Below, in pieces: positions 1 to 64,000 of a DNA stretch of 64,000 bases. The DNA is taken from assembly GCA_965267575.1 (NCBI GenBank), contig OZ254086.1, positions 736,001 through 800,000 on the forward strand, given 5' to 3'. Below the pieces are notes generated by a model. The model ran no database searches and was not told the origin of the DNA. It was given only the letters and a program-made list of their open reading frames with translations. Origin of the DNA: Calditrichales bacterium. Lineage in GTDB: Bacteria; Calditrichota; Calditrichia; Calditrichales; J004. The first letter of the stretch is position 1. Every line of letters begins with the position of its first letter. A program made the translations under genes and the position numbers.

Positions 1-2
1 GG

Positions 3-851
3 CAGGAGGTGATCGGCATTTTTGACCCCTCTGAATACGCAAGTGAGCGTATTTTCGCCAAAGCCCCAGACGGCACTGAAGTGCCCGTTTCGCTGGTTTA
101 CCGCAAGGGCCTGCAGCGGCGCGGCAAAAATCCCTGCCTGCTTTACGGCTACGGCTCCTACGGCATCAGCATGGACCCGGAGTTCAGTCCGGTACGGCTG
201 AGTCTGCTGGACCGTGGTTTTATCTTTGCCATCGCCCACATCCGCGGCGGACAGGAGCTGGGCCGTCATTGGTACGAAGAGGGCAAACTGCTGCAAAAGA
301 AAAATACCTTTTCCGATTTCATCGCCTGCGCGGAAACGCTCATCGCTAAAAAATATACATCGCCCGATTGCCTTTTTGCCTACGGCGGCAGCGCCGGTGG
401 CATGCTGATGGGCGCCGTCCTAAATATGCGCCCTGATCTGTGGAAAGCGGTGGTGGCGGCCGTGCCTTTTGTTGATGTCGTTACAACCATGCTGGACGAA
501 AGCATCCCGTTGACGACGGGCGAGTATGACGAATGGGGCAATCCCAACACAAAAAAATATTACGACTACATGCTCTCCTATTCACCATACGACAACGTGA
601 CCGATCACGCGTACCCTGCTATCCTCGTAACTACCGGTTTGCACGATTCCCAGGTGCAGTATTGGGAGCCGGCCAAATGGGTTGCGCGGCTGCGCGACTA
701 CAACCAAAGTGACAAACCCGTGCTGCTGCACACCGAAATGGAAGCCGGACACGGAGGCGCTTCCGGGCGTTTTGAGAAATACAAAACCACGGCGCTGCAT
801 TACGCCTTTCTGCTGGCCGCCTTAAGAGACTTCTTTCCGCCGGAAAAATAG
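3..851 (+). CDS. ptrB: Oligopeptidase B / prolyl oligopeptidase family S9A serine peptidase (5'-truncated by window edge)
   Basis: YGYGSYG, RGGQELG, nucleophile [18 protein letters not shown] and GHGG catalytic motifs; the frame is open back to the window start. Confidence 0.92.
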
Positions 852-873
852 ACCTGTGGACGCGACAACCTAT

Positions 874-900
874 CGTCATCCTGAATTCATTTCAGGATCT
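874..900. repeat. CGTC-tagged REP-like palindrome
   Basis: CGTC-ATCCTGAA-TTCAT-TTCAGGAT-CT: perfect 8-bp stem preceded by CGTC, just downstream of the ptrB stop; single copy in this window. Confidence 0.5.
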
Positions 901-1039
901 GTTTCCCGCGATGAAAAGGCACCAAAATAAACCAGCCGCGTGTTTCGGGCTGGCCTGGCAGATGCAAAATCCCCTTAAGGAATAATGTCTTGACGGCACC
1001 AGTTTATCCCCGCAAATAACGGGAGACCATCTCACCTTA

Positions 1040-1564
1040 ATGATGGCTTTATTGCTTATGCCGCAAGACAACACAATCATTATAAACTTTGAGAAAAAAC
1101 CTGCCGACGGCTCATGGGAAATCGTCAATGACGGTGTTATGGGCGGTTTGTCGCAAAGCAGCATGCGCTGGTCGGAAGATGGCTATGCCGTTTTTACCGG
1201 GCGTGTTTCGCTGGCCAACAACGGCGGTTTCGCCTCAACGCGCACACGCGGGCTGGATTTGAAGACAAAGGAATATAAAGGATTTAAGATCCGCATAAAG
1301 GGCGATGGCCGGGTTTACAAAATGCGCGCCCGGACGGACAACCAGTACGATGGTGTGACCTACAGCGCCGATTTCCAGACGGAAACCAACGCCTGGCAGG
1401 AAATCGCTATTCCCTTCGAAGATTTTAGGCCAACATTCCGCGGCCGCACATTAAAAGACCAACCGCCCCTTCAGGGTCTGCCCCTTCGCCAACTGGGCTT
1501 TCTTATCTCAGACAAACAGGAAGGTATATTTAAGCTGGAAATTGAGTGGATCGCCGTTTATTGA
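1040..1564 (+). CDS. CIA30 family protein (NDUFAF1-like)
   Basis: W.IVNDGVMGGLS, G.VSLANNGGFAS, GDGR.Y, PTFRGR, ISDKQEG.F.LEI motifs. Confidence 0.9.
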   Translation: MMALLLMPQDNTIIINFEKKPADGSWEIVNDGVMGGLSQSSMRWSEDGYAVFTGRVSLANNGGFASTRTRGLDLKTKEYKGFKIRIKGDGRVYKMRARTDNQYDGVTYSADFQTETNAWQEIAIPFEDFRPTFRGRTLKDQPPLQGLPLRQLGFLISDKQEGIFKLEIEWIAVY

Positions 1565-1579
1565 ATCTGTTCAAGGCAT

Positions 1580-1616
1580 AAAAAAGCCCGGCGGCATTTG
1601 GCTGTCGGGCTTTTTT
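1580..1616. terminator. Bidirectional intrinsic terminator
   Basis: AAAAAAGCCCGGC...GTCGGGCTTTTTT between convergent CIA30 and folE2 genes. Confidence 0.85.
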
Positions 1617-1632
1617 ATTATCTGTATTTTCA

Positions 1633-2649
1633 TCAACTGAACGGGTCAAAGCAGGGCTGGAAACCACCGGGGACGCCCTTCACCAGAACGCTGATGGCGT
1701 CATGTGAATGAAGCGATTCCAGGTGCGCGGCATGAACGCGGAAATCAACGATCTGCGGATCACTGTTGAGGCCATTGTAAAGCAGACGCACGGCATCTTC
1801 AACAAACTTGAGGTAGGCGGCATTCAGTTCGGCAAAAGCCTGCTCATCTTCTCTTTTTACCATCACCTGTGTTTCCGTTTTCAGGCTGTCCCGGCAAATA
1901 TCGATTACATCTTCAATCCAAAGATGCCCTACATATTCCAGCGAAATGCGCGCGACCGAACGCTGGCTGTGAGGAACTGCCGCGACACTGCGCTGGAGGT
2001 TGGCGTGCACGCTCAGCTCATAGCTGCAGGGACAGGCCGAGGAGTATTCAAATTTAAGATGCATGAACTGTCGCACTTTGTGGTCTGGCGTGATCACCGT
2101 TTCCAGAACAAGCGGGTAATACTGGTAGCCGCTTAAACCGCTGCGCAGGCTTTGCTGGCGCACAGGGTAATCAAACTTAATGGCAATGCGCGCCGACGAC
2201 GTTTCCAGCTTTTCCAGGTAGGCCCGCACCACGCGTTGCAGGTTCTCGGGATGCAGCTCATCCTCGCCATACTCGTAAAAGGTGCGGATAATGCGGCTCA
2301 TGTTGATGCCCTTTTTATGCGATTCCAGCGAAACCGTGCCCGTGACGCTGGCATGAACCTGCAATGAATCGCCACGCCGCGTTTTGATCATCAGCGGAAT
2401 CTTGAAATTGCCGATCCCCACGTGCTGGATTTCAACGGCCGGGCTGTTGTTGCGCCCGTTCTGCAGGTCGGGCAGTGTCTGCCTGTAGCGCGCGTCCACG
2501 CGAAAATCGGGGTCATAATATTTTATCAGTTCATTAACCCGCGGTACTTCCCACTGCTCTGCCGAATTTTCGGGGCCGTTTTCAGCTACAACGTCAAAGT
2601 CGCTCATATCCATGTGTGCCATAAATTTCTCCGGATTTTTGATTATCAA
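1633..2649 (-). CDS. folE2: GTP cyclohydrolase FolE2 (type IB)
   Basis: LPDLQ, KGINMSR, YSSACPCS, PHSQRS, VKREDEQAFAE, FVEDAVR, ESLHSHDA motifs; TTG start uncertain (alternative ATG at 2622). Confidence 0.92.
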   Translation of the reverse strand: MIIKNPEKFMAHMDMSDFDVVAENGPENSAEQWEVPRVNELIKYYDPDFRVDARYRQTLPDLQNGRNNSPAVEIQHVGIGNFKIPLMIKTRRGDSLQVHASVTGTVSLESHKKGINMSRIIRTFYEYGEDELHPENLQRVVRAYLEKLETSSARIAIKFDYPVRQQSLRSGLSGYQYYPLVLETVITPDHKVRQFMHLKFEYSSACPCSYELSVHANLQRSVAAVPHSQRSVARISLEYVGHLWIEDVIDICRDSLKTETQVMVKREDEQAFAELNAAYLKFVEDAVRLLYNGLNSDPQIVDFRVHAAHLESLHSHDAISVLVKGVPGGFQPCFDPFS

Positions 2650-2740
2650 AATAAAGCGTGTTACAACACGGGCTTGACCTGTTTCATTTCAATTTTTTCA
2701 TTATTATTAAAAAGATTGTAATAATGGTTGGATTGTCTTC

Positions 2741-3448
2741 ATGGCTGAACCACGCATCGTACTTGTCACCGGCGCTAATCGCGGAATTGGTTTTGAGATC
2801 TGCCGCCAGTTTGCCCGGCTGGAAAATTACCGCGTTGTGCTAAGCGCGCGCGAAGAGCAAAAAGGCAGGCAGGCGATTGCCGCACTGGCCGATGAAGGGC
2901 TTAAGGCACAATTCCTGCAGCTGGATGTGGCCAGTCCCGCTGCCATTAATCACGCCTCCGTCTGGTTGCAGCAGCACTACAGCCGCCTGGATGTGCTGAT
3001 CAACAACGCCGGTGTTTACCCGGATGAAGGCGCCCGGCTGCGCGATGTAGACGAACAGGCTATCCGCAATACCTTTAACATCAACATCTGGGGGCCGCTG
3101 CGTCTTTGCCGCATGGCCATCCCGCTGATGGAGAAAAACGGCTACGGGCGGATTGTAAATGTCTCCTCCGGCATGGGCGCCATGAGCCAAATGCGCTCGC
3201 GAACAGGTTCTTACAAAATCTCCAAGCTTGCTCTCAATGGCATCACGCAAATCCTTGCCGATGAAGTCGACCGGCGTCGCATCAAGATCAATGCCGTTTG
3301 CCCGGGCTGGGTACGCACGGATATGGGGGGCTGGGCCGCACCCACTTCGGTGGAAAAGGCGGCCAGGGGGATCGTTTGGGCGGCAACGCTGGATGAGAAC
3401 GGCCCAAGCGGTGGCTTTTTCCGCCACGGCAAACCTATCGAATGGTAA
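2741..3448 (+). CDS. Short-chain dehydrogenase/reductase (carbonyl reductase-like)
   Basis: VTGANRGIG, LINNAG, VSSGMG, YKISK (YxxxK), CPGWVRTDMGG. Confidence 0.92.
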   Translation: MAEPRIVLVTGANRGIGFEICRQFARLENYRVVLSAREEQKGRQAIAALADEGLKAQFLQLDVASPAAINHASVWLQQHYSRLDVLINNAGVYPDEGARLRDVDEQAIRNTFNINIWGPLRLCRMAIPLMEKNGYGRIVNVSSGMGAMSQMRSRTGSYKISKLALNGITQILADEVDRRRIKINAVCPGWVRTDMGGWAAPTSVEKAARGIVWAATLDENGPSGGFFRHGKPIEW

Positions 3449-3497
3449 TCCAAGCTAAAAAATCTACGTCTCCAAAACCCTACAGAAAGGACAACGC

Positions 3498-4574
3498 ATG
3501 CGTAATTTGCCTACTGTATTCATCGTGCTGTTTTTATCCGCCATATTCTGCCTGGCGCAAACCGAAACGCTGACCATCGCCTATTCGGAATCGCCGCCGT
3601 TTATTATGGAAAACCCAGACGGCGAATTGGAAGGGATCAGCGTCTGGGCCTGGGAAAAAATAGCCAAAGACCTTAACATAAAATTCCGCTACGAAAAACG
3701 GGACCTGGAAGAGATCATCACGGGCCTCAAAAACGGAAGCATCGATATGAGCATGAACCCGCTCACCGTAACTGCCCAACGCAGCCAGTCGATTGACTTT
3801 TCACATCCCTTTTTTGTTTCCAATTCCACGGTTGCCATTCCGGAAACATCAACCCTGCAAAAAGGTCTTCAGTTTGTTACATCCTTTTTCTCACTCAATT
3901 TTTTCCGTTCTATTCTGGCCCTGTTTGTGGTTATTCTCATTTTTGGATTGCTGGCCTGGTTTTTCGAGAGAAAAGCAAATCCCGAGGAGTTTCAAACCGG
4001 CGTGAAAGGAATCTGGAGCGGCATCTGGTGGTCCGCCGTTACCATGACCACCGTGGGTTACGGCGACAAATCACCCAAATCGCTGGGCGGGCGCATTGTG
4101 GCGCTGGTCTGGATGTTCACCGCCATCATCATCATTTCCGGTTTCACTGCGGGGATTGCTTCTTCGCTGACGGTGAACCAACTGGGCTGGAGCAAGAACA
4201 GTATCTCCGATTTTAAGAAAGAGCAGATCGCGACCGTGGCCAATTCGGCTACCGCGCACTGGCTGGAGCGCCATTTTTTCCGTAAACATGAAGTGTTTCC
4301 AACGCTGCCCGAGGCCTTGCAGGCGCTTAACGAAAACCGGGCCAGCGGCGTAACCTACGATGAGCCTATTCTGAAATACCTGGTCAACAACGACGAGCGC
4401 TTCAACAGCCTGGAAATGCTGCCGATCAAATTCAACCCGCAGTTTTATTCCTTTGGCTTCAGCATGATGCTGGACGAACAGCTGAAATACAACATATCCA
4501 AAAAGATCATCAAATTGACCGAAGGCAGCGACTGGAAGAACCTGCTGGCAGAGTACGATCTTCAGGATATGTAA
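3498..4574 (+). CDS. GluR0-like ligand-gated potassium channel (split substrate-binding domain around a K+ pore)
   Basis: Signal peptide, SBP family 3 half (SPPF..., T.QRSQSIDFSHPF), TM1, WWSAVTMTTVGYGD selectivity filter, TM2, second SBP half (YDEPIL). Confidence 0.88.
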   Translation: MRNLPTVFIVLFLSAIFCLAQTETLTIAYSESPPFIMENPDGELEGISVWAWEKIAKDLNIKFRYEKRDLEEIITGLKNGSIDMSMNPLTVTAQRSQSIDFSHPFFVSNSTVAIPETSTLQKGLQFVTSFFSLNFFRSILALFVVILIFGLLAWFFERKANPEEFQTGVKGIWSGIWWSAVTMTTVGYGDKSPKSLGGRIVALVWMFTAIIIISGFTAGIASSLTVNQLGWSKNSISDFKKEQIATVANSATAHWLERHFFRKHEVFPTLPEALQALNENRASGVTYDEPILKYLVNNDERFNSLEMLPIKFNPQFYSFGFSMMLDEQLKYNISKKIIKLTEGSDWKNLLAEYDLQDM

Positions 4575-4718
4575 AGGTGGATGCCGAGCTGTCCGGAAAA
4601 ATTTCATAACTACATGATAAAGAAAATCGATATCATGAATTGTTTGTGAACTCTTTGTTAAAATCAAAAGCTATTCTTCTTCAGAGGCAAAAAGAAAATA
4701 CCAAAGAAGGAGGATTTC

Positions 4719-5639
4719 ATGTATCGATTCATTTTAACGGCGCTGCTTGGCACCGCGCTTTTTCTCACCGCCTGCAGCCCGGATGACGACAACGGCACGG
4801 GGCCGGACCAGCTCACTGAGGTAAACCTCAGCTTTTCCGGATTGGAACCGCTGCAAAACGGTTACCATTATGAAGGCTGGGTTATTTTGGATGGTCAGCC
4901 GTTTTCCACGGGTAAATTTAATGTGGATGCCGGCGGCAATTTTACGGACCTGAATGGTAACAGCATCAACGGCACATTTTCTACCGCGCAGAATGATCCG
5001 CTGAGTGGCGCAACGGCTGTCGTAATTACGATAGAGCCTGCCGGTGACACAGATGCCATTCCGGCAGCCACCAAAATTCTCGGCGGCGATCTGTCCAATG
5101 AGAGCGCTTCGCTGACAACGGCGCATGGTGCTACCCTGGGCAGCGATTTCAGCTCAGCTGCCGGTAATTTTATCCTGGCCACACCAACAACATCAGCCAC
5201 GGATGACGAAAACAGCGGCATCTGGTTTCTGGATCTTAGCAGCGGTTCTCCAGCCGTGGGACTTACCCTGCCAACACTTCCCGCGGGCTGGGCCTATGAA
5301 GGCTGGGCGGTTGTAAACGGTACGCCGGTAACGACAGGTCGTTTTACCGACGTGGCTGCAGCCGATCAATCAGCTCCCTATAGCGGACAGGATGCTTCAG
5401 GGCCGCCCTTTCCCGGTGAAGACCTGATAAATAGCGCGCCTTCCGGTCTGACTTTCCCTACAGACCTGGCCGGCGGTACGGCTGTAATATCCATCGAGCC
5501 GGAACCGGATGACAGTACGGCTCCTTTTACGCTTAAGCCGCTGGTACAAATGATCAGCGCTTCAGCCACGGATCATACTACTTACTCTATGGGCAATAAC
5601 GCCGCCGCCTTCCCGACAGGCACGGCAACACTGCAATAA
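4719..5639 (+). CDS. Lipoprotein with two RskA-C-like (anti-sigma-K-like) domains
   Basis: Lipobox LTAC; duplicated YEGW...TG(K/R)F...I(T/S)IEP motifs; AGGAGG RBS. Confidence 0.65.
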   Translation: MYRFILTALLGTALFLTACSPDDDNGTGPDQLTEVNLSFSGLEPLQNGYHYEGWVILDGQPFSTGKFNVDAGGNFTDLNGNSINGTFSTAQNDPLSGATAVVITIEPAGDTDAIPAATKILGGDLSNESASLTTAHGATLGSDFSSAAGNFILATPTTSATDDENSGIWFLDLSSGSPAVGLTLPTLPAGWAYEGWAVVNGTPVTTGRFTDVAAADQSAPYSGQDASGPPFPGEDLINSAPSGLTFPTDLAGGTAVISIEPEPDDSTAPFTLKPLVQMISASATDHTTYSMGNNAAAFPTGTATLQ

Positions 5640-5682
5640 GTCCCTGCCCTGATCTCCCAAGTTAAAAGGGATTCTAAAAAAC

Positions 5683-5712
5683 AAAGCCCCGGCCAAACTC
5701 GGGGCTTTTTTT
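5683..5712 (+). terminator. Intrinsic terminator
   Basis: AAAGCCCCG-GCCAAACT-CGGGGCTTTTTTT. Confidence 0.85.
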
Positions 5713-5859
5713 GTCTAATAGTCAGCAAAAGTAAAAATTATTTCTTTCTCACTCTCATAATCATTATCATTTTCTCGTCTTCAGTCCATTGAAAACTTCC
5801 GGACCTCAAGACGTCGCGACTTCATGACTACTTTTGATAACGGGAAAGAGTATAACAAT

Positions 5860-6390
5860 ATGCTTAAACGCTGGAAAAAGCTTAGTTCAAAAATCGCTTT
5901 TCAAAATCCCTGGTGGAGCTACCGCATTGACCAATTTGAAATTCCGGACGGCCACAAGGGAGAATATCACTACACGCACACCAACGGCTCCAGCATGGTG
6001 ATTCCCGTGATGGATGACGGGCGCATTATCCTGGTAAAGCAGTATCGCTATTTATGTGACAGGGAAAGTATAGAGTTTGCTGCGGGCAGCGCTAAGGACG
6101 GCCACAGTTATGAGGAAACCGCCGCACTCGAGCTGGCGGAGGAAACCGGCTACGGCGCCGATACATTTGAATTATGCGGCGAGTTCAATCCCTACAACGG
6201 TGTTACCGATGAGATATGCAAAGTTTTTATTGCCCGCCACCTGCACCCCGCCCCGCGCCAGCATGATGCCACGGAAGAGTTTGAGCTGCTCCGCCACACC
6301 CCTGAAGAGATTGATGATTTAATTTCCGGGAATATCATCTGGGACGGTATGACGATGGCGAGCTGGGTTTTGGCTAAGAAGTTACTGTAA
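5860..6390 (+). CDS. NUDIX hydrolase (ADP-ribose pyrophosphatase-like)
   Basis: LVKQYRY, degenerate Nudix box GSAKDGHSYEETAALELAEETGY, DATEEFE; start at 5860 preferred over 5824. Confidence 0.85.
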   Translation: MLKRWKKLSSKIAFQNPWWSYRIDQFEIPDGHKGEYHYTHTNGSSMVIPVMDDGRIILVKQYRYLCDRESIEFAAGSAKDGHSYEETAALELAEETGYGADTFELCGEFNPYNGVTDEICKVFIARHLHPAPRQHDATEEFELLRHTPEEIDDLISGNIIWDGMTMASWVLAKKLL

Positions 6391-6463
6391 CAGCAAGCCC
6401 CTTGAATGATAACGGAGACGGCTTTCACCGAACTCCGCTACCTGTTCAGGGCTAAGCGACAGC

Positions 6464-7303
6464 TTATTTTATCAACAGCATTTTACGGCTTTGGCTTAAA
6501 CCTTCAACACTTGTTAATCTATAAAAATAGACACCGCTCGGAAGATCAGCGGCATCAAATTTGGCTTCATATTCACCCGCGGGCAGGATGCCGTCAACCA
6601 AAGCCCGCACTTCTCTTCCGGCCATGTCATACACGTTCAACTTTACGTCAGAAGCTTTAGCCAATACAAATCGAATGGTGGTTTGCGGATTAAACGGATT
6701 GGGATAGTTTGCAAAAAGGTGCATGGATGTCGCCGCAACTGGGTACTGCTTTTCAACAGAAACAGGCACGCTATTGGTGAGAATATTATCAATCACATAA
6801 GCCGTATTGGATGAATCATCAAAAACGATATAGGCCACTGGTTCGGGAAATGCGATCGCAACGTGTTCAGGACTTGTACTGGTATACTGATATACCAAAA
6901 CGCTATCACTGTTGTAGGCTTTAACATCAATGTAGTCAATTTCTGAATCAACAGGATTATCAAAAGACAATGATGTAACCGGCTGCGGCGTCAGAGAGGA
7001 ATCACCCGGAACAATAAAAGTAATCTTAAGAGGACCAAACCAATCATAGCTATGAAGAACACGAGTATACACCGCCGGACCATAATCATGGATCACCGGA
7101 TTTTGTCCTGATTCCACGCCACTGAAAAACATACCATGACTTATATACTGATCGGTAATAACCGTGCCCGTACCGTACTCTTCAAATGTGACCGTATCAC
7201 CGGATGAAGAAAAAGCCGATTCAAGTGAAGTCACCGTTTTATCGGGACTCTTACCGGCAAAAACAAGGGCGACCAAAAGAACTATGAATTTAGCAGGCTT
7301 CAT
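6464..7303 (-). CDS. Secreted protein with FlgD-Ig/T9SS-like C-terminal sorting domain
   Basis: N-terminal signal peptide; NYPNPFNPQTTIRF...VYDMAGREV...LPSGVYFYRL...RKMLLIK C-terminus. Confidence 0.8.
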   Translation of the reverse strand: MKPAKFIVLLVALVFAGKSPDKTVTSLESAFSSSGDTVTFEEYGTGTVITDQYISHGMFFSGVESGQNPVIHDYGPAVYTRVLHSYDWFGPLKITFIVPGDSSLTPQPVTSLSFDNPVDSEIDYIDVKAYNSDSVLVYQYTSTSPEHVAIAFPEPVAYIVFDDSSNTAYVIDNILTNSVPVSVEKQYPVAATSMHLFANYPNPFNPQTTIRFVLAKASDVKLNVYDMAGREVRALVDGILPAGEYEAKFDAADLPSGVYFYRLTSVEGLSQSRKMLLIK

Positions 7304-7440
7304 AATCCCTCCTTAGAGGTTGATGTTTGGTGAGATTTTGAGGTATAGAGAAAGACAGATTTGGGAAAATCTCAAAAATGATTTTCAAAAATATTCAGTG
7401 GCAAGAAAAAGGCAGTGATTATTCCCACTTAGGTTGGTTA

Positions 7441-7468
7441 AAAAAAAGCCCCGGCAAAACCGGGGCTT
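7441..7468 (-). terminator. Intrinsic terminator of the rnf/PFOR/FNR operon
   Basis: AAGCCCCGG-CAAAA-CCGGGGCTT with an A-run on + (U-tract on -), just past the FNR stop. Confidence 0.85.
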
Positions 7469-7478
7469 GTTGAGAAAA

Positions 7479-8339
7479 TTAGTAAATCAGCTCCATCCAG
7501 CGTTTGCCGGCCTTGAGTTCGGCTTTACGCCGTTCCCATTTTTCCTGGCCGCCGGCCATTTCGCTGAAAGCGCTGTCTAACATATCGCGCATGGGCTCCA
7601 GTCCGGCAACAAAAACATGTGTATGGGGATCTTCCATCAGGCGCCAGACTTCTTCCTCGCGCTCCCGCAAAGCGTAATCCAACGCGATCGGGTCGGCCCA
7701 GTGCGGGCGCGGACTTAAAGCTTTGAAAGCTTCAAAGGTCTCTTCATCGTAATAATTAGTGAAGTCGTCTTTCTTGTCATTCATGTACAGCAATTCCAGG
7801 CCGGATTTGGCGCCATAAAAAAGGCGTACCTTACCCTTAAAACCGTTCTTCTGGTTGTATATCTTTTTAACCAGCGCACGGAAGGGTGCAATGCCCGTTC
7901 CCATGCCGATGAGCAGCAGGTTCGCCTTGTCATCATCCGGTATTTCAAAGGGCAGCCCAAACGGTCCGGTTATCATGATCTTGTCCCCGGCGGCGCGATT
8001 GCACAGGTAATGGCTGGCCACGCCGTCATAACGTTCGCCACTGTAATCGTCTATGTATGTGCAACGCTTAACAACGATCGTAACCAGCGGGTTTTTGCCG
8101 CTCTTTTTAGGCAGATCGGCTACGCTGTATAAACGGTGGTGGTATTCATTCCCGAATTCATGCGGCCCGGGCACAAGCACCCCAATGCTCTGACCCAGTT
8201 CGTAATCAAAGTCCGGGCGTTGTACTTCCAGCACGATCTCGCGGACCTCTTCATCGCTTGTTTCCGGTGTAATCCGCGTGCTTTTCTTTACAACAGCGCC
8301 AAACCTCTTTTCAACATCATAATCATCTAAACGCGCCAT
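7479..8339 (-). CDS. Ferredoxin-NADP+ reductase (plant-type FNR-like)
   Basis: GQSIGV, RLYSVA (FAD), GVASHYL, GPFG, GTGIAPFR, LFYGA, C-terminal Tyr (RWMELIY). Confidence 0.85.
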   Translation of the reverse strand: MARLDDYDVEKRFGAVVKKSTRITPETSDEEVREIVLEVQRPDFDYELGQSIGVLVPGPHEFGNEYHHRLYSVADLPKKSGKNPLVTIVVKRCTYIDDYSGERYDGVASHYLCNRAAGDKIMITGPFGLPFEIPDDDKANLLLIGMGTGIAPFRALVKKIYNQKNGFKGKVRLFYGAKSGLELLYMNDKKDDFTNYYDEETFEAFKALSPRPHWADPIALDYALREREEEVWRLMEDPHTHVFVAGLEPMRDMLDSAFSEMAGGQEKWERRKAELKAGKRWMELIY

Positions 8340-8460
8340 GGTATTCCTCCAACGTAAGTTTTAAAAATTGTATCTTCCAAAAATCTTTTTCTTTCTCATT
8401 ATCTTAATCTATCACCCGGCATCCGCCCCTCGTGAATTCCCGATCGGGTCGGCAATAACA

Positions 8461-8649
8461 TCAGGGCTCTTCCCGCAGGCAGCTTCCGCCGCTGCAGATA
8501 CAGTTGCCACAGCGTGCCTTGCCGGCCAGCACATCGCCTTCGGGGTTGGCATCTTCCGGGAAATGGCGCCGAACCAAAGCCTGAACGCCAAACCACAGGG
8601 CCATTAGACCGACCAGCGCGGCAATCGTTAAAACATATTTTATTATCAT
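8461..8649 (-). CDS. Small single-TM protein with C-terminal Cys cluster (CGNCICSGGSC)
   Basis: ATGA start/stop overlap with rnfA; hydrophobic N-terminal helix; four Cys in 11 residues. Confidence 0.7.
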   Translation of the reverse strand: MIIKYVLTIAALVGLMALWFGVQALVRRHFPEDANPEGDVLAGKARCGNCICSGGSCLREEP

Positions 8650-9233
8650 TGCTGACCTCCCAAACCGGCAAAGCCCATAAATGTAAGTGAAAGCACACCC
8701 GCCAGTATCAGCGTAAGGGCCGTGCCTTTAACTACGCTGGGGATATCGGCCAGGTCCAGATTTTCGCGGATGCCTGCCATCAGAATGAGGGCCAGCGTAA
8801 ATCCGGCACCGGCGCCCAGCGCGTAAAAAATGCTCTGTGTAAAATCATATCCTTTGTTTGTCTGGAACAGGGCCAAACCCAGGATCGCACAGTTGGTGGT
8901 AATAAGCGGCAGAAAAATACCGAGCTGGCGGAACAGCGTCGGGCTCATCTTCTTGATAAACATTTCCACAAGCTGCACCGTTGACGCGATTACAACGATA
9001 TAAGAGATCAACTGCAGATAAGGCGCGTCTACCCAGACCAGCAGCGAGTGAATGCCAAAGGCGCTCATCGAAGCGATCAGCATTACGAAGGTGACGGCGC
9101 CGCCCATGCGCGTGGCCGTGGCCAGTTTTCCGGAAACACCGAGAAAAGGACAGATGCCCAGGAAGTAAGCCAGCACAAAATTGTTGATCAGGCTGGCGTT
9201 TATAAAAATGAACCATAAAGAATCGGAATTCAT
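8646..9233 (-). CDS. rnfA: Rnf electron transport complex subunit A
   Basis: NNFVL..FLGICPFLGVS, LPLITTNCAILG, AGIRE motifs. Confidence 0.95.
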   Translation of the reverse strand: MNSDSLWFIFINASLINNFVLAYFLGICPFLGVSGKLATATRMGGAVTFVMLIASMSAFGIHSLLVWVDAPYLQLISYIVVIASTVQLVEMFIKKMSPTLFRQLGIFLPLITTNCAILGLALFQTNKGYDFTQSIFYALGAGAGFTLALILMAGIRENLDLADIPSVVKGTALTLILAGVLSLTFMGFAGLGGQQ

Positions 9234-9880
9234 ACAGCCACCTCCTTCTGCTCGGCACTGGGCAAGCTCTTTTTGGCTTTGCGTTGTTTGGCCGCGTTAA
9301 AGACCAGCAACCACAGACCCAGTGTAAAGAATCCGCCACCGGGCAAAATCATTATTACCCACTCCTGGAAAGAATCGGCCATGATCGGTATATCGAACAG
9401 TGTGCCGCTGCCCAAAACCTCACGCACAACACCCAGGCAGAGCAGCGCAAAAGTAAATCCGGCGCCCATACCCAAAGCATCCATAATCGAGTTGCCAAGT
9501 GTGTTTTTGCTGGCAAAGGCTTCGGCGCGTCCAAGGATAAGGCAGTTTACAACGATCAGCGCAATGAAGGCACCCAGGGCCTTGTGGATATCGAGACTGA
9601 TCGCCTGGATAATGAAATCCACCATGGTCACGAACGTCGCGATGATCAGGATGTAGCTGGCGATACGCACCTGCTTGGGGATAAAGTTACGCAGCGATGA
9701 AACCAGGATATTGGACATCAGCATTACGAACGTTGTTGCCAGTCCCATGGAAAGCGCGTTGATAGCCGTGTTGGAAACCGCCAGCACCGGACACATGCCC
9801 AGCACCTGGACAAAAACGGGGTTTTCCCGCCACAGGCCTTTTATAAATTCATCCGTGCTTTGTATAGTTTTTTGCTCCAT
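9230..9880 (-). CDS. rnfE: Rnf electron transport complex subunit E
   Basis: ENPVFVQVLGMCPVLAV, LIVVNCLILGRAE, REVLGSG, ILPGGGF. Confidence 0.95.
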   Translation of the reverse strand: MEQKTIQSTDEFIKGLWRENPVFVQVLGMCPVLAVSNTAINALSMGLATTFVMLMSNILVSSLRNFIPKQVRIASYILIIATFVTMVDFIIQAISLDIHKALGAFIALIVVNCLILGRAEAFASKNTLGNSIMDALGMGAGFTFALLCLGVVREVLGSGTLFDIPIMADSFQEWVIMILPGGGFFTLGLWLLVFNAAKQRKAKKSLPSAEQKEVAV

Positions 9881-10572
9881 TAGTTTACCTTCGTCTGTTT
9901 AAAGTCGGCAAGGTGGGCGTTCAAAATCGGTAGCCATTTCGAGGTGCTCGAGCTGATAATATTGCCCACCGCCCGTGAAGTAATTGTGGCGCCGGTGATA
10001 GTGTCCACTTGCCAGGGCTCTGTTTTAGTACCGCTTTTTACCGATTCTACGGGATGTAAAAGCGTTTTTCCATCCGCAGCCAGGGAAACATCCAGTGCTT
10101 CAAAATTTTTCAGATATGCTTCATCTTTTTCGATTTTATCACCGAGGCCCGGTGTTTCGCGGCTTTCCAGCACCTGGAAGCCAATAACGGTTTGAGCCAG
10201 GTGGTCGTAGCCGTATAGAATGCGAATTACATCCTGAAAGCCCACGCCCGACGCTTCGATGGCAAAACCAACCAGGTCGCCTGCATCGTTATAGCCGGCA
10301 TATACCAGCGGCAGCTTATCCGTGTTGGGCCCGTTAAGCGGCTCAAAGCCGTTGCCGGTATAACCAAAAGTCTGTTTCGATTGCGCCGTTGGCAGCACGT
10401 TAAATATGGCTTTTTCCAGCGCCTCAGCCTTGTTTACGTTAATCACCGGAAGTGTAAACTGAAAAGTGAAAACAATCAGCAAAGAACACATAATGCCGAT
10501 GCCCACCATGGCCCTGAACATGTGCAGAGGGTTCCAGCTTTCCGCTGCCGGTTTCATCTCTTTATTTTCCAT
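9880..10572 (-). CDS. rnfG: Rnf electron transport complex subunit G (FMN-binding)
   Basis: N-terminal TM, ETPGLG, DTITGATITS flavinylation motif. Confidence 0.93.
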   Translation of the reverse strand: MENKEMKPAAESWNPLHMFRAMVGIGIMCSLLIVFTFQFTLPVINVNKAEALEKAIFNVLPTAQSKQTFGYTGNGFEPLNGPNTDKLPLVYAGYNDAGDLVGFAIEASGVGFQDVIRILYGYDHLAQTVIGFQVLESRETPGLGDKIEKDEAYLKNFEALDVSLAADGKTLLHPVESVKSGTKTEPWQVDTITGATITSRAVGNIISSSTSKWLPILNAHLADFKQTKVN

Positions 10573-11590
10573 TCGTCGATTTCCTTAAAGTGCCATACAC
10601 GCGCGGCCGTATCAGGTTATCGATATGCGGCGAAATGGCGTTGCCCAGCAGGATGGCGTACATCACACCCTCCGGCAGGCCGCCCCAGATGCGGATGGCA
10701 AAAGTTACAGCTCCGATTAAAAACCCGTATAGGATCACGCCGCCGGTGGTCATCGGTGATGCCACCATGTCCGTGGCCATATAAACGGCGCCCAGCATCA
10801 AACCGCCGGAGAACAGCATAAAAACGGCATCGGGATAGCGCCCGGGATCAATGCTGTGGAAGATGGTGCTCAGCAGCGCCACCGTTGCCAGGATCGCCAC
10901 CGGGATGCGCCAGTTCAGAAAATTCCTGGCTGCCAGGTAGAGACCGCCCAGCAGAATGATTACGGCGCTGGTTTCGCCAACCGAACCGCTGGTATAGCCC
11001 ATCACCAGATCAACGGACTGCGCTACCTTGCCCTCAAACTTCATCGCCGAGAGCGGTGTGGCACCGGAGATGGCGTCGTAAACAGGCTCCAGAAACGGAA
11101 GTGTAAACGTTGACGAGGGAATCTCGCTGAAACGGTTAGCGGCGAAAGCGGGCGTCCACGTGGTTAAAGCCACCGGGAAGGCAGCCTGTATAACCGCGCG
11201 ACCCACAAGCGCCGGATTAAAGGCGTTGTAGCCCAACCCGCCAAACAGATATTTTCCCATGGCCACGCCGACAAATCCGCCCACGGCCACCATCCACAGC
11301 GGCAGGGCCGGAGGCAGCGTCAGCCCGAAAAGCAATCCCGTAATAACAACCGACCAGTCGCCGATGGTGCTGCGGCCACCGTGATACTTGCTGAGCAGAT
11401 GCTCGGTAAGGACGCAGGAAATAACCGCCACGCTGAGGTTAAGCAGCGCCGACAGGCCAAAGGCGTAAATAGCCCAGGCTGACACCGGCAAAAGCGCGTA
11501 AACCACATGGCGCATAATCGTATCCGTGGAACTGCCACTGACAATATGCGGCGATGTGTGAATTTCAAAAGTTTTGCTGATCGTTTTCAT
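10562..11590 (-). CDS. rnfD: Rnf electron transport complex subunit D
   Basis: SPHI, KYLFGGLGYNAFNPALVGR, DAISGATPL (FMN-Thr), GSVGETS, MATD. Confidence 0.95.
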   Translation of the reverse strand: MKTISKTFEIHTSPHIVSGSSTDTIMRHVVYALLPVSAWAIYAFGLSALLNLSVAVISCVLTEHLLSKYHGGRSTIGDWSVVITGLLFGLTLPPALPLWMVAVGGFVGVAMGKYLFGGLGYNAFNPALVGRAVIQAAFPVALTTWTPAFAANRFSEIPSSTFTLPFLEPVYDAISGATPLSAMKFEGKVAQSVDLVMGYTSGSVGETSAVIILLGGLYLAARNFLNWRIPVAILATVALLSTIFHSIDPGRYPDAVFMLFSGGLMLGAVYMATDMVASPMTTGGVILYGFLIGAVTFAIRIWGGLPEGVMYAILLGNAISPHIDNLIRPRVYGTLRKSTNGK

Positions 11591-12939
11591 GAGGCCACCG
11601 CCTTTGCCTGCAGTTCGCGGTATTGTGATTTAGCGATGCGGAAATACTGCACCAGCGGGATATGCGACGGGCAGACGTATGAACACGACCCGCATTCAAA
11701 ACAATCCATTAAATTGTATTCTTCTACCATGCGTGTGTATTCGCGTTTCTTGGCCAGTATGCCCATTTGCGATGGATTGAGAAAAATCGGGCAGGCGTCC
11801 ACGCAGTAGGCGCAGCGGATACAGGGATATTCATCGTTCAGCAATATCTTGCCCGTCTCGCGCTCCGTAAACACCGTTACGCCGGACGTACCCTTTGTGA
11901 TCGGTATATCAAGATTGGATGCAGCCACACCCATCATCGGGCCGCCCATGAACACGCGTGTGATGTCGTCTTCAACACCAACGGTATTGAGTAAAAAGCG
12001 CAGGGGGGTGCCGATCGGTACACGATAATTGCCTTTGCGTTTCACTCCCGGCCCGGCAACTGTTATTACCCGTTCCTGAATGCCCCTGCCGTACGGCAGC
12101 AGGCGTCCGATTTCCGCGGTCGTCGCTACGTTTATACATACCACATGCACGTCTACCGGCAAACCGCCGCTTGGCACCTCGCGGTTCAGCAGCGATTTTA
12201 TCAGCATCTTTTCTGCCCCCTGCGGATATTTCACTTCCACCGTTTCCACCGTTACCGGCAAATCCGGCGGCAGGTGCTTGCGCAAATGTTGGGCAGCATC
12301 TTTTTTGTTTTCTTCGATTCCGATAATGGCCCGTTTGGCCCCGCTCACCTTTAGCACGTAGCGGATACCGTGATAAATATCCTTTTCCTGCTCCAGCATC
12401 ACTCGATGGTCGGTGGTCAGGTAGGGCTCGCATTCCGCGCCATTGATGATCACCGTATCGGCCCATTTGCCTTCCGGCATGGAGAGCTTTACATGCGTGG
12501 GAAATGCCGCGCCGCCAAGCCCGACAATCCCCGCTTCCTGTATGGCCTTAAGGATCTCTTCAGGCGTACCCGTATCCGGATGGACCGGCGTGCCTTCCAT
12601 TACCTCCTGGCCCGATGCCGGAAAGGGCTTGATATAAATACCCTGAACCATTTTGCCGCTGATGCCCGGTACCAACCCGATGCGCTGGACAATGCCGCTG
12701 GCCGGCGCATGCATGGCAACGGACATATAGCCGTCGGCCCTGGCAATAAGCTGGCCGCGCACTACTTCCTGGTCTTCGCGCACAACCGGTATGGCCGGTT
12801 TGCCCAGGTGCTGATGCAGCGGCATAACCATTACCGGCGCAAACTCAAACTGGCGGATAGGCTTATCGCGCGTATCCTCCTTCATTTCCGGCGGATGAAT
12901 ACCGTGATCAAATGTTTTTTTATGATTAAATAGGTTCAT
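11587..12939 (-). CDS. rnfC: Rnf electron transport complex subunit C
   Basis: GIVGLGGAAFPTHVK, NGAECEPYLTTD, YPQGAEK, GGPMMG, two CxxCxxCxxxCP clusters. Confidence 0.95.
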   Translation of the reverse strand: MNLFNHKKTFDHGIHPPEMKEDTRDKPIRQFEFAPVMVMPLHQHLGKPAIPVVREDQEVVRGQLIARADGYMSVAMHAPASGIVQRIGLVPGISGKMVQGIYIKPFPASGQEVMEGTPVHPDTGTPEEILKAIQEAGIVGLGGAAFPTHVKLSMPEGKWADTVIINGAECEPYLTTDHRVMLEQEKDIYHGIRYVLKVSGAKRAIIGIEENKKDAAQHLRKHLPPDLPVTVETVEVKYPQGAEKMLIKSLLNREVPSGGLPVDVHVVCINVATTAEIGRLLPYGRGIQERVITVAGPGVKRKGNYRVPIGTPLRFLLNTVGVEDDITRVFMGGPMMGVAASNLDIPITKGTSGVTVFTERETGKILLNDEYPCIRCAYCVDACPIFLNPSQMGILAKKREYTRMVEEYNLMDCFECGSCSYVCPSHIPLVQYFRIAKSQYRELQAKAVAS

Positions 12940-12964
12940 TCCAAATCCGTTTTATGCAATGTAA

Positions 12965-13006
12965 AGGGGTGGCGGGGCGCAGCATTTGGCAGCGCCCCGT
13001 TCCCCT
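12965..13006 (-). other. GC-rich intergenic stem-loop between PFOR and rnfC
   Basis: AGGGG..CGGGGCGC...GCGCCCCG..CCCCT inverted repeat; only a weak U-tract on the coding strand. Confidence 0.6.
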
Positions 13007-13023
13007 GCTGAAAGCTAACCCGT

Positions 13024-16000
13024 TTACTTGTTGTACTTTTCAGCACGTTTAATCCACTTATCGATATCCTTCTCAGATCTGTCCTTGGGCAGTCCCGGAT
13101 GGATGACCTGTGCCGTGCATTTCTCGGCGGCTTTCACGATATCCTTGTAAGGCCCGGCATTCGGATTTTTGATGAAGGCCTTTTTCTTATCGTTGTAAGC
13201 GAAGATGGCCGAATTGATGTTTATGCATTCGTCACAGGAAGTACACTCCTCCGTATCCAGCCAGGGCGCCATATAGCCGTTGTCGCCCTGCTCGGCGGGA
13301 GCGGCTGCCGATGGTTCCGCTGCTTGCGCTGCCGGAGCTTCCACCAGGCTGGTCAAACCCTGTCCGTTGCCGCCGGCCAGTTGCATCAGGCCGGAAGCAA
13401 TCTTGCTTACCACTTCACTGCGTACTTTGTTTTCGATATCACCAACCGATATCTCTTCTTTTTCCACACCAGCAATGGCTTTCAGCATGATCCAGAAATC
13501 GCGGCGCTCCTCACAGGATTGCACGATTGGCTCGGCCACCAGCAGACGGCTGAGATGCTGCTTTTTATCCATGGTCCAGATGTAGGGGAATTTACCCTCG
13601 CGCTCGTCCGCGTCCATCTCGAGAAATTCGGCCAGCGGCACCATGTTTTCGTTCCAGGTGTCGGCCGGCGCTTTACGGAAGTGCTTGCGGAAACGTGCCT
13701 CGGTCACGGCGAAGTCGGCAAAGGTCATGGCCACATCCAGCTTGCGCTCGCGGCCTCCGTCCTTGTACTTCAGCTCGTAGGTCGGCCAGTCTTTATCCAT
13801 CTGCGGATTGCCTTCCAGATCGAAGCATTCCTGCGGTGTCTTGCCGTTTTCGGGATTGTAACGGAACAGCGGGTAAGCGCGTGATTCCACAGCCAGCTTG
13901 GCTTGCTCTGCACCCATATCATCCCCGATGCCGTGTTCGGGCTGGCACGAGGTGTAAAGGTTGAACAGCGCCGGCCTGCGGGCCATCAATCCTTCAATGA
14001 AGCCTTCGATCATGTGGTTGGGATTGGAGATGGCGCTTTGCATAACATAAGTCGTGCGGTGCGCCATGGCGATCAGGCCGATCTCCTTGCGTGATTCTTC
14101 CTTACCTTTGATCGCTTTACCGTACTGGGCCATATCGGAAATTTGTCCCATAAAGCCCGATGTACAAGCCTGGCCGCCGGTGTTGGAATACACCTGCGTA
14201 TCCACGACGATCACTTTAACCGGCTTGCCCGATGCCATCAGGCGGGACAGGTTCTGGAAGCCGATATCGTACATGGCGCCGTCACCTCCCACAGCAACAA
14301 CAGGCGGGCAGAGCAACCACTCTTCATCCGTAAACTGATGCCAGTTAAAGTAGGTGAAGGACTCATTGTGCAGAGCCGGGTTGTATTTTCCTTCAAGTTC
14401 CATTTCCGCCATGCGGATCGCCTTAAAGCCTTCCGCCATTTTTGCCATGTGGCCTTCGAATACACCCATGGCCATGGACGGGCTGTCCTGGAACAGGTGG
14501 TTGGCCCATGGGAACGGATAGGGGTTAAACGGATAGGTGCTGCCCCAAACCGACGTACAGCCGGTAGCGTTGAGCATACCCATCTTGGCGCGACCCTTGC
14601 CCGTAGTGCCTTCCGTATATTTCCATTTCAGGTTTTTCAGCTTGGCAATCAGTTGCGTAACGCGGCGCAGCCATTCCTGGTCGATCGGCTGCGTGCCCTG
14701 CGATTTTTCCATCTTCTCAGCAATGGCCGCCAGCGTCATATCGCCGGACTGCATATCCGTCAAAACGCGGTTCAGGGCATCGGTATCGCCCACATCCATA
14801 TTCTGTACAAGCTTCATCTGGATGTGTTTTTCCAGCTTAACAATAAGTTCTTCCACTTTTTCCACATGCTTCTTAATGCGCGGTTGCATCAATGCTTCGA
14901 TTGTGGCAATAAACAGGTGAACAACCGTCTTTTCGGAGCAGCCGAGGCAGGCGCCGTCGCCGCTGGCAAAGGAGAGATAATTCTGTTTATCCAGCAAGAT
15001 CGTCTCCAACGCGCCGATGCGTTCTTCCAGGTTATCCACGCGGATAAATTTCTGCGGTGTTGTCGGCAGATCCATCCATAAATCCCACTCATCGCGCAGG
15101 CGCTGAACGGATTCCTCTGTTTGCGGAATAGGACGCAGGGCATCGTCATCGCAAACGGCCACGCATTCCATACAACCTTTACAGGTATAGGGGTTAACCG
15201 TAATGCTCAGCAAGCCGCCGCTGTTCTTCTCCTGCTTTTCCATGTTTGTGTAGTAGGGACGTGAAAGCGCGAAGCGGAAGTCGCCAAGTTCCTGCTGAAA
15301 GAGATCGAACTCTTTTTGCAGTTGCTTGCGCCCGTCGCCTTCCAGACCGCTCTGCTTGATGGTCAGCTCGATGGCTTCATCCATCATGCCGCGCACATTG
15401 TCGGTCTCCGCGGCCTCGGCGAAACTGTTGCGTAAAATGCTTTCCATCTGGCGTACGGCTTTGGGCAGGTGCTCAACCTTGTACCCCGCCTTTTTAACAC
15501 GCTTAACGACTGTTTCCATTACTTCGGACACATCGTTCACCAAACCGGGGATGGCCGTGTCCGGACACACCGTGTAGCAATTGCCACAGGCGGTACAGTT
15601 TTCGGCGATCCACTGGGGATGCTCAAAACGGATACCGGTCATATCGCGGAACAGCGACGTAACGGCCGGCATAACACTCAGCCCGATAAACGGATCCGTG
15701 ATCACATCATTACCCAGCCCGCGCGCGTAGAAGTTGCCGGTCTGCTCCCAGAAGCGATGGATGTCCGTTGCTTTGGCCTGGCTTTGCGGCATGTTCTTAA
15801 CCATCATCGGCAGCGGCGGCTCTTTCAAAGCGGCCTTGCCATTACCGTTTTCAGCGGTTGTTAAAGTCTTTTCTTTGATTTCCTTGATCTCGTCGAAGCC
15901 ACGCTTTACAACCCGCATGTTGTCTTCCACAACGCGCGCGCCCTTGTGACCGAATTTTTTCTGCAGCTGGTCACGGATGGCGGCGATCAGCGCTTCCTCG

Positions 16001-17958
16001 CTCAACCCGGCCTGTTTCATCACAGGCGAAACGGCAAAGAAAGCACCCTGGAAAGCAATACCCTGCATGCGCAATTGCAAATCAGAATCGGTTGCTTCCT
16101 CACGGGCAATCTTAAAAGCATCCAGGTAATACATTTTGATCTCATTATCGATGATCATTTTCTGGTAGTGCAGCGGGATTCGAGCCCAGACTTTCTCCGG
16201 CGAATCCTGGTCGCTCTGGATAATAAATACACCGCCTTTTTTCAAGCCGGCCAAAGCGTTTGTATGCTTAAACACGTTGGGGTCCGGGGAAAGAACCACG
16301 TCCACGTAGTAGTATTCGCAGTTCACACGTATGGGCTCGGGAGCCGCAGCCAGGTAATAGGTAGTCGGCTGGCCTTTTTTCTCGGAGCCATACTTGGGAT
16401 TGGCTTTGATGTTGAAGTCCAAAAGCTCGAATAGCGTCATGGCCAGGTTTTTACCGGTGGTCATGGCGCCCCATCCACCAACAGAGTGGAAGCGTACGGT
16501 GATGGCGTCTTTAGGCATCAGGTTGGGATTTTCCGATCCGCGCAGAGCCAGCTCTTTTACGTGCGGGTATTTGTCAAGAATTTCCTGCTGGTAGATTTCC
16601 TGCTTGGGCGTCATCGGCGTCTCGCGGATAAAATCGATCGACAGGTAGAACAGTTTCTTATGCTTGCCGTCCGGCAGCATGTTTTCAACGGCAGCGATCA
16701 GGCCTTCCGGCTGCAAATCGCGTGATCCCATACCAAACGATCCGCTGTAAAGTGCCGGCGAATCACCATTCTTGTAGCTTTCCAGTGTCGGGTAAGGCTT
16801 CTCTTTTTTGGCAAGGCCGTTTTCCTGGCACTTGGCGATCGTTGCACGGACTTCGCGCATGATCGGCAGGTCTACCGCGAGCGGTTGATCCAGGCGTTCA
16901 AGAATGGCAACACCTTTTTTGCCCTTGATGATCTTACTGATCAGATCCGATGGGAACGGGCGGTACATGATCAGGTTAACAACGCCCACCTTAAGTTTGC
17001 GTGTTTCGCGCAGGTAATCGGCAACAACTTCCGCCGAAGGCACCATGCTGCCCTGACCAAAAATGAGATAATCGGCGTCTTCCACGCGGTAGGTTTCCAC
17101 ACGCGTATACGAACGTCCGGTCAACTTACTGAATTCAGTAAAAGCCTTGTCCGCCAGCTCCTGAACATGATCAAAAAAGAAAGGACGCTGCGCGGCAACG
17201 CTCTGCATATAGGAATCCTGGTTCTGCACAATACCGGCCATTACCGGATTGTCCACATCCCAAAGCTCGGGAATGCGGCGGCGCGTATCACCATAAATTA
17301 TGCGTTGTGCTTCAGTCGGAGTTTTGATGATGTCGTCGGGTTTGCCGAGGTACTCTTCAATCAGCGCGCGCTCCGGCACCTGCAGCGATTCGATCAGGTG
17401 CGTGGTCAGGAAGCCGTCCTGCGCAACAATGCCGGGCGTGAGAGCCAATTCGGCCACACGGTGGGCAATAATATTCAGGTCCGCCGCCTGTTGCGCGTTC
17501 TTGGCAAACAGCTGGAAAAAGCCGGTATCATCTACACAATGGTAGTCATCGTGTCCGGCGTGTACGTTCAGCGTTGCTTTGGTCATAGCCCGCGCGCCGA
17601 TGTTAAGGACATAGGTCAGGCGCTTACCGACCGCCGCGTAAAGCGATTCGTGCATGTAAGCAATACCCTGCCCCGACGAAAAGTTGGCGGCGCGTAAACC
17701 GGTCATGGAGAGCCCGGCCGTCACAGCGGCGGCCGCGTGCTCTCCCTCCGGCTCTATGAAAATCAGGGGGCGCCCTGAAACATTGATATGTCCCTTTGCG
17801 GTCTCTTCCGCCCAGTATTCGCCCATCTGGGTGGAAGGCGTAATCGGGTAAGCTCCGGCGGCATCCGTAGACTCACGTTCACACATAATAACGGCTGTAT
17901 TGCCGTCCATGGCCGCCCGCGTACCCGGGTATTTTGCTTTTTTCTCTTCTCGTGCCAT
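13024..17958 (-). CDS. Large single-chain pyruvate:ferredoxin (2-oxoacid:acceptor) oxidoreductase with extra C-terminal ferredoxin domain
   Basis: AYPITPS, EGEHAAA, HSVGGWG, YGSEKKG, CTACGNCYTVCP, CKGCMECVAVC, GACLGC, NATGCTSVWG, GGDGAMYDIGFQ, YSNTGGQ, C-terminal CTSCDEC...C. Confidence 0.93.
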   Translation of the reverse strand: MAREEKKAKYPGTRAAMDGNTAVIMCERESTDAAGAYPITPSTQMGEYWAEETAKGHINVSGRPLIFIEPEGEHAAAAVTAGLSMTGLRAANFSSGQGIAYMHESLYAAVGKRLTYVLNIGARAMTKATLNVHAGHDDYHCVDDTGFFQLFAKNAQQAADLNIIAHRVAELALTPGIVAQDGFLTTHLIESLQVPERALIEEYLGKPDDIIKTPTEAQRIIYGDTRRRIPELWDVDNPVMAGIVQNQDSYMQSVAAQRPFFFDHVQELADKAFTEFSKLTGRSYTRVETYRVEDADYLIFGQGSMVPSAEVVADYLRETRKLKVGVVNLIMYRPFPSDLISKIIKGKKGVAILERLDQPLAVDLPIMREVRATIAKCQENGLAKKEKPYPTLESYKNGDSPALYSGSFGMGSRDLQPEGLIAAVENMLPDGKHKKLFYLSIDFIRETPMTPKQEIYQQEILDKYPHVKELALRGSENPNLMPKDAITVRFHSVGGWGAMTTGKNLAMTLFELLDFNIKANPKYGSEKKGQPTTYYLAAAPEPIRVNCEYYYVDVVLSPDPNVFKHTNALAGLKKGGVFIIQSDQDSPEKVWARIPLHYQKMIIDNEIKMYYLDAFKIAREEATDSDLQLRMQGIAFQGAFFAVSPVMKQAGLSEEALIAAIRDQLQKKFGHKGARVVEDNMRVVKRGFDEIKEIKEKTLTTAENGNGKAALKEPPLPMMVKNMPQSQAKATDIHRFWEQTGNFYARGLGNDVITDPFIGLSVMPAVTSLFRDMTGIRFEHPQWIAENCTACGNCYTVCPDTAIPGLVNDVSEVMETVVKRVKKAGYKVEHLPKAVRQMESILRNSFAEAAETDNVRGMMDEAIELTIKQSGLEGDGRKQLQKEFDLFQQELGDFRFALSRPYYTNMEKQEKNSGGLLSITVNPYTCKGCMECVAVCDDDALRPIPQTEESVQRLRDEWDLWMDLPTTPQKFIRVDNLEERIGALETILLDKQNYLSFASGDGACLGCSEKTVVHLFIATIEALMQPRIKKHVEKVEELIVKLEKHIQMKLVQNMDVGDTDALNRVLTDMQSGDMTLAAIAEKMEKSQGTQPIDQEWLRRVTQLIAKLKNLKWKYTEGTTGKGRAKMGMLNATGCTSVWGSTYPFNPYPFPWANHLFQDSPSMAMGVFEGHMAKMAEGFKAIRMAEMELEGKYNPALHNESFTYFNWHQFTDEEWLLCPPVVAVGGDGAMYDIGFQNLSRLMASGKPVKVIVVDTQVYSNTGGQACTSGFMGQISDMAQYGKAIKGKEESRKEIGLIAMAHRTTYVMQSAISNPNHMIEGFIEGLMARRPALFNLYTSCQPEHGIGDDMGAEQAKLAVESRAYPLFRYNPENGKTPQECFDLEGNPQMDKDWPTYELKYKDGGRERKLDVAMTFADFAVTEARFRKHFRKAPADTWNENMVPLAEFLEMDADEREGKFPYIWTMDKKQHLSRLLVAEPIVQSCEERRDFWIMLKAIAGVEKEEISVGDIENKVRSEVVSKIASGLMQLAGGNGQGLTSLVEAPAAQAAEPSAAAPAEQGDNGYMAPWLDTEECTSCDECININSAIFAYNDKKKAFIKNPNAGPYKDIVKAAEKCTAQVIHPGLPKDRSEKDIDKWIKRAEKYNK

Positions 17959-18023
17959 AATAAAACCCTTTTTATATTATATAGATTGTTTCATTTCTTA
18001 ATTTGTTAACTTTTCTTCCCTGG

Positions 18024-18890
18024 CTATGTTGGTAAATCCGGCAAACTCGCTTTCCTGATAACTTTTTTAGAATAAGCACCATATTCAACGGTACTGTCCT
18101 CATTAATCCAGACAATAGCGCCGGTGGGGCAACGTTGTATAGGTACTTTCGTATTGTGGTTTTGGGAGTAATTTACAACCGGCAGGTTGTTTTTCATTTC
18201 AATGAGGCCATCGGGGGCATCCATGGCGCAACGCGCGCAGGCCGTACAGGCCACTTCACATTCGCTAAGGATCTCGTCACCTGCTTCGAGGTTTTTGCAG
18301 GCAACCCATAAACGATGGCTGACAGGATGTAATTCGAATAATCCTTTCGGGCAGGCATCCACACAATCACCGCAGGCAGTGCATTTGTCTTCATCCACCA
18401 CCGGCAGCGAAAACGGGTTCATATGGATAGCATCAAAGTCGCAGGCTACTTCACAATCGGCCAGGCCGAGGCATCCCCAGAAGCATCCTTTGCCGCCCCC
18501 GGCCACTTGCGAAGCGGCACGGCAGGTTTGAAGACCGACATAATGAGCTTTATTACGGGCAACGTTTATACCGCCCTGGCAGGCCAGTCGGGCAACAATC
18601 TTTTCCTGACTGCCAACATCGACACCCAGAAAACGGGCGATATCGACGCGGCCTTGTTCCGAACTGACCGTACATTTCCCGGGAAGCGTTTCGCCTTTTA
18701 CCAAAGCTTCGGCAAAGGGGCGGCAGCCCGGGTATCCACATGCGCCGCAATTCGCGTGCGGCAACATTTCCTCTACAACGTCGATGCGGGGATCTTCAGC
18801 TACAAAGAGTTTTTTGTTCGCAAAGACCAGCAAAAGTGCAAGGACGATTGTGAGCCCACCGAGAATTGAAACGGCTGTGACTACAATCAT
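18024..18890 (-). CDS. rnfB: Rnf electron transport complex subunit B
   Basis: N-terminal TM, LPHANCGACGYPGC FeS domain, GCFWGCLGLADC, CTACGDCVDACP, CTACARC. Confidence 0.93.
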   Translation of the reverse strand: MIVVTAVSILGGLTIVLALLLVFANKKLFVAEDPRIDVVEEMLPHANCGACGYPGCRPFAEALVKGETLPGKCTVSSEQGRVDIARFLGVDVGSQEKIVARLACQGGINVARNKAHYVGLQTCRAASQVAGGGKGCFWGCLGLADCEVACDFDAIHMNPFSLPVVDEDKCTACGDCVDACPKGLFELHPVSHRLWVACKNLEAGDEILSECEVACTACARCAMDAPDGLIEMKNNLPVVNYSQNHNTKVPIQRCPTGAIVWINEDSTVEYGAYSKKVIRKASLPDLPT

Positions 18891-19025
18891 ATTATTCTCC
18901 GATTTATGACGTTAAATCGGAGGACTATTTATAGAATCGCTTTTCAACGATCCTGAATGACGCGGGTATTACAGTATTAAATATCAATATCTATAATCGT
19001 ATATGCAAACGTTTTTTTTACTATT

Positions 19026-19043
19026 TTGATAAAATATTCACAA
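19026..19043. promoter_or_regulatory. Rex-like operator
   Basis: TTGATAA-AATA-TTCACAA vs Rex consensus TTGTGAA-N4-TTCACAA (2 mismatches), in the rnfB/asnB divergent intergenic region. Confidence 0.45.
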
Positions 19044-19137
19044 CAACAAATGCACAAACATCTGATCGAAAGAAATTTATGTTTAAATTCAGGAGACTTG
19101 AGGCCGAAAAACCTCAAATGTATAAAAGGACTCTAAT

Positions 19138-21129
19138 ATGTGTGGAATCGCCGGCTGTTTTAACCTTACAACACAAATAACTCCCCGGCAAGCTGCGATG
19201 AAAGCCATGATCTCGGCGATGTATCATCGGGGGCCGGACGAATACGGTCTTTTTTTTGATGGCCCCTTTGCGATGGGCATGTCCCGCCTGAGCATTATTG
19301 ATCTTTCCGGTGGCAGCCAACCCATCTCTAACGAAGATGAGACGTTATGGATTACGTTTAACGGCGAAATTTTTAATTACGTTGAATTGCAGGAGCAGCT
19401 GCGCGCAGCAGGCCATCACTTTAAAACCGGTTCCGATACGGAATGTATAATTCACTTGTATGAAGAGTTTGGAGAGGACTTTGTCCAACACTTAAACGGC
19501 CAGTTTGCGATTGCCATTTGGGATACACAAAAGCAGGAACTGCTGCTGGCGCGCGATCGTGTAGGTATCCGTCCGCTATATTACGGCTTTACCGATGGTG
19601 TCTTTCTTTTTGCCTCGGAAGCAAAAGCCCTGTTCGCTTCAGACGCTATTTCAGCCGCTTTTGACACGGAAGGTTTGAGACACATTTTCAGCTATTGGGT
19701 TAACCTGCCCGGCACAACCTGCTACAAAAACATTAAAGAGGTACAACCCGGTCACCTTTTGAAAGTATCGCCCGCCGGTATCAATGAACGGTCATACTGG
19801 TCGTTGCCCTTCCCCGAAGACAAACATTTTCACAACGTCAGTACATCAGAGTTAAAGCAACAATTAAATGATCTTTTGATCGACGCAACGCGTCTGCGTC
19901 TGCGCGCCGATGTACCCGTGGCTGCCTATCTCAGCGGCGGACTGGACTCGTCGATCATCTGTGCCCTGGTCAAAAAATACCACGTCAATGATCTGCTTAC
20001 TTTTTCCGTGGCGTTTAAAGATGCCGGTTATGATGAGCGTTCCTATCAAAAAATGATGGCCGATCATCTGGGCACACACCACACCATGATTGAAGTAGAC
20101 AACAACGATATTGCCGAGGCTTTTATAAAAGCGGTTTGGTTTTCCGAAAAGCCGATGATCCGCACGGCGCCTGCCCCGTTGCTGGCGCTTTCCGGCCTTG
20201 TGCGCCAAAACAATATCAAAGTGGTTCTTACAGGTGAAGGCGCCGACGAGATGTTTGGCGGATATAACATTTTCAAGGAGGACAAAATCCGCCGCTTCTG
20301 GGCACGGCATCCGGAATCGCAATGGCGACCGCTTTTGCTGGCCCGGCTCTATCCCTACGTTTTGGGCGACAACAGCCGCTTGAACGGATTCTGGCAGGCG
20401 TTTTTTAAGAAGAATCTTGAAGAGACAGATTTGCCGTGGTATTCGCACAGTCTGCGCTGGACCAACATGCAGCAAATGCGGCTTTTTATAAGCGATGGCC
20501 TTAAAGAGCAGTTCAATGAAAAAACGGCTGAGGACCTCGCCCCGTTTCTGCCCAAAAATTTCAAAAACTGGCACCCCCTGAACAAAGCCCAATTTCTGGA
20601 GATAACTCTCTTTATGAGCGGCTACCTGCTTTCATCCCAGGGAGACCGGATGATGATGGGCAATTCCGTGGAAGGACGCTTTCCCTTCCTGGACTACCGG
20701 GTTATGGAATGGGCGGCCAAGCTGCCACCGCAACTTAAAATCAACGGGCTGGATGAAAAGCACCTGCTGAAAAAAACATTCGCGGACATAATTCCCGAAG
20801 CTATTGCGAAACGCCCCAAACAACCTTACCGCGCACCGATCCGTGATGTATTTCTTACACCCGGTACGCCTGAACAGATTTGTTATGTTTTGGATGAACA
20901 GCGCTTGCGTTCTTACGGCTATTTTAACCCGTCTGCGGTTAAGCGCCTTGTGCAAAAACTTAAGAAGCCGGGAGTCCCTGCGGCCGCCCGCGATGAAATG
21001 GCGCTTACGGCAATAGTTTCCCAGCAGCTTCTGCATTACCAGATGATAGAAAACAGGCAAATGCATCACTTTCGTTTGCCGGAAAAATGTAAATTAATTG
21101 ATCTGAACAAAAAGAAGATTCCATCTTAA
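19138..21129 (+). CDS. asnB: Asparagine synthase (glutamine-hydrolysing)-like amidotransferase
   Basis: MCGIAG Ntn Cys, HRGPD, RLSIID, NGEIFN, SDTE, LSGGLDSS, TGEGADE, RFPFLD, KQPY. Confidence 0.92.
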   Translation: MCGIAGCFNLTTQITPRQAAMKAMISAMYHRGPDEYGLFFDGPFAMGMSRLSIIDLSGGSQPISNEDETLWITFNGEIFNYVELQEQLRAAGHHFKTGSDTECIIHLYEEFGEDFVQHLNGQFAIAIWDTQKQELLLARDRVGIRPLYYGFTDGVFLFASEAKALFASDAISAAFDTEGLRHIFSYWVNLPGTTCYKNIKEVQPGHLLKVSPAGINERSYWSLPFPEDKHFHNVSTSELKQQLNDLLIDATRLRLRADVPVAAYLSGGLDSSIICALVKKYHVNDLLTFSVAFKDAGYDERSYQKMMADHLGTHHTMIEVDNNDIAEAFIKAVWFSEKPMIRTAPAPLLALSGLVRQNNIKVVLTGEGADEMFGGYNIFKEDKIRRFWARHPESQWRPLLLARLYPYVLGDNSRLNGFWQAFFKKNLEETDLPWYSHSLRWTNMQQMRLFISDGLKEQFNEKTAEDLAPFLPKNFKNWHPLNKAQFLEITLFMSGYLLSSQGDRMMMGNSVEGRFPFLDYRVMEWAAKLPPQLKINGLDEKHLLKKTFADIIPEAIAKRPKQPYRAPIRDVFLTPGTPEQICYVLDEQRLRSYGYFNPSAVKRLVQKLKKPGVPAAARDEMALTAIVSQQLLHYQMIENRQMHHFRLPEKCKLIDLNKKKIPS

Positions 21130-21142
21130 CGAGGATAACACT

Positions 21143-22114
21143 ATGGCTGACTTACGTGAAATGATGCGCATTGACGCCGCAAAGGAAACGGAAAATATAT
21201 GCCGGCAGATGCGTGAAATTACAGCAAAGGAGATGCATAAAAGAGGAGCGGTTGTTGGTATCAGCGGTGGTATTGATTCCAGCGTTTGCCTGGCACTGGC
21301 CGCCAAGGCATTCGGCCCCAAAAAGGTTTTGGGCATTGCCATGCCGGAAGCAGACTCCAATCCGGACAGCGCTGTTCTGGCACGACAACTGGCACACACC
21401 TATGGCGTCGATTATATCGTTGAAAACATCACACCGGCTTTGGCTGGATTTGGCACCTACCAAAGACGCGATGAAGCCATAAAACGCGTATTCCCGGAAT
21501 TTGATGAAACCTATAAAGCAAAGATCGTGCTGCCCACCAACGTGCTGGAAAAGGATACGCTGAATGTATTTTACCTGACGATCATTTCGCCGGAAGGAGA
21601 TGAAAAGACCGAACGTATTCCGCTGAAAGAGTATTTGCAGATTGTGGCCGCTTCCAACTTCAAACAGCGCAGCCGCATGTCCATGCTCTACTACCACGCC
21701 GACCGGCTGAACTATATCGTTGTGGGAACAGGCAACAAAAACGAGCACGATCAGGGATTTTTTGTTAAATATGGCGATGGTGGCGCTGACATCAAGGCGA
21801 TCGCCCACCTTTATAAAACGCAGGTGTACCAGCTGGCCGAATACCTCGGCGTACCAAAGGAAATCCGCGAGCGCACGCCAACCACCGATACCTACAGCGC
21901 CGAATGTACGCAGGAAGAATTCTTTTTCCGCGTCTCCTTTGAGGTTGGCGACCTGGTTACGCTGGCAATGGAAAAAGGAATCTCCAATGAAGAAACGGCG
22001 CGCCAGCTTGAGTTGAGCGTTGAGCAGGTTGAAAACATTCAAAACGATGTAAAAAGAAAAATGAAAACAGCGGAATACCTGAAAGCCGCGCCCGTACATT
22101 TAGATCTCGCATAA
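21143..22114 (+). CDS. nadE: NAD+ synthase-like N-type ATP pyrophosphatase (no glutaminase domain)
   Basis: GISGGIDSS, NFKQRSRM, GTGNKNE, GFFVKYGDG, LYKTQVYQLA, PTTD. Confidence 0.8.
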   Translation: MADLREMMRIDAAKETENICRQMREITAKEMHKRGAVVGISGGIDSSVCLALAAKAFGPKKVLGIAMPEADSNPDSAVLARQLAHTYGVDYIVENITPALAGFGTYQRRDEAIKRVFPEFDETYKAKIVLPTNVLEKDTLNVFYLTIISPEGDEKTERIPLKEYLQIVAASNFKQRSRMSMLYYHADRLNYIVVGTGNKNEHDQGFFVKYGDGGADIKAIAHLYKTQVYQLAEYLGVPKEIRERTPTTDTYSAECTQEEFFFRVSFEVGDLVTLAMEKGISNEETARQLELSVEQVENIQNDVKRKMKTAEYLKAAPVHLDLA

Positions 22115-22127
22115 GGAGGAAAAAAAC

Positions 22128-22388
22128 ATGGAAGATATTAAACAAGTCGTACGTGAATTCATTGTTGAAAATTTTTTGTTCGGCGATGACAGTGTTAATT
22201 TTTCAGAAGAGGAATCGCTGATGGATCGCGGATTGATTGATTCAACCGGCATTCTGGAATTGATCACCTTTCTGGAAGAAAAATACAATATTAAGGTCGA
22301 TAATGACGAGATCTATCCGGAAAACCTCGATTCCCTGAACAATATTGAACATTTCATGAAGGACAAAATCAAAGCGGTTACGGCCTGA
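22128..22388 (+). CDS. Acyl carrier protein
   Basis: 86 aa, acidic; GLIDSTGILELI phosphopantetheine Ser; PENLDS; AGGAGG RBS. Confidence 0.9.
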   Translation: MEDIKQVVREFIVENFLFGDDSVNFSEEESLMDRGLIDSTGILELITFLEEKYNIKVDNDEIYPENLDSLNNIEHFMKDKIKAVTA

Positions 22389-22392
22389 AATT

Positions 22393-23691
22393 ATGTTTAA
22401 GAGGCGCGATTTTTTAAAAGCCATGGGTATTCTGGGGGGTACCGTTTTTCTTAAAAAAGCTGAAGCTTTCAGTGATACGATCAAAACGGGACAGCAGCGG
22501 CCGTTTCCGCCACAAAACGAAACGGACCTTTATCACGTTCATGGCACCTCCCCGGAAAAGCTTACCGCGGCGCTGCTTGAAATGCAGGGTGGGCTGGATC
22601 GTCTTATTGATAAAAACGATATCGTTGTTCTTAAGGTGAACAGCCAGTGGTGGTACCAGGGCATGACCAACACCGATGTGCTGGCTGCTTTTATTCAACA
22701 GGTACTGGATATGCCGGGCTTTGACGGCGAGATCATCATCGCCGATAACCACCAGGCCGGTACGCCGGATGCCCGTGCCTGGACCACCGATAAACGCAAC
22801 GGCCGTTTTAATTACAACGAGTTGATAGAATACTTCCAGCAAAAGGGCCATAAAAACGTCACCAAATATCACTGGCACCCGGCCGGGCCAAATCCTTCGC
22901 CCCTGCAATTTGACGGCAGCGGTAACGCCATCCGCCGCGACGTGTCCGAAGGTGACGGTTATATCTGGGACGAGTCTTTGTTTTACGAATGTCCCCACGG
23001 CAACCGCACTGTTCTGGCCTGGCCCGTGTTTACATCGGCTTATAGCGGCACACGCGTGGACCTTAAAAACGGCGCCTGGAAAGAGGGTGAATTCACAGGA
23101 CAACCTGTCAAACTGATAAATTTTTCGGCTATTAATCATCACAGCGGTTATGCGGGCATAACCGCATCAATAAAGAACTTTATGGGCGTGGTGGACATGA
23201 GCTGCGGCTACCCCGGCCCCACTCCGGCGGGCACATTCAACACACACCATGTGGGGGCCTCCTGGCTTTTCCGTCAGCTGGCGCCTTACAAGGACGTGCT
23301 GAAAAAGATACCCGGATTCTACGCCGTTTATCTGCATCCGGATGTGTTCCGTTTCCGCTATACCGGCGGCGTTTTGGGCCGCTACATGCGCGAGGTACGC
23401 CGGGCGGACCTCAACATCATCACGGCGATACGCATTGGCTGGGGCGCGCGGATTGAAACTGACAAAGCGTCGGAAACCAACGCGCTCATCGCATCGACAG
23501 ACCCTGTTGCCCTGGATTATTGGGGCGCCAAACACTTGCTGTTGAAGGCAACCGTGGAAGCCGGCGCCGGAGAGCAGCTTAGGCAACTGAACGATCCGGA
23601 CAATGCGGACGGCCCGTTCCACAGTTTTCTGCAGGAATGTCGCCGCGAACTGGGCGGAACAATCGACGAGAGATTAATAAAGGTTCAATAG
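22393..23691 (+). CDS. Tat-exported DUF362-like protein
   Basis: KRRDFLK twin-arginine signal; D.VVLKVN, TN.DV, H...GITASIKNFMG, STDPVALD motifs. Confidence 0.72.
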   Translation: MFKRRDFLKAMGILGGTVFLKKAEAFSDTIKTGQQRPFPPQNETDLYHVHGTSPEKLTAALLEMQGGLDRLIDKNDIVVLKVNSQWWYQGMTNTDVLAAFIQQVLDMPGFDGEIIIADNHQAGTPDARAWTTDKRNGRFNYNELIEYFQQKGHKNVTKYHWHPAGPNPSPLQFDGSGNAIRRDVSEGDGYIWDESLFYECPHGNRTVLAWPVFTSAYSGTRVDLKNGAWKEGEFTGQPVKLINFSAINHHSGYAGITASIKNFMGVVDMSCGYPGPTPAGTFNTHHVGASWLFRQLAPYKDVLKKIPGFYAVYLHPDVFRFRYTGGVLGRYMREVRRADLNIITAIRIGWGARIETDKASETNALIASTDPVALDYWGAKHLLLKATVEAGAGEQLRQLNDPDNADGPFHSFLQECRRELGGTIDERLIKVQ

Positions 23692-23720
23692 AAACGGGTT
23701 TCTTAAATGATGGAGGGATC

Positions 23721-24374
23721 ATGGTGCAAAAGATAAGGAAGTTTTTTGCCATGCCCTGGCCGGCAATGCTCAAACAGATTTTTGGCTTCCTGCCGCTGAG
23801 CTGCCTGGCCTGGCTTTATATTGTGGAAATTGACGATCCGGGCAAGAAGAAACTGCGTTCCCGTTTTGACGGGCAGCTTAGCTGGGCCACGCCGGCGGAA
23901 CTGCCCATTTTGGATAAGATCCAGGATAAGCACAGGATTTTTGAAGAGCGCTTCCGCCATGGCGACCTGTGCCTGCTTGTGCGCGACAAAGAGGGAAACC
24001 CCCTGGCTTATGAATGGTTCTGTGACGGGCGCCGTTACCACGAATCAAAATATGACTTTGACATTGATATCCCGCAGGATGCGCTGTACGCCTATGATGC
24101 GTTTGTTAAACCGGAAGCGCGGATGATGGGCATTTGGTATGAAATCCGTCATTATATGGGCGACTGGATGAAGGAACACGAGAAAAAGCGCCTGATCAGT
24201 TTTGTGGAATTTGGCAACTGGAACAGCCTGAACGTCCATCTGCGTTATGGATTTACACTGAAAGAGCGTATGCGAATCTTTAAGCTTCTGGGAATGAAAA
24301 AAATAACCCACGAACAAATAAAGCATTCACCGGAGATTGTGCGCGCCCTGCTTAACGAACATAAGCTGGTCTAA
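23721..24374 (+). CDS. Putative GNAT-family acyltransferase
   Basis: GGAGGG RBS before ATG 23721; YAYDAFVKPEARMMGI, N.NSL..H..YGF motifs. Confidence 0.65.
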   Translation: MVQKIRKFFAMPWPAMLKQIFGFLPLSCLAWLYIVEIDDPGKKKLRSRFDGQLSWATPAELPILDKIQDKHRIFEERFRHGDLCLLVRDKEGNPLAYEWFCDGRRYHESKYDFDIDIPQDALYAYDAFVKPEARMMGIWYEIRHYMGDWMKEHEKKRLISFVEFGNWNSLNVHLRYGFTLKERMRIFKLLGMKKITHEQIKHSPEIVRALLNEHKLV

Positions 24375-25021
24375 AGAAGCAAGTGCTCCAGCTCGCGGCT
24401 GTCTTTTACAATGACCGCGGCACCGGCTTTTTCCAGTTCTTTACGACTTCGAAATCCCCATAAAACACCAATGGGATGCATACCGGCATTAACGGCCGTT
24501 TGCATGTCAACGGAAGTATCTCCGACAAAAGCAATTTCTTCAGGCTTCAGGCCCCATTCGCCGGCCATCTCCAAGGCAGCAGACGGATCGGGCTTTGCCG
24601 GCCGGCCCTCAATCAAACCATGCACCCGCGAAAAGCGCGCGGGGAAATAATGCTCCACGCAATGCTGCGAAAAGTCGTGCGGCTTGTTGGACAGAATGGC
24701 CAGGGGCAGGCCGTGGTTTTTTAATTTATCCAACAGCGCCGGTATGCCATCGTAGGGCTGCGTGCGGTTATTCCAGTTTTTGTTGTAATGCTCGCGGAAA
24801 TCTTCCACCAGCGCGTCCACCTGTGGATCGGAATCATCAAGACCGGAGCAGCGCTGCATTAAAACTCTTACACCGTTGCCTACAAAGTTCTTGTAGAATT
24901 TTTCCGAATAATCATCAAAGCCGTGGTCGCGCAGAACGGCGTTGGCCGAACCGGCGATATCCGTCAATGTATTCAGAAGCGTTCCGTCCAGATCGAATAT
25001 TACCGCTTTTGGCTTGTTCAT
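24371..25021 (-). CDS. HAD-family hydrolase (phosphoglycolate phosphatase-like)
   Basis: FDLDGTL, LSNK, KPDP, VGDTSVD, GVLWGF. Confidence 0.9.
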   Translation of the reverse strand: MNKPKAVIFDLDGTLLNTLTDIAGSANAVLRDHGFDDYSEKFYKNFVGNGVRVLMQRCSGLDDSDPQVDALVEDFREHYNKNWNNRTQPYDGIPALLDKLKNHGLPLAILSNKPHDFSQHCVEHYFPARFSRVHGLIEGRPAKPDPSAALEMAGEWGLKPEEIAFVGDTSVDMQTAVNAGMHPIGVLWGFRSRKELEKAGAAVIVKDSRELEHLLL

Positions 25022-25464
25022 TTTTGTGTGCTCACGTAAGTCAGGATGTCGAGGACCTGTTGCTCGTTGCGGGCCACGGCCATTGCCGCGGCATCCACCT
25101 CTTTCAGCGCGTGGTCGAATTCTTCGGGATGAATGACAATTATCTTGGCGCCAAGCGCCGCGGCATATCCGGCATCAAAAGCGGCATTCCACTGGCGGTA
25201 TTTTTCGCCAAACTTGACAATGACAATATCGGCACGCTCGATGGCACTGCGGATGCGCATGGCATTTATTTTGGCCGCTTTGTGGTCTTTCCAGAAGCTG
25301 TCGCTCTCCTCACCCAGAATATTGACGCCCACGGTATCGCTGGCATCATGCTCGGTGACCGGTGCCAGCACATCGACCGGCAGCTCTTTTTGCCGGATGC
25401 CGTCGATCAGCTCGTTGCGCCAGTTGGAATGAATCTCTCCGGAAAGGTAAACAGTGAAATGCAT
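25018..25464 (-). CDS. YtoQ family protein
   Basis: VYLSGEIHSNWR, H.ASD, FWKDHKAAKIN, FGEKYRQWNAAFDAG, HALKEVD. Confidence 0.85.
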   Translation of the reverse strand: MHFTVYLSGEIHSNWRNELIDGIRQKELPVDVLAPVTEHDASDTVGVNILGEESDSFWKDHKAAKINAMRIRSAIERADIVIVKFGEKYRQWNAAFDAGYAAALGAKIIVIHPEEFDHALKEVDAAAMAVARNEQQVLDILTYVSTQK

Positions 25465-25480
25465 AATACTCCTTCATCAA

Positions 25481-26386
25481 TCAGGTTGTAAAAAAGGCGA
25501 CAAAAAACAAAATCGCCCTGTAAGCGATCAATATATAATAAAATGTGAGTGTTAAAAGAAACGCCTTTAATGCCGCGGAAATTTTCCCCTGGTTGAACGC
25601 CCTTCGTAAAGCCGCAAACAGGTAGAAAAGTAAAAGCATAAACGCGGTAAATGTGAGAACGGATTCGTTTGACAGATAAAAGCGAGTGCGCATTCCGCTT
25701 AAAGAATTCCAGAAAACAGAAATACTTTCCAAAAAGGAAAGCCCGAAAATTGCATGCCAGATATTAATCAAAATGCTTAAAAAAACTATAGCCACAATGA
25801 CGGCTGTTAAGGTGTATGCAAAAAAATGCGAAGAAAAAACCAGTGAGCGGATGAAGAACTCGCTTTTGCGGCGGACCAGTATATGAAGCGCAAAAGCGAA
25901 CGGGGGCACCATGATGAAAATCAGCGTTTTTGATTGGGTATCGGCCACGCGGTTAAACAAAGCCGAATAGTCCGAAAAACTCGTTTCACGGCTTTCGATT
26001 TCCTCGCTAACCATCTCACCAGCCAGCTCTTTGTGCCAGAAATTGCCACTGCTTAGGTGCGACTGAAGTGGTGTATTAAAGGTTTGGACAATACCGAAGC
26101 TGGCCAGCAAAAAATAAAACACGTTGGCAATCAGAAAAACCTGTACCGGCTTAAGATAGTTTTTGCGTCGTCCGGCCATATACTCCGAAGTAAGAGTACC
26201 GGGCTTTGTGTAAAGCAATCTGCATGTGCTAAAAAAATTGCCATTGAGGTTGGTCATTCCCTCGAAAATATGCTTAAAAAAGTGGCTGATCGTATAGTCG
26301 GAGCGTTGAAGTCTTTTTTCTCCGCAATGGTGACAATAATATCCCTTTAGGGCGCGGCCACAGCTGGCACAGTGCATTTCCTCCAA
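25481..26386 (-). CDS. DUF3667-domain membrane protein
   Basis: N-terminal CxxC...CxxCG zinc knuckle, KPG.LT.EY..GRR..Y.KP, several TM helices; AAGGAG RBS before TTG. Confidence 0.8.
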   Translation of the reverse strand: MEEMHCASCGRALKGYYCHHCGEKRLQRSDYTISHFFKHIFEGMTNLNGNFFSTCRLLYTKPGTLTSEYMAGRRKNYLKPVQVFLIANVFYFLLASFGIVQTFNTPLQSHLSSGNFWHKELAGEMVSEEIESRETSFSDYSALFNRVADTQSKTLIFIMVPPFAFALHILVRRKSEFFIRSLVFSSHFFAYTLTAVIVAIVFLSILINIWHAIFGLSFLESISVFWNSLSGMRTRFYLSNESVLTFTAFMLLLFYLFAALRRAFNQGKISAALKAFLLTLTFYYILIAYRAILFFVAFFTT

Positions 26387-26437
26387 AGCGGTACTCCTTT
26401 AGGCCTGAACTTGGAGAAAGCTATGACGTCCACTCAT

Positions 26438-28087
26438 TCAACGCAATAAAAGCAGTTTTTGGGTAGCAATAAACCCGCCGCTGCGCAGGTGCAGATAGTA
26501 AACACCGCTGGCAAGATCTTCGGCATTCAGCGAAAGGGTGTGCTCGCCCGCCGCCATGTCGCCGCTGTGCAGCTCCTTAACCCGGCTGCCGCGGTTGTCA
26601 AAAACGGATATACGGGTAAACTGCTGCCGCGGCAAAAAAAAACGTATCCGCGTTTGCGGGTTAAATGGATTGGGATAAGCGGGATAAAGCATGGTCTTGC
26701 GTGGTACCCGTGGAGTCTCTTTCTCCAGGGAAGTAACAAAGCGGTTGTTTAAGTTGTAGCGGGCAGACGCATCAATGAAGTGCAGACGCGCCCCTGCTAT
26801 GCCGCAATAGTTGGTGGGCTCGAAGCCGTTAACACCAAACCAGGCGGCGCCGTATGTCTCCAGAACGTAGAGAATTTTGTCGCTTTTAATGTCACCATTG
26901 GGCGATACCGCGATGCTGTTATTGTTATCGGCCCAGATAACGGTCAAGCCCGGGTTTTCTGTTGCCGCCCACATGCCGCCCACGAAGCGGTTTTCGTAGT
27001 AGTCATTATCATCATACAACTGTGGGATGATTACCGTACCGGGGATGGTGCTGTTACCCTCCTGCCAGCGCAGATTGCCGTTCCAGGCATTCAGCTCGCT
27101 GCCGGTCAGGCGGCGCACATCCACGTCTCCCAGCGCCGTTAGCGATGCATCCGATCCATTCAATACCGTATCAGGATAGGTAAACGTTGGCGGCTCAACC
27201 CAGGCATAGGCATCCATGTACTCTCCGCCATCCAACACCTGGCGGCTGTTCAAATCATACACGGCGCCGTGCACCAACTGGTCAAAACCGATATGTGTGA
27301 AAAGCACAGGCTTACCGGCTTCGGCTTTAACCACAGAGTTTTCCGTTTTATAAAGGATTGTGACCGTGCCGTGACCCCAGGCGGTTGCTCTGCCATCCGG
27401 CTCAATGCACAGGGCGGTTTTATCAGCCACACCTATGCCGGTGATGTTGTCGTCGCCATCGTCCTGGATGCGCTGGGCCAGCATAGGCACAAGTCGACCC
27501 ATCCGTCCGCGTGAGTGAAAATGCGAGTCGGTCAGGATATCCGGCAGGATGTGCAGAAAGTCATCTTCCAGGTGGATGTCAGGATGGTAGGCATTATAGG
27601 CCGCCTGCTCGGGATAAGAAGATCCGAATTTTGCATCGAACACCACGTCGCCCAAAACGGCCAGTCCGGCGCTGGTGCCGCCAATAGCGCCTCCTTTGCT
27701 GAATACATAATGGATGGCCTCTCCGACAAGCGTGCCTTTCCAGTTGCTCACATAATCATACTGGTCCCCGCCTTCCATAAAAATGCCGCCGGCTTCGATC
27801 AGCTTTTTGTAAACCGAAGAATCATTGGCCTCCGTGCGGTTGCTTATCTGCAGGGCTTCGGCATCGGACGCGCCCAGCGATTTGAAATAGGACGGGTACC
27901 AGTCGCTGGCACTGCTGGCATCAATGTTGATGATCTTGCCGGAATCGGCCTGCTGCACAAACCAGCCATACGGTATGTCCGACCAGCTGCCATAATCCTC
28001 CGCGCCGCCGCCAACCAGCAAAGCCGAACCCTGCGCCCATAGCTGAGATGTGCCCAATAAAGCGATCAGAAATAATTTTTTAAACAT
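26438..28087 (-). CDS. Secreted cyanophycinase-like (peptidase S51) protein with C-terminal sorting domain
   Basis: Start re-placed to ATG 28087 (MFKKLFLIALLG signal peptide); LVGGG, MEGGDQ, GGTSAG, DSHF..RGRMGRL; YPNPFNP CTD. Confidence 0.82.
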   Translation of the reverse strand: MFKKLFLIALLGTSQLWAQGSALLVGGGAEDYGSWSDIPYGWFVQQADSGKIINIDASSASDWYPSYFKSLGASDAEALQISNRTEANDSSVYKKLIEAGGIFMEGGDQYDYVSNWKGTLVGEAIHYVFSKGGAIGGTSAGLAVLGDVVFDAKFGSSYPEQAAYNAYHPDIHLEDDFLHILPDILTDSHFHSRGRMGRLVPMLAQRIQDDGDDNITGIGVADKTALCIEPDGRATAWGHGTVTILYKTENSVVKAEAGKPVLFTHIGFDQLVHGAVYDLNSRQVLDGGEYMDAYAWVEPPTFTYPDTVLNGSDASLTALGDVDVRRLTGSELNAWNGNLRWQEGNSTIPGTVIIPQLYDDNDYYENRFVGGMWAATENPGLTVIWADNNNSIAVSPNGDIKSDKILYVLETYGAAWFGVNGFEPTNYCGIAGARLHFIDASARYNLNNRFVTSLEKETPRVPRKTMLYPAYPNPFNPQTRIRFFLPRQQFTRISVFDNRGSRVKELHSGDMAAGEHTLSLNAEDLASGVYYLHLRSGGFIATQKLLLLR

Positions 28088-28112
28088 AACTATACTCCAC
28101 TTCAACGATCTC

Positions 28113-29558
28113 TCAATTCCCCGTGACGCGGTAAACGGGCAGCGCCCGGCCCGGCAACGCCAGTTCGCGGAAAGGCTGCCACTCGTAAATGCCGTACAAC
28201 ATCGCCGGTTCCAGCAGCAGCGGCACGCGCAGGGCATGCGGCTGGCTCATGGGCACGTAAAGGCTGCCTTTGCCAAAAGTGATCAGGCTGTCTTTTTGCA
28301 GGGTGACAATCTGCCGGCCGTCATAGCGATTATAGATAGCATCGAACTCTGTTTCCAGGCGCTCAAAACGGGCGGCTTGTACGAGAATGTCACGTTCACC
28401 TTCCAAGACTTCAAACTGCAGCGCCTGCCGCTCCAGCCAGGCTTTAAAAACGGCGGCAGCCGAAGCATCGATGAGGTAGCCCTGCGGCGCGGGCACGCTG
28501 CGTTTTATCACGCGTGTTTTCATAAAGTTGGGCGTGGCGATTGTTTTGACGGTCCCGGAAGCTTTATCGATCACCTTCACATCATACAGCGTCGGGCCCG
28601 TGTTGGCCCAAAAGTAGTTAACCGGAATAAAAGCGGGTGGTTGCGCGGCGTGGGCCTGTTCAATTAAGCGACGTTCTTCCGCGCGGTGCGTATCATCATG
28701 CAGCAGCCTGTCAAAGATCGCCAGGTAGGCCTCAACGCGTTTTATCAGGTCAGCCTGCGGATCGGGCGCGTTACGCTTAATACCGGATTCGATGATAAAT
28801 GACAGACCGCCGTATGCCCCAAGGCCGTTACGTCCGTCATCAGCCTCCAACGTGCTAAAACGCTGTTCCTGCAGCGGCGGCACCCCGCCCACATAGTAGC
28901 GCGTATAGTTGATTCCTTTCGCGGCCATGAACGGTTCTATCTTTTCACACCAGCGCTGGCCGGCCATGAACAGTTCTTTGCTGTAGAGCGGATTATTGGC
29001 GCAATCCATCATAATGATCGGCCACTCGCTCCAGCCATTTTCGGCATAGTCGCGGCTATCGCGCCCAAACTCGTGGCAGTCCACGGCCACGTGCGGCAAG
29101 ATGCGGCGAAACGTTTCGTGCAATATGCGCGTCTCCGGCTGTTGCATCACGATATGGTCGCGGTTCAGATCGGCATCGTTGGCATTGCGCCGGCGGTCGG
29201 CACTGTTGCCGTCCGGGTTAACCGAGGGGATGATCCACAGCTCCACGTCATCCGGTAAATAGCCGGGGTCCGTGGCGATTTTTTTAATAAGCGCCGCCAG
29301 GGCGTCTTTGCCGGCGTGTTCGTTGCCGTGCTGCTGGCCGTATAAAAATACCTTCCATGGTTGTTTGTCCCGGCCTCCATGATACAGATGTACAAGAAAC
29401 AGCGGATTGTTATTTACGCTGTATCCGGCGGTATCCACGCTGATAAACGATTGTCGGGCCGCCGTATTCAGGACTTCGCCGATCTGTTCATTGCTGAGCG
29501 TTTGTGCCTGGATATGGCAAAAGGCCAGAAATATAAACAGGAAAAGTTGTCTCATCAT
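28113..29558 (-). CDS. Exported M14-family zinc carboxypeptidase/amidase
   Basis: Signal peptide; QQHGNE (HxxE), NPDG, RRNAN..DLNRD, DCHE. Confidence 0.85.
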   Translation of the reverse strand: MMRQLFLFIFLAFCHIQAQTLSNEQIGEVLNTAARQSFISVDTAGYSVNNNPLFLVHLYHGGRDKQPWKVFLYGQQHGNEHAGKDALAALIKKIATDPGYLPDDVELWIIPSVNPDGNSADRRRNANDADLNRDHIVMQQPETRILHETFRRILPHVAVDCHEFGRDSRDYAENGWSEWPIIMMDCANNPLYSKELFMAGQRWCEKIEPFMAAKGINYTRYYVGGVPPLQEQRFSTLEADDGRNGLGAYGGLSFIIESGIKRNAPDPQADLIKRVEAYLAIFDRLLHDDTHRAEERRLIEQAHAAQPPAFIPVNYFWANTGPTLYDVKVIDKASGTVKTIATPNFMKTRVIKRSVPAPQGYLIDASAAAVFKAWLERQALQFEVLEGERDILVQAARFERLETEFDAIYNRYDGRQIVTLQKDSLITFGKGSLYVPMSQPHALRVPLLLEPAMLYGIYEWQPFRELALPGRALPVYRVTGN

Positions 29559-30961
29559 CAGCTCCCCACAATGGTTTCATCTTCGCGTACGCGCGGGGCT
29601 ATGGCGATACCGGTGAACCCGTAAAGTATGGCAAAAACAATCCCAAGATAACACATAAAAGACCAGGGTGCGTAGCTTAAAACCGGTACTCCCAGCGTTG
29701 CCGACATAAAAATGCCGGCCATGCTCCACGGTACCAGCGGCACCACCACCGTGCCGGAGTCTTCCGTGGTACGTGACAGGTTTTTAGCAGCCAGATTGCG
29801 GGCGCGAAAGGCCGGCGCAAACAGCTCGCCCGGGATCAATATGGCCAAAAAAGAGCTGCCGGTAATAAAAGCGATTACCGCGCTGCCCAGCGCCGAACTG
29901 GTTATCAGCATACCGACGGATGAAACAAATTGCAGCAGTTTATCGAGAATGGCCTGCAGCATGCCCGTGGCCTGCACGATGCCGGCAAAGGCAAAAGCGC
30001 AAAAAGCGATCAGCGTAACATCCATCATGCTCATCATGCCGCCGCGGTTAAGCAGGGTATCGGTCAGCTCAAAGCCGGTACTGATGCTGTAGCCGTTGGT
30101 CAGCGCGTTGAACACGTCCACAAAGCCCATGCCCTGGATGGTGCCGGCAAAAACCACGGCAAGCGCCGTCGCGGCAATCATGCCCGGGATGGTGGGCAGC
30201 TTGCGCACGGCAAAAAATAGGATCAGCACGGGCGGCGTAAACAACCACCAGCTAAACGTAAAATTGGCCGAGAGGTTATCCAGAATCAGATTGATCTGAT
30301 CGACCGGCAGAACGCGGTCGCCGTAGCCCAGGCCGATGAAAAAGTAGATAACCATGCCGATAAGCCAGGCCGGGACGGTTGTCCACAAAAGATGGCGGAT
30401 ATGGTCGAACAGGTTGCTGCCCGCGGCAATGGGCGCCAGGTTGGTCGTATCGGAAAAAGGCGACAGTTTATCGCCAAAATAGGCGCCGGTGATAATGGCG
30501 CCGGCAGCAGGGGCCAATGGAATACCCAGCCCCTGGGCTATGCCGATAAAGGCAATCCCGATAGTGCCTACGGTGCCCCACGAGGTACCTATAAAAAGCG
30601 AAACCACGCTGCACACCAGGCAGGCGGTGATCAGAAAATAGTCCGGTGAGATAAGCTTAAGGCCGTACCAGATCAGCATGGGGATGGTGCCGCTGGCAAT
30701 CCATGAACTGATAAGGAAGCCGACGCAGATGACGATCAGCATGGCCGGCAGCGCCTGGCGCACTGATTCGACAATACCCTGTTCCATCTGCTTCCAGCTA
30801 TAGCCCAGCCACAGCCCGATGAGCCCGGCAACAGCGGCGGCGGCAATAAGCAGCACTTCGGCGCGGACACGGAAAAAGCCGTAACCTACACCCAGCAGCA
30901 AGCCCATCACCAGTAAGGGAATCAGGCTAAGGCCAAAAGACGGTTTGCGTGGTTCTTTCAA
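29558..30961 (-). CDS. nhaC: NhaC-family antiporter (likely organic/amino-acid substrate)
   Basis: WIASGTIP, GTSWGTVGT.G, GAYFGDKLSPFSDTTN, RGGMMSM, SRTTEDSGT, PW; start moved to TTG 30961 because the annotated extension runs through a terminator hairpin. Confidence 0.85.
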   Translation of the reverse strand: MKEPRKPSFGLSLIPLLVMGLLLGVGYGFFRVRAEVLLIAAAAVAGLIGLWLGYSWKQMEQGIVESVRQALPAMLIVICVGFLISSWIASGTIPMLIWYGLKLISPDYFLITACLVCSVVSLFIGTSWGTVGTIGIAFIGIAQGLGIPLAPAAGAIITGAYFGDKLSPFSDTTNLAPIAAGSNLFDHIRHLLWTTVPAWLIGMVIYFFIGLGYGDRVLPVDQINLILDNLSANFTFSWWLFTPPVLILFFAVRKLPTIPGMIAATALAVVFAGTIQGMGFVDVFNALTNGYSISTGFELTDTLLNRGGMMSMMDVTLIAFCAFAFAGIVQATGMLQAILDKLLQFVSSVGMLITSSALGSAVIAFITGSSFLAILIPGELFAPAFRARNLAAKNLSRTTEDSGTVVVPLVPWSMAGIFMSATLGVPVLSYAPWSFMCYLGIVFAILYGFTGIAIAPRVREDETIVGS

Positions 30962-30979
30962 AACGGTTTTCCTAAAGTT

Positions 30980-31009
30980 AAAAAGGCGGGGAAAAGACCC
31001 CGCCTTTTT
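30980..31009. terminator. Intra-operon intrinsic terminator
   Basis: Perfect 12-bp inverted repeat AAAAAGGCGGGG-AAAAGA-CCCCGCCTTTTT, 24 nt past the stop of 31034-32368. Confidence 0.8.
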
Positions 31010-31033
31010 GTCCAACTCCATTTGTCGTGTTCC

Positions 31034-32368
31034 TTACTTAACGAGCAGCATTTTGCCGCTAAGACTGATGCCGGAGCCGTGCAGGCGGTAAAAGTAGACA
31101 CCTGACGAAACGTTGTTGCCATTATCGTCCAGGCCATTCCATACAGCTTGGTTGTCGCCGGCCGGTGTGCTGCCGGAAACAAGCGTCCGTACTCTCTTGC
31201 CGCTGATGTCATAGACAGCCAGCGTAATATCGCGTGCTTTGTCCAGTGAGAATTCGATAGTGGTACTGGGGTTGAACGGGTTCGGGTAATTTTTGTCCAG
31301 ACGAACCGTTTGCGGCGCGCGGATCACTTCATCTTCCAGACCGGTAATCAGACCGGTAATGTGAACAATACCTTCAGATTCCGTGGAAACCCAGATTTCG
31401 TTGTCCTTGATCTCCAGATGGGTCAAAACATCCTGCGGGATCTTGTCGGCTGTTGAAGCTGAATCGTATTGCGTAAATGAGCCGTCATCCTGCAGGGCGA
31501 TCAACCCGCCGCCGTTTGTGGCCAGCCACAAGGTGCCGTTTACATCCGCTTCCAGATCGTTGATGTCGTATTGCAGAGCATCGCTCCACTCGGAATCATA
31601 AAAGGTCACGGTACCATTGTTTTCGATTTTTACCAGTTCCAGGTTGCCATTGATCGGCACCCACAGATTGTCGTTGGGATCGATGGTCATGGCGTAGGTC
31701 CAGTCACCTTCGATTTCCGAGATCAGGTTCCAGTCGCCGTTGGTGTCGCGGTAGCTTACACCGTACCAGGTCAAAACCCAAAGCTGACCCTGGGTGTCTT
31801 CACGCAGGTCATAAATCTCGGGGCGGGCATCCTGCTGTGTAAGCGTATAACCCAAATCAGCCATGGACCAGCCTTCCCAGTTTTCGCCATGGTCGCTGCT
31901 TACCCAAACGCGGGCGTTTTCACGATCGTCTTCACGCTGGCTGATGTAGATGTTGCCTTTAGAGTCAGTTTCAACAGTACGTGTGTATTTGTCAAAAGTA
32001 AAATCCACGTAGCCGCTGGTGCCATCGCTCTTTTTGTAAGACACGCCGTAGTGTGTGCACATCCACATAGTGTTTTCGTCATCGACGGCCATGTAGAATA
32101 CGCGGTCCTCCAGATCACTAAGTCCAAGATCGCTCTGCTCCCAGATCGTCCAGCCGGAAAGGTCAGCGGCCAGCGTGGAAACAGTCGCCACACCGGTGGC
32201 AGCGTCTTTTTGTCCGCCAAACCAGATATCGCCGTCAAGATCAAAATCGATGCAGTAAATGGCGTTGTATGGTAATTCGCTGTTATCGTGCGTATACAGC
32301 GTGTATTCCTGCGCCGACGAAAAAGCGGCGAAAAGGAACAAACTTAAAACGGTCACTAAACGGGTCAT
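31034..32368 (-). CDS. Secreted beta-propeller protein with FlgD-Ig C-terminal sorting domain
   Basis: Signal peptide; repeated D..G.(I/L)W...GV blades (two-component-regulator-propeller-like); NYPNPFNPST...WNGLDDNG...SGVYFYRL. Confidence 0.8.
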   Translation of the reverse strand: MTRLVTVLSLFLFAAFSSAQEYTLYTHDNSELPYNAIYCIDFDLDGDIWFGGQKDAATGVATVSTLAADLSGWTIWEQSDLGLSDLEDRVFYMAVDDENTMWMCTHYGVSYKKSDGTSGYVDFTFDKYTRTVETDSKGNIYISQREDDRENARVWVSSDHGENWEGWSMADLGYTLTQQDARPEIYDLREDTQGQLWVLTWYGVSYRDTNGDWNLISEIEGDWTYAMTIDPNDNLWVPINGNLELVKIENNGTVTFYDSEWSDALQYDINDLEADVNGTLWLATNGGGLIALQDDGSFTQYDSASTADKIPQDVLTHLEIKDNEIWVSTESEGIVHITGLITGLEDEVIRAPQTVRLDKNYPNPFNPSTTIEFSLDKARDITLAVYDISGKRVRTLVSGSTPAGDNQAVWNGLDDNGNNVSSGVYFYRLHGSGISLSGKMLLVK

Positions 32369-32393
32369 AATGACTCCTCCTTATTATGAAACT

Positions 32394-33389
32394 TTACAGT
32401 GAAATGCCAAGAGCAAAGCGGTGCACATCACCAAGCACACCGTGTTCGGCAAAAGCGTAATCCAGCCTCGAAGCGGCGCCAAACATGCCAAGCGCCAGTC
32501 CCCCGCCAAAAGAGAATTCTCCGATATCGTAGTTCATTTTGTAGGCGGCGCGCAAAAAGGCCAGGTTGTTAAGGCCGTATTCCGTGGCAAAAGTGATGCG
32601 TTGTTCATTATCGCTGGGCACGTTTACATCGGCCATTACAAGCCAGGTCGATGATTCAAACTCCATCGGTTCAAAGGCCACGCCCATCTGAAAAATCTGT
32701 GGCAGGCGAAACTCCTTGCTCAGCCTCTCAATACGCGGATTGTTGTCCGTGCTGATCGCTTTTTCTTCGGCGATCTTTCTGTCTATATCATCACCGGAGA
32801 AACTGAGTTTACCGGCCACGTTGCGGATGGCCATACCCAGGCGGATGTTGAGAAATTCCGCTTTGTAAACGGAGCCCACGTCAAAAGCAACCTGGTCGGC
32901 TGTCTCATTCCAGATAAATTCCTGCACGTATTTAACCGTAATGCCAAAAGAAAAGCTGGAAGTAAGCGAGCGCGCGTAGGTGGCGCCAATGGCAATGTCG
33001 CCGGCGCTGTAATATTCGCCGGTGCCGTCCTGATCAAATACGGTTGTTATCTCCTCATCATCCATGTAGAACGAGGTTACCGAAAGCCCAATGCTGCCCA
33101 GGTCTTGCCCCAGGTTATGAACGATGCCGCCATAAGCCAGCTTGGTATCCAGGAACCAGTCGGTGTGCGCCAGAAGCAGATCGGTATTCTCTACCTGCGC
33201 GGCCCCGGCAGGATTCCAGTAGAGGGCTTCGGCGCCGTTGGTAAGGGCCGTAAGCGCGCCACCCAGAGAAGCGCCGCGCGGGTCTACGGCAATCTGCAGA
33301 AAGTTTGCGCCGCTTTGCCCCAGGTTACCCTGCGCCAACAGGGGTGTGCCTGCGCAAAAGACGAGTAATAAAATTACAATACGTTTCAT
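32394..33389 (-). CDS. PorV/PorQ-family outer-membrane beta-barrel
   Basis: ANFLQI.VDPR...LGGA, ALYWNPAG, HT.W, FDVG, C-terminal LDYA...LG.VHRF. Confidence 0.82.
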   Translation of the reverse strand: MKRIVILLLVFCAGTPLLAQGNLGQSGANFLQIAVDPRGASLGGALTALTNGAEALYWNPAGAAQVENTDLLLAHTDWFLDTKLAYGGIVHNLGQDLGSIGLSVTSFYMDDEEITTVFDQDGTGEYYSAGDIAIGATYARSLTSSFSFGITVKYVQEFIWNETADQVAFDVGSVYKAEFLNIRLGMAIRNVAGKLSFSGDDIDRKIAEEKAISTDNNPRIERLSKEFRLPQIFQMGVAFEPMEFESSTWLVMADVNVPSDNEQRITFATEYGLNNLAFLRAAYKMNYDIGEFSFGGGLALGMFGAASRLDYAFAEHGVLGDVHRFALGISL

Positions 33390-33407
33390 GGGCTTTTCAC
33401 TCCTGTT

Positions 33408-35288
33408 TTATCGAATTATGGCAAAACGGCCTACTTTTTCGCCGAGGTCCGATTTGACGTGGTAAAAATAGATGCCCGATACAACCGGTCGCTGCTCGGA
33501 CGACAACATGTTCCACTCCAGCCGGCCGGAAGGACCGCTATGCTGCAGCGTCTGTACCAGATCGCCGTCGACCGTGTATATTTTTACGGTGGATTGCGCC
33601 GGCAGGTTGGTAAAGCTGACGTTGCGTACCGGCTCGCCGAAGGCGTAATTGCCCAGGCGCTCTTCGTCCCAGCGCGCCGAGATAACAAAAGGATTGGGCA
33701 CAACGCGTATCTTGTCCATATCCGCTTTGGTTTGCGCAGGATTGCTAACGGGTTGCACGATAGCGGCATTCTTTACGTTATCAATATTATCCAGCGAGCC
33801 AAGCCGGTTGGATTCCTCGATCAGTCCGGCGGCATTCTCGCGGTATGCGGATACATTATAGATGTAGCTGAATCCATTATAAACGGCGTCGGTGTCCTGG
33901 TACTGGTAGGCGTTTTCAACATAAACGGAATCACCGGTATAAGTTGCTGGGATGGTATCGAGCGCTTCCCATTGCTTTAGTGCCACCTGGTCCGTGGTGC
34001 GATAGACAATGTAGCCTTGCAGATCGGGGTCATCCAGTTCCACCTGGTTGTCCCAGGAAAGATCAACGGCGTGGTCATTGGCGGTGGCTTTTACGGTTGG
34101 CGCGCCCACAACCGGAATATTAAAGTCAGGATAGTAATCCCAGAGCTGATCGATATTAGCCATAAGGTCTTCGATGTTGTCACCTACGGAAACAGCGACC
34201 CAGAACTCGGCACGTTCACCGGGCTGGATATCAAAGGGGCCGTTGGCAATATATGCGACCATGGCGCCGCCGACTAGATTGCCGTCTTCATCGGTGATGC
34301 GTGTCGTCTCGGGGTCGTCGTAACGGGTCCCGTTAATCGGATTGTCGCCAAGATGGAAATAATCGCTTACTTCCACATCCGGGTGATCGTGGAACCAGGT
34401 GGTATCCGAGCGCATCAGGTTGTAGCTGAGGCTGTCCCAGAAAGCGGCATTAACGCGCACTTCATCCACGGCCACGTCAATCCAGTGCCAGTCGGTTATA
34501 CCGTTATTATTGGGCGTCTGCAGAAAGGTGATGCCAACCGGGAAGGGGTAATTGTTTTCGTCGTTGATCCATTCGTCGCTGACACCATCGGAATCATAAA
34601 AATAGATCGTTTCACGGTCTTTGTCGAAACCGATGCAATCATCCGCCCATTCGCGGGCGTCGTTGGCGTTTCCGCCCACATCGATGTCAGAGTAGAAGTT
34701 AAAATACATATCTTGCAGCGGCCGGGCAGAGGCGTTTTCGATTTCAAATTTCAAAACGATAAAACGATCCGCTGTCGGAACACCCCAGGCGTAGGTGGTC
34801 TGGTGAACGCGAATGCCCATCAGCGCGTCCTGCTCGCCATTATTGGCATAGCGCCAGTTGGTGGAATCGCTGAAAACACAATAGCTGTCCTGCTGCGACA
34901 AAATGATCGGATTGCCGTTTTCATCCTGCACGGGCCATCCCCATGTGGGCCAGGTGCTGGGATCATCGCTGATGGCGATTTCTGCATTGCCGGCATCGTA
35001 ACCGCCGATGGCGTCAAATTCCTCGTAGCGGCCGTCTGCAGCACTGATGACATTGTAGGGAACGCCGATCATCAGGCATTGGCGGTACATGGCGATATGC
35101 CCGCTGTTGATCGGGTATTCCAGCGTTTTTTCAAATTGCCCGCCATAGGGATAAAACTGGCCGATATTGGTTGTAAACCATCCCAGACGCCCCACGTTAT
35201 GCGTGGCGAAGGCACGGTCTTCAAGCCCGGCATAAGAAAAGGCAACGGAAAGCAAAATTGCCGAAATGAGCGTTTTAAAAAGCTTCAA
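33408..35288 (-). CDS. Secreted acidic protein with FN3-like domain and VPNP-type C-terminal sorting domain
   Basis: Signal peptide (TTG start, AGGAGG RBS); DIDVG...DDCIGFD motif; V.LSW...GY.VYR; IRVVPNPF...IYTVDGDLV...SGIYFYHV. Confidence 0.75.
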   Translation of the reverse strand: MKLFKTLISAILLSVAFSYAGLEDRAFATHNVGRLGWFTTNIGQFYPYGGQFEKTLEYPINSGHIAMYRQCLMIGVPYNVISAADGRYEEFDAIGGYDAGNAEIAISDDPSTWPTWGWPVQDENGNPIILSQQDSYCVFSDSTNWRYANNGEQDALMGIRVHQTTYAWGVPTADRFIVLKFEIENASARPLQDMYFNFYSDIDVGGNANDAREWADDCIGFDKDRETIYFYDSDGVSDEWINDENNYPFPVGITFLQTPNNNGITDWHWIDVAVDEVRVNAAFWDSLSYNLMRSDTTWFHDHPDVEVSDYFHLGDNPINGTRYDDPETTRITDEDGNLVGGAMVAYIANGPFDIQPGERAEFWVAVSVGDNIEDLMANIDQLWDYYPDFNIPVVGAPTVKATANDHAVDLSWDNQVELDDPDLQGYIVYRTTDQVALKQWEALDTIPATYTGDSVYVENAYQYQDTDAVYNGFSYIYNVSAYRENAAGLIEESNRLGSLDNIDNVKNAAIVQPVSNPAQTKADMDKIRVVPNPFVISARWDEERLGNYAFGEPVRNVSFTNLPAQSTVKIYTVDGDLVQTLQHSGPSGRLEWNMLSSEQRPVVSGIYFYHVKSDLGEKVGRFAIIR

Positions 35289-35306
35289 GAGCGCCTCCTT
35301 ATGGAA

Positions 35307-37823
35307 TTAATAGTCAAACCTGAAACCAAGGTAGATTAAACGGGGACTACCGTAGTTAAGCGGGTTGTTGGCCCAGTCGCGCGTACGGCCTTCGATGTAA
35401 TCCGGTTGGCCGGTAAACGGATCGACATAGAGCACGTTTTCGCGGTCGGTCAGATTGAACACCTCGAGATAACCGGTCAGGTCAAAGGCATCCATTTGAA
35501 ATTTGCGATCCAGCTTCAGATCAATAGTCCAGTACTCCGGCAGGCGGCGATTGTTTACTTCGTAAGGTTCCACAATACTGCGCGTGCCTTTGGTATAAGG
35601 CAGGCCGCTCCCATACTGGAAAAGCAATGTGGTGCGTATATTCTCCAGCAAGGCGAAACCGCCAACTTCAGGCCCTTCATTTTCCAGGAAACGGTAGCTG
35701 AGGTAGCCGTTTATGGTATGGCGCTGGTCAAAATCCAGCGGGAAAAATTTCAGGCTCTGGCGGTTGGCCTCTTCCGAGCCAACGCGCTCCAGCGGACCGG
35801 AGCTGCTGCCTTCGGCAACAGAGTAGGTGTAGCTGAGCTCGCCAAACAGGTTTTTTCCGCGCGACTTCTTGATCTGCAGTTCGAGACCGTTGTTGTAGGC
35901 GAAATCCTCATTCACAAGCGCCGTCCATGTTTCCCAGTAAGGCACGCCGTCGCGGGATACATCGCCGGCAAAGAAGGTGCGCGCACCGGTCAGGTTAGTG
36001 ATCTTTTTGCTATAAACGGACACATTAACCAGGTAATCTTCCATAAACTGGTGGCTCAGGCCAAACTCATACGCCACTGTTTTTTCGGGCTTCAGGTTGG
36101 GATTGCCAAAACGGCCGTTTCCGGCGCGCAGATTCATCACGATGTTTTGATCGTAATTGTCATCGCTCAGCGCTTTATAGATAAACTGGTATTCCGGGCG
36201 CTGAAAATAGTGGCCGTAGCCAAAATGAAATACGGTCTTTTCGCTAACCGGGTAACTAATACCAAGCCGCGGACTGAGCTGCGTGTGCGTTTCCGCGGAT
36301 TTAAAGTTTTCCGTATTGTTTTGGAAAGCGTCATAGGGTGATTCCCAGAAATCGGTATTGGGATTGGTGAGATCAAAACGCAATCCGGCGCTTAACAGAA
36401 TATTTGAGAAATTAATTTTATCCTGGATATATGCGGAAAACTCATAAGGCTCTACACTGTAATTATCCAGAGTGTGGTCATCATAATAAGGCGATACGAT
36501 CAGATATTCGTCCAGGTAATGCTGCCTTACTTCAACGCCGGCTTTTATCTCATTATAGTTGTTGGCCTGCCACAAACCATCTGCCTTAATACCAAAAGTA
36601 AGCTGATCCGTCTCTTCAAAACTGCTGACGGTGGCGGAGGTATAAAACTCTTTATTATTGTCCAATGTATAGGCCGGGGTTAAATCTCCGGGTCCGTATT
36701 CGCCGGAATCATAATGGAACGAATTGGCATAGGCCGCAGCCGTATAATACATGTTATCGGACAACGTATGGGTCATTGAAAAATTGACCATGCCCGAGTT
36801 TGTGCGTGGTTCGGGAAAATACTGCTCTTCGATATATTTAAAGCTGTGGCGATAACTTTTGCGCTGGCGGTCGGAGATGTTGCCGGATACGGACAGCTTA
36901 ATGTTATTCATATGCCGCGATGTGATCTTGCCAAATATGTTGTATTGCGTGTTGTAGCCCCAGGGCAAATAGGTATCGCGGTCATCAAAACTGCCGGAAA
37001 CGAAAAAGCCCAGATTGGGGTCGAACAGCGAGCCACTGAAATTGGAGCGCACAATAGTTCTGTTGTAATCGGTACTGGCCTGTTCAAAACCTGCTGCCGT
37101 CGATCTCACATCCACATCAAAACCGAACTCGCCGCGCCCTTCCTGCGTGGTGATGTTGATAATCCCGCTCATGGCGTTACCGTATTCGGCGCTGTACGTA
37201 CCGCTGATCACCTGCATTTCGCTGATGATATCTTTATTAATAATCTCCGTGGAGTTGATTTCGCTGAACAGCGGGTTAACCATAGGCACACCGTCCACGT
37301 AGTAGACAACCTCTCCGGAGCGGCCGCCGCGGAAATGTAACCCTCCGCTGTTTACCACTCCGGGCTGTATGGCCAGTACTTCATTGACACTATTGGCGGG
37401 CACCAGCTCCATCTCCTCGGAAGAGAGGCTGCGCGTGGTGGCTGAAATATCTTTTTCAACAAGCGGGCGCTCGGCCACAACGGTGACCGCTTCACTCTCC
37501 AGAACACCGGAAGAAAGTGCAATATCCACCACGGCAATACGGTTACTGCGCACGCGCACATCGGCGATTGTCTTGCTGACATAGCCCACGTAATCAATTT
37601 GCAGGTCATATGTACCGGGCGGCACCTGGAGAATGACAAAATAGCCTTCGATGTCTGTTGCGGCGCCCTGCTTCAGTTCCTCGATGTAAACATTGGCGCC
37701 GGGCAGCACTTCCCCGGTCTGGGCATCTGTGACCACACCGGATATTTTTCCGAAGTTGCCGGCGTGGGCCGCAACGCAAGCAATTAAAAACCATAAAGCT
37801 GCTCGCAATGAAATCTTTAGCAT
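35307..37823 (-). CDS. TonB-dependent receptor with N-terminal carboxypeptidase-regulatory-like domain
   Basis: GKISG.VTDA.TGE.LPGANV, RGGRSGE..YYVDG plug, SAEYGNAMSG, SPRLG, GNPNLKPE, C-terminal PR...LG.RFDY. Confidence 0.9.
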   Translation of the reverse strand: MLKISLRAALWFLIACVAAHAGNFGKISGVVTDAQTGEVLPGANVYIEELKQGAATDIEGYFVILQVPPGTYDLQIDYVGYVSKTIADVRVRSNRIAVVDIALSSGVLESEAVTVVAERPLVEKDISATTRSLSSEEMELVPANSVNEVLAIQPGVVNSGGLHFRGGRSGEVVYYVDGVPMVNPLFSEINSTEIINKDIISEMQVISGTYSAEYGNAMSGIINITTQEGRGEFGFDVDVRSTAAGFEQASTDYNRTIVRSNFSGSLFDPNLGFFVSGSFDDRDTYLPWGYNTQYNIFGKITSRHMNNIKLSVSGNISDRQRKSYRHSFKYIEEQYFPEPRTNSGMVNFSMTHTLSDNMYYTAAAYANSFHYDSGEYGPGDLTPAYTLDNNKEFYTSATVSSFEETDQLTFGIKADGLWQANNYNEIKAGVEVRQHYLDEYLIVSPYYDDHTLDNYSVEPYEFSAYIQDKINFSNILLSAGLRFDLTNPNTDFWESPYDAFQNNTENFKSAETHTQLSPRLGISYPVSEKTVFHFGYGHYFQRPEYQFIYKALSDDNYDQNIVMNLRAGNGRFGNPNLKPEKTVAYEFGLSHQFMEDYLVNVSVYSKKITNLTGARTFFAGDVSRDGVPYWETWTALVNEDFAYNNGLELQIKKSRGKNLFGELSYTYSVAEGSSSGPLERVGSEEANRQSLKFFPLDFDQRHTINGYLSYRFLENEGPEVGGFALLENIRTTLLFQYGSGLPYTKGTRSIVEPYEVNNRRLPEYWTIDLKLDRKFQMDAFDLTGYLEVFNLTDRENVLYVDPFTGQPDYIEGRTRDWANNPLNYGSPRLIYLGFRFDY

Positions 37824-37848
37824 AAGGCTCTCCGCGTGAAGGTGAATA

Positions 37849-38081
37849 CGAAAATAAAGTTACACAAAGATATATTCACGTAATTTTTTTGTCAAGTTGA
37901 ATTTTAAGAATCGGCATCCCATTAACTGGAAAAGGCACGTAAATTACTGTTAATATTAGATTTAATGCCATATATATAAATTTATGCATCTGATAATCGT
38001 GTTATTTTTCTGCTTATTTCCACAAATTGAACCAAATGAGTAATGAAAAAAAAGCATATTGTTTTTGTAATTATTTTTTCA
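37849..38081. promoter_or_regulatory. Divergent promoter region with three copies of a YGTAA-N6-TKTCR box (candidate RpiR operators)
   Basis: 37849-37864 (reverse complement TGTAACTTTATTTTCG), 37879-37894 CGTAATTTTTTTGTCA, 38066-38081 TGTAATTATTTTTTCA. Confidence 0.45.
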
Positions 38082-38119
38082 TATGATTAGAAAAATGATT
38101 TTTAAGTTTCAGGCTTATC

Positions 38120-39241
38120 ATGACAACTTCTCAAGATAGTATTATTGAACTGTTCCTGCAGTTGGTAGCCATAGATGCCGTTTCCAAAGCGGAAAAACCT
38201 GTCGCCGATTTTATCCGCAATTATCTTAATAAAAGAGAGATTGAAGTTTTTGAAGACAAAAGCGGATCGATCGTCGGTGGTAACAGCGGCAACATCATAG
38301 CACGGGTAGGAAATGGCACGGCGCCCAAAATAGCCTTCACCGCACACATGGATACGGTTAAATCCACCAGGGGCATTAAACCGCAGCAGGTAGACGGTAT
38401 GATACGCACAGACGGTCATACGATTCTAGGTGCGGACAACCGGGCAGGCATCGCCATAATCCTGCACAGCATCGATCGTCTTCTGCAATCGCGCAAAGAA
38501 TTCCCTTCCTTTGAAATAATTTTTACAATCGGCGAAGAAACGGGCCTGTTCGGTTCCATGAATTTGGACCTGAGCATCCTGCAATCGCGCATTGCCTATA
38601 CGCTGGATTCTTCCGCCGATCCCGGCAAATATGTGCTGGCCGCTCCCTCCGCCTGGGAGTTTAAAATCCGTCTTACGGGAAAAGGCAGCCATGCGGCCGT
38701 AAATCCCGGTGCCGGCATAAACGCAATCACCATGGCAAGAGATCTTTTAGGCGAAATAAATACAGGCCAGGTCGACCCGCATACCACCGTTAATGTCGGT
38801 GTCATTAAAGGCGGCGAAGCCAATAACATTGTGCCCGAGTCGGTCTTTATGAGCGGCGAAGTACGCTCTTTCCGTGAAGAGAGTCTCAAAAAATATCTGA
38901 AACAGATTGAAGAGTGCTGCCGCCAGATCAGCGGACGTTACAACGGGCGTTGCGGGTATGAGCAGGAACGGGCTTTCCCCGGATTTCATCTGGACAGTAA
39001 CACGCCCGCCATTCGCCTGCTGGAAGAAGCTTACCAGACTAACAACCTGACACCCGATCCGCTGGTTTATCACGGCGCTTCCGATGCCAATATTCTCAAC
39101 GGCCGTGGCATCACCTGTATCGATGTCGGTATCGGCGCCAAGAACCCGCACAGCTTTGACGAATACATAGCGGTTGCAGATCTGGTTAAAATGTCCGATG
39201 TTGTGCTCACTTTGGTACAAAATCAGGCATGTTTAGAATGA
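38120..39241 (+). CDS. M20-family metallopeptidase (peptidase T-like), cytoplasmic
   Basis: AHMDTV, LGADNRAG, GEETG, GSHAA, SDAN, PHSFDE; no signal peptide. Confidence 0.88.
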   Translation: MTTSQDSIIELFLQLVAIDAVSKAEKPVADFIRNYLNKREIEVFEDKSGSIVGGNSGNIIARVGNGTAPKIAFTAHMDTVKSTRGIKPQQVDGMIRTDGHTILGADNRAGIAIILHSIDRLLQSRKEFPSFEIIFTIGEETGLFGSMNLDLSILQSRIAYTLDSSADPGKYVLAAPSAWEFKIRLTGKGSHAAVNPGAGINAITMARDLLGEINTGQVDPHTTVNVGVIKGGEANNIVPESVFMSGEVRSFREESLKKYLKQIEECCRQISGRYNGRCGYEQERAFPGFHLDSNTPAIRLLEEAYQTNNLTPDPLVYHGASDANILNGRGITCIDVGIGAKNPHSFDEYIAVADLVKMSDVVLTLVQNQACLE

Positions 39242-40086
39242 AGGACATCCAGCAAACCATTGTTGAAAAGGCGGGGAGTTTCTCCAAAAACCAGAAAGCG
39301 CTGGCCAACTACCTGCTGGAAAACCTGGAAACGGTGCCCCTGCTTTCGGTGAACGAAGTGGCCCGCAATGTAGGATGCAGCACGGCCACCGTTGTACGCT
39401 TTACCCGCGTTCTTGGTTTTGACGGCTACCTCGATTTTCGCAATCACCTGCTGAAACTGCTTAAAACAAAACTTTCACCACTGGAACGATACAAGGAAAC
39501 TCTGTCCCAAAAAGCGGAGATGCCCAATACCCTGGAAAAGGTCTCCGATCAGGTGATCGAGAATCTTAAATACAGTGTAAAACACAACGATCTGAATGAA
39601 TTCAAACAAATCGTTGAACATATACGCAAGGCGGAAAATATCTTTTGCGCGGGGCTGGGCATCAGCAAACACATGTCCGAGATCCTGACTTACCTGCTGA
39701 AACTGTACATGAAAAAAGCATTTACGCTGACCAACGATTCACCTTCTTTTCAGGAGCAGGTAATTCTGCTAAACCCAAAAGATCTGCTTTTTGTGTTCAG
39801 CTTTCCGCCCTACAGCCGGCCGACGGTGGACCTGGCCAGGGAAGCCAGCGAGATGGGCATCACGGTCATCGCCTTCACAGATAAGCGCACAGCACCCGTA
39901 ATGGAGTTTTGCGAACACGCCCTGCTGGCGCGCAGTGACAATATTCTGTTTACAAACTCACTCGGCGCCATTGCCGCCCTGATGAACGCGCTCATCACCG
40001 AGCTGGCCTTGTGCGAAGAAACCACGGTGATCAGCGGCCTGGAAAAAGTGGAAAACTATCTTAACGACAAGCGCTACTTTTATTAA
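39238..40086 (+). CDS. MurR/RpiR-family transcriptional regulator
   Basis: HTH S.ATVVRFTRVLGFDGY plus SIS domain (GLGIS, SFPPYS, FTD); ATG 39238 overlaps the M20 stop (alternative start 39229). Confidence 0.9.
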   Translation: MKDIQQTIVEKAGSFSKNQKALANYLLENLETVPLLSVNEVARNVGCSTATVVRFTRVLGFDGYLDFRNHLLKLLKTKLSPLERYKETLSQKAEMPNTLEKVSDQVIENLKYSVKHNDLNEFKQIVEHIRKAENIFCAGLGISKHMSEILTYLLKLYMKKAFTLTNDSPSFQEQVILLNPKDLLFVFSFPPYSRPTVDLAREASEMGITVIAFTDKRTAPVMEFCEHALLARSDNILFTNSLGAIAALMNALITELALCEETTVISGLEKVENYLNDKRYFY

Positions 40087-40109
40087 ACACAAACCGGTTC
40101 AGGTATAAC

Positions 40110-40922
40110 ATGAAGATTTTCTGGTTAATTCTGCTATCTCTCACCCTGCTTTTTTGCACCCAACAACAACCCGAACCCACAAAGGGCAACCTGCTGATTA
40201 TCGGTGGTGGCAAGCGCCCGGATTACGTGATGAAAAAATTCGTTGATCTGGCCGGTGGCCCTGAGGCGCGTATCGCAATTATCCCCACGGCAAGCTCATA
40301 CTACCTGGAATCGGGTAAGCGCTATAAAGAGACATTTCTGGAGCTGGGCGCTGCAGAAGCCGCTTCCTTTAATATTCTTACCACGGAAATTGCCAACAGC
40401 GACAGCATTGCGGAAGCGCTTAAAAGCTACGACGGCTTTTTCTTTGGCGGCGGTAACCAGAACAAGCTGACAGAATTTATGCTGGGCACGCGGGCATTGC
40501 AGATCATTAAAGATGCTCATGCCAATGGCGCAGCGATTGGCGGTACCAGCGCGGGCGCGGCCATTATGAGCGATATCATGATTACCGGTGACGGCAACTG
40601 GGAGATTGCCGTTCGCGACAGCGTTGTGACAACGCAGGGTTTCGGCTTTGTGCAAAACACCGTCATCGATCAGCACTTTTTCGCGCGGCGGCGCTTTAAC
40701 CGGCTGCTGGCCGTATGTGTGCAAAACAGGGTAAACGGCCTGGGCATAGACGAGAGCACGGCCATTTGGGTAAAGCCGGATAATACAATGGAAGTAATTG
40801 GCGAGAGCATTGTCATCGCCCTGGATACGCAGCAGGCGCGCTGGCCGGAAAAAAGCGATTCGCTGTTAACGGCCCGAGATCTCAGGCTGGGCATATACAA
40901 ACACGGCGACACACTTCCCTAA
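40110..40922 (+). CDS. Cyanophycinase (peptidase S51), probable lipoprotein
   Basis: Lipobox-like LLFC; IIGGG, IPTAS, GGGNQ, GGTSAGA (Ser), DQHF..RRRFNRL (His), GIDESTA (Glu). Confidence 0.88.
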   Translation: MKIFWLILLSLTLLFCTQQQPEPTKGNLLIIGGGKRPDYVMKKFVDLAGGPEARIAIIPTASSYYLESGKRYKETFLELGAAEAASFNILTTEIANSDSIAEALKSYDGFFFGGGNQNKLTEFMLGTRALQIIKDAHANGAAIGGTSAGAAIMSDIMITGDGNWEIAVRDSVVTTQGFGFVQNTVIDQHFFARRRFNRLLAVCVQNRVNGLGIDESTAIWVKPDNTMEVIGESIVIALDTQQARWPEKSDSLLTARDLRLGIYKHGDTLP

Positions 40923-40926
40923 AAAG

Positions 40927-40951
40927 AAAGGCGGCTCGCTGGCCGCCTTTT
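40927..40951. terminator. Bidirectional intrinsic terminator
   Basis: AAAGGCGGC-TCGCTG-GCCGCCTTTTT between convergent genes. Confidence 0.85.
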
Positions 40952-40961
40952 TAGTTCCTGC

Positions 40962-42518
40962 TTACTTCAAAAGCATCATCTTGTGGGTTTTTATAAAACC
41001 GCCGGCCTGCATACGCACAAAGTAAATGCCGCTTGGCAGAACCTGACCGGTCGCATCACGGCCATGCCATTTTACTTTATGACGGCCCGCTTCCTGGCGC
41101 TCGTTGCGCAGAGTCTGCACTTTTTGGCCGCGCACGTTAAATACGGCAAGCTGTACCTCGCCGGCTTCTTTCAGATCATATAAAATCACGGTGCTGGGGT
41201 TAAAGGGATTGGGCCGGTTGGGATAAAGATTATAAGCTGTCGGCAGCACGGCAACCCGCTCATCAGCCAGGCCGGTGGCGATGGGTGTTTCCAGCATGAA
41301 TGTGTCGCTGAAGGCCTGCTTAAAGCCATCACTGACCTTTACCGTCCAGCGATATACCGTTTCATAATCAAAGAAGGCCGTATCGCTAAACGCAAGGCTT
41401 GTATCCTGTACGGTGATGCTGGTGTCGCTGCTGTCGCTGAACAGCGTCCAGGTGTAATCGAGCACATCGCCGTCAACATCCGCAGAGCGGCTCCAGGCAA
41501 AGGCGATAACCTGGTCCAGGGAATCCAGCATTAAGCCATCCTGTGGTTGCAGCAGCACGAAAGCGGCGGGCGGGTCATTTACTGGGTTGACGGTAATATG
41601 CACCACCGCCGTGTCACTTCCGCTAACGCTGTCTGTAATCACATAACTGAAGGAGTCGCTTCCCCAGAAATCGGGATTGGGCGTGTAGCTGAACAGGCTA
41701 TCGGAAAGACGAAGCAATTCGCCGTGTTCCGTGGAGTCGTAACTTGTGATGTAAATCGGATTGTCATCTGGGTCACTGTCGTTTGCCAGCGGCAGAATAT
41801 GGATGCTGCTGTCTTCGGGGACCTCCACCAGGTCGCGTTTAGCCCGCGGGTATTGGTTTTGTGAAAAACCCTGGTAGCGCACCTGCGCCTGCGAATAATT
41901 GTAGAAGCCGAAGCGTCCGGCCGGAAAGGTGCCGGTGGTATCAAAAACCACCATAGAATCAATCATGATCTGGATGCGGTTTTCTTCATAAAGTACATCG
42001 ACGTCGTACCAGGTATTATCTCCCCAGCCATACTGATTGCCATAAAGACTGTCAATAACCACAAAACTATCTGCAGATTGGTGCGCCCAGAACTGAGGCC
42101 CGATCTGGTCAAACGTTCCGTCCACGCGGGAAAGCGCCCAGCCTTCCTTGGCAAGCCGGCCGTCAAAAACCTGGTCTGCCTGTTTCCAGTCAAACAAAAT
42201 ATATTTATAGCGATTGTCTGCATCACCGTTGGCGCGGATGGGGCTTTCGTAACCCAGCACGATACCGATATAGTCATTGTCGCTGGATGTTTCCACACGG
42301 ATCTCACCGTGAAATGTGGTGTTGATAAGCGTGTCCGGGCTTACAAAAAACGTCGGCGCGCCGTTCTGCGTCTGTTTCACGGAAAAGCCGTCGTCGGAAA
42401 CATTCCAGGTGCCGTTGCTCAAATCACCTTCCTGTGTCCATGTACGCAGATCAATCGGCGAAAGCTGCGCCCAGCCCAGCGCAATACTCAGAAAGAGAAA
42501 TGTTACAACCCTATGCAT
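40962..42518 (-). CDS. Secreted protein: thrombospondin-C-terminal-like lectin domain + Ig/cadherin-like repeat + FlgD-Ig sorting domain
   Basis: Start at ATG 42518 (GGAGG RBS); QTQN, DNDYIGIVLGY, DWKQ, GRFGFYNYSQ; EDS...LANDSDPD...YTPN.DF.G.DSF.Y, PVNDPP; PNPFNPST CTD. Confidence 0.75.
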   Translation of the reverse strand: MHRVVTFLFLSIALGWAQLSPIDLRTWTQEGDLSNGTWNVSDDGFSVKQTQNGAPTFFVSPDTLINTTFHGEIRVETSSDNDYIGIVLGYESPIRANGDADNRYKYILFDWKQADQVFDGRLAKEGWALSRVDGTFDQIGPQFWAHQSADSFVVIDSLYGNQYGWGDNTWYDVDVLYEENRIQIMIDSMVVFDTTGTFPAGRFGFYNYSQAQVRYQGFSQNQYPRAKRDLVEVPEDSSIHILPLANDSDPDDNPIYITSYDSTEHGELLRLSDSLFSYTPNPDFWGSDSFSYVITDSVSGSDTAVVHITVNPVNDPPAAFVLLQPQDGLMLDSLDQVIAFAWSRSADVDGDVLDYTWTLFSDSSDTSITVQDTSLAFSDTAFFDYETVYRWTVKVSDGFKQAFSDTFMLETPIATGLADERVAVLPTAYNLYPNRPNPFNPSTVILYDLKEAGEVQLAVFNVRGQKVQTLRNERQEAGRHKVKWHGRDATGQVLPSGIYFVRMQAGGFIKTHKMMLLK

Positions 42519-42741
42519 ATTACCTCCAATAAATTTATAAAAATTTCCAGTGCGTGAAAGGCCGGTAAAACAATCGGCAAAACCTGGCAAAAAACAATGC
42601 CTTTATAGTAACCACCGATTGCAGCGACCGCAATTCAGCATTTATCTTCGGCAGGAATCTCATATAATTTTGGATAAGGGCTTCGAAACTTTATTTTTGC
42701 GCATCAAGAATATATCAAATGAACTAACAGTTTAGGTAACC

Positions 42742-43452
42742 ATGACTATCTTATATGTTTTTCCACATCCCGACGATGAATCGTTTGGTCCCGCTCCGGT
42801 GATGCATAAAATGCTGCGGCAAGGTCATAACGTTCACCTGTTGACATTGACCAAGGGCGGAGCAACCAAACAGCGCCATAAATTCAATTACACGGTTGAA
42901 GAAATGGGAGAGGTGCGCCACAAGGAGATGCTGTGCGTGGAAAAGGTACTGGGCCTGACATCCATGACCGTTTTAGACCTGCCCGACAGCGGATTGAAGG
43001 AGATGGATCCCCGTACGATCGAGAACGTGGTACGTCATTATGTTGAGCAGATAAAGCCGGAAGTGATTGTTTCCTATCCTGTTCACGGCATCAGCGGCTT
43101 TTATGATCATTTGGTGATGCACGCCGTGGCCAAGCGCGTGTTCGTCGAGTTACGCGAACAGGTGCACTACCTGAAGCGTCTGGCGTTTACATCGCCCACC
43201 ATGGAAATGGCCACTAAAAATGAACATTTCCGGCTCAAAGGACTGACGGAAAAAGAAATCGACTGTATCGTTGAGGTTGAAGATCAGGATATCGAAGCAA
43301 CGCAAAAGGCGCTGGACTGCTACACCACCTACAAGGAAACAATCGACAACTCCGGCATCCGCGACATGATCATTCATAAACAATATTTTGAGTTTTTTGA
43401 CGAATCGTTCAGCCCGCCGCTGAGCGATTTGTTGGAGCGTCTGCCGAAATAG
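42742..43452 (+). CDS. PIG-L/LmbE-family deacetylase
   Basis: FPHPDDE, T.G, R.KE, LPDSGL, HGISGFYDH. Confidence 0.88.
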   Translation: MTILYVFPHPDDESFGPAPVMHKMLRQGHNVHLLTLTKGGATKQRHKFNYTVEEMGEVRHKEMLCVEKVLGLTSMTVLDLPDSGLKEMDPRTIENVVRHYVEQIKPEVIVSYPVHGISGFYDHLVMHAVAKRVFVELREQVHYLKRLAFTSPTMEMATKNEHFRLKGLTEKEIDCIVEVEDQDIEATQKALDCYTTYKETIDNSGIRDMIIHKQYFEFFDESFSPPLSDLLERLPK

Positions 43453-43479
43453 CCGGGCGCAAACAGAAAGGAGACCAAT

Positions 43480-44418
43480 ATGTCAGCCAATGTAAAAGGT
43501 ATTCATCATATAACAGCTATCTGCGGAGACGCGCAGACCAATGTCGATTTTTACAGCAAAGTGCTCGGTATGCGTTTTTTAAAGCAGACCGTTAATTACG
43601 ATGATCCGGGTACTTACCATCTTTATTACGGCGATGGAGACGGTAATCCCGGAAGTGTGCTCACCTTTTTCCCCTGGGGCAGCGGAAGCATTCGCGGCCG
43701 CGCCGGCAACGGGCAGGTTAACATCATCGGCTTTGCCGTGCCGTCGGGAAGCCTTAGTTACTGGAGCGAGCGGCTCGGCGAGAACAACATAGACTTCAGG
43801 GGGCCGGACAAACGCTTCGATGAAAGCTATATTTCATTCCGCGACCCGGACGGCATTATGTTGGAGCTGGTTGAAACCAACATCAAGGAATCGTCCTGGA
43901 AAGACGGTCCCGTGCCGCCGCAATACGGTGTTATCGGTTTTTACGGCGCCCTGCTTCACGTGAACGATCCCGGACCTACGGGTGCCCTTTTGGAATCACT
44001 GGGCTTTAAAAAGCTGTCGCGCAAGGACAACAACTATATCCGCTTCGCGATTGATGAAGGTGGCGCTTCGCGCTTTGTTGATCTGATCCACGCTTCGGAA
44101 GCGCCGCGCGGCTCGATGGGCGTGGGTGTCGTGCACCATATCGCCTTCCGCGCCCAGGATGATGACGCGCAGGTGCAGTTACGCAACAAACTGACCGGGG
44201 AAGGCTTTGATGTTACGCCGGTAATCGACCGTAAATATTTTCACTCCATCTACTTCCGCGAGCCGGCCGGTGTCATCTGTGAAATCGCCACTGACCCGCC
44301 CGGATTTACCGTGGACGAAAAGCCGGAGGAACTGGGCAAAAAACTGCAGCTGCCGCCATGGCTGGAAGAACGCCGCGAAGAGATAGAAGGCAAGCTGAAA
44401 AAACTGGAGATTGATTAA
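43480..44418 (+). CDS. Ring-cleaving dioxygenase (MhqA/MhqO-like VOC family)
   Basis: GIHHITA, KQTVNYDDP..YHLYYG, VHHIAFR, DRKYFHSIYFREP.G...EIATD.PGF. Confidence 0.9.
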   Translation: MSANVKGIHHITAICGDAQTNVDFYSKVLGMRFLKQTVNYDDPGTYHLYYGDGDGNPGSVLTFFPWGSGSIRGRAGNGQVNIIGFAVPSGSLSYWSERLGENNIDFRGPDKRFDESYISFRDPDGIMLELVETNIKESSWKDGPVPPQYGVIGFYGALLHVNDPGPTGALLESLGFKKLSRKDNNYIRFAIDEGGASRFVDLIHASEAPRGSMGVGVVHHIAFRAQDDDAQVQLRNKLTGEGFDVTPVIDRKYFHSIYFREPAGVICEIATDPPGFTVDEKPEELGKKLQLPPWLEERREEIEGKLKKLEID

Positions 44419-45057
44419 TTGCAAAACCACGATAACAGCAATATTGTCCTGGCCGGTGCCAAGCCGGATGAAGCCAAACGGGCGATGATCATGCTGCACG
44501 GACGCGGCGCCACGGCCGAAGGAATTATTGACCTGGCCGCTGAATTTAATCAGCCCGATATGTTGTATATAGCTCCGCAAGCCAGCGCCAATAGCTGGTA
44601 CCCGTTCAGCTTTATGAGCCCCATTGAGAAAAATGAACCCGGCCTAACATCGGCCTTGAACCTGATCCAAAAGCTTGTGGAAAGCCTTAAGGCCAAAGGC
44701 ATTACGGAGAAAAATATCTTTTTGCTGGGCTTTTCCCAGGGTGCTTGCCTGGCACTGGAATATGCTGCGCGCAACGCTACACGCTATGCCGGCGTTATCG
44801 GTCTCAGCGGCGGCCTGGTAGGGCCAGAGGATATCCGGTGGAATTACGACGGTTCATTTGCCGGAACACCGGTTTTCCTGGGCTGCGACGTTCAGGATGC
44901 CCACATTCCGGCACAGCGCGTAAACGCCAGCGCGGAAAAAATGAAACAAATGGGCGCCAATGTCATCTTACGCTTTTACAGGGATTTGGGCCATACAATT
45001 GCCCGCGATGAAATCGAAAGCATAAACGAAATACTGAAAAAGGGTATCGAAGCCTGA
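44419..45057 (+). CDS. Phospholipase/carboxylesterase (MhqD-like alpha/beta hydrolase)
   Basis: LHGRG, SWYP, GFSQG, D.HIP, GHTI; TTG start immediately after the upstream stop. Confidence 0.85.
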   Translation: MQNHDNSNIVLAGAKPDEAKRAMIMLHGRGATAEGIIDLAAEFNQPDMLYIAPQASANSWYPFSFMSPIEKNEPGLTSALNLIQKLVESLKAKGITEKNIFLLGFSQGACLALEYAARNATRYAGVIGLSGGLVGPEDIRWNYDGSFAGTPVFLGCDVQDAHIPAQRVNASAEKMKQMGANVILRFYRDLGHTIARDEIESINEILKKGIEA

Positions 45058-45068
45058 AACAATTCGTA

Positions 45069-45110
45069 CCTGCCATAGTCGCGGCCCAACCCGGTTATGG
45101 CAGGCATTTT
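45069..45110 (+). terminator. Putative terminator hairpin
   Basis: CCTGCCATA...TATGGCAGG followed by CATTTT. Confidence 0.55.
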
Positions 45111-45142
45111 CTTAAATCACTCAATTCCCGGGATTATCCAAA

Positions 45143-46288
45143 ATGAAACATATTAAATGGATTGCACCCCTTGCGATCATTTTAAGCGGCGCCGTTTTGG
45201 CTATGCTTCTTGCCTCCATGCGCGAGGAACCGCCAAAGCGTAAACCCCAGGTCCGCCCCAAAATTGTAGACGCCCGTGTTGTGGACCTGGTAACCACCTA
45301 TCCCGAAATCAAAGCCTTCGGAACACTTACGACAACGCAGCCGCTGCAGCTTATCAGCGAGGTGAACGGCATCCTGGAGCGCGGCAGCATTCCTTTCCAA
45401 TCCGGACGTTCATTTAAAAAAGGCGACCTATTGATAAAGGTGGATGAGCGCCAGGCAGAACTGAACATCAAAAGTCTTAAAAGCGATTTCCTCAACGCCA
45501 TGGCCGCCGTATTGCCGGAAATCAAAATCGATTTCCCCGATAGATTCCAGCGCTGGCAAAATTACTTTAACAGCGTCAGGTTTGAAGAAGAGCTGCCGCC
45601 CATGCCGGAAGTGAATGACCAGAAACTCAAGCTTTACCTGGCCCGCTTCAATATTTACAAGCTTTATTATGCCATCCGCCAGGCGGAAATCAATCTGGAA
45701 AAGCACTTTTTCCATGCCCCCTTCAATGGCACCATCCAAAGCGCCGATCTGCACGTTGGCTCGGCGGCGCGTAACGGCAGCCGCCTGGGCACTATCCTCA
45801 ACCTGGAAAAAATGGAAGTGCGCATCCCCATCCCTGTCAATCAACTGGCTTTTGTGGACAAGGAGCGTCCGGTAAAGCTGCGTTCCGCGGAAACCGGGCA
45901 AAGCTGGCAGGGAAAACTTTCACGCATCTCCCAAAGCATTGATGAGCGCACGCAGAGCATCGATGCCTTTATCGAGATTGACACGCCGCGGGCGGATGGA
46001 CTCTACGAGGGTATTTTTCTTAATGCGGGCATTCCCGTCAGACCTATCCCGGGCAGCAGCGAGGTGCCGCGCTACGCCCTGTATGATGACAACAAGGTCT
46101 ATCTTATCCGCGACGGCAAACTTTTTTACCAGACCGTGGATGTCGCCATTCGTCTCACCAATTCGGCCATTGTAAACGGCGGCTTGAACAGCGGCGATAC
46201 ACTAGTGACGGAACTGCTTCAGGGTGTGGCTCCGGGCATGCCGGCCACTGCCCGTTTTCTCGGTCTCGCTGAAGGGGCCGGCCAATGA
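45143..46288 (+). CDS. RND efflux periplasmic adaptor (MFP)
   Basis: N-terminal anchor, SEVNG, KKGDLL, APFNG.I, GLNSGD. Confidence 0.88.
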   Translation: MKHIKWIAPLAIILSGAVLAMLLASMREEPPKRKPQVRPKIVDARVVDLVTTYPEIKAFGTLTTTQPLQLISEVNGILERGSIPFQSGRSFKKGDLLIKVDERQAELNIKSLKSDFLNAMAAVLPEIKIDFPDRFQRWQNYFNSVRFEEELPPMPEVNDQKLKLYLARFNIYKLYYAIRQAEINLEKHFFHAPFNGTIQSADLHVGSAARNGSRLGTILNLEKMEVRIPIPVNQLAFVDKERPVKLRSAETGQSWQGKLSRISQSIDERTQSIDAFIEIDTPRADGLYEGIFLNAGIPVRPIPGSSEVPRYALYDDNKVYLIRDGKLFYQTVDVAIRLTNSAIVNGGLNSGDTLVTELLQGVAPGMPATARFLGLAEGAGQ

Positions 46289-49200
46289 AAAAAATCATCG
46301 CTTATTTTATACGCTATCCGGTCTGGACAAATGTGCTGCTGGCCAGCGTGATATTGTTTGGCGCGCTCAGCCTGTGGAACATGAAGTACTCCTTTTTTCC
46401 TGAAATCCCGCCATCGGTCATCACCATCCAGGTGCCTTACCCGGGTGCTTCACCGGAGGAAGTGGAAGAGGGTGTTATCCTGAAAATTGAGGAAAACCTG
46501 GACGGCCTTGAAGGCGTGGAACGCATCACTTCGGTGTCGCGCGAGAACTTTGGCGTGATCAACGTGGAAGGAACCAAAAGCGCCGATCTTGAAAAGCTGC
46601 TTACCGATGTCAAAAACGCCGTGGACCGCATCAATTCCTTCCCGCTGGACGCCGAGAAGCCGGTGATTTTCGAGCAGCGCTTTATGTCTCGGGCCGTGAC
46701 GGTAATTATTTACGGGCAAACCGATTTATACAATCTTAAATACATAGTGGAAAATCTGCGCGATGAGCTTCTGGCCGCGCCGGAAATTTCCCAGGTTATG
46801 ATTGACGGCCTGCCCGACCTGGAGATATCGATCGAGGTTTCCGAAGCCGACATGCGCCGCTACGGCCTGCGCTTTGATGAAGTGGCCCGCGCCGTCTCCA
46901 CCAGCAATGTTAACATTTCCGGCGGTAAATTTGAGACCGGCGAAGAAGAAATCCTGATCCGTTCCTGGGGCCGCAGCTATTATCCGGACGCCATTAAAAA
47001 TATCCCTGTCCGCAGCAACCCCGACGGTAGTATCATCGTGCTTTCCGATGTAGCGCGGGTTGTTGAAAAGTGGGCCGATGTGCCGGACAAAACCTATTTC
47101 AACGGCCGTACCGCGCTGGTGTTAAATGTAGATAAGACGGAAGAGGAAGACATCATCGCAGTGGCCGATAAGGCGCGCGAACTGGTGCAGCAATTTAACG
47201 ATGAAAACAGCCGCATAGAAGCCTTTATACTTGATGACCGCACCATTGCCCTGCGTCAACGTCTGCAGCTTTTAATGAACAACGGTTTGATCGGCCTGGG
47301 CCTGGTGCTGATCACGCTGGGCTTTTTTCTCAATTTGCGTCTCTCTTTCTGGGTGTCGCTGGGCATCCCCTTTTCCTTTGGCGGCATGTTCATTGTGGCC
47401 AACCTGGTGGGCATCACTATAAATGTAATTTCGCTGTTCGGCATGATTGTGGTGATCGGTATCCTGGTGGATGACGCCATTGTGGTTGGCGAGAATATTT
47501 TTGCCCATTATGAACGGGGCAAACCTGCGCTCAAGGCGGCCATCGACGGCACCATGGAGATGGTCGGTCCGGTTACCACTTCGGTCACCACCACTATCAT
47601 CGCCTTTACGCCGTTTTTTTTCCTGGATGGTTTTATTGGCAAGTTTATCTGGCATATGGCGCTGGTGGTCGTGGCCACGCTCTTCTTCTCGCTGATTGAA
47701 GCATTTCTGGTTTTGCCGGCGCACCTGGCGCACTCCAAAGGCCTGCACCCGCATGCCGAAGATCCGCCCATGCGCAAACGCATCGAAAGGGCGATCGGAT
47801 TTTTAACATATAAAATTTACGCGCCCCTGCTGCGTCTGGCACTGCGCCATAAATGGACCACCATGGCCGTGCCATTGTTCGGGGTCTTAATTACGATCGG
47901 ATTGATCCGCGGCGGCTTCATCGGCTTTACATTTTTCCCCTTTATCGATGGCGACCAGCTGCCGGTAAACCTAACCCTTGTAGCCGGTAAGCAGGAGGCC
48001 GAAACCGATTCCATCCTCGCCGGCATCGAGCGCCATGCCTGGGACCTGAACAACGAGCTGCGTGACGAACGGGCCGACAGCCTGGACGTGATCATCGGTA
48101 TCAAGCGCGATATCGGCAGCAACGATTTTGGCGAATCGGGCAGCCACATCGGGCGGCTAACCCTGCAACTGCTGGATGGCGAGATTCGCAACATGGACAG
48201 CTACATTATCGCCAACCGGCTGCGCGAAAAAGTAGGAGCGGTGCCCAAGGCGCGGCAAATTTCCTACGGCCGCACCAGCTTCTTTGGCAAGCCGGTAAGC
48301 GTAAGTTTGCTGGGTAACGATCTGGAAAACCTGAACCGCGCCCGCGACCTGATGGTACAGGAACTGGAGAGCTTCAGTACATTGCGCGACGTAACCGACT
48401 CCAACCAGGAAGGGCGCCGCGAACTGGACATCACGCTGAAGCCACGCGCTTATGCCCTCGGGCTCTCTTTACGGGATGTGGCCGGGCAGGTGCGTCAGGG
48501 CTTCTTTGGCCAAGAGATCCAGCGTATTCAGCGCGGCGAGGACGAAATACGCGTCTGGGTGCGCTACCGCGAGGACAACCGTGAGGCGCTGGGCTTCCTG
48601 GATCAGATGCGTATCCGCACGCCCGATGGGGCCGAGTACCCGTTCAGCGAATTGGCCACCTACTCAATCGCCCGTGGCATTACGGCAATAAACCACCTGG
48701 ACCGCAAACGTGAAATTAAGGTAGAAGCCAGCCTGGCCAGCGAGGAGCTGGATTTGCCGCCGATCCTGGAAGAAGTGGAAACCCAGGTGGTGCCTAAAGT
48801 ACTGGCGCAGGTTCCGGGTGTGCTGGCCTCGTTCGAGGGACAATCGCGTGACCAGCAAAAAACGGCCAACAGTATGCAGCAGGCTTTTCCGCTGGCGCTG
48901 CTGCTCATGTTCATACTGGTGATTTTGATATTCCGCTCATACGCACAGGCGGTGGTAATATTCGGCCTGATACCACTGGGTATCGTCGGCGCTTTCTGGG
49001 GACACGGCATCCAGGGCATCCAGGTCAATACGCTTTCCATTTACGGCATCATCGCCCTGTCCGGCATCATCATCAACGACAGCATCGTGCTCACCGACCA
49101 GTTCAACCGCTTTTTGCGTGAAGGCATGAATGTATTTGAGGCTGTGTATAACGCCGGTGTAGCCCGTTTGCGACCGATCCTTTTAACGACCATCACGACC

Positions 49201-49449
49201 TCTGTCGGTTTGGCGCCGCTTATACTTGAGAAAAGCCGCCAGGCCCAGTTCCTGATCCCGATGGCTGTCTCCGTGGCGTATGGCCTGATTTTCGGCACGA
49301 TCATTCTGCTGTTTGTGCTGCCCGGAGCGCTGCTCATCCTCAACCGCATCCGCCTGGGTTGGGCGCGTCTGCGCGGGGACAAGGAGTCGGATGCCGAAAT
49401 GGTTGAGCCGGCACGCAAGGAGCTTATCGAAGCAAGGGTGGAAGCCTGA
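46285..49449 (+). CDS. RND efflux permease (AcrB family)
   Basis: 1054 aa; PGASPEEVEE, GILVDDAIVVGEN, RLRPILLTT.TT. Confidence 0.93.
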   Translation: MKKIIAYFIRYPVWTNVLLASVILFGALSLWNMKYSFFPEIPPSVITIQVPYPGASPEEVEEGVILKIEENLDGLEGVERITSVSRENFGVINVEGTKSADLEKLLTDVKNAVDRINSFPLDAEKPVIFEQRFMSRAVTVIIYGQTDLYNLKYIVENLRDELLAAPEISQVMIDGLPDLEISIEVSEADMRRYGLRFDEVARAVSTSNVNISGGKFETGEEEILIRSWGRSYYPDAIKNIPVRSNPDGSIIVLSDVARVVEKWADVPDKTYFNGRTALVLNVDKTEEEDIIAVADKARELVQQFNDENSRIEAFILDDRTIALRQRLQLLMNNGLIGLGLVLITLGFFLNLRLSFWVSLGIPFSFGGMFIVANLVGITINVISLFGMIVVIGILVDDAIVVGENIFAHYERGKPALKAAIDGTMEMVGPVTTSVTTTIIAFTPFFFLDGFIGKFIWHMALVVVATLFFSLIEAFLVLPAHLAHSKGLHPHAEDPPMRKRIERAIGFLTYKIYAPLLRLALRHKWTTMAVPLFGVLITIGLIRGGFIGFTFFPFIDGDQLPVNLTLVAGKQEAETDSILAGIERHAWDLNNELRDERADSLDVIIGIKRDIGSNDFGESGSHIGRLTLQLLDGEIRNMDSYIIANRLREKVGAVPKARQISYGRTSFFGKPVSVSLLGNDLENLNRARDLMVQELESFSTLRDVTDSNQEGRRELDITLKPRAYALGLSLRDVAGQVRQGFFGQEIQRIQRGEDEIRVWVRYREDNREALGFLDQMRIRTPDGAEYPFSELATYSIARGITAINHLDRKREIKVEASLASEELDLPPILEEVETQVVPKVLAQVPGVLASFEGQSRDQQKTANSMQQAFPLALLLMFILVILIFRSYAQAVVIFGLIPLGIVGAFWGHGIQGIQVNTLSIYGIIALSGIIINDSIVLTDQFNRFLREGMNVFEAVYNAGVARLRPILLTTITTSVGLAPLILEKSRQAQFLIPMAVSVAYGLIFGTIILLFVLPGALLILNRIRLGWARLRGDKESDAEMVEPARKELIEARVEA

Positions 49450-50771
49450 TGAGAAACGTAACTTTTTATACATTAAAAATAGTTTTTTTGGCGATTTCCT
49501 TATTGCCGGCTCAGCAACCCATGACCGCGGAGGAAGCGATTCGGCTGGGGCTGGAAAATAACTATGCCATTCGTATTGCCCGCAACAACGCAGAGATCGC
49601 CGGCAACAACCGCGGACTGGGCACGGCGGGTTTTCTGCCGCGGCTCGATGCCGGCGGCGGCGCCAGCTATAGCGAAAGCAAGCAGGAAACCAATTCCCCG
49701 TTCAGCTTTGGCGACAGTGAAAGCGAGCAATATAACGGCCGTATTGAGCTGACCTGGACGCTATTTGACGGGTTTTCCATGTTTGCATCCAAGGGACGCT
49801 TTGACGCTTTGGCCACTGCCGGGGAAGCGTCGGCCAGGCTGGCCATCGAGAACAGCGTGGTATCTATTCTGAGCGCCTATTTTAACGTGGTACAACAACA
49901 GCAGCTATACGATGTCGCCCGGGAAAACCTGGCCATTTCCGAAGACCGGCTCTCCAAAGAAGAAGTGCGCCGCGATATCGGCGGAGCCTCTTCCACGGAT
50001 CTGCTCCGAGCGCAGGTGGCCTTTAATGCCGACCAGTCGACGTTGCTTCAGCAGGAGCTGGCTTTGCAGACAGCCCGCCAGAGCCTTAACACCCTGCTGG
50101 CCCGCGATCCCGCCACGGAATTTGAAATCGTCACTGAAATACAGGTGGCGCCGCTGGGACTTTCCGCCGCTGAATTAAACGATCTGGCCGGTAAACGTAA
50201 CGCCGCGTTGCAAGCCGCCCGGGCAAGCCTGCAAGCCGCCGATGACAATATTACGATCAACAGCGCCAATTTTTACCCGCGCCTGACTTTTAACGGCAGC
50301 TACAGCTACACAGATCGTTCTACGCCGCTTAACAGTGAGAACCCGCAATTCCCGTCAACCATCACCTCCAAAACACAGGATACATTTTTCGGGCTTTCCC
50401 TCTCCTGGAACCTGTTTAACGGCATGCGCGACAAGCTGGCGCGCCAAAACGCGGTATTGACCTACCGCAACAGCCTGCTTGAAAAGGAAAACAGCGAACT
50501 GCAGCTAAAGGCCAATCTGGCCCTGGCTATCACCACATTTGAAAAACGCATGGAACTTTTGCAGCTTGAACAGCAGAATCTACAAGCGGCACAGCAAAAT
50601 TTTGCGCTGCAAAAGGAGCGCTACGCTGTGGGCAGTGTAAGCTCACTTGAATTCCGCGATGCGCAGATTAACCTGAACCGGGCGCAAATAGCCCTGATTG
50701 CCGCACGTTACCAGGCTCGTGTGGCCCGTCTTAATGTGGAACAATTAACCGGTCAAATCGCCATAAAATAG
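49449..50771 (+). CDS. TolC-family outer-membrane efflux protein
   Basis: Signal peptide, LENN, FLPRL/FYPRL repeats, W.LF.G, ERY.VG; third gene of the RND operon. Confidence 0.9.
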   Translation: MRNVTFYTLKIVFLAISLLPAQQPMTAEEAIRLGLENNYAIRIARNNAEIAGNNRGLGTAGFLPRLDAGGGASYSESKQETNSPFSFGDSESEQYNGRIELTWTLFDGFSMFASKGRFDALATAGEASARLAIENSVVSILSAYFNVVQQQQLYDVARENLAISEDRLSKEEVRRDIGGASSTDLLRAQVAFNADQSTLLQQELALQTARQSLNTLLARDPATEFEIVTEIQVAPLGLSAAELNDLAGKRNAALQAARASLQAADDNITINSANFYPRLTFNGSYSYTDRSTPLNSENPQFPSTITSKTQDTFFGLSLSWNLFNGMRDKLARQNAVLTYRNSLLEKENSELQLKANLALAITTFEKRMELLQLEQQNLQAAQQNFALQKERYAVGSVSSLEFRDAQINLNRAQIALIAARYQARVARLNVEQLTGQIAIK

Positions 50772-50772
50772 T

Positions 50773-51294
50773 ATGGAAAGTATCATAAAATTTAGCCGCG
50801 GCGTTATCCGGCCCTTGCGGCAGGAAGATGCTGAAAGCATAGCCCGGCATGCCAACAATATCCAGATTGCCAACCAACTGCGGGACGCATTTCCGCACCC
50901 TTACAGCCGTGAAGACGCCGAAGCGTTTATTGCCATCTGCAATGGCCAGATACCCGCGCAAAATTTTGCCATCGTGGTGGATGGCGAAGCGGCAGGGGTT
51001 ATTGGCGTAAAGCTGAATAATGATATCGAACGTTTCTCCGCGGAGATCGGCTACTGGCTTGGAGCGGCGTACTGGGGCCGCGGCATCAGCACGGAGGTTT
51101 TAAAACGATTCAGTAGTTTTGCCATGGAGCATTTCAGTCTCAATCGTTTGTACGCCCTGCCTTTCAGCGATAATATGCCTTCCGTACGCGTTCTGGAAAA
51201 AGCGGGCTACGTACGTGAAGGTGTTCTTGCCAGGAGCGCTTACAAAAACGGCACATTTAAAGACCAGTGCCTCTACGCCCTTGTACAGCAATAA
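50773..51294 (+). CDS. GNAT N-acetyltransferase (RimJ/RimL-like)
   Basis: FPHPY, AEIGYWLG..YWGRG, N.PS.RVLEKAG..REG. Confidence 0.88.
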   Translation: MESIIKFSRGVIRPLRQEDAESIARHANNIQIANQLRDAFPHPYSREDAEAFIAICNGQIPAQNFAIVVDGEAAGVIGVKLNNDIERFSAEIGYWLGAAYWGRGISTEVLKRFSSFAMEHFSLNRLYALPFSDNMPSVRVLEKAGYVREGVLARSAYKNGTFKDQCLYALVQQ

Positions 51295-52023
51295 ATGACT
51301 TCAAAACCCCGGGACTCCCGAACCCCACGACCATTAGCGGGTGTTGACGGCTGCCCCGACGGCTGGATTGCAGTCTACGACGACGGCAGTACCATCAGCG
51401 GCACTGTAAGGCACTCATTTAACGCACTCATCGATTTCCTGCCCGATGACACCCTTATTGCCATTGACATCCCCATCGGCCTGCCTGAAAAAGGTCCTCG
51501 CGAATGTGACCGTGCAGCGCGTCGTTTTTTGGGCAGCCTGCGCAATGCCAGCGTTTTTTCCGCCCCTATCCGGCCAGTGCTGCACGCTAAAAACTATAAA
51601 GAGGCCCTGGCTCTCCACAGGCAAGCAGATGGTCGCGGCATGTCAAAACAGGCTTACCACATCATGCCTAAAATCCGTGAAGTTGATAACGCCCTGCGGA
51701 AAAATCCGTTGTTGAAAAAGCAGGTTTTTGAAGTACATCCGGAAATCGGCTTTGCTCTGTGGAACGAGGGACGGCCCATGCTTCACAACAAAAAAACCAA
51801 AGCCGGGAAGGCTGCACGGCAGTTTTTTATAGACCGCCTTTGGCCCACGGCCCGTAAAGAGATCACCGCGCAATTAAAAGGTTTCCGCTATGGCGAAGAT
51901 GATCTGCACGATGCCTTTGCCTGCCTGTGGAGCGCCCGGCGCATTGCCGCGGGAAACGCATTGTGCCTGCCTGAAAAAATACCCTGCGATAACCACGGTT
52001 TGCCCATGGCCATAAGAGCATAA
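51295..52023 (+). CDS. DUF429 domain protein (predicted nuclease fold)
   Basis: GVDGC..GW, IDIPIGL, RECDR.AR, EVHPE, DDL.DA. Confidence 0.8.
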   Translation: MTSKPRDSRTPRPLAGVDGCPDGWIAVYDDGSTISGTVRHSFNALIDFLPDDTLIAIDIPIGLPEKGPRECDRAARRFLGSLRNASVFSAPIRPVLHAKNYKEALALHRQADGRGMSKQAYHIMPKIREVDNALRKNPLLKKQVFEVHPEIGFALWNEGRPMLHNKKTKAGKAARQFFIDRLWPTARKEITAQLKGFRYGEDDLHDAFACLWSARRIAAGNALCLPEKIPCDNHGLPMAIRA

Positions 52024-52106
52024 GCTGTTTTCGATTACACGATAAATTCTGTATTATCTACAGTGGTTTTTAATATTCACCAAAACCGGGCCCGGCATTC
52101 TTTTTC

Positions 52107-53165
52107 ATGATAACAACTATTTTGGGACTGCTGACTTTATTTCTTCTTTTAGTTACGCTGTTGCCGCTATCCCGAGCGACATGGTGGTGGGTGCGCATCT
52201 GGGATTTTCCGAGGCTGCAGCTATCCCTGTTGCTTTTTGCCGTACTTATCGCGGGCTTATTATTACTTGATCTCTCCGAGACCGTAAGTCTGCTCATTCT
52301 CATCACGTCGGCGATTTGTTTTATCTATCAGCTCTGGTGGATCGTGCCTTACACACAACTCTTTCCGGCGGAAGTAAAAAAAGATGCCGGTGTCAATGCT
52401 GGTCCGTCCATAAGCATAATGGCGGCCAACGTGCTCAGGGAAAACCGCAATGTGTCCGCCCTGATTGATATTACATTAAGAAATGAGCCCGATATTCTGG
52501 TTACAATGGAATCAGACCAAAGGTGGGAAGAGCAACTGCAAATGCTGGAAAAAGAGTACCCCTACACAGTAAAGTGCCCGTTGGACAACCGCTATGGCAT
52601 GCACGTTTATTCGAGGCTCAAGCTGAATAACAGCACAATTAACTTTCTGGTGGAGCCCGATATACCTTCCGTACATACCGAAGTGACGCTTCAATTGGGC
52701 GAGGTGATTCGCATGCATTTTCTGCACCCTACGCCACCGAGCCCCACTGAGAAGGAAGAATCCGATGAACGCGACGCGGAATTGCTGTTGGTGGGTAAAA
52801 GTATCGCCAATACGGATGAACCCGTTATTGTAACCGGTGACCTGAATGATGTAGCATGGTCCGAAACGACGCGTCTATTCCGTAAAATTAGCGGCCTGCT
52901 CGATCCGCGCGTGGGTCGCGGCATGTACAACACTTTTCACGCCGGTTACTGGTTTTTACGCTGGCCGCTGGATCACCTTTTTCACAGCAGCCACTTCAAA
53001 CTTCGGCGCATTGAGCGTCTGCCGGCCTTTGGCTCAGACCATTTCCCGATCCTTGTGGAGCTTCTGTACTGTGGCAAAGCTTTACGCGATCAAAACGGTC
53101 TGGAAGCTGAAAAAGAAGACAAACAGCTGGCTGATAAAAAGATAAAGGGATACAAAACCAAATAG
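52107..53165 (+). CDS. Membrane-anchored endonuclease/exonuclease/phosphatase-family protein
   Basis: N-terminal TMs, NVL, YGM, HP.PP, GDLNDVAWS, DPR.GRG, PLDH, GSDHFP. Confidence 0.85.
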   Translation: MITTILGLLTLFLLLVTLLPLSRATWWWVRIWDFPRLQLSLLLFAVLIAGLLLLDLSETVSLLILITSAICFIYQLWWIVPYTQLFPAEVKKDAGVNAGPSISIMAANVLRENRNVSALIDITLRNEPDILVTMESDQRWEEQLQMLEKEYPYTVKCPLDNRYGMHVYSRLKLNNSTINFLVEPDIPSVHTEVTLQLGEVIRMHFLHPTPPSPTEKEESDERDAELLLVGKSIANTDEPVIVTGDLNDVAWSETTRLFRKISGLLDPRVGRGMYNTFHAGYWFLRWPLDHLFHSSHFKLRRIERLPAFGSDHFPILVELLYCGKALRDQNGLEAEKEDKQLADKKIKGYKTK

Positions 53166-53172
53166 AGCTAAC

Positions 53173-53200
53173 AAAAAAGGGCGCCATAAAGACGCCCTTT
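53173..53200. terminator. Intrinsic terminator (U6 tract on - strand; may also serve the EEP gene)
   Basis: AAAAAAGGGCG-CCATAAAGA-CGCCCTTT. Confidence 0.8.
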
Positions 53201-53272
53201 CCTTCTTGCCTGCCTGCTTCCCTGCACCAAGCTTTTCATCCGTGATAAATCGCTGCTTCCCTGCCGCGTTTA
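53173..53272 (-). ncRNA. Candidate CsrB/RsmY-like CsrA-sequestering small RNA
   Basis: On the - strand three hairpins with AGGGAA/ACGGAU/AGGGAA loops, a fourth AAGGA, then terminator AAAGGGCG...CGCCCUUUUUU; 5' end not defined. Confidence 0.55.
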
Positions 53273-53402
53273 TTTTTCATACACCTTGATTTTCGATTGT
53301 GGCAGTGGCAACTTGACGCAATTATTGATTAGCTCGGAAATCTGACCAACGTTTTCTCGAATATGAAACCAACTGCCTGTTCAACACGCCTACGGAGCCG
53401 TC

Positions 53403-54650
53403 ATGAAACGTACCATTCTTCTGTCCGCCCTATTGATCTTAATTTCAACATGTACGCCGCCTAAGCAGTTGGAGTCGCAAAACATGATCGAGCAACTGCT
53501 GCAATCGCACCCGCAATGGTTCAACAAGGTTCTGGAAAACAAGGAGCTTTACGAGCCTCAAATTATTTACACGCAAATCGATCGTGACGAAAACAACCGG
53601 CCGCATTTTACGACATACACTTATAATGTAGACGCACAACGCTATTTCTATCCGGCCAGTACTGTGAAGTTTCCGGCCGCCCTGCTGGCGCTGGAGAAAT
53701 TGAACGGACTGAAAATCGATGGTCTTAATCGTGAAACCCCGCTGATTATAGACAGCAGCGCCAGCCAAAGCGGCGTTAATACTGACGAAAGTGCGCCGGA
53801 CAGCCTGCCGACCATAGGGCACTATATCCGCAAGATTTTTCTCGTAAGCGATAATGACGCTTTCAACCGTCTTTATGAGTTCCTTGGGCAAAAAACAATC
53901 AACAAAAATTTGTGGGAAAAAGGTTATAAAAAGTTGCGCATTAACCATCGTCTTTCCATCGCGATGAGCGCCGAAGAAAATCGCCACACCAACGCCTTCA
54001 CTTTTTTTGACGGCGATATGGCAATTTACCGGCAGGAAGCGCAATACAACAAAGAGACCTTTCCGCTGGACCTGCCCAACCTGCAGCGCGGCAAGGGGTA
54101 CTGGAACGGCGAGCGCGTGGTTGAGGAACCATTCGACTTTTCCGGTAAGAATTACTTTGCGCTGCAAGAGCAGCAAGCTATGCTGCGCGCCATTATTTTC
54201 CCCGATGCCGTGCCGGAGGGACAACGCTTTAATTTAACACCAGAAGACTACCGCTTTCTTTATAAAACCATGAGCATGCTGCCGCGTGAGTCGCAGTATC
54301 CGTCTTATGACCCTGAAAAATACTGGGACAGCTATGTGAAGTTTGTTATGTTTGGGGACAATAAGGAGCGGATGTCACATCAAATCCGCGTCTTCAACAA
54401 GGTGGGGGACGCCTACGGTTTTCTGACCGATAACGCATATGTGGCCGATTTTGAGAACAATGTGGAGTTTTTTCTCAGCGTAACCATCCACGTAAACGAA
54501 AACGGGATTTACAACGACAATAATTACGCTTACGACGAGGTGGGTTTTCCCTTTATTGCCAACCTTGGCCGGGTGATCCACGATTATGAGTTAGAACGCC
54601 AACGGCCTTATAAAGCGGATTTGTCGCGATTGAAACAAGCTATCGAGTAA
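53403..54650 (+). CDS. Serine hydrolase, class A beta-lactamase/PBP-like lipoprotein
   Basis: Lipobox-like ISTC; PASTVK (SxxK), SDN, NKVG motifs. Confidence 0.75.
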   Translation: MKRTILLSALLILISTCTPPKQLESQNMIEQLLQSHPQWFNKVLENKELYEPQIIYTQIDRDENNRPHFTTYTYNVDAQRYFYPASTVKFPAALLALEKLNGLKIDGLNRETPLIIDSSASQSGVNTDESAPDSLPTIGHYIRKIFLVSDNDAFNRLYEFLGQKTINKNLWEKGYKKLRINHRLSIAMSAEENRHTNAFTFFDGDMAIYRQEAQYNKETFPLDLPNLQRGKGYWNGERVVEEPFDFSGKNYFALQEQQAMLRAIIFPDAVPEGQRFNLTPEDYRFLYKTMSMLPRESQYPSYDPEKYWDSYVKFVMFGDNKERMSHQIRVFNKVGDAYGFLTDNAYVADFENNVEFFLSVTIHVNENGIYNDNNYAYDEVGFPFIANLGRVIHDYELERQRPYKADLSRLKQAIE

Positions 54651-54656
54651 ACACGG

Positions 54657-55151
54657 TTATTTATATTTTTTGGGCCATTCATAGCAGGCAAAACTGCCCA
54701 GGTCTCTGTCTACAATGCGCCAGTCTTCAACCGGGAAGGTGACGCCGAATAACGCGCAGGTGGGCATATTGGCAAGGCCGTAATCGCAAAAATAATTTAC
54801 GGCTTCGGTAAACGTGGGGTTATGCCCAACCAGCATAACCGTGTCATAGCGGCCGTTGAGATCCTGCAGAATAGCCAGTATGTTATTCATACCCTGATCG
54901 TAGATGCGCATATCGGTTTGAATGCTGCTTTCGGCAAGGCCCATTTCTTTAGCGACTGTTTTGGCGGTTGTAAGCGCCCTTTTCGCCGGACTGCTGATAA
55001 TGATGTCCGGCTTTATATTTTTTTGATGGAAGATTTGGCCCATCATTGGCGCGTCGGTTTTTCCCCGCTTGTTGAGCGAACGGTCAAAGTCACTGATTCC
55101 GTGTTCATCCCAACTGGATTTGGCATGGCGCAGCAGGTAAAGCGTTTTCAT
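54657..55151 (-). CDS. sixA: Phosphohistidine phosphatase SixA-like
   Basis: LLRHAKSSW, D.DR.L..RG, SSPA.RA..TA, VGHNP. Confidence 0.88.
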   Translation of the reverse strand: MKTLYLLRHAKSSWDEHGISDFDRSLNKRGKTDAPMMGQIFHQKNIKPDIIISSPAKRALTTAKTVAKEMGLAESSIQTDMRIYDQGMNNILAILQDLNGRYDTVMLVGHNPTFTEAVNYFCDYGLANMPTCALFGVTFPVEDWRIVDRDLGSFACYEWPKKYK

Positions 55152-55241
55152 ATTCAGGCATCCTTATAAAATGTTACGGCTGATGAAATTTACATCAGCG
55201 GTTGAACGTTCTCTGCTAAAAATAAAAACAAACATGAAAAG

Positions 55242-55769
55242 ATGCATATAACGATTATAAGCAGCAGCCTGAATAAAAAAAGCCGTGGCCGTGTAATGGC
55301 AGATTTTGCCGGAAACGAGCTTAGTAAAAAAGGCATAGATTTTACGCTGATCGATCTTCGGGAGTACGACATCCCGTTTTGTGACGGAGCCGACTCTTAC
55401 AATCATCCTCACGTAAAAGAAGTCAAGAAAATTCTGAAGGACAGCCAGGCGGTCATTATCGCTACACCGATCTACAACTACGCCGCCAATGCAGCCATTA
55501 AAAACCTGATCGAGCTTACGGGAAGCGCCTGGAAAGACAAGCCCGTCGGTTTTCTGTGCAAAGCCGGTGGCCAGCGCAGTTATATGTCGGTAATGGGCCT
55601 GGCCAACAGCCTGATGTTCGATTTTCGCTGTATCATTGTGCCGCGCTTTGTCTATGCCTTAAGCAGTGACTTTCACAAAAACGAAACTATTACGGACAAT
55701 GAAATTGCGCGGCGTATCAGCGAGCTGGTCAACAAAACGGTCAGGCTGGCGGAGGCACTCGCCGGGTAA
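55242..55769 (+). CDS. NADPH-dependent FMN reductase
   Basis: ISSS...S, ATPIYN, KN.IE, W.DKPVG, AGG. Confidence 0.85.
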   Translation: MHITIISSSLNKKSRGRVMADFAGNELSKKGIDFTLIDLREYDIPFCDGADSYNHPHVKEVKKILKDSQAVIIATPIYNYAANAAIKNLIELTGSAWKDKPVGFLCKAGGQRSYMSVMGLANSLMFDFRCIIVPRFVYALSSDFHKNETITDNEIARRISELVNKTVRLAEALAG

Positions 55770-55771
55770 AT

Positions 55772-56047
55772 TTAGAGGTTTTCCACGTCACCGGCTATCT
55801 TAAAGTCGGCGTCGGTAAGTCCGCCCGCGTCATGCGAACTAAAACTAAGTTTCACCTGGTTATAAACATTAAACAATTCCGGATGGTGGTTATGCTTTTC
55901 CGCCAAAAGCGCCACGCGTCCGATAAATCCAAAGGCCTCGTTGAAGTCGGCAAATTTCCATTCTTTGGTAATCGCGTCACCGTCTCGGCTCCAGCCGTTC
56001 AGTTTTTCCAGTTTTTGCTTGATCGCATCATCGGAAAGTTTTGTCAT
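55772..56047 (-). CDS. phhB: Pterin-4-alpha-carbinolamine dehydratase
   Basis: [26 protein letters not shown]. Confidence 0.92.
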
Positions 56048-56090
56048 GGTTCTCCTCCTTTGTTTGAGTCACAAAAAGTAAGGTAGGCAA

Positions 56091-56456
56091 ATGAAAAAGT
56101 ATGTCAAGCAGGCAACACCTTTTGTGGTCCCGACCGATGATAATAAAGTCATCCGAGAGCATTTTGGCATGGCTTCGACGGGCGACGCATCAATAAGCGT
56201 GGCCCACATGATCGCTCCGCCCGGATGGAGTGAACCGCACCAGCAGCCGGAGTTTGATGAAATCACATTTATGATCCGTGGCCGCAAAAGAATTGAAATA
56301 GACGGTGAGATTGTGGAAGTAAGCAGTGGAGAATCAATCTTGATAAAAAAGGGAGCACGCATCCGCTACAGCAATCCATTTGAAGAGGAGGCCGAGTATA
56401 TTGCCATTTGCCAACCGGCATTTGACCCGAAAAAAGTCCACCGGGAAAACAGCTAA
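56091..56456 (+). CDS. Cupin-domain protein (EutQ-like)
   Basis: I.EHFG..S, SVAHM.APPGWSEP.Q.PEFDE, RYSNP, PAF. Confidence 0.8.
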   Translation: MKKYVKQATPFVVPTDDNKVIREHFGMASTGDASISVAHMIAPPGWSEPHQQPEFDEITFMIRGRKRIEIDGEIVEVSSGESILIKKGARIRYSNPFEEEAEYIAICQPAFDPKKVHRENS

Positions 56457-56860
56457 TCCTGTTGTAGTTTTTGGGGCAGTTTGAGCCCCATTTTCTTTAT
56501 CGCGCCGAAAAACTGAATGCGGTTGATCGGTTTGAGCATATAGGCGTCACAATTTAACTTCTTCGCTTCAACAACATACTGGGCGTCACTAACGCCTGTC
56601 AGCATCATAATAGGCGTGTGCCGGTATTCATGCTTTTGCTCCAGCATACGGATATGCTTAAGCGCACTTATACCGTCGATATTGGGCATGAGAATATCAA
56701 GGATTATCAGATCAAAAGGCTGGCTTTTTTGCATGGCCTTCGTAAAGGCTTCAATAGCGGTGCGTCCCGAATCGGCATAAACGAAGTCTGCTGTGTCCTT
56801 AAAAAAATTCTTTAATATCTTCTCCGTCATTCGGACATCATCCGCAACCAATATGCGCAT
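56453..56860 (-). CDS. Single-domain response regulator (CheY-like)
   Basis: ILVADD, LDILMPNIDG (phospho-Asp), MLT, LKP. Confidence 0.88.
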   Translation of the reverse strand: MRILVADDVRMTEKILKNFFKDTADFVYADSGRTAIEAFTKAMQKSQPFDLIILDILMPNIDGISALKHIRMLEQKHEYRHTPIMMLTGVSDAQYVVEAKKLNCDAYMLKPINRIQFFGAIKKMGLKLPQKLQQD

Positions 56861-56956
56861 TTTTTTCGCGCCCTCTAATTTTTCATTCTAGCGGGGAAGT
56901 GCTGTCCTGAAATGTAACTGTATTTTATCGACACTTCTAACTTTTTTATAAGTTTT

Positions 56957-59782
56957 TTATTTTTCCTGAATCAAAGCGGTTTTAAATATTTTTTGACCGA
57001 CATTATTTAGTGTTACGTGAACCACATAAATACCGCTTGCTACCTTTCTATTTGCCTCATTACGCAAATCCCAATCTAAATAGGGTTGGGCTGAATCATG
57101 GGTCATACTGCGCACTAAACGTCCGGCCACATCGAATATGCGGATGACGGCACCCTGCGGAAGGTGAATAAAACGCACAGCACCATTATACCCCTGCCCC
57201 GGAAAGTATGGATTCGGAACCGCTTTGACCGATGCAAGCTGACTGCGCAGATCCGGTAAAAGGTCGGTCTCATAAAAACGGGATGTGGAAAAATTAAACA
57301 CATCCAGATCACTCAACGGGTAATTTGGCGTTACGGTCATTTCAAACGCACCCTCTTTATAAGCAAAAGTAGAATCACCGCGTGCCCGCAGTTGCAAAAA
57401 CAGGGTCAGGTAGGCGTCACTGATTCCGCCCGATGTATCGGGATAGGCGTCTTCTTTTTTATAATCGCTGTAAGTAACTATAATGGCTGTCTGATTATTT
57501 TTTATAAGCGCCGGTTCATCGCGTACGGAGTTAAAAAGTATATTGAGACGCCGTGGGGCATCAGGTTTACTGATATCATAAGCGCGTATAAAGGAATTAA
57601 CCTCCCCGTAAAATCTCCTAAAGTCAAGTGAACCTGAGCGGAACCAATAGGCAACGGAGGTGTCCGCCGTATCAAAGTAGATCTTTACCGGCACATGTTT
57701 TTCCTTTGCCAGAACTGACAGGTCCTGAAAAACATGTTTGGCTAACAAAGCCCCGTTATTGGGATAGATAAGTTCGTTTGGCTCCAGCCATACGGTACCA
57801 CTTTTATCTATTTGCGCTATGCTGTCCGGTACATCCACGATGCGGAACTGCATACCGTCAATAATGGGAAATGTGTTCAGGGTATCCTCTCTGAAACTGC
57901 GAACTGTAAGGCTGTCTCTTAAGATCATTCCGTCCTTTTCGATCCGCCAGTAACGGGCATTATCAAAAAACGAAACAGTATAGTTCTCCAGCGGAATGTC
58001 AGCCGGTCTGAGCGGCAAAATATTTAAGCTTCCCTGACCTGCGCCACGGGTATGCCGCGCGCGGAAACCGGTATACTCGTTCTTCACATCGCTGCCCGGT
58101 ACAACCGTTATCGAGGTTGCTTCGCTGTATTGAAAATCAAAAGGTCGCGGCAAAAACCAGTCGTCATGTATGGTGCGGGTCAGGTCGTACTCCTGAAGAG
58201 TGGCGTGATTGATGCTGAAGCTTTTAACAGCGAAGTGATATTTGCTGAAATTGTTAAGCGGTTCACCACTAAAAGCATCATGGTTGATTTGATGGCGAAC
58301 AACCGGCGCATTACCTATATGGCGTGAAAGATTGTTTTTGCCGGACCAGTAAAGCTGCTGCTCACCGTTGTCACCGGGTCCGAAAATAATACGGTAAAGG
58401 TTGTTTAGATCGTAGCGCGCGATAAGGCGGCTTTGTTCGGGGTTTCCGGCTTCGGCATCGGCATGGGCCAGTTGGTAGAGCGCGAAGCCTTCAAACAGGT
58501 AGTGGTTGCCCAACACATCTTCTTCTTCATAGTCATAACAGTTCGAAAGGTCGATCATAAGGTCAACGCTTTTGTCGCCGGGAATCGCTTCCAGTTTGGC
58601 AGCGGGCGGCGGGTCTACCCGTTTAAATCCTCCACGGATAGCTTGTAAAGCTTTGGCGGCATTTTCTTTCATTACGCTGACGCTGTTTAGGGGACTATTG
58701 CCTTGTCCATAAACAATAGCTCCATAAAACTCAAAGCTTTCTCCTGAATCAATGGTTTTTGCATTAATCGTTGTAATAAATACTTTGTTATGATAAATAG
58801 TGTCCAGCCATCCTGTGCCGGAAATCGGGTCACCACTAAAAATATAAACAGGATTTGTCTGTTCATCACCACCAGACCCTGTAATAAGCGGGTCAATTCG
58901 GTATCCCAGGTCAGTTGTTCCATGTTGTAAGTTACGCATAAGGTACTCATACGCCGGATCACATAACGGGTTGAGGTGGCAGGTTAGAAAGTACATATTA
59001 ACAGAAAAGAGCTTTCCGAGAAGAGGATCAGTTACAATGCAGCCAATGGAAGGAGGCTTATCTTTCAAATAATCATCGGGCCCGTCATTATACGAAAAAC
59101 CGAGATGCAACAGGGTATCGCTTCCAATCAAATCATCAACATAATCACCTATGTCCGGATCTACGACCATCGAAATCAAAGTGGAGTCTATTGGAGAATC
59201 TGATTTGTTAGTTACTTTATATTTATAAAACAAGATATTTGTGAGTGGTCCATATAAATACATCCAACATGTTTGTTGAACTTCCAACGGAACCGGAACG
59301 TAATTTCCCGGATCTTCCGCATTGTAATATATCATCCATTTCTGTATATCTCCGAATACTTCAGGCTTGTCAATATCAGGATCGTAAACCTCGTTGTTAT
59401 CAACATCCTGGTAAGGAGCGCCCAACTCAACGGCATCTGACCAGTCTTTATAAGGTTCACTGCCTTGCCGATCAATGCTGCTTAAGCTATATATTCTAAT
59501 GCGCGGATCACCCGGATCAAGATTATACTTTCCCGGAACGGTCCCCTCGAATCTCTTTGAAGGAAAAAGGAGCAAAGCTTTTGTTTTATTATCATTAATT
59601 CCTGTTATCATCAAGCCTCCATTATAGACAAGATTATTATCCAATGTGTGGAAAAAACCGTCAGCATAGAGGCGGAATTTAAGACTATCGTTTGATATAA
59701 TAGTCGACATAACATTTCTTTGGGCCCAAACAACAGTTACAAACAAAAGACATAGTAACAATGACTTGATAAAGGTCTTCAT
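56957..59782 (-). CDS. Secreted array protein 3: variable N-domain + conserved Ig/FN3-like module + insert + VPNPY-type sorting domain
   Basis: Start at ATG 59782 (MKTFIKSLLL signal peptide); DPDIGDY.DDLIGSD motif; AVPNPY...IRIFDVAGR...WDLRN...SGIY. Confidence 0.8.
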   Translation of the reverse strand: MKTFIKSLLLCLLFVTVVWAQRNVMSTIISNDSLKFRLYADGFFHTLDNNLVYNGGLMITGINDNKTKALLLFPSKRFEGTVPGKYNLDPGDPRIRIYSLSSIDRQGSEPYKDWSDAVELGAPYQDVDNNEVYDPDIDKPEVFGDIQKWMIYYNAEDPGNYVPVPLEVQQTCWMYLYGPLTNILFYKYKVTNKSDSPIDSTLISMVVDPDIGDYVDDLIGSDTLLHLGFSYNDGPDDYLKDKPPSIGCIVTDPLLGKLFSVNMYFLTCHLNPLCDPAYEYLMRNLQHGTTDLGYRIDPLITGSGGDEQTNPVYIFSGDPISGTGWLDTIYHNKVFITTINAKTIDSGESFEFYGAIVYGQGNSPLNSVSVMKENAAKALQAIRGGFKRVDPPPAAKLEAIPGDKSVDLMIDLSNCYDYEEEDVLGNHYLFEGFALYQLAHADAEAGNPEQSRLIARYDLNNLYRIIFGPGDNGEQQLYWSGKNNLSRHIGNAPVVRHQINHDAFSGEPLNNFSKYHFAVKSFSINHATLQEYDLTRTIHDDWFLPRPFDFQYSEATSITVVPGSDVKNEYTGFRARHTRGAGQGSLNILPLRPADIPLENYTVSFFDNARYWRIEKDGMILRDSLTVRSFREDTLNTFPIIDGMQFRIVDVPDSIAQIDKSGTVWLEPNELIYPNNGALLAKHVFQDLSVLAKEKHVPVKIYFDTADTSVAYWFRSGSLDFRRFYGEVNSFIRAYDISKPDAPRRLNILFNSVRDEPALIKNNQTAIIVTYSDYKKEDAYPDTSGGISDAYLTLFLQLRARGDSTFAYKEGAFEMTVTPNYPLSDLDVFNFSTSRFYETDLLPDLRSQLASVKAVPNPYFPGQGYNGAVRFIHLPQGAVIRIFDVAGRLVRSMTHDSAQPYLDWDLRNEANRKVASGIYVVHVTLNNVGQKIFKTALIQEK

Positions 59783-60651
59783 AACAGCCTCATTTCTTTT
59801 CGCCAACGACGGCCAGCTTTAGAATCCGGCTGCCGCTCGCGGATTTTGAAACGTGGATAAGATATATGCCGCCGGCTACCCTTCTGCCGGCATCATTACG
59901 CAAATCCCAGTCCCAAAAAGGTTGCTCCAGGGTGTGAGTCATGCTCCGTACCGGGCGACCGGCCACATCAAATATGCGGATGACGGCACCCTGCGGAAGA
60001 TGAATAAAACGCACAGCACCATTATACCCCTGCCCGGGGAAGTATGGATTCGGTACGGCTTCTACACGATCCAGTACCGCTTCGGTGTCATCACCTGCAA
60101 GCACTGCAACTTGAACCGCCACTGGGCTAAATTGAATATCAAAGGAGCGAGGAGCGTACCAGTCATTTTCAATTTCATCCGTTTGGTCAAAGGGCTGCAA
60201 CGCAGCATAGTTGAGACTAAACGTGCGAACGGTAAAATGATAGCGGCTGAAGTTGTTTATGGGTTTACCGCTGAACGCATCCATGTTAACGGTATGGGTT
60301 ACAATGTTGCTGTCTGCGCTAAGTCCACCGATGTTGTTTTGGCCGTCCCAAACCTGTTCCGATATACCTACATCATTCAGGCGATATATGTCTTTGTAGG
60401 TATTATCAAGATCGTAGCGCGCGATAAGGCGGCTTTGTTCGGGGTCCCCAACTTCAGCATCGGCATGGGCCAGTTGGTAGAGCGCGAAGCCTTCAAACAG
60501 GTAGTGGTTTCCCAACACATCTTCTTCTTCATAGTCATAACAGTCCGAAAGGTCGATCATAAGGTCAACGCTTTTGTCGCCGGGAATAGCCTCCAGCCCG
60601 GCAGCGGGCGGCGGGTCTGCCCGTTTAAAGCCGCCACGGATGGCCTGCAAG
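59771..60651. repeat. Direct repeat copy A (~880 bp constant cassette)
   Basis: Matches 61764-62644 at offset 1993; by eye only 5 substitutions, all within ~60120-60200. Confidence 0.92.
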
Positions 60652-61775
60652 GCCTTGGCGGCATTTTCTCTCATTAAGCTGACGCTGTTAAGAGGACTAT
60701 TTCCCTTGCCAAGGACCAATGCCGCGTAAAATTCAAAGCTTTCCTCAGGTAGCAAAGCTTTGGCAAAAACAGAGGCTAACATTCTTTTGTCATTCGCGAT
60801 ATCATCCAACCAGCCACTGCCTGATAAGGGATCTCCGCTAAATAAATATAATGGATTTGTGTGTTCATCTGCCCCGACACCAAAACTTGTAGGGTCAAAG
60901 GTCTCACCAAATCGGGTCCGCCCCGACTGAAGGTTTCTGATAAGATCATCATAATAATTGTAGTGAAGAGCAAAATAGAAAAATGTTGCAGAAAAAAGTC
61001 TTTGCAGGTCTGCAGACATTACAATACAGCCCAATGCAGGGGGAGCACCACCATATTGAGAATCGTCACCAGAATTATAAACATACTGCATATTCAGCAG
61101 GGTGTCGCTGCCCAGCAGATCATCCCCATAATCACCAATGTCCGGATCCATTGCGAGCGAGAATAAAGCTGAATCAATAGGCGCGTCGCTTTTATTGGTA
61201 ACGATATATTTAAAAAACAAGACATCCCTCAGTTTTCCAAAACGATACATCCAATTAAATTGCTGCACTTCGAGCGCCAATGGATTGTTTACCCTCTGTT
61301 CACTTTCATCGGTGCTATAAACCATCCACGTTTGTAAGTCGCCAAACAAGAGCGGTAGATCAATATCAGGATCGTAAATGCCGTCATCATTGAAATCGTG
61401 ATAAGGAGCCCCTAATAAAACGGCGTCTCTCCATGCTTCATAGCTTGCGGTTCCACTCCCTTCAGTACTATATGCTACATATATTCCGGCTGGGGGATCA
61501 TCTTGCGAAGTTTCATATTTCCCTGGTTTGACGCCATTTAATCGGAGGCCGGGATTATATTCAAAAAAGGCCTTGACCTCGTTACCCTGCAGGCCAGTAA
61601 TCATTATACCACCGTAAAACAGCGGATTATTCTCAACCGATTCATATGACCCATTGGAATGCAATATATATGCAATACTATCGTTAGAGATGGTCCACTT
61701 TTCATTAACGAACTGTGAGCAAACAATAGTTACAAAAAAGAGACTTAGTATCAGTGATCTCTCAAAGGTCTTCAT
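59790..61775 (-). CDS. Secreted array protein 2: variable N-domain + constant C-terminal cassette
   Basis: Start at ATG 61775 (MKTFERSLIL); DPDIGDYGDDLLGSD; C-terminal ~285 aa identical to protein 1 except one D/N. Confidence 0.82.
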   Translation of the reverse strand: MKTFERSLILSLFFVTIVCSQFVNEKWTISNDSIAYILHSNGSYESVENNPLFYGGIMITGLQGNEVKAFFEYNPGLRLNGVKPGKYETSQDDPPAGIYVAYSTEGSGTASYEAWRDAVLLGAPYHDFNDDGIYDPDIDLPLLFGDLQTWMVYSTDESEQRVNNPLALEVQQFNWMYRFGKLRDVLFFKYIVTNKSDAPIDSALFSLAMDPDIGDYGDDLLGSDTLLNMQYVYNSGDDSQYGGAPPALGCIVMSADLQRLFSATFFYFALHYNYYDDLIRNLQSGRTRFGETFDPTSFGVGADEHTNPLYLFSGDPLSGSGWLDDIANDKRMLASVFAKALLPEESFEFYAALVLGKGNSPLNSVSLMRENAAKALQAIRGGFKRADPPPAAGLEAIPGDKSVDLMIDLSDCYDYEEEDVLGNHYLFEGFALYQLAHADAEVGDPEQSRLIARYDLDNTYKDIYRLNDVGISEQVWDGQNNIGGLSADSNIVTHTVNMDAFSGKPINNFSRYHFTVRTFSLNYAALQPFDQTDEIENDWYAPRSFDIQFSPVAVQVAVLAGDDTEAVLDRVEAVPNPYFPGQGYNGAVRFIHLPQGAVIRIFDVAGRPVRSMTHTLEQPFWDWDLRNDAGRRVAGGIYLIHVSKSASGSRILKLAVVGEKK

Positions 61776-62644
61776 AACAGCCTCATTTCTTTTCGCCAAC
61801 GACGGCCAGCTTTAGAATCCGGCTGCCGCTCGCGGATTTTGAAACGTGGATAAGATATATGCCGCCGGCTACCCTTCTGCCGGCATCATTACGCAAATCC
61901 CAGTCCCAAAAAGGTTGCTCCAGGGTGTGAGTCATGCTCCGTACCGGGCGACCGGCCACATCAAATATGCGGATGACGGCACCCTGCGGAAGATGAATAA
62001 AACGCACAGCACCATTATACCCCTGCCCGGGGAAGTATGGATTCGGTACGGCTTCTACACGATCCAGTACCGCTTCGGTGTCATCACCTGCAAGCACTGC
62101 AACTTGAACCGCCACCGGGCTAAACTGAATATCAAAGGAGCGAGGAGCGTACCAGTCATTTTCAATTTCATCCGTTTGGTTGAAGGGCTGCAGCGCAGCA
62201 TAGTTGAGACTAAACGTGCGAACGGTAAAATGATAGCGGCTGAAGTTGTTTATGGGTTTACCGCTGAACGCATCCATGTTAACGGTATGGGTTACAATGT
62301 TGCTGTCTGCGCTAAGTCCACCGATGTTGTTTTGGCCGTCCCAAACCTGTTCCGATATACCTACATCATTCAGGCGATATATGTCTTTGTAGGTATTATC
62401 AAGATCGTAGCGCGCGATAAGGCGGCTTTGTTCGGGGTCCCCAACTTCAGCATCGGCATGGGCCAGTTGGTAGAGCGCGAAGCCTTCAAACAGGTAGTGG
62501 TTTCCCAACACATCTTCTTCTTCATAGTCATAACAGTCCGAAAGGTCGATCATAAGGTCAACGCTTTTGTCGCCGGGAATAGCCTCCAGCCCGGCAGCGG
62601 GCGGCGGGTCTGCCCGTTTAAAGCCGCCACGGATGGCCTGCAAG
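61764..62644. repeat. Direct repeat copy B (~880 bp constant cassette)
   Basis: Near-identical to 59771-60651; includes the stop codon, spacer and first codons (MKTF) of the next gene. Confidence 0.92.
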
Positions 62645-63804
62645 ACTTTGGCTGCATTTTCTTTCATTACGCTGACGCTGTTTAGGGCGCTATTGCCCTT
62701 GCCGTAAACTATGGCACCATAAATAGTATGGGAAGCCCCGGGAGCCAGATCGAATTTCTGTAGCGTGTGAGTATATTTCTTATCCTCTTGACTTTTGTCC
62801 AGCCAGCCATGCTGCGATAGGGGGTCGCCACTAAAAATGTAACGAGCATTACTCGTCGAATCCGCGCCTTTCCCAAATTTAAATTTTTGAGGATTTATAT
62901 ATGTATAGTCAGCACTGATTTTTGCTTGCTGATAAAATCTGAAAGGCATATACCAATGGAAGTGAGGAAGAGGCGGAAAAAGAGCCGGAGCGAAGGCTTC
63001 TAATTGCAAATCCCGGTTATCTGCGATAACCGTACCCAATGCATAAGGCGGACCTTCTAAATCTTTATCAGCGCCATTATTATAAGAATAACCGAGATTT
63101 AACAATGTATCACAACCAACAAGGTCATCGCTGTAATGGCCTAGGTCTATATCCATATTGAAAGAGACCAAAATATCCTCAACCTTCGACACTGTTGGAT
63201 TCGAAATAACTTGCCTAATAAAAATGATATCTTGTAATGCAAAAAAATAGCGCCATAGAGTTTGTTGTATTTCAAGAATCATTGAAGGCCCGTAACCGTC
63301 ACCACCTGAGGATTTTAGCCGCAGCGAATCGTTGAATACACACCAGAACATTTCATCACCATACATATCCGGCAAATCTTCGTCCGGCTCATAACTGCCG
63401 TTCATGTTTCGATCCACAAAAGGTGCACCCTGAGCAACCGCATTTTGATATTCATTGTAGGCCTTACTGTTAGCGGAATCATAAACAGAGACCAGGTAGA
63501 AGCGATTTGTTGAATCAGCGGGATTTGAATAAAGCTGTCCGGGCTTTGCCTGATTGCCCAAAAGCCAACCAATGGCAGCTTGAACAACTTTACCCTCGCG
63601 AATACCGCTATAACCAATTCCGCCTCTATAAACTGGGTTGTAGTATCCTTCAGCTATCTCCCCATCGTTTCTAAATTGGATGGTAATAATACTATCCAAA
63701 CTCAAAGAAATATGGTCATAATGATAGTTATCGTGGTGGTCGGACTTCTGCTGACCATAGACAAAGCATAAAACAGAAAACAAAACAATAAGAATCGTTT
63801 TCAT
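61783..63804 (-). CDS. Secreted array protein 1: variable N-domain + constant C-terminal cassette
   Basis: Signal peptide MKTILIVLFSVLCFVYG; DIDLGHYSDDLVGCD; VPNPY-type CTD. Confidence 0.82.
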   Translation of the reverse strand: MKTILIVLFSVLCFVYGQQKSDHHDNYHYDHISLSLDSIITIQFRNDGEIAEGYYNPVYRGGIGYSGIREGKVVQAAIGWLLGNQAKPGQLYSNPADSTNRFYLVSVYDSANSKAYNEYQNAVAQGAPFVDRNMNGSYEPDEDLPDMYGDEMFWCVFNDSLRLKSSGGDGYGPSMILEIQQTLWRYFFALQDIIFIRQVISNPTVSKVEDILVSFNMDIDLGHYSDDLVGCDTLLNLGYSYNNGADKDLEGPPYALGTVIADNRDLQLEAFAPALFPPLPHFHWYMPFRFYQQAKISADYTYINPQKFKFGKGADSTSNARYIFSGDPLSQHGWLDKSQEDKKYTHTLQKFDLAPGASHTIYGAIVYGKGNSALNSVSVMKENAAKVLQAIRGGFKRADPPPAAGLEAIPGDKSVDLMIDLSDCYDYEEEDVLGNHYLFEGFALYQLAHADAEVGDPEQSRLIARYDLDNTYKDIYRLNDVGISEQVWDGQNNIGGLSADSNIVTHTVNMDAFSGKPINNFSRYHFTVRTFSLNYAALQPFNQTDEIENDWYAPRSFDIQFSPVAVQVAVLAGDDTEAVLDRVEAVPNPYFPGQGYNGAVRFIHLPQGAVIRIFDVAGRPVRSMTHTLEQPFWDWDLRNDAGRRVAGGIYLIHVSKSASGSRILKLAVVGEKK

Positions 63805-64000
63805 GGGCAGTCCGTTATTTTATAAGAATTCCCGGCGGGGCATTATAACATAACACAGATAAACTTAAAATACAGCACTTTTGAGTAATCCGTGGCTTTG
63901 GGATTGTAGACGGTTAATATTTTGCAGTAAAAGTATTAATACTGATAATGAAAAAGATTAAGAAAATGAAAAAGACATAGGCAAAGGAGTAAAACGGGGA

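Follow-up and report, generated by a model that had tools for sequence, protein, structure and literature searches.

Within the window, the whole 64,000-nucleotide stretch of Calditrichales DNA analysed here, ten tightly packed genes form two operons that diverge from one AT-rich control region of 296 bp (37824–38119) common to both. The seven-gene leftward operon encodes, outwards from this spacer, a TonB-dependent receptor (TBDR), an uncharacterised, putative surface protein that we call X, a PorV/PorQ-family outer-membrane barrel, a secreted beta-propeller, an NhaC-family inner-membrane transporter, an exported M14 zinc carboxypeptidase and a cyanophycinase-like S51 protein with a type-A T9SS CTD (S51-CTD). 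The three-gene rightward operon encodes an M20 metallopeptidase, an RpiR-family regulator and a second S51 protein, probably a lipoprotein. All ten genes that the sequence-only reading had placed in this divergent pair were present, at the positions it had given. In the leftward operon, neighbours overlap by 1 nt at one extreme and stand 25 nt apart at the other; in the rightward operon, the extremes are a 13-nt overlap (M20/RpiR) and a 23-nt gap. The latter operon is likely closed by a terminator, a G+C-rich hairpin (40927–40950) with a 9-pair stem, six of whose pairs are GC, and a T-rich tail; the next gene is convergent to the S51 lipoprotein gene.

The gene-neighbourhood search proposed with that reading covered 15 regions of the same phylum and the best 80 of 591 S51 loci from all phyla (related loci carry L numbers below), and it found the gene set conserved within the phylum and beyond it, in four or more others. 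Of the same-phylum regions, 12 had RpiR, 10 had M20 beside the S51 gene, 8 had X after the TBDR and 6 had the PorV-like barrel, while full-length S51-CTD, NhaC and M14 occurred in 4 each. Among the best 80 of the 591 loci, the counts were 15 for RpiR, 16 for M20 beside S51, 12 for X after the TBDR, 11 for the PorV-like barrel and 19 for YfcC, and about 27 loci had TonB-type barrels in the vicinity of S51. In records of the same phylum, Ignavibacteriales, KSB1, Fidelibacterota and Bacteroidota, M20, RpiR and S51 are accompanied by a TonB receptor, a tailed protein of ~630–930 aa and a PorV/PorQ-like barrel. The operon order is identical in Ignavibacteriales, KSB1, Fidelibacterota, Chitinophagaceae, Caldithrix and Bacteroidetes records. 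Chance falls far short of explaining this arrangement: ten or more additional genomes of the phylum, and no fewer than four other phyla, show these genes together.

Two S51 enzymes and a candidate substrate

The 270-aa S51 protein (40110–40922, plus strand) passed the NCBI cyanophycinase equivalog TIGR02069 with 169.5 bits (cut-off 126.6) and scored 29.6 bits on the PepE model (cut-off 156). Its PDB matches are the cyanophycinases 7uqv (8e-37) and 3en0 (3.5e-29), and it retains the GTSAG serine, which is an alanine in the mutant entry 7uqw. Across 13 aligned homologues, Q117, S147, H189, R193, R195 and R198 are invariant and D187, Q188 and E215 are kept in at least 90%, leaving the DQH, RxRxxR and GIDE motifs invariant or nearly so. 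The lipobox, LLFC, is atypical, and its cysteine is the majority residue in the same alignment. We describe a probable lipoprotein cyanophycinase, predicted to be periplasmic or membrane-anchored. In 2009 Law et al. reportedly listed the residues critical for cyanophycinase; of these, the enzyme retains three arginines as well as the Gln and Asp residues of the pocket.

The second enzyme, S51-CTD (26438–28087, minus strand), combines Peptidase_S51 (1e-08) and Por_Secre_tail (35 bits) with an extra middle domain of ~170 aa, and its TIGR02069 score of 103.7 bits is under the cut-off of 126.6. Its best PDB matches are again cyanophycinases (7uqv, 3en0 and 7uqw, E 2.6e-21 to 7e-20). DSH replaces DQH, and family members differ in the acidic residue that follows GIG (AD, DE or DD; SI in L040). 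Full-length homologues with 44–50% identity occur in L037, L040, L042 and L047. The reading frame is open to 28237, and the start is most likely at MFKK (28087), 25 nt past the M14 stop. The protein is predicted to be secreted or surface-attached, and both S51 proteins read as exported. Both carry GTSAG, as first proposed, and their DxHFxxRxRxxRL-type motifs read DSHFHSRGRMGRL and DQHFFARRRFNRL.

In the complete genome (4.73 Mb, 98% completeness) no cphA, the cyanophycin synthetase gene, was found, the best match reaching 126 bits where the cut-off is 850; judged by its gene content, the host cannot make cyanophycin. We consider it fairly probable that this PUL-like locus serves a non-maker host in scavenging, from other microbes, extracellular cyanophycin or a very similar beta-Asp-Arg/Lys isopeptide polymer; cyanophycin itself as the substrate is what we infer. 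The locus might instead handle other aspartate-rich or isoaspartyl peptides, or general proteinaceous debris, with the S51 enzymes acting as Asp-specific peptidases, M14 and M20 trimming alpha-peptides and the TBDR importing oligopeptides like RagAB. Dipeptidase E also belongs to S51, S51-CTD stays below the cyanophycinase cut-off, and in three Flavobacterium records members of the S51 clade have M28 and penicillin-amidase genes on their flanks, so the clade may have more than one substrate. We nevertheless regard this alternative as unlikely: the lipoprotein enzyme fits the cyanophycinase equivalog and not PepE, and it keeps the arginines and pocket residues reported as critical. Moreover, a clade member 41% identical to it adjoins a cyanophycin synthetase gene (L101), and two S51 enzymes as the sole endo/exo-peptidases across phyla would be unexpected in a general peptide system.

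The sequence-only reading knew of no description of such a gene set, and here it has to be corrected. A "cyanophycin utilization locus" is in print (Ben Hania 2017, as cited in PMC10206079), a TonB receptor adjoining a cyanophycinase was drawn in 2012 (PMC3400609), and paired S51 enzymes, one plain and one Por-tailed, are described in PMC6243061. IaaA/IadA-type enzymes and YfcC-type transporters have been described within cyanophycin-scavenging clusters (PMC10206079). Similarly, IaaA-type, IadA-type or YfcC genes flank members of the S51 clade in L078, L110, L125 and L068. In the present locus, M20 would take the place that IadA, IaaA or CphZ have in described systems.

The TBDR, protein X and barrel scaffold

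The 838-aa TBDR (35307–37823, minus strand) has an N-terminal CarboxypepD_reg-type domain (CarbopepD_reg_2, 4e-19), a Plug (7e-11) and a TonB_dep_Rec_b-barrel (1.4e-26). Membership of the SusC/RagA subfamily was ruled out (TIGR04056, 68 bits vs 368). Directly after it, protein X (33408–35288, minus strand, 626 aa) comprises an N-terminal beta-sandwich of ~390 aa, an FN3-like domain and an atypical VPNP-type C-terminal domain. This sorting-type tail carries VVPNPF and scores 21.4 bits on TIGR04183, just below the cut-off of 23. No Pfam family exceeded its cut-off for X, the Atlas clusters bear the name "hypothetical protein", and its structure model (pLDDT 80.5) retrieved only FN3/beta-sandwich matches in Foldseek (TMq ≤0.31).

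The 331-aa barrel (32394–33389, minus strand) exceeds the cut-off of the family model NF033709 PorV_fam (180.4 bits vs 90). It had been called PorV at first; the family placement in PorV/PorQ holds, but the housekeeping PorV is rejected (59.9 bits vs 250 on the PorV equivalog), a canonical PorV being encoded elsewhere in the genome, and the barrel is a paralogue. On the PorQ model it reached 79.9 bits against 220. A complex model of the barrel with X residues 390–626 scored 0.84 (best of three controls, 0.00), a mark that 58 of 80 solved complexes attained, as did 2 of 110 mismatched pairs; since PorV–CTD complexes have already been solved, the score may reflect likeness and not binding of this barrel–X pair. 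The runs have at least 87% of contacts in common, the partner pLDDT is at least 80, and the contacts hit invariant residues (V530–P533, F622 and A623 in X; E113, T115 and T116 in the barrel). The model supports a barrel that holds the tail of X, and we predict that it is a dedicated anchor of X.

A tblastn search found 16 further matches to barrel paralogues in the genome, nine of them directly downstream of a TBDR–X pair (in one case, of a TBDR). The trio exists in about ten copies and is a generic, recurrent PUL-like scaffold in this genome; other copies adjoin GH3/GH16/CBM genes, polysaccharide lyases, GHL10 and an S8 protease. SusD_RagB has a single match in the whole genome, and the locus itself is without SusD. 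These results bear out the initial proposal of a scaffold made of a TBDR, a CTD protein and a PorV-like barrel. The uptake module is most likely of this kind, unlike the familiar SusC/SusD pair, and X, the candidate substrate-binding partner of the TBDR, would take the role of SusD or of the surface glycan-binding proteins of Bacteroidota.

Such recurrence beside quite different enzymes could also mean that a generic module landed by chance next to an unrelated S51/M20/RpiR peptide-catabolism operon, and in some relatives the fetched stretch has the M20–RpiR–S51 core but no trio (L037, L038/L061 and L044 are examples; contig ends cut some of these stretches short). We find this most improbable. 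For each of two trio subfamilies (TBDRs 53–61% and ~36% identical; X of ~630 and ~920 aa), the link to one and the same S51/M20/YfcC/RpiR gene set spans five or more phyla, mostly as one co-directional operon, and in the window S51-CTD, M14 and NhaC share an operon with the trio, with gaps of at most 25 nt.

Peptidases, carriers and a putative scavenging route

The M14 protein (28113–29558, minus strand, 481 aa; Peptidase_M14 3.4e-12) has a signal peptide by eye, a catalytic domain and a C-terminal beta domain of ~170 aa. H77, E80, R123, N132, R133, H162 and E257 are invariant in 25 aligned homologues, and in L037, L047 and L076 a homologue neighbours S51, M20 or YfcC genes. A CphZ/AotO-type identity had been suggested; it was rejected, with AstE_AspA_cat at 19.1 bits against 25 and a CphZ-like structure in none of 26 PDB profile matches. 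The structure model (pLDDT 93.2) points instead to a CCP-like carboxypeptidase, the top Foldseek matches being the bacterial CCP-like M14 entries 4a37 and 4b6z (E 6e-15). The M20 protein (38120–39241, plus strand, 373 aa), without a signal peptide by eye and presumably cytoplasmic, scored 273.3 bits on the PepT-like model TIGR01883 (cut-off 274.25), 6.4e-18 on M20_dimer and 1.6e-60 on PDB entry 3gb0, "Peptidase T". It is a candidate hydrolase of imported beta-Asp-Arg or short peptides. The nearest solved relatives are thus PepT-like tripeptidases for M20 and CCP-like carboxypeptidases for M14, and to our knowledge beta-Asp-Arg cleavage has been demonstrated for neither of their families; the tripeptidase kinship and the generic M14 fold with its full catalytic set would also suit uptake of general aspartate-rich peptides. 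The genome holds no IadA, and two IaaA-type genes located elsewhere in it could cleave beta-Asp-Arg in place of M20 and M14.

The NhaC-family transporter (29558–31021, minus strand, 487 aa) passes TIGR00931 (504.8 bits vs 370) and reaches 350.7 bits against 650 on NF052307, the ArcD-type arginine/ornithine antiporter model. Its orthologues, 57–63% identical, are found in L040, L042, L043, L044 and L065. The family assignment behind its proposed role as importer stands, but the carrier is peculiar to this subgroup: the most conserved carrier of related loci is of YfcC/DcuC type, which is absent from this locus. It remains a candidate importer of breakdown products here. The propeller (31034–32368, minus strand; Reg_prop 1.6e-15, Por_Secre_tail 30.9 bits, TIGR04183 34.2 bits vs 23), with orthologues in L040, L042 (two copies), L065 and L096, is a candidate accessory surface binding protein.

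The regulator (39229–40086, plus strand) has HTH_6 (2.7e-15) and SIS (7.7e-18) domains and reached no NCBIfam equivalog. RpiR/SIS regulators are typically associated with phosphosugar ligands, the SIS fold usually binding sugar phosphates, and we know of no tie between them and cyanophycin; RpiR is nonetheless among the best-conserved members of the locus. This RpiR/MurR architecture lay behind the murein alternative of the sequence-only reading, which assigns phosphosugar sensing to a MurR-like regulator and gamma-D-Glu-mDAP cleavage to an MpaA-like M14 during uptake of murein or amino-sugar peptides. There are weak MpaA matches (NF007897, 19.2 bits; PDB MpaA, 2.7e-5 with a profile), and the product of a gene 1.4 kb downstream, a HAD phosphatase, is similar to MupP. 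The specific models, however, fall far under their cut-offs (MpaA 19 bits vs 157, MurR 38 vs 408, MupP 98 vs 359), MurQ, AnmK, NagZ, AmpD and LdcA-type genes are all absent from the locus, the structural neighbours of M14 are CCP-like and not MpaA, and the HAD, YtoQ and PIG-L flank genes have counterparts in none of 95 related loci. We judge this alternative very unlikely.

Returning to cyanophycin scavenging, the proposed route is in its core the best-supported reading, backed by the S51 equivalog, the missing cphA, the synteny and the recurrent trio, and it has lost the CphZ identity of M14 and NhaC as a general importer. T9SS would export S51-CTD and the propeller to the cell surface, and X too, whose atypical C-terminal domain would keep it docked in the PorV/PorQ-like barrel beside the TBDR, where it may bind substrate in a SusD-like role. 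Surface S51 would shorten the polymer and the TBDR would take in oligomers or dipeptides; since cyanophycinase products are dipeptides that could pass through porins, it is not evident why they would require a TonB receptor. Periplasmic cutting of oligomers to beta-Asp-Arg would fall to the lipoprotein cyanophycinase, and from this dipeptide the exported M14 may free arginine, the arginine alpha-carboxylate being free. The NhaC-family carrier would then move products over the inner membrane, a step for which most related loci add the YfcC-type carrier missing here, and the M20 hydrolase would complete the breakdown.

RpiR would govern both operons from the common spacer. An operator search in its 296 bp found nothing convincing. 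The minus strand carries TTGACA-17-TATCTT (37895–37867), and TTTTCATATGA sits 41 nt ahead of the M20 start; in L042, L043 and L044, a TTTTCATATAAT element lies 27–28 nt ahead of M20.

A ten-gene divergent locus with two S51 enzymes

Window positions 26438-40950 hold ten genes in two divergent operons that share one 296-bp AT-rich spacer (37824-38119). They form a real, conserved locus, which is probably a cyanophycin-type scavenging system. The leftward (-) operon, whose spacing runs from a 1-nt overlap (M14/NhaC) up to a 25-nt gap, encodes a TonB-dependent receptor (TBDR; 35307-37823), a 626-aa surface protein, here called X (33408-35288), a PorV/PorQ-family barrel (32394-33389), a Reg_prop beta-propeller protein with a type-A tail for type IX secretion (T9SS; 31034-32368), an NhaC-family carrier (29558-31021), a predicted exported M14 carboxypeptidase (28113-29558), and an S51 enzyme with a T9SS tail (26438-28087), whose reading frame is open to 28237 with a signal peptide from MFKK. 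The rightward (+) operon encodes a predicted cytoplasmic PepT-like M20 peptidase (38120-39241), an RpiR regulator whose gene overlaps the M20 gene by 13 nt (39229-40086), and a probable lipoprotein of family S51 (40110-40922); a G+C-rich hairpin at 40927-40950 lies 3' of the last gene. The genes were assigned to families with Pfam/NCBIfam models.

The lipoprotein S51 lies above the cyanophycinase equivalog cut-off (TIGR02069, 169.5 bits against 126.6) and far from dipeptidase E (PepE model, 29.6 bits against 156), and its top solved relatives are the cyanophycinase entries 7uqv, 3en0 and 7uqw. Like the S51 enzymes CphB and CphE, which these entries and TIGR02069 represent, it aligns across the whole catalytic domain with the key residues in place: the motifs GTSAG, DQHF, RRRFNR and GIDE line up with 3en0 and 7uqv, and at the position of the GTSAG Ser the mutant entry 7uqw has Ala. 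The residues critical for cyanophycinase, reportedly identified by Law et al. in 2009, are the GxSxG Ser, the DQH His, an acidic Glu, the three Arg of RxRxxR, and a pocket Gln. Across 13 homologues of the lipoprotein S51, Q117, S147, H189, R193, R195 and R198 are invariant, and the GIDE glutamate and the other DQH residues are invariant or nearly so. It is predicted to be exported, as CphE is; its probable lipid anchor sets it apart from CphB/CphE. One member of its clade, 41% identical and found in a Sporomusa genome (locus L101), directly adjoins a cyanophycin synthetase gene.

The tailed S51 stays below the same cut-off (103.7 bits) and is the more distant, atypical copy. Its closest PDB structures are still cyanophycinases (E ~1e-20), and it retains the Ser, the His, the three Arg and the pocket Gln, with DSH replacing DQH; the acidic position is D in the window, E in three relatives and I in the related locus L040. 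It thus differs from CphB/CphE in its Q-to-S and E-to-D changes and its sub-cut-off score, as well as in a conserved extra domain of ~170 aa ahead of the T9SS tail. That tail and the tail of the propeller protein both score above the type-A model cut-off (TIGR04183, 35.4 and 34.2 bits against 23). A third, weak S51-family match, in a 255-aa ORF elsewhere on the genome's single contig, C1 (C1:1446807-1447058), scores 31 bits with the cyanophycinase model and probably represents a PepE-like protein.

Rather than a producer of cyanophycin, the organism is a probable consumer. Its genome, one 4.73-Mb contig that is 98% complete, yielded no cyanophycin synthetase gene (cphA): the top match, at 126 bits where the cut-off is 850, covered only the Mur-ligase-like part of the model. 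The two S51 genes are clustered with a transporter gene (NhaC) in a genome lacking cphA. The cluster holds no iadA or iaaA, and the M20 gene stands in that place. IadA was not found in the genome (best match 30 bits against 331). The window spans C1:736001-800000, and two Asparaginase_2 (IaaA-type) genes, at C1:3354457 and C1:4352570, both lie beyond it. The genome also encodes a type IX secretion system with SprA, PorU and one canonical PorV.

The genes around the locus are housekeeping genes unrelated to it: on the upstream side Rnf, a PFOR-like gene, AsnB and NadE, on the downstream side genes for a PIG-L deacetylase, a glyoxalase-family protein and an RND efflux pump. HAD, YtoQ and PIG-L flank genes were rejected as locus members, having 0 matches in 95 related loci, and the likeness of the convergent 542-aa CTD protein to relatives in these loci is confined to its tail. 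A DUF3667 membrane protein gene (25481-26386, -) lies 51 nt downstream of the tailed S51 gene; two Flavobacterium records have a homologue at a distance of ~3 kb from S51 (L127:13978-14247 and L139:13905-14627), whereas the other 93 related loci have none, so the link to the locus is possibly coincidence. Farther out, a 1644-aa fused pyruvate:ferredoxin-oxidoreductase-like protein (13027-17958, -; POR_N, POR, PFOR_II, 4Fe-4S and TPP_enzyme_C) is set among Rnf complex genes at 8649-12939 and 18027-18890 (-). A 358-aa protein (3498-4571, +) joins an SBP_bac_3/Lig_chan-Glu_bd solute-binding domain to a ligand-gated/potassium-channel pore and looks like a prokaryotic glutamate-receptor-type channel.

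Conservation of the gene neighbourhood

Homologues of the lipoprotein S51 occur in 17 of the 86 species genomes surveyed in the phylum. We searched 15 regions of at most 20 kb with twelve window proteins, and, with several regions ending at contig ends, recovered RpiR in 12, M20 in 10, TBDR plus X in eight, the PorV-like barrel in six, and the full-length tailed S51 and NhaC in four each. The same type of M14 (48-50% identity) was present in two of the 15 regions, and a second M14 type (26-27% identity) stood beside the S51 gene in two.

Beyond the phylum, a profile of the lipoprotein S51 gave at least 591 confirmed loci from 600 returned stretches. Among the best 80 of these, the partners of the S51 gene included a YfcC/DcuC-family carrier (19 loci), M20 (16), RpiR (15), X (12) and the PorV-like barrel (11). 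A recurring operon order, M20, S51, YfcC, (a small CTD protein), RpiR, TBDR, X, PorV-like barrel, was seen in Ignavibacteriales/Melioribacteraceae (6 records), KSB1, Fidelibacterota, Chitinophagaceae, Caldithrix, Bacteroidetes and one unclassified MAG. In an Acidobacteria record, an M14 homologue (43% identity) adjoins YfcC and M20; another homologue (49% identity) comes from Fidelibacterota. The conserved synteny that had been predicted for relatives was thus borne out in Calditrichota, Ignavibacteriales and KSB1, and it extends to Fidelibacterota and Bacteroidota records.

Other S51 loci have other partners. In the 63 loci without M20, we scanned 94 immediate neighbours of the S51 gene and found YfcC in two loci, cphA in one, and one locus apiece with an IaaA-type gene, with an IadA-like amidohydrolase and with a POT peptide carrier, the IadA and IaaA counts being lower bounds. 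TonB-type barrels were present in 15 of these 63, which brings their total to ~27 of the best 80. Three Flavobacterium records (L127, L133, L139) represent a different context for the same S51 clade: a penicillin-amidase-family gene directly adjoins the cyanophycinase-like gene in all three, and the other immediate neighbour encodes an M28 peptidase (L127, L139) or an AsnC-type regulator (L133).

Two recurring members of related loci are without counterpart in the window locus, namely the YfcC/DcuC-type carrier (L040:3169-4569, L062:10849-12243 and 17 other loci) and a protein of ~370 aa that has a T9SS tail and belongs to no Pfam family (9 of the best 80 loci). The second M14 type, 25-27% identical to the window enzyme, was located at L039:3344-4891, L040:3-1298 and L106:12533-14083; in two genomes of Calditrichota its gene adjoins that of the lipoprotein S51, and in a Rikenellaceae record it stands beside the YfcC gene of an M20-S51-YfcC cluster. 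Given its presence at the same type of locus, M14 enzymes appear to have been recruited more than once.

Candidate hydrolases, carriers and regulator, and their relation to described systems

The M14 enzyme had been proposed to be of the CphZ/AotO type. This assignment is ruled out: the AstE/AspA-type model PF24827 (AstE_AspA_cat) gave 19.1 bits against a cut-off of 25, and none of 26 PDB profile matches was named CphZ or succinylglutamate desuccinylase. The protein instead scores 47 bits with PF00246 (cut-off 21.6), and its predicted structure (pLDDT 93.2) is closest by Foldseek to the bacterial CCP-like M14 enzymes 4a37 and 4b6z (E 6e-15). H77, E80, N132, R133, H162 and E257 are invariant in 25 sequences; following carboxypeptidase A, we take these to be the HxxE zinc ligands, the Asn-Arg pair for the substrate carboxylate, the second His and the catalytic Glu. 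A further conserved residue, Asp241, lies ~16 residues ahead of the catalytic Glu, in a region before which the PDB profile alignments end. We would guess that it might fill the role of Asp255 of carboxypeptidase B, presumably a specificity-pocket residue.

The M20 enzyme can be classed as PepT-like: it scores 273.3 bits with the PepT-like model TIGR01883, one bit short of the cut-off (274.25), and matches PDB entry 3gb0, "Peptidase T", at 1.6e-60. We propose candidate roles for M14 and M20 because of their position in the locus and the chemistry of the beta-Asp-Arg bond. The dipeptide can be viewed as an N-acyl-arginine with a free alpha-carboxylate, a bond type that carboxypeptidases and M20/AstE-type deacylases would be expected to cut, and N-acyl-amino-acid deacylase-type enzymes would be plausible recruits for it. 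CphZ itself was recruited from the AstE/AspA group, according to the study that established the enzyme and argued that scavenging is widespread (PMC9974463). The logic proposed for the window locus is that of the CphZ/AotO enzyme and aot transporter of Pseudomonas, in which a non-producer imports beta-Asp-Arg and a dedicated zinc hydrolase splits it. The components differ: the M14 enzyme here is not CphZ and the cytoplasmic candidate is M20, and the aot ABC system has as its counterpart NhaC, or YfcC in relatives.

The NhaC carrier scores well above its family model (TIGR00931, 504.8 bits against 370) and under the ArcD arginine/ornithine antiporter equivalog (350.7 bits against 650). Related loci carry a YfcC/DcuC-family carrier (PF03606, 5.7e-110), placed between RpiR and M20 in the closest relatives. 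In the window, the M20 and RpiR genes overlap and there is hence no YfcC between them, which leaves NhaC as the sole carrier in the locus; the one close YfcC/DcuC-type carrier of the genome lies away from it, at C1:1732541-1733941. YfcC also matches the NhaC Pfam family, more weakly (5e-11), which makes the two carriers distantly related.

Sugar phosphates are the ligands for which RpiR/SIS regulators are known. RpiR is a core member of the locus, although this ligand class does not fit the cyanophycin reading. Nor does that reading account for a TonB receptor where the products are of dipeptide size, except through import of oligomers. The divergent spacer revealed no common operator, either by repeat search or by 9-mer comparison with 11 promoter regions from relatives. 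Its sole common element, TTTTCATAT(A/G)A, precedes the M20 start by 27-41 nt in the window and in three related loci (L042, L043, L044), and looks like a -10 promoter element rather than an operator.

Cyanophycin is a widespread store of nitrogen, carbon and energy, and to our knowledge only a handful of systems for its harvest by non-producers have been described, in proteobacteria and Bacteroidetes. A close precedent comes from Salinivirga cyanobacteriivorans, the Bacteroidetes strain L21-Spi-D4. For this strain, Ben Hania et al. (2017) reportedly describe a transport complex homologous to polysaccharide utilisation loci. A citing paper credits them with a "cyanophycin utilization locus" of cyanophycinases, iadA and a transporter, likewise a means of scavenging by a non-producer with cyanophycinases, a transporter and a final hydrolase (PMC10206079). 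A second citing paper describes a plain S51 paired with a Por-tailed S51 in L21-Spi-D4, as in the window, and in a Balneolaeota isolate, with gene contexts that differ between the organisms (PMC6243061). For Citromicrobium sp. JLT1363, a 2012 report places a TonB-dependent transporter beside a cyanophycinase and on that ground proposes cyanophycin as a TonB substrate (PMC3400609), an adjacency that the TonB-type barrels near S51 genes in our best loci parallel. The claim that the gene set was without prior description therefore has to be narrowed, as the utilization locus, the S51 pairing and the TonB/cyanophycinase adjacency were already in print in these three sources.

There are also differences. 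The L21-Spi-D4 locus, as cited, uses iadA, whereas the present genome lacks IadA and the locus has M20 and M14 instead; the regulator here is RpiR and the carrier NhaC; and the outer-membrane part is made up of a non-SusC TBDR, X and a PorV/PorQ-like barrel, SusD being absent. The Citromicrobium case is a proteobacterial two-gene adjacency without X and the PorV-like barrel, T9SS-tailed enzymes, M20, M14 or RpiR. In the open literature searched, we found nothing linking cyanophycinase to type IX secretion or to RpiR, and no description of the TBDR/PorV-like module. Both the M20/M14/NhaC/RpiR content and the SusD-less, PorV-like-anchored uptake module are undescribed in that literature.

Kept in Calditrichota, Ignavibacteriales, KSB1, Fidelibacterota and some Bacteroidota, this type of locus provides a candidate final hydrolase (M20, possibly M14) for loci without IadA, IaaA or CphZ, a candidate inner-membrane carrier (YfcC or NhaC), and a candidate outer-membrane capture device other than SusC/SusD.

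The outer-membrane trio

The sequence-only reading had placed the locus on a scaffold of TBDR, CTD protein and PorV, without SusD. The scaffold and the absence of SusD stand; the barrel is not PorV proper. It reaches neither the PorV equivalog (NF033710, 59.9 bits against 250) nor the PorQ equivalog (NF033711, 79.9 against 220), and it meets the broader PorV/PorQ subfamily model (180.4 against 90). The canonical housekeeping PorV is encoded elsewhere, at C1:384497 (256 bits against 250), and the barrel, a paralogue specific to the locus, is among the 17 matches that tblastn gave in the genome. The receptor falls outside the SusC/RagA subfamily (TIGR04056, 68 bits against 368). SusD families had no Pfam/NCBIfam match on any locus protein; the genome as a whole holds one SusD_RagB match and none to SusD-like_3.

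X has no Pfam family, and its Atlas clusters are unnamed. Its tail is atypical, since it stays under the TIGR04183 cut-off (21.4 bits against 23), and it matches the C-terminal part of the PorZ model at 27 bits. In the predicted structure (pLDDT 80.5), a big beta-sandwich forms the N-terminal part and a smaller-scale beta domain the C-terminal end, along with an FN3-like domain; a fold search against the PDB returned only generic FN3 and sandwich matches and no informative relative.

The order TBDR, X-type-tailed protein, PorV-like barrel was seen at eight further sites in the genome and in one variant. The neighbours of these copies include GH3, GH16, CBM9/CBM11, an SSF carrier, lyases of the chondroitinase-B and heparinase-II/III types, GHL10 hydrolases and an S8 protease. 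This recurrence beside varied enzymes, together with the single SusD_RagB match, leads us to regard the trio as the organism's general utilisation-locus scaffold; the window copy is the one tied to S51 enzymes. Its relevance is thus wider than cyanophycin, as it is also found in the genome's glycan-degrading loci, and an understanding of one copy with a chemically simple, commercially available substrate would provide an opening to nutrient uptake in several little-studied phyla.

The trio resembles SusC/SusD (RagA/RagB) in several respects: a TonB barrel with an N-terminal CarboxypepD_reg domain, a surface-protein gene directly after it, surrounding genes for an inner-membrane carrier, a regulator and exported hydrolases, and many paralogous copies with varied enzyme sets. 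In contrast to SusD, the partner here is all-beta, with a T9SS-type tail and its own PorV/PorQ-like barrel. The type IX attachment complex contains the pairs PorV-PorU and PorQ-PorZ (NF033710, NF033711, NF052228), and the prediction for the trio resembles these, in that a FadL-like PorV/PorQ-family barrel would hold on to a C-terminal domain which the surface protein retains. Unlike them, the barrel is a locus paralogue, and its partner is a nutrient-locus protein beside a TonB receptor, not secretion machinery.

We modelled barrel residues 20-331 with X residues 390-626, both supplied as alignments. The complex scored 0.84, the best of three controls 0.00; the mark applied is reached by 58 of 80 solved complexes and by two of 110 mismatched pairs. 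The runs had at least 87% of contacts in common, with a partner pLDDT of at least 80, and modelled contacts fell on invariant residues (V530-P533, F622 and A623 of X; E113, T115 and T116 of the barrel). PorV-tail complexes have already been solved, so passing this mark speaks for a likeness to that binding mode and is no proof for barrel and X.

A broader interpretation, which we put forward tentatively and consider rather unlikely as a whole, would make the trio an undescribed outer-membrane nutrient-capture class of non-Bacteroidota FCB phyla that replaces SusC/SusD. A T9SS-exported binding protein would sit beside the TBDR, its uncleaved tail held by a private PorQ-like barrel, and the window copy would be specialised for a peptide polymer, with M20 (perhaps M14) as new families splitting beta-Asp-Arg and RpiR sensing a non-sugar ligand.

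The roughly ten TBDR/X/PorV-like modules, all on the minus strand of the single contig, lie at C1 ~10-16k, 354-361k, 913-921k, 974-982k, 1292-1299k, 1300-1308k, 1705-1711k, 4055-4062k and 4386-4394k, in addition to the window copy. Near the window's end, 56960-63804 (-) holds three tandem ORFs of 949, 669 and 673 aa without a Pfam family, whose C-terminal ~100 residues resemble the atypical tail of X (26% identity); the window ends before any PorV-like partner.

Follow-up and report, generated by a model that had tools for sequence, protein, structure and literature searches.

A candidate Csr/Rsm-like sponge RNA in an intergenic gap of a Calditrichales bacterium

The 64,000-nucleotide stretch analysed here (the window) contains a gap between two plus-strand genes, one encoding a protein of the endonuclease/exonuclease/phosphatase (EEP) family and the other a serine hydrolase resembling class A beta-lactamases (Table I). 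The initial annotation, which drew attention to the gap, had placed both genes on the plus strand, and this is borne out by the open reading frames and their Pfam matches. An RNA read from the minus strand of the gap would, if transcribed, converge on the EEP-family gene and point away from the serine-hydrolase gene. The two flanking proteins have one close relative each (87% and 90% identity; P0002, P0122), encoded on the same 102-kb contig; beyond that relative, homologs of both proteins are at most 62% identical. The best named homologs of the EEP-family protein are found in Massilia and Telluria (Oxalobacteraceae; approximately 60% identity), not in the FCB group, and this pattern, as far as protein similarity can tell, points to a patchy distribution or an old horizontal transfer of the gene. 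Joint horizontal arrival of the candidate RNA and the EEP-family gene was considered and rejected, since such a transfer would be too ancient for a non-coding element to have stayed intact. Upstream of the serine-hydrolase gene, and outside the candidate RNA, lies an imperfect direct repeat (53333-53373; 18 nt, 72% identical, 23-nt spacing), which may be an operator or promoter element.

The minus strand of the gap carries three stem-loops, a fourth GGA motif and an intrinsic terminator. All of the segments quoted in the initial annotation are present on this strand: CGCGGC-AGGGAA-GCAGCG (53268-53251), UUUAUC-ACGGAU-GAAAA (53249-53233), GCUUGGUGC-AGGGAA-GCAGGCAGGC (53232-53208), AAGGAA (53204-53199), and a hairpin with UUUUUU after it (53203-53173). 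The stem of stem-loop 1 contains an internal G.A mismatch. Stem-loop 2 has two alternative forms, either an ACGGAU hexaloop closed by a C-G pair or a triloop in which the GA is paired, the latter being the minimum free energy (MFE) form. Consecutive GGAs across all four motifs are spaced by 19, 20, and 19 nt. Stem-loops 1 and 3 each contain an exact copy of the 12-mer GCAGGGAAGCAG, which has exactly two copies in the window against 0.26 expected (at most one mismatch); a degenerate third copy, 83% identical, abuts copy 2 at 53213-53202.

Table I. Features of the locus, in window coordinates
Feature	Position	Strand	Details
EEP-family gene, upstream of the gap	52107..53165	+	PF03372, E 9e-37
Intergenic gap holding the candidate RNA	53166..53402	.	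237 nt, between two plus-strand ORFs with Pfam support
Candidate small RNA core, three stem-loops and terminator	53170..53270	-	101 nt as folded
Intrinsic terminator	53173..53203	-	13-bp stem, loop UUUAU, U6 at 53178-53173; -19.7 kcal/mol
Fourth motif, AAGGAA	53199..53204	-	Adjoins 5' side of terminator G+C core; read from sequence
Stem-loop 3, AGGGAA hexaloop on a UGC/GCA stem within an outer GCUUG/CAGGC stem	53208..53232	-	In MFE and centroid structures
Repeat module GCAGGGAAGCAG, copy 2	53214..53225	-	Exact 12-mer
Stem-loop 2, A/U-rich stem around CACGGAUG	53235..53249	-	Two alternative loop forms
Stem-loop 1, CGC.GC / AGGGAA hexaloop / GC.GCG	53251..53268	-	C-G closing pair; in MFE and centroid structures
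Repeat module GCAGGGAAGCAG, copy 1	53253..53264	-	Exact 12-mer; repeat family D1
Promoter-like site, TGGTCA-16-AATAAT (only one in the gap)	53321..53348	-	Consensus scan, 9/12
Class-A-beta-lactamase-like serine hydrolase gene, downstream of the gap	53403..54650	+	PF13354, E 1.5e-13

Folding of the 101-nt core is biased toward the minus strand, which reaches -36.6 kcal/mol (z -3.68; 0 of 200 shuffles as stable), with the MFE structure accounting for 28% of the ensemble, whereas the plus strand of the same stretch reaches -22.6 kcal/mol (z -1.77). With the terminator left out, the body of the RNA folds at -16.9 kcal/mol (z -2.19) on the minus strand versus -10.8 kcal/mol (z -0.96) on the plus strand. 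The GGA of stem-loop 1 (53260-53258) is unpaired with a probability of 1.0 in a local hairpin of -4.8 to -5.9 kcal/mol, and that of stem-loop 3 (53221-53219) with a probability of 0.99. Stem-loop 2 is weak, with a local MFE of only -1.6 kcal/mol; its MFE form pairs the GA of the GGA (53241-53239), for which the mean probability of being unpaired is 0.40 when 101 nt are folded, rising to 0.63 when 145 nt are folded. In AAGGAA, the GGA is paired to the U tail (probability unpaired 0.05-0.06), making its accessibility doubtful. Two of the four GGAs are thus confidently unpaired. The series of GGA-hexaloop hairpins described in the initial annotation is predicted to be open at loops 1 and 3, but hairpin 2 is marginal and the fourth GGA is paired.

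The terminator stem has a 7-bp G+C core that is extended by A-U and G.U pairs. The hairpin is more stable on the minus strand than on the plus strand (-19.7 vs -11.8 kcal/mol), where a C.A mismatch stands in place of the U.G pair of the minus strand. An unbroken U6 tract is found on the minus strand only; the plus-strand tail, UUUCCUUCUU, has 7 U in 10. A consensus terminator scan does not include the hairpin at 53173-53203 among its listed sites, presumably because the stem, once extended, takes in the T run. With its start 11 nt past the stop codon of the EEP-family gene (53165), and with a U-rich plus-strand tail, the hairpin may well serve both strands, so that the EEP-family gene may be terminated by it as well. 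The earlier statement that no coding sequence explains a minus-strand terminator was therefore too strong.

Use of the promoter-like site at 53348-53321 would give a predicted start near 53314 and an RNA of approximately 145 nt. As promoter evidence this is weak, the consensus scan having returned three sites in 800 nt against 0.8 expected, and the scan revealed no convincing minus-strand promoter in the gap. It found no promoter-like site on the plus strand of the gap. A search of 53270-53420 for a GacA/UvrY-type upstream box, using a consensus with up to three mismatches, found none; the same search gave 26 matches elsewhere in the window.

The statistics used to describe the rarity of the motif cluster were picked after the sequence had been seen, and the figures that follow are for that reason descriptive. 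The raw GGA count is ordinary, at least four GGAs occurring in 6.9% of 100-nt segments of the minus strand and 5.8% of those of the plus strand. A lenient test, which accepts every loop of 4-8 nt that contains GGA and has three closing base pairs, passes two of the four candidate GGAs, and is uninformative since it passes almost half of all GGAs in the window (481/1003 minus, 409/922 plus). The 8-mer form CANGGANG, which combines the six bases of an ANGGAN loop with the C-G pair that closes it, is found 40 times in the 64-kb window, both strands counted. Three of these matches, on the minus strand at 53263, 53244, and 53224, fall within 47 nt in the candidate; they constitute the only triple in the window that falls within 60 nt, and also supply its only pairs within that distance. 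When the window was shuffled 300 times with dinucleotides preserved, one shuffle gave such a triple. Unrelated bacterial DNA, comprising 1,210,452 bases from the 120 loci listed by the module-pair scan described below with the selected motif masked, contained 776 motifs and two triples, both in G+C-rich actinobacterial stretches and neither with a T run in the next 90 nt. The AGGA/ARGGA motif of Kulkarni et al. reaches four per 60 nt in the candidate, which is the window maximum and is common to one other site, inside an RND-pump coding region.

At gathering thresholds, Rfam has no match in the whole window. Below threshold, the PrrB/RsmZ family (RF00166) matches 53171-53268 of the minus strand over model positions 1-133, scoring 23.2 bits where the gathering score is 44. 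The E value is 0.0014-0.0026 when 300-550 nt are searched and 0.3 for the whole window, the lowest of seven sub-threshold matches in the window. The candidate locus is the only one in the window with a match to the Csr/Rsm clan, and two lower-scoring matches of the same clan overlap there. Other terminator-bearing Rfam families score 24-29 bits elsewhere in the window, which indicates that part of the PrrB/RsmZ score is just the terminator. The sub-threshold matches to Thr_leader (both strands) and the rimP leader, at 1560-1640 and 5650-5747, are most simply explained as intrinsic terminators between genes. With about half the gathering score, the candidate is not a member of RF00166, and the relationship is one of resemblance only. 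The covariance search suggested in the initial annotation thus returned an RsmZ-clan match over the full length of the candidate, but one below the gathering score and with a window E value of 0.3.

The resemblance extends to overall anatomy. PrrB/RsmZ, RsmY, and RsmX of Pseudomonas are approximately 100-130 nt long and, like the candidate, have several short hairpins with GGA in the loops. The candidate further shares with PrrB/RsmZ a GGA just 5' of a Rho-independent terminator, a free-standing intergenic locus and an end-to-end alignment to the model. In contrast to PrrB/RsmZ, one hairpin is missing (33 model positions are represented by 2 nt), the gap has no match to a GacA/UvrY box, and the host belongs to the FCB group and not to the Gammaproteobacteria. 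Repeated GGA hairpin modules that titrate CsrA dimers, the principle proposed here, are also the principle of CsrB/CsrC of Escherichia coli, and the two 12-mers and degenerate copy of the candidate recall the repeated elements of those RNAs. However, CsrB/CsrC are much larger and have many more sites than the four of the candidate, CsrB being described as 360 nt long with 16 motif occurrences in single-stranded regions (PMC1488887). No CsrB/CsrC match was listed in the window by the permissive Rfam search. As a rule, a genome has two or three copies of Csr/Rsm RNAs.

Five sequence criteria for sRNAs that regulate CsrA have been published (Kulkarni et al. 2006, PMC1488887). With regard to the first three, the candidate is intergenic (i), in a gap of 237 nt; has a high concentration of AGGA/ARGGA (ii), with four in 60 nt in addition to the unique CANGGANG triple; and has a Rho-independent terminator on the same strand (iii), with a 13-bp stem and U6. 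Repeated GGAs in loops or single-stranded parts of the predicted structure (iv) are seen in part, two of the four being unpaired with a probability of approximately 1.0, one with 0.40-0.63 and one with 0.05-0.06. A conserved upstream regulatory site (v) was not found by the GacA/UvrY-box search of the gap. Criteria (i)-(iv) have been reported to yield candidates that lack a conserved upstream site in Bacillus subtilis and Helicobacter pylori, two organisms that have no UvrY (PMC1488887). The present candidate is like these in having no conserved upstream site, but those genomes, unlike the present one, are known to encode CsrA. We know of no later confirmation of the Bacillus and Helicobacter candidates, and this tempers our confidence in the one described here.

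Relatives of the RNA were sought by scanning DNA of a genome collection for a pattern of two 10-nt modules 15-45 nt apart, which gave at least 120 loci. Among the matches listed, the pattern lies inside a stop-free frame of at least 100 codons at 110 of 120 loci, and the 15 listed loci that were inspected are mostly tandem or simple repeats. None of the matches listed (at least 120 loci) combines three modules with a terminator, none comes from the source genome, and the module-pair matches are chance matches. For 12 of the listed loci there were no Rfam matches at gathering level; for three of those, E-value mode gave four matches, none of them to the Csr/Rsm clan. A blastn search with 53170-53320 found no match in plasmid and phage collections. 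Non-coding arrays of GC-AGGGAA-GC hairpin modules were observed in three gammaproteobacterial sequences, from a Teredinibacter sp. (L082:300-420), a Thiohalomonas MAG (L107:180-300) and a further gammaproteobacterial MAG (L048:10000-10080). All three arrays are without an Rfam match at gathering level, and the Teredinibacter and Thiohalomonas arrays are without a Csr/Rsm-clan match at E values up to 1. These arrays may be uncatalogued Csr/Rsm RNAs.

Type IX secretion is restricted to the FCB group. Among the products of the window are a PorV-family protein, which scores 180 bits where the cut-off is 90, and several proteins that carry sorting domains for type IX secretion. Proteins resembling this PorV protein occur most often in Ignavibacteriota and Balneolota, and the best named relative of RnfC is from a Caldithrix-labelled MAG (71% identity). 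On the strength of the type IX secretion genes and of the protein resemblance to Caldithrix, Ignavibacteriota, and Balneolota, the FCB-group origin proposed in the initial annotation holds. The lineage is thinly sampled.

Several other features of the window were recorded. On the minus strand at 8646-18890, rnfA, E, G, D, and C (8646-12939) are split from rnfB (18024-18890) by a 1644-codon ORF at 13024-17958. A cluster at 31034-37823, consisting of the PorV-family gene, a gene with a PorU/PorZ-like C-terminal match, a 626-aa ORF and a TonB-dependent receptor gene, appears to be a module for type IX secretion cargo or an outer-membrane module. Two cyanophycinase-like genes are present, at 26438-28237 and 40110-40922, and a type IX secretion sorting domain on one of them implies a secreted form. 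At 56957-63804 there are three consecutive minus-strand ORFs (949, 669, and 673 aa) with type IX secretion C-terminal tails, the first two of which have an identical 22 nt upstream of their predicted starts, suggesting tandem paralogues or mis-called starts.

The CsrA SELEX consensus is RUACARGGAUGU, mostly displayed in six-nt loops closed by the C-G pair of AC/GU on stems of up to four contiguous pairs, and a single CsrA dimer spans a pair of sites separated by 10-63 nt, best at about 18 nt, as described in a 2020 review (PMC7652899). The three predicted loops of the candidate fit this site, and their GGA spacing of 19-20 nt suits dimer bridging. Neither csrA nor fliW was found among the 50 large and 22 small ORFs of the 64-kb window, which is part of a contig of 4,732,520 bp; Pfam searches of the 22 small or intergenic ORFs gave a single match, a pterin dehydratase at 55772-56047. 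According to a survey of CsrA, the gene is present in approximately 30% of GTDB genomes, few of them in Bacteroidota (PMC13443453). Its supplementary table includes CsrA homologs from Ignavibacterium album, Melioribacter roseus, and Kryptonium, and also from two Zixibacteria, Chitinivibrio, and Gemmatirosa. All of them belong to FCB lineages outside Bacteroidia, as does the inferred host lineage. No Calditrichota rows were found in the 555-protein library of that work, a sample rather than a census, and a literature search on CsrA in Calditrichota returned nothing useful.

The FCB-group CsrA proteins in the same table are 75-88 residues long (PMC13443453), a length that probably reflects the long C-terminus that FliW binds. 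FliW, in B. subtilis and Campylobacter jejuni, is the known CsrA antagonist outside Gammaproteobacteria, and whether FliW and sRNAs act jointly in any species was given as undetermined in the 2020 review (PMC7652899). Partner switching between FliW and CsrA involves a protein antagonist that acts allosterically, whereas the candidate would be an RNA competitor. Shine-Dalgarno-like motifs (GGAG, GAGG, or AGGA) precede 23 of 50 genes in the window, against a background of 8.9%. The organism uses Shine-Dalgarno sequences, then, and occlusion of that site by CsrA is feasible. CsrA decoy RNAs have been characterised in Gammaproteobacteria; to our knowledge, no CsrA-sponge RNA is known in an FCB-type bacterial group.

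Our preferred reading of the minus-strand element is a Csr/Rsm-like sponge RNA, to which we assign a probability of roughly 40%. The Csr/Rsm sponge proposed in the initial annotation has in its favour the anatomy of the element, its strand bias and its rarity within the window; against it are the sub-threshold Rfam score and the lack of an upstream box. Such an RNA would be transcribed from the minus strand, non-coding, and approximately 100 nt long, or at most approximately 145 nt if its 5' end were set by the site at 53348-53321, and would end at the U6 terminator. It would display three C-ANGGAN-G loops 19-20 nt apart and a fourth AAGGAA motif. Provided that the genome encodes a CsrA-family protein and that the protein binds these loops, the RNA could act as its decoy, each dimer bridging two neighbouring GGAs, so that one RNA would hold approximately two dimers. 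Capture of CsrA would then release from repression those mRNAs that the protein would otherwise bind over their Shine-Dalgarno regions.

A somewhat less probable reading is that no minus-strand RNA is made, and that the hairpin is the terminator of the EEP-family gene, possibly a bidirectional one. The GGA cluster would then reflect chance or repeats that function at the DNA level, with a transcription factor binding CTGCTTCCCTGC, which is present twice and once more in degenerate form, and the remainder of the gap would be a promoter, regulatory DNA or the 5' leader of the serine-hydrolase gene. The position of the hairpin 11 nt past the stop at 53165 and the 7 U in 10 of the plus-strand tail are in keeping with this, but only the minus strand has a perfect U tract, and the plus strand has a hairpin less stable by 8 kcal/mol and a fold that is unremarkable as a whole (z -0.96 to -1.77). 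Direct repeats of a 12-mer 39 bp apart, with a third copy at 83%, would fit protein-binding DNA as well as RNA modules. However, the repeats sit exactly in the predicted C-G-closed hexaloops, and CACGGAUG, which is not part of the repeat, has the same form. The missing strong minus-strand promoter, the ordinary raw density of GGA and the sub-threshold Rfam match also favour a terminator over an sRNA, yet the gap offers no promoter-like site on the plus strand either.

We consider it distinctly unlikely that the locus encodes a genuine minus-strand sRNA with another role, such as base-pairing of its G/A-rich loops with UCCC-containing targets or partnership with a different RNA-binding protein, in a genome possibly without CsrA. 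The case for an independent, structured and terminated transcript does not depend on CsrA, which is absent from approximately 70% of genomes (PMC13443453), and the loops are exposed and identical, which is common for seed regions. Against such a role, loop and closing pair match the CsrA site at three places with the spacing for dimer bridging, and nothing in the window suggests a target or an alternative protein. Very improbable is a short gene, namely a 14-codon minus-strand ORF (53280-53236) that runs from ATG to TGA ahead of the terminator. The sequence does contain this ORF, with AAGGUG just upstream, but the Shine-Dalgarno-like hexamer, ending 1 nt ahead of the ATG, is too near to it, and the ORF was set aside as a gene over this start context. 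It also ends inside hairpin 2, leaving 60 nt of structured RNA unexplained, and is too short for family evidence. Neither of the two further minus-strand ORFs that lie in the gap or next to it (53390-53542, 52996-53187) gave a Pfam match.

Beyond the sponge itself, a wider proposal is that a deep-branching FCB bacterium, placed near Calditrichota, Ignavibacteriota and Balneolota, controls a long-tailed, FliW-type CsrA by a dedicated decoy RNA that would have arisen independently of the GacA/UvrY-driven RNAs of Gammaproteobacteria. We regard this as unlikely on present evidence. If true, it would be the first RNA antagonist of an ancestral-type CsrA, with FliW and an sRNA acting on the same protein. 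A confirmed sponge would provide a concrete locus for the question of whether the two ever act together. Should the sponge not be confirmed, the locus would serve as a warning that hairpins dense in GGA may turn up next to a terminator in the absence of CsrA. If real, the sponge would be a Csr-type decoy outside Gammaproteobacteria without GacA/UvrY control, and confirmation would mean that decoy RNAs can evolve without the BarA/UvrY (GacS/GacA) circuit. Table 1 of PMC9029176 gives 16 annotated sRNAs for the FCB group and one for Calditrichaeota; a confirmed sponge would be among the few sRNAs known in this part of the tree, and would extend RNA-based control of CsrA to a distant lineage.
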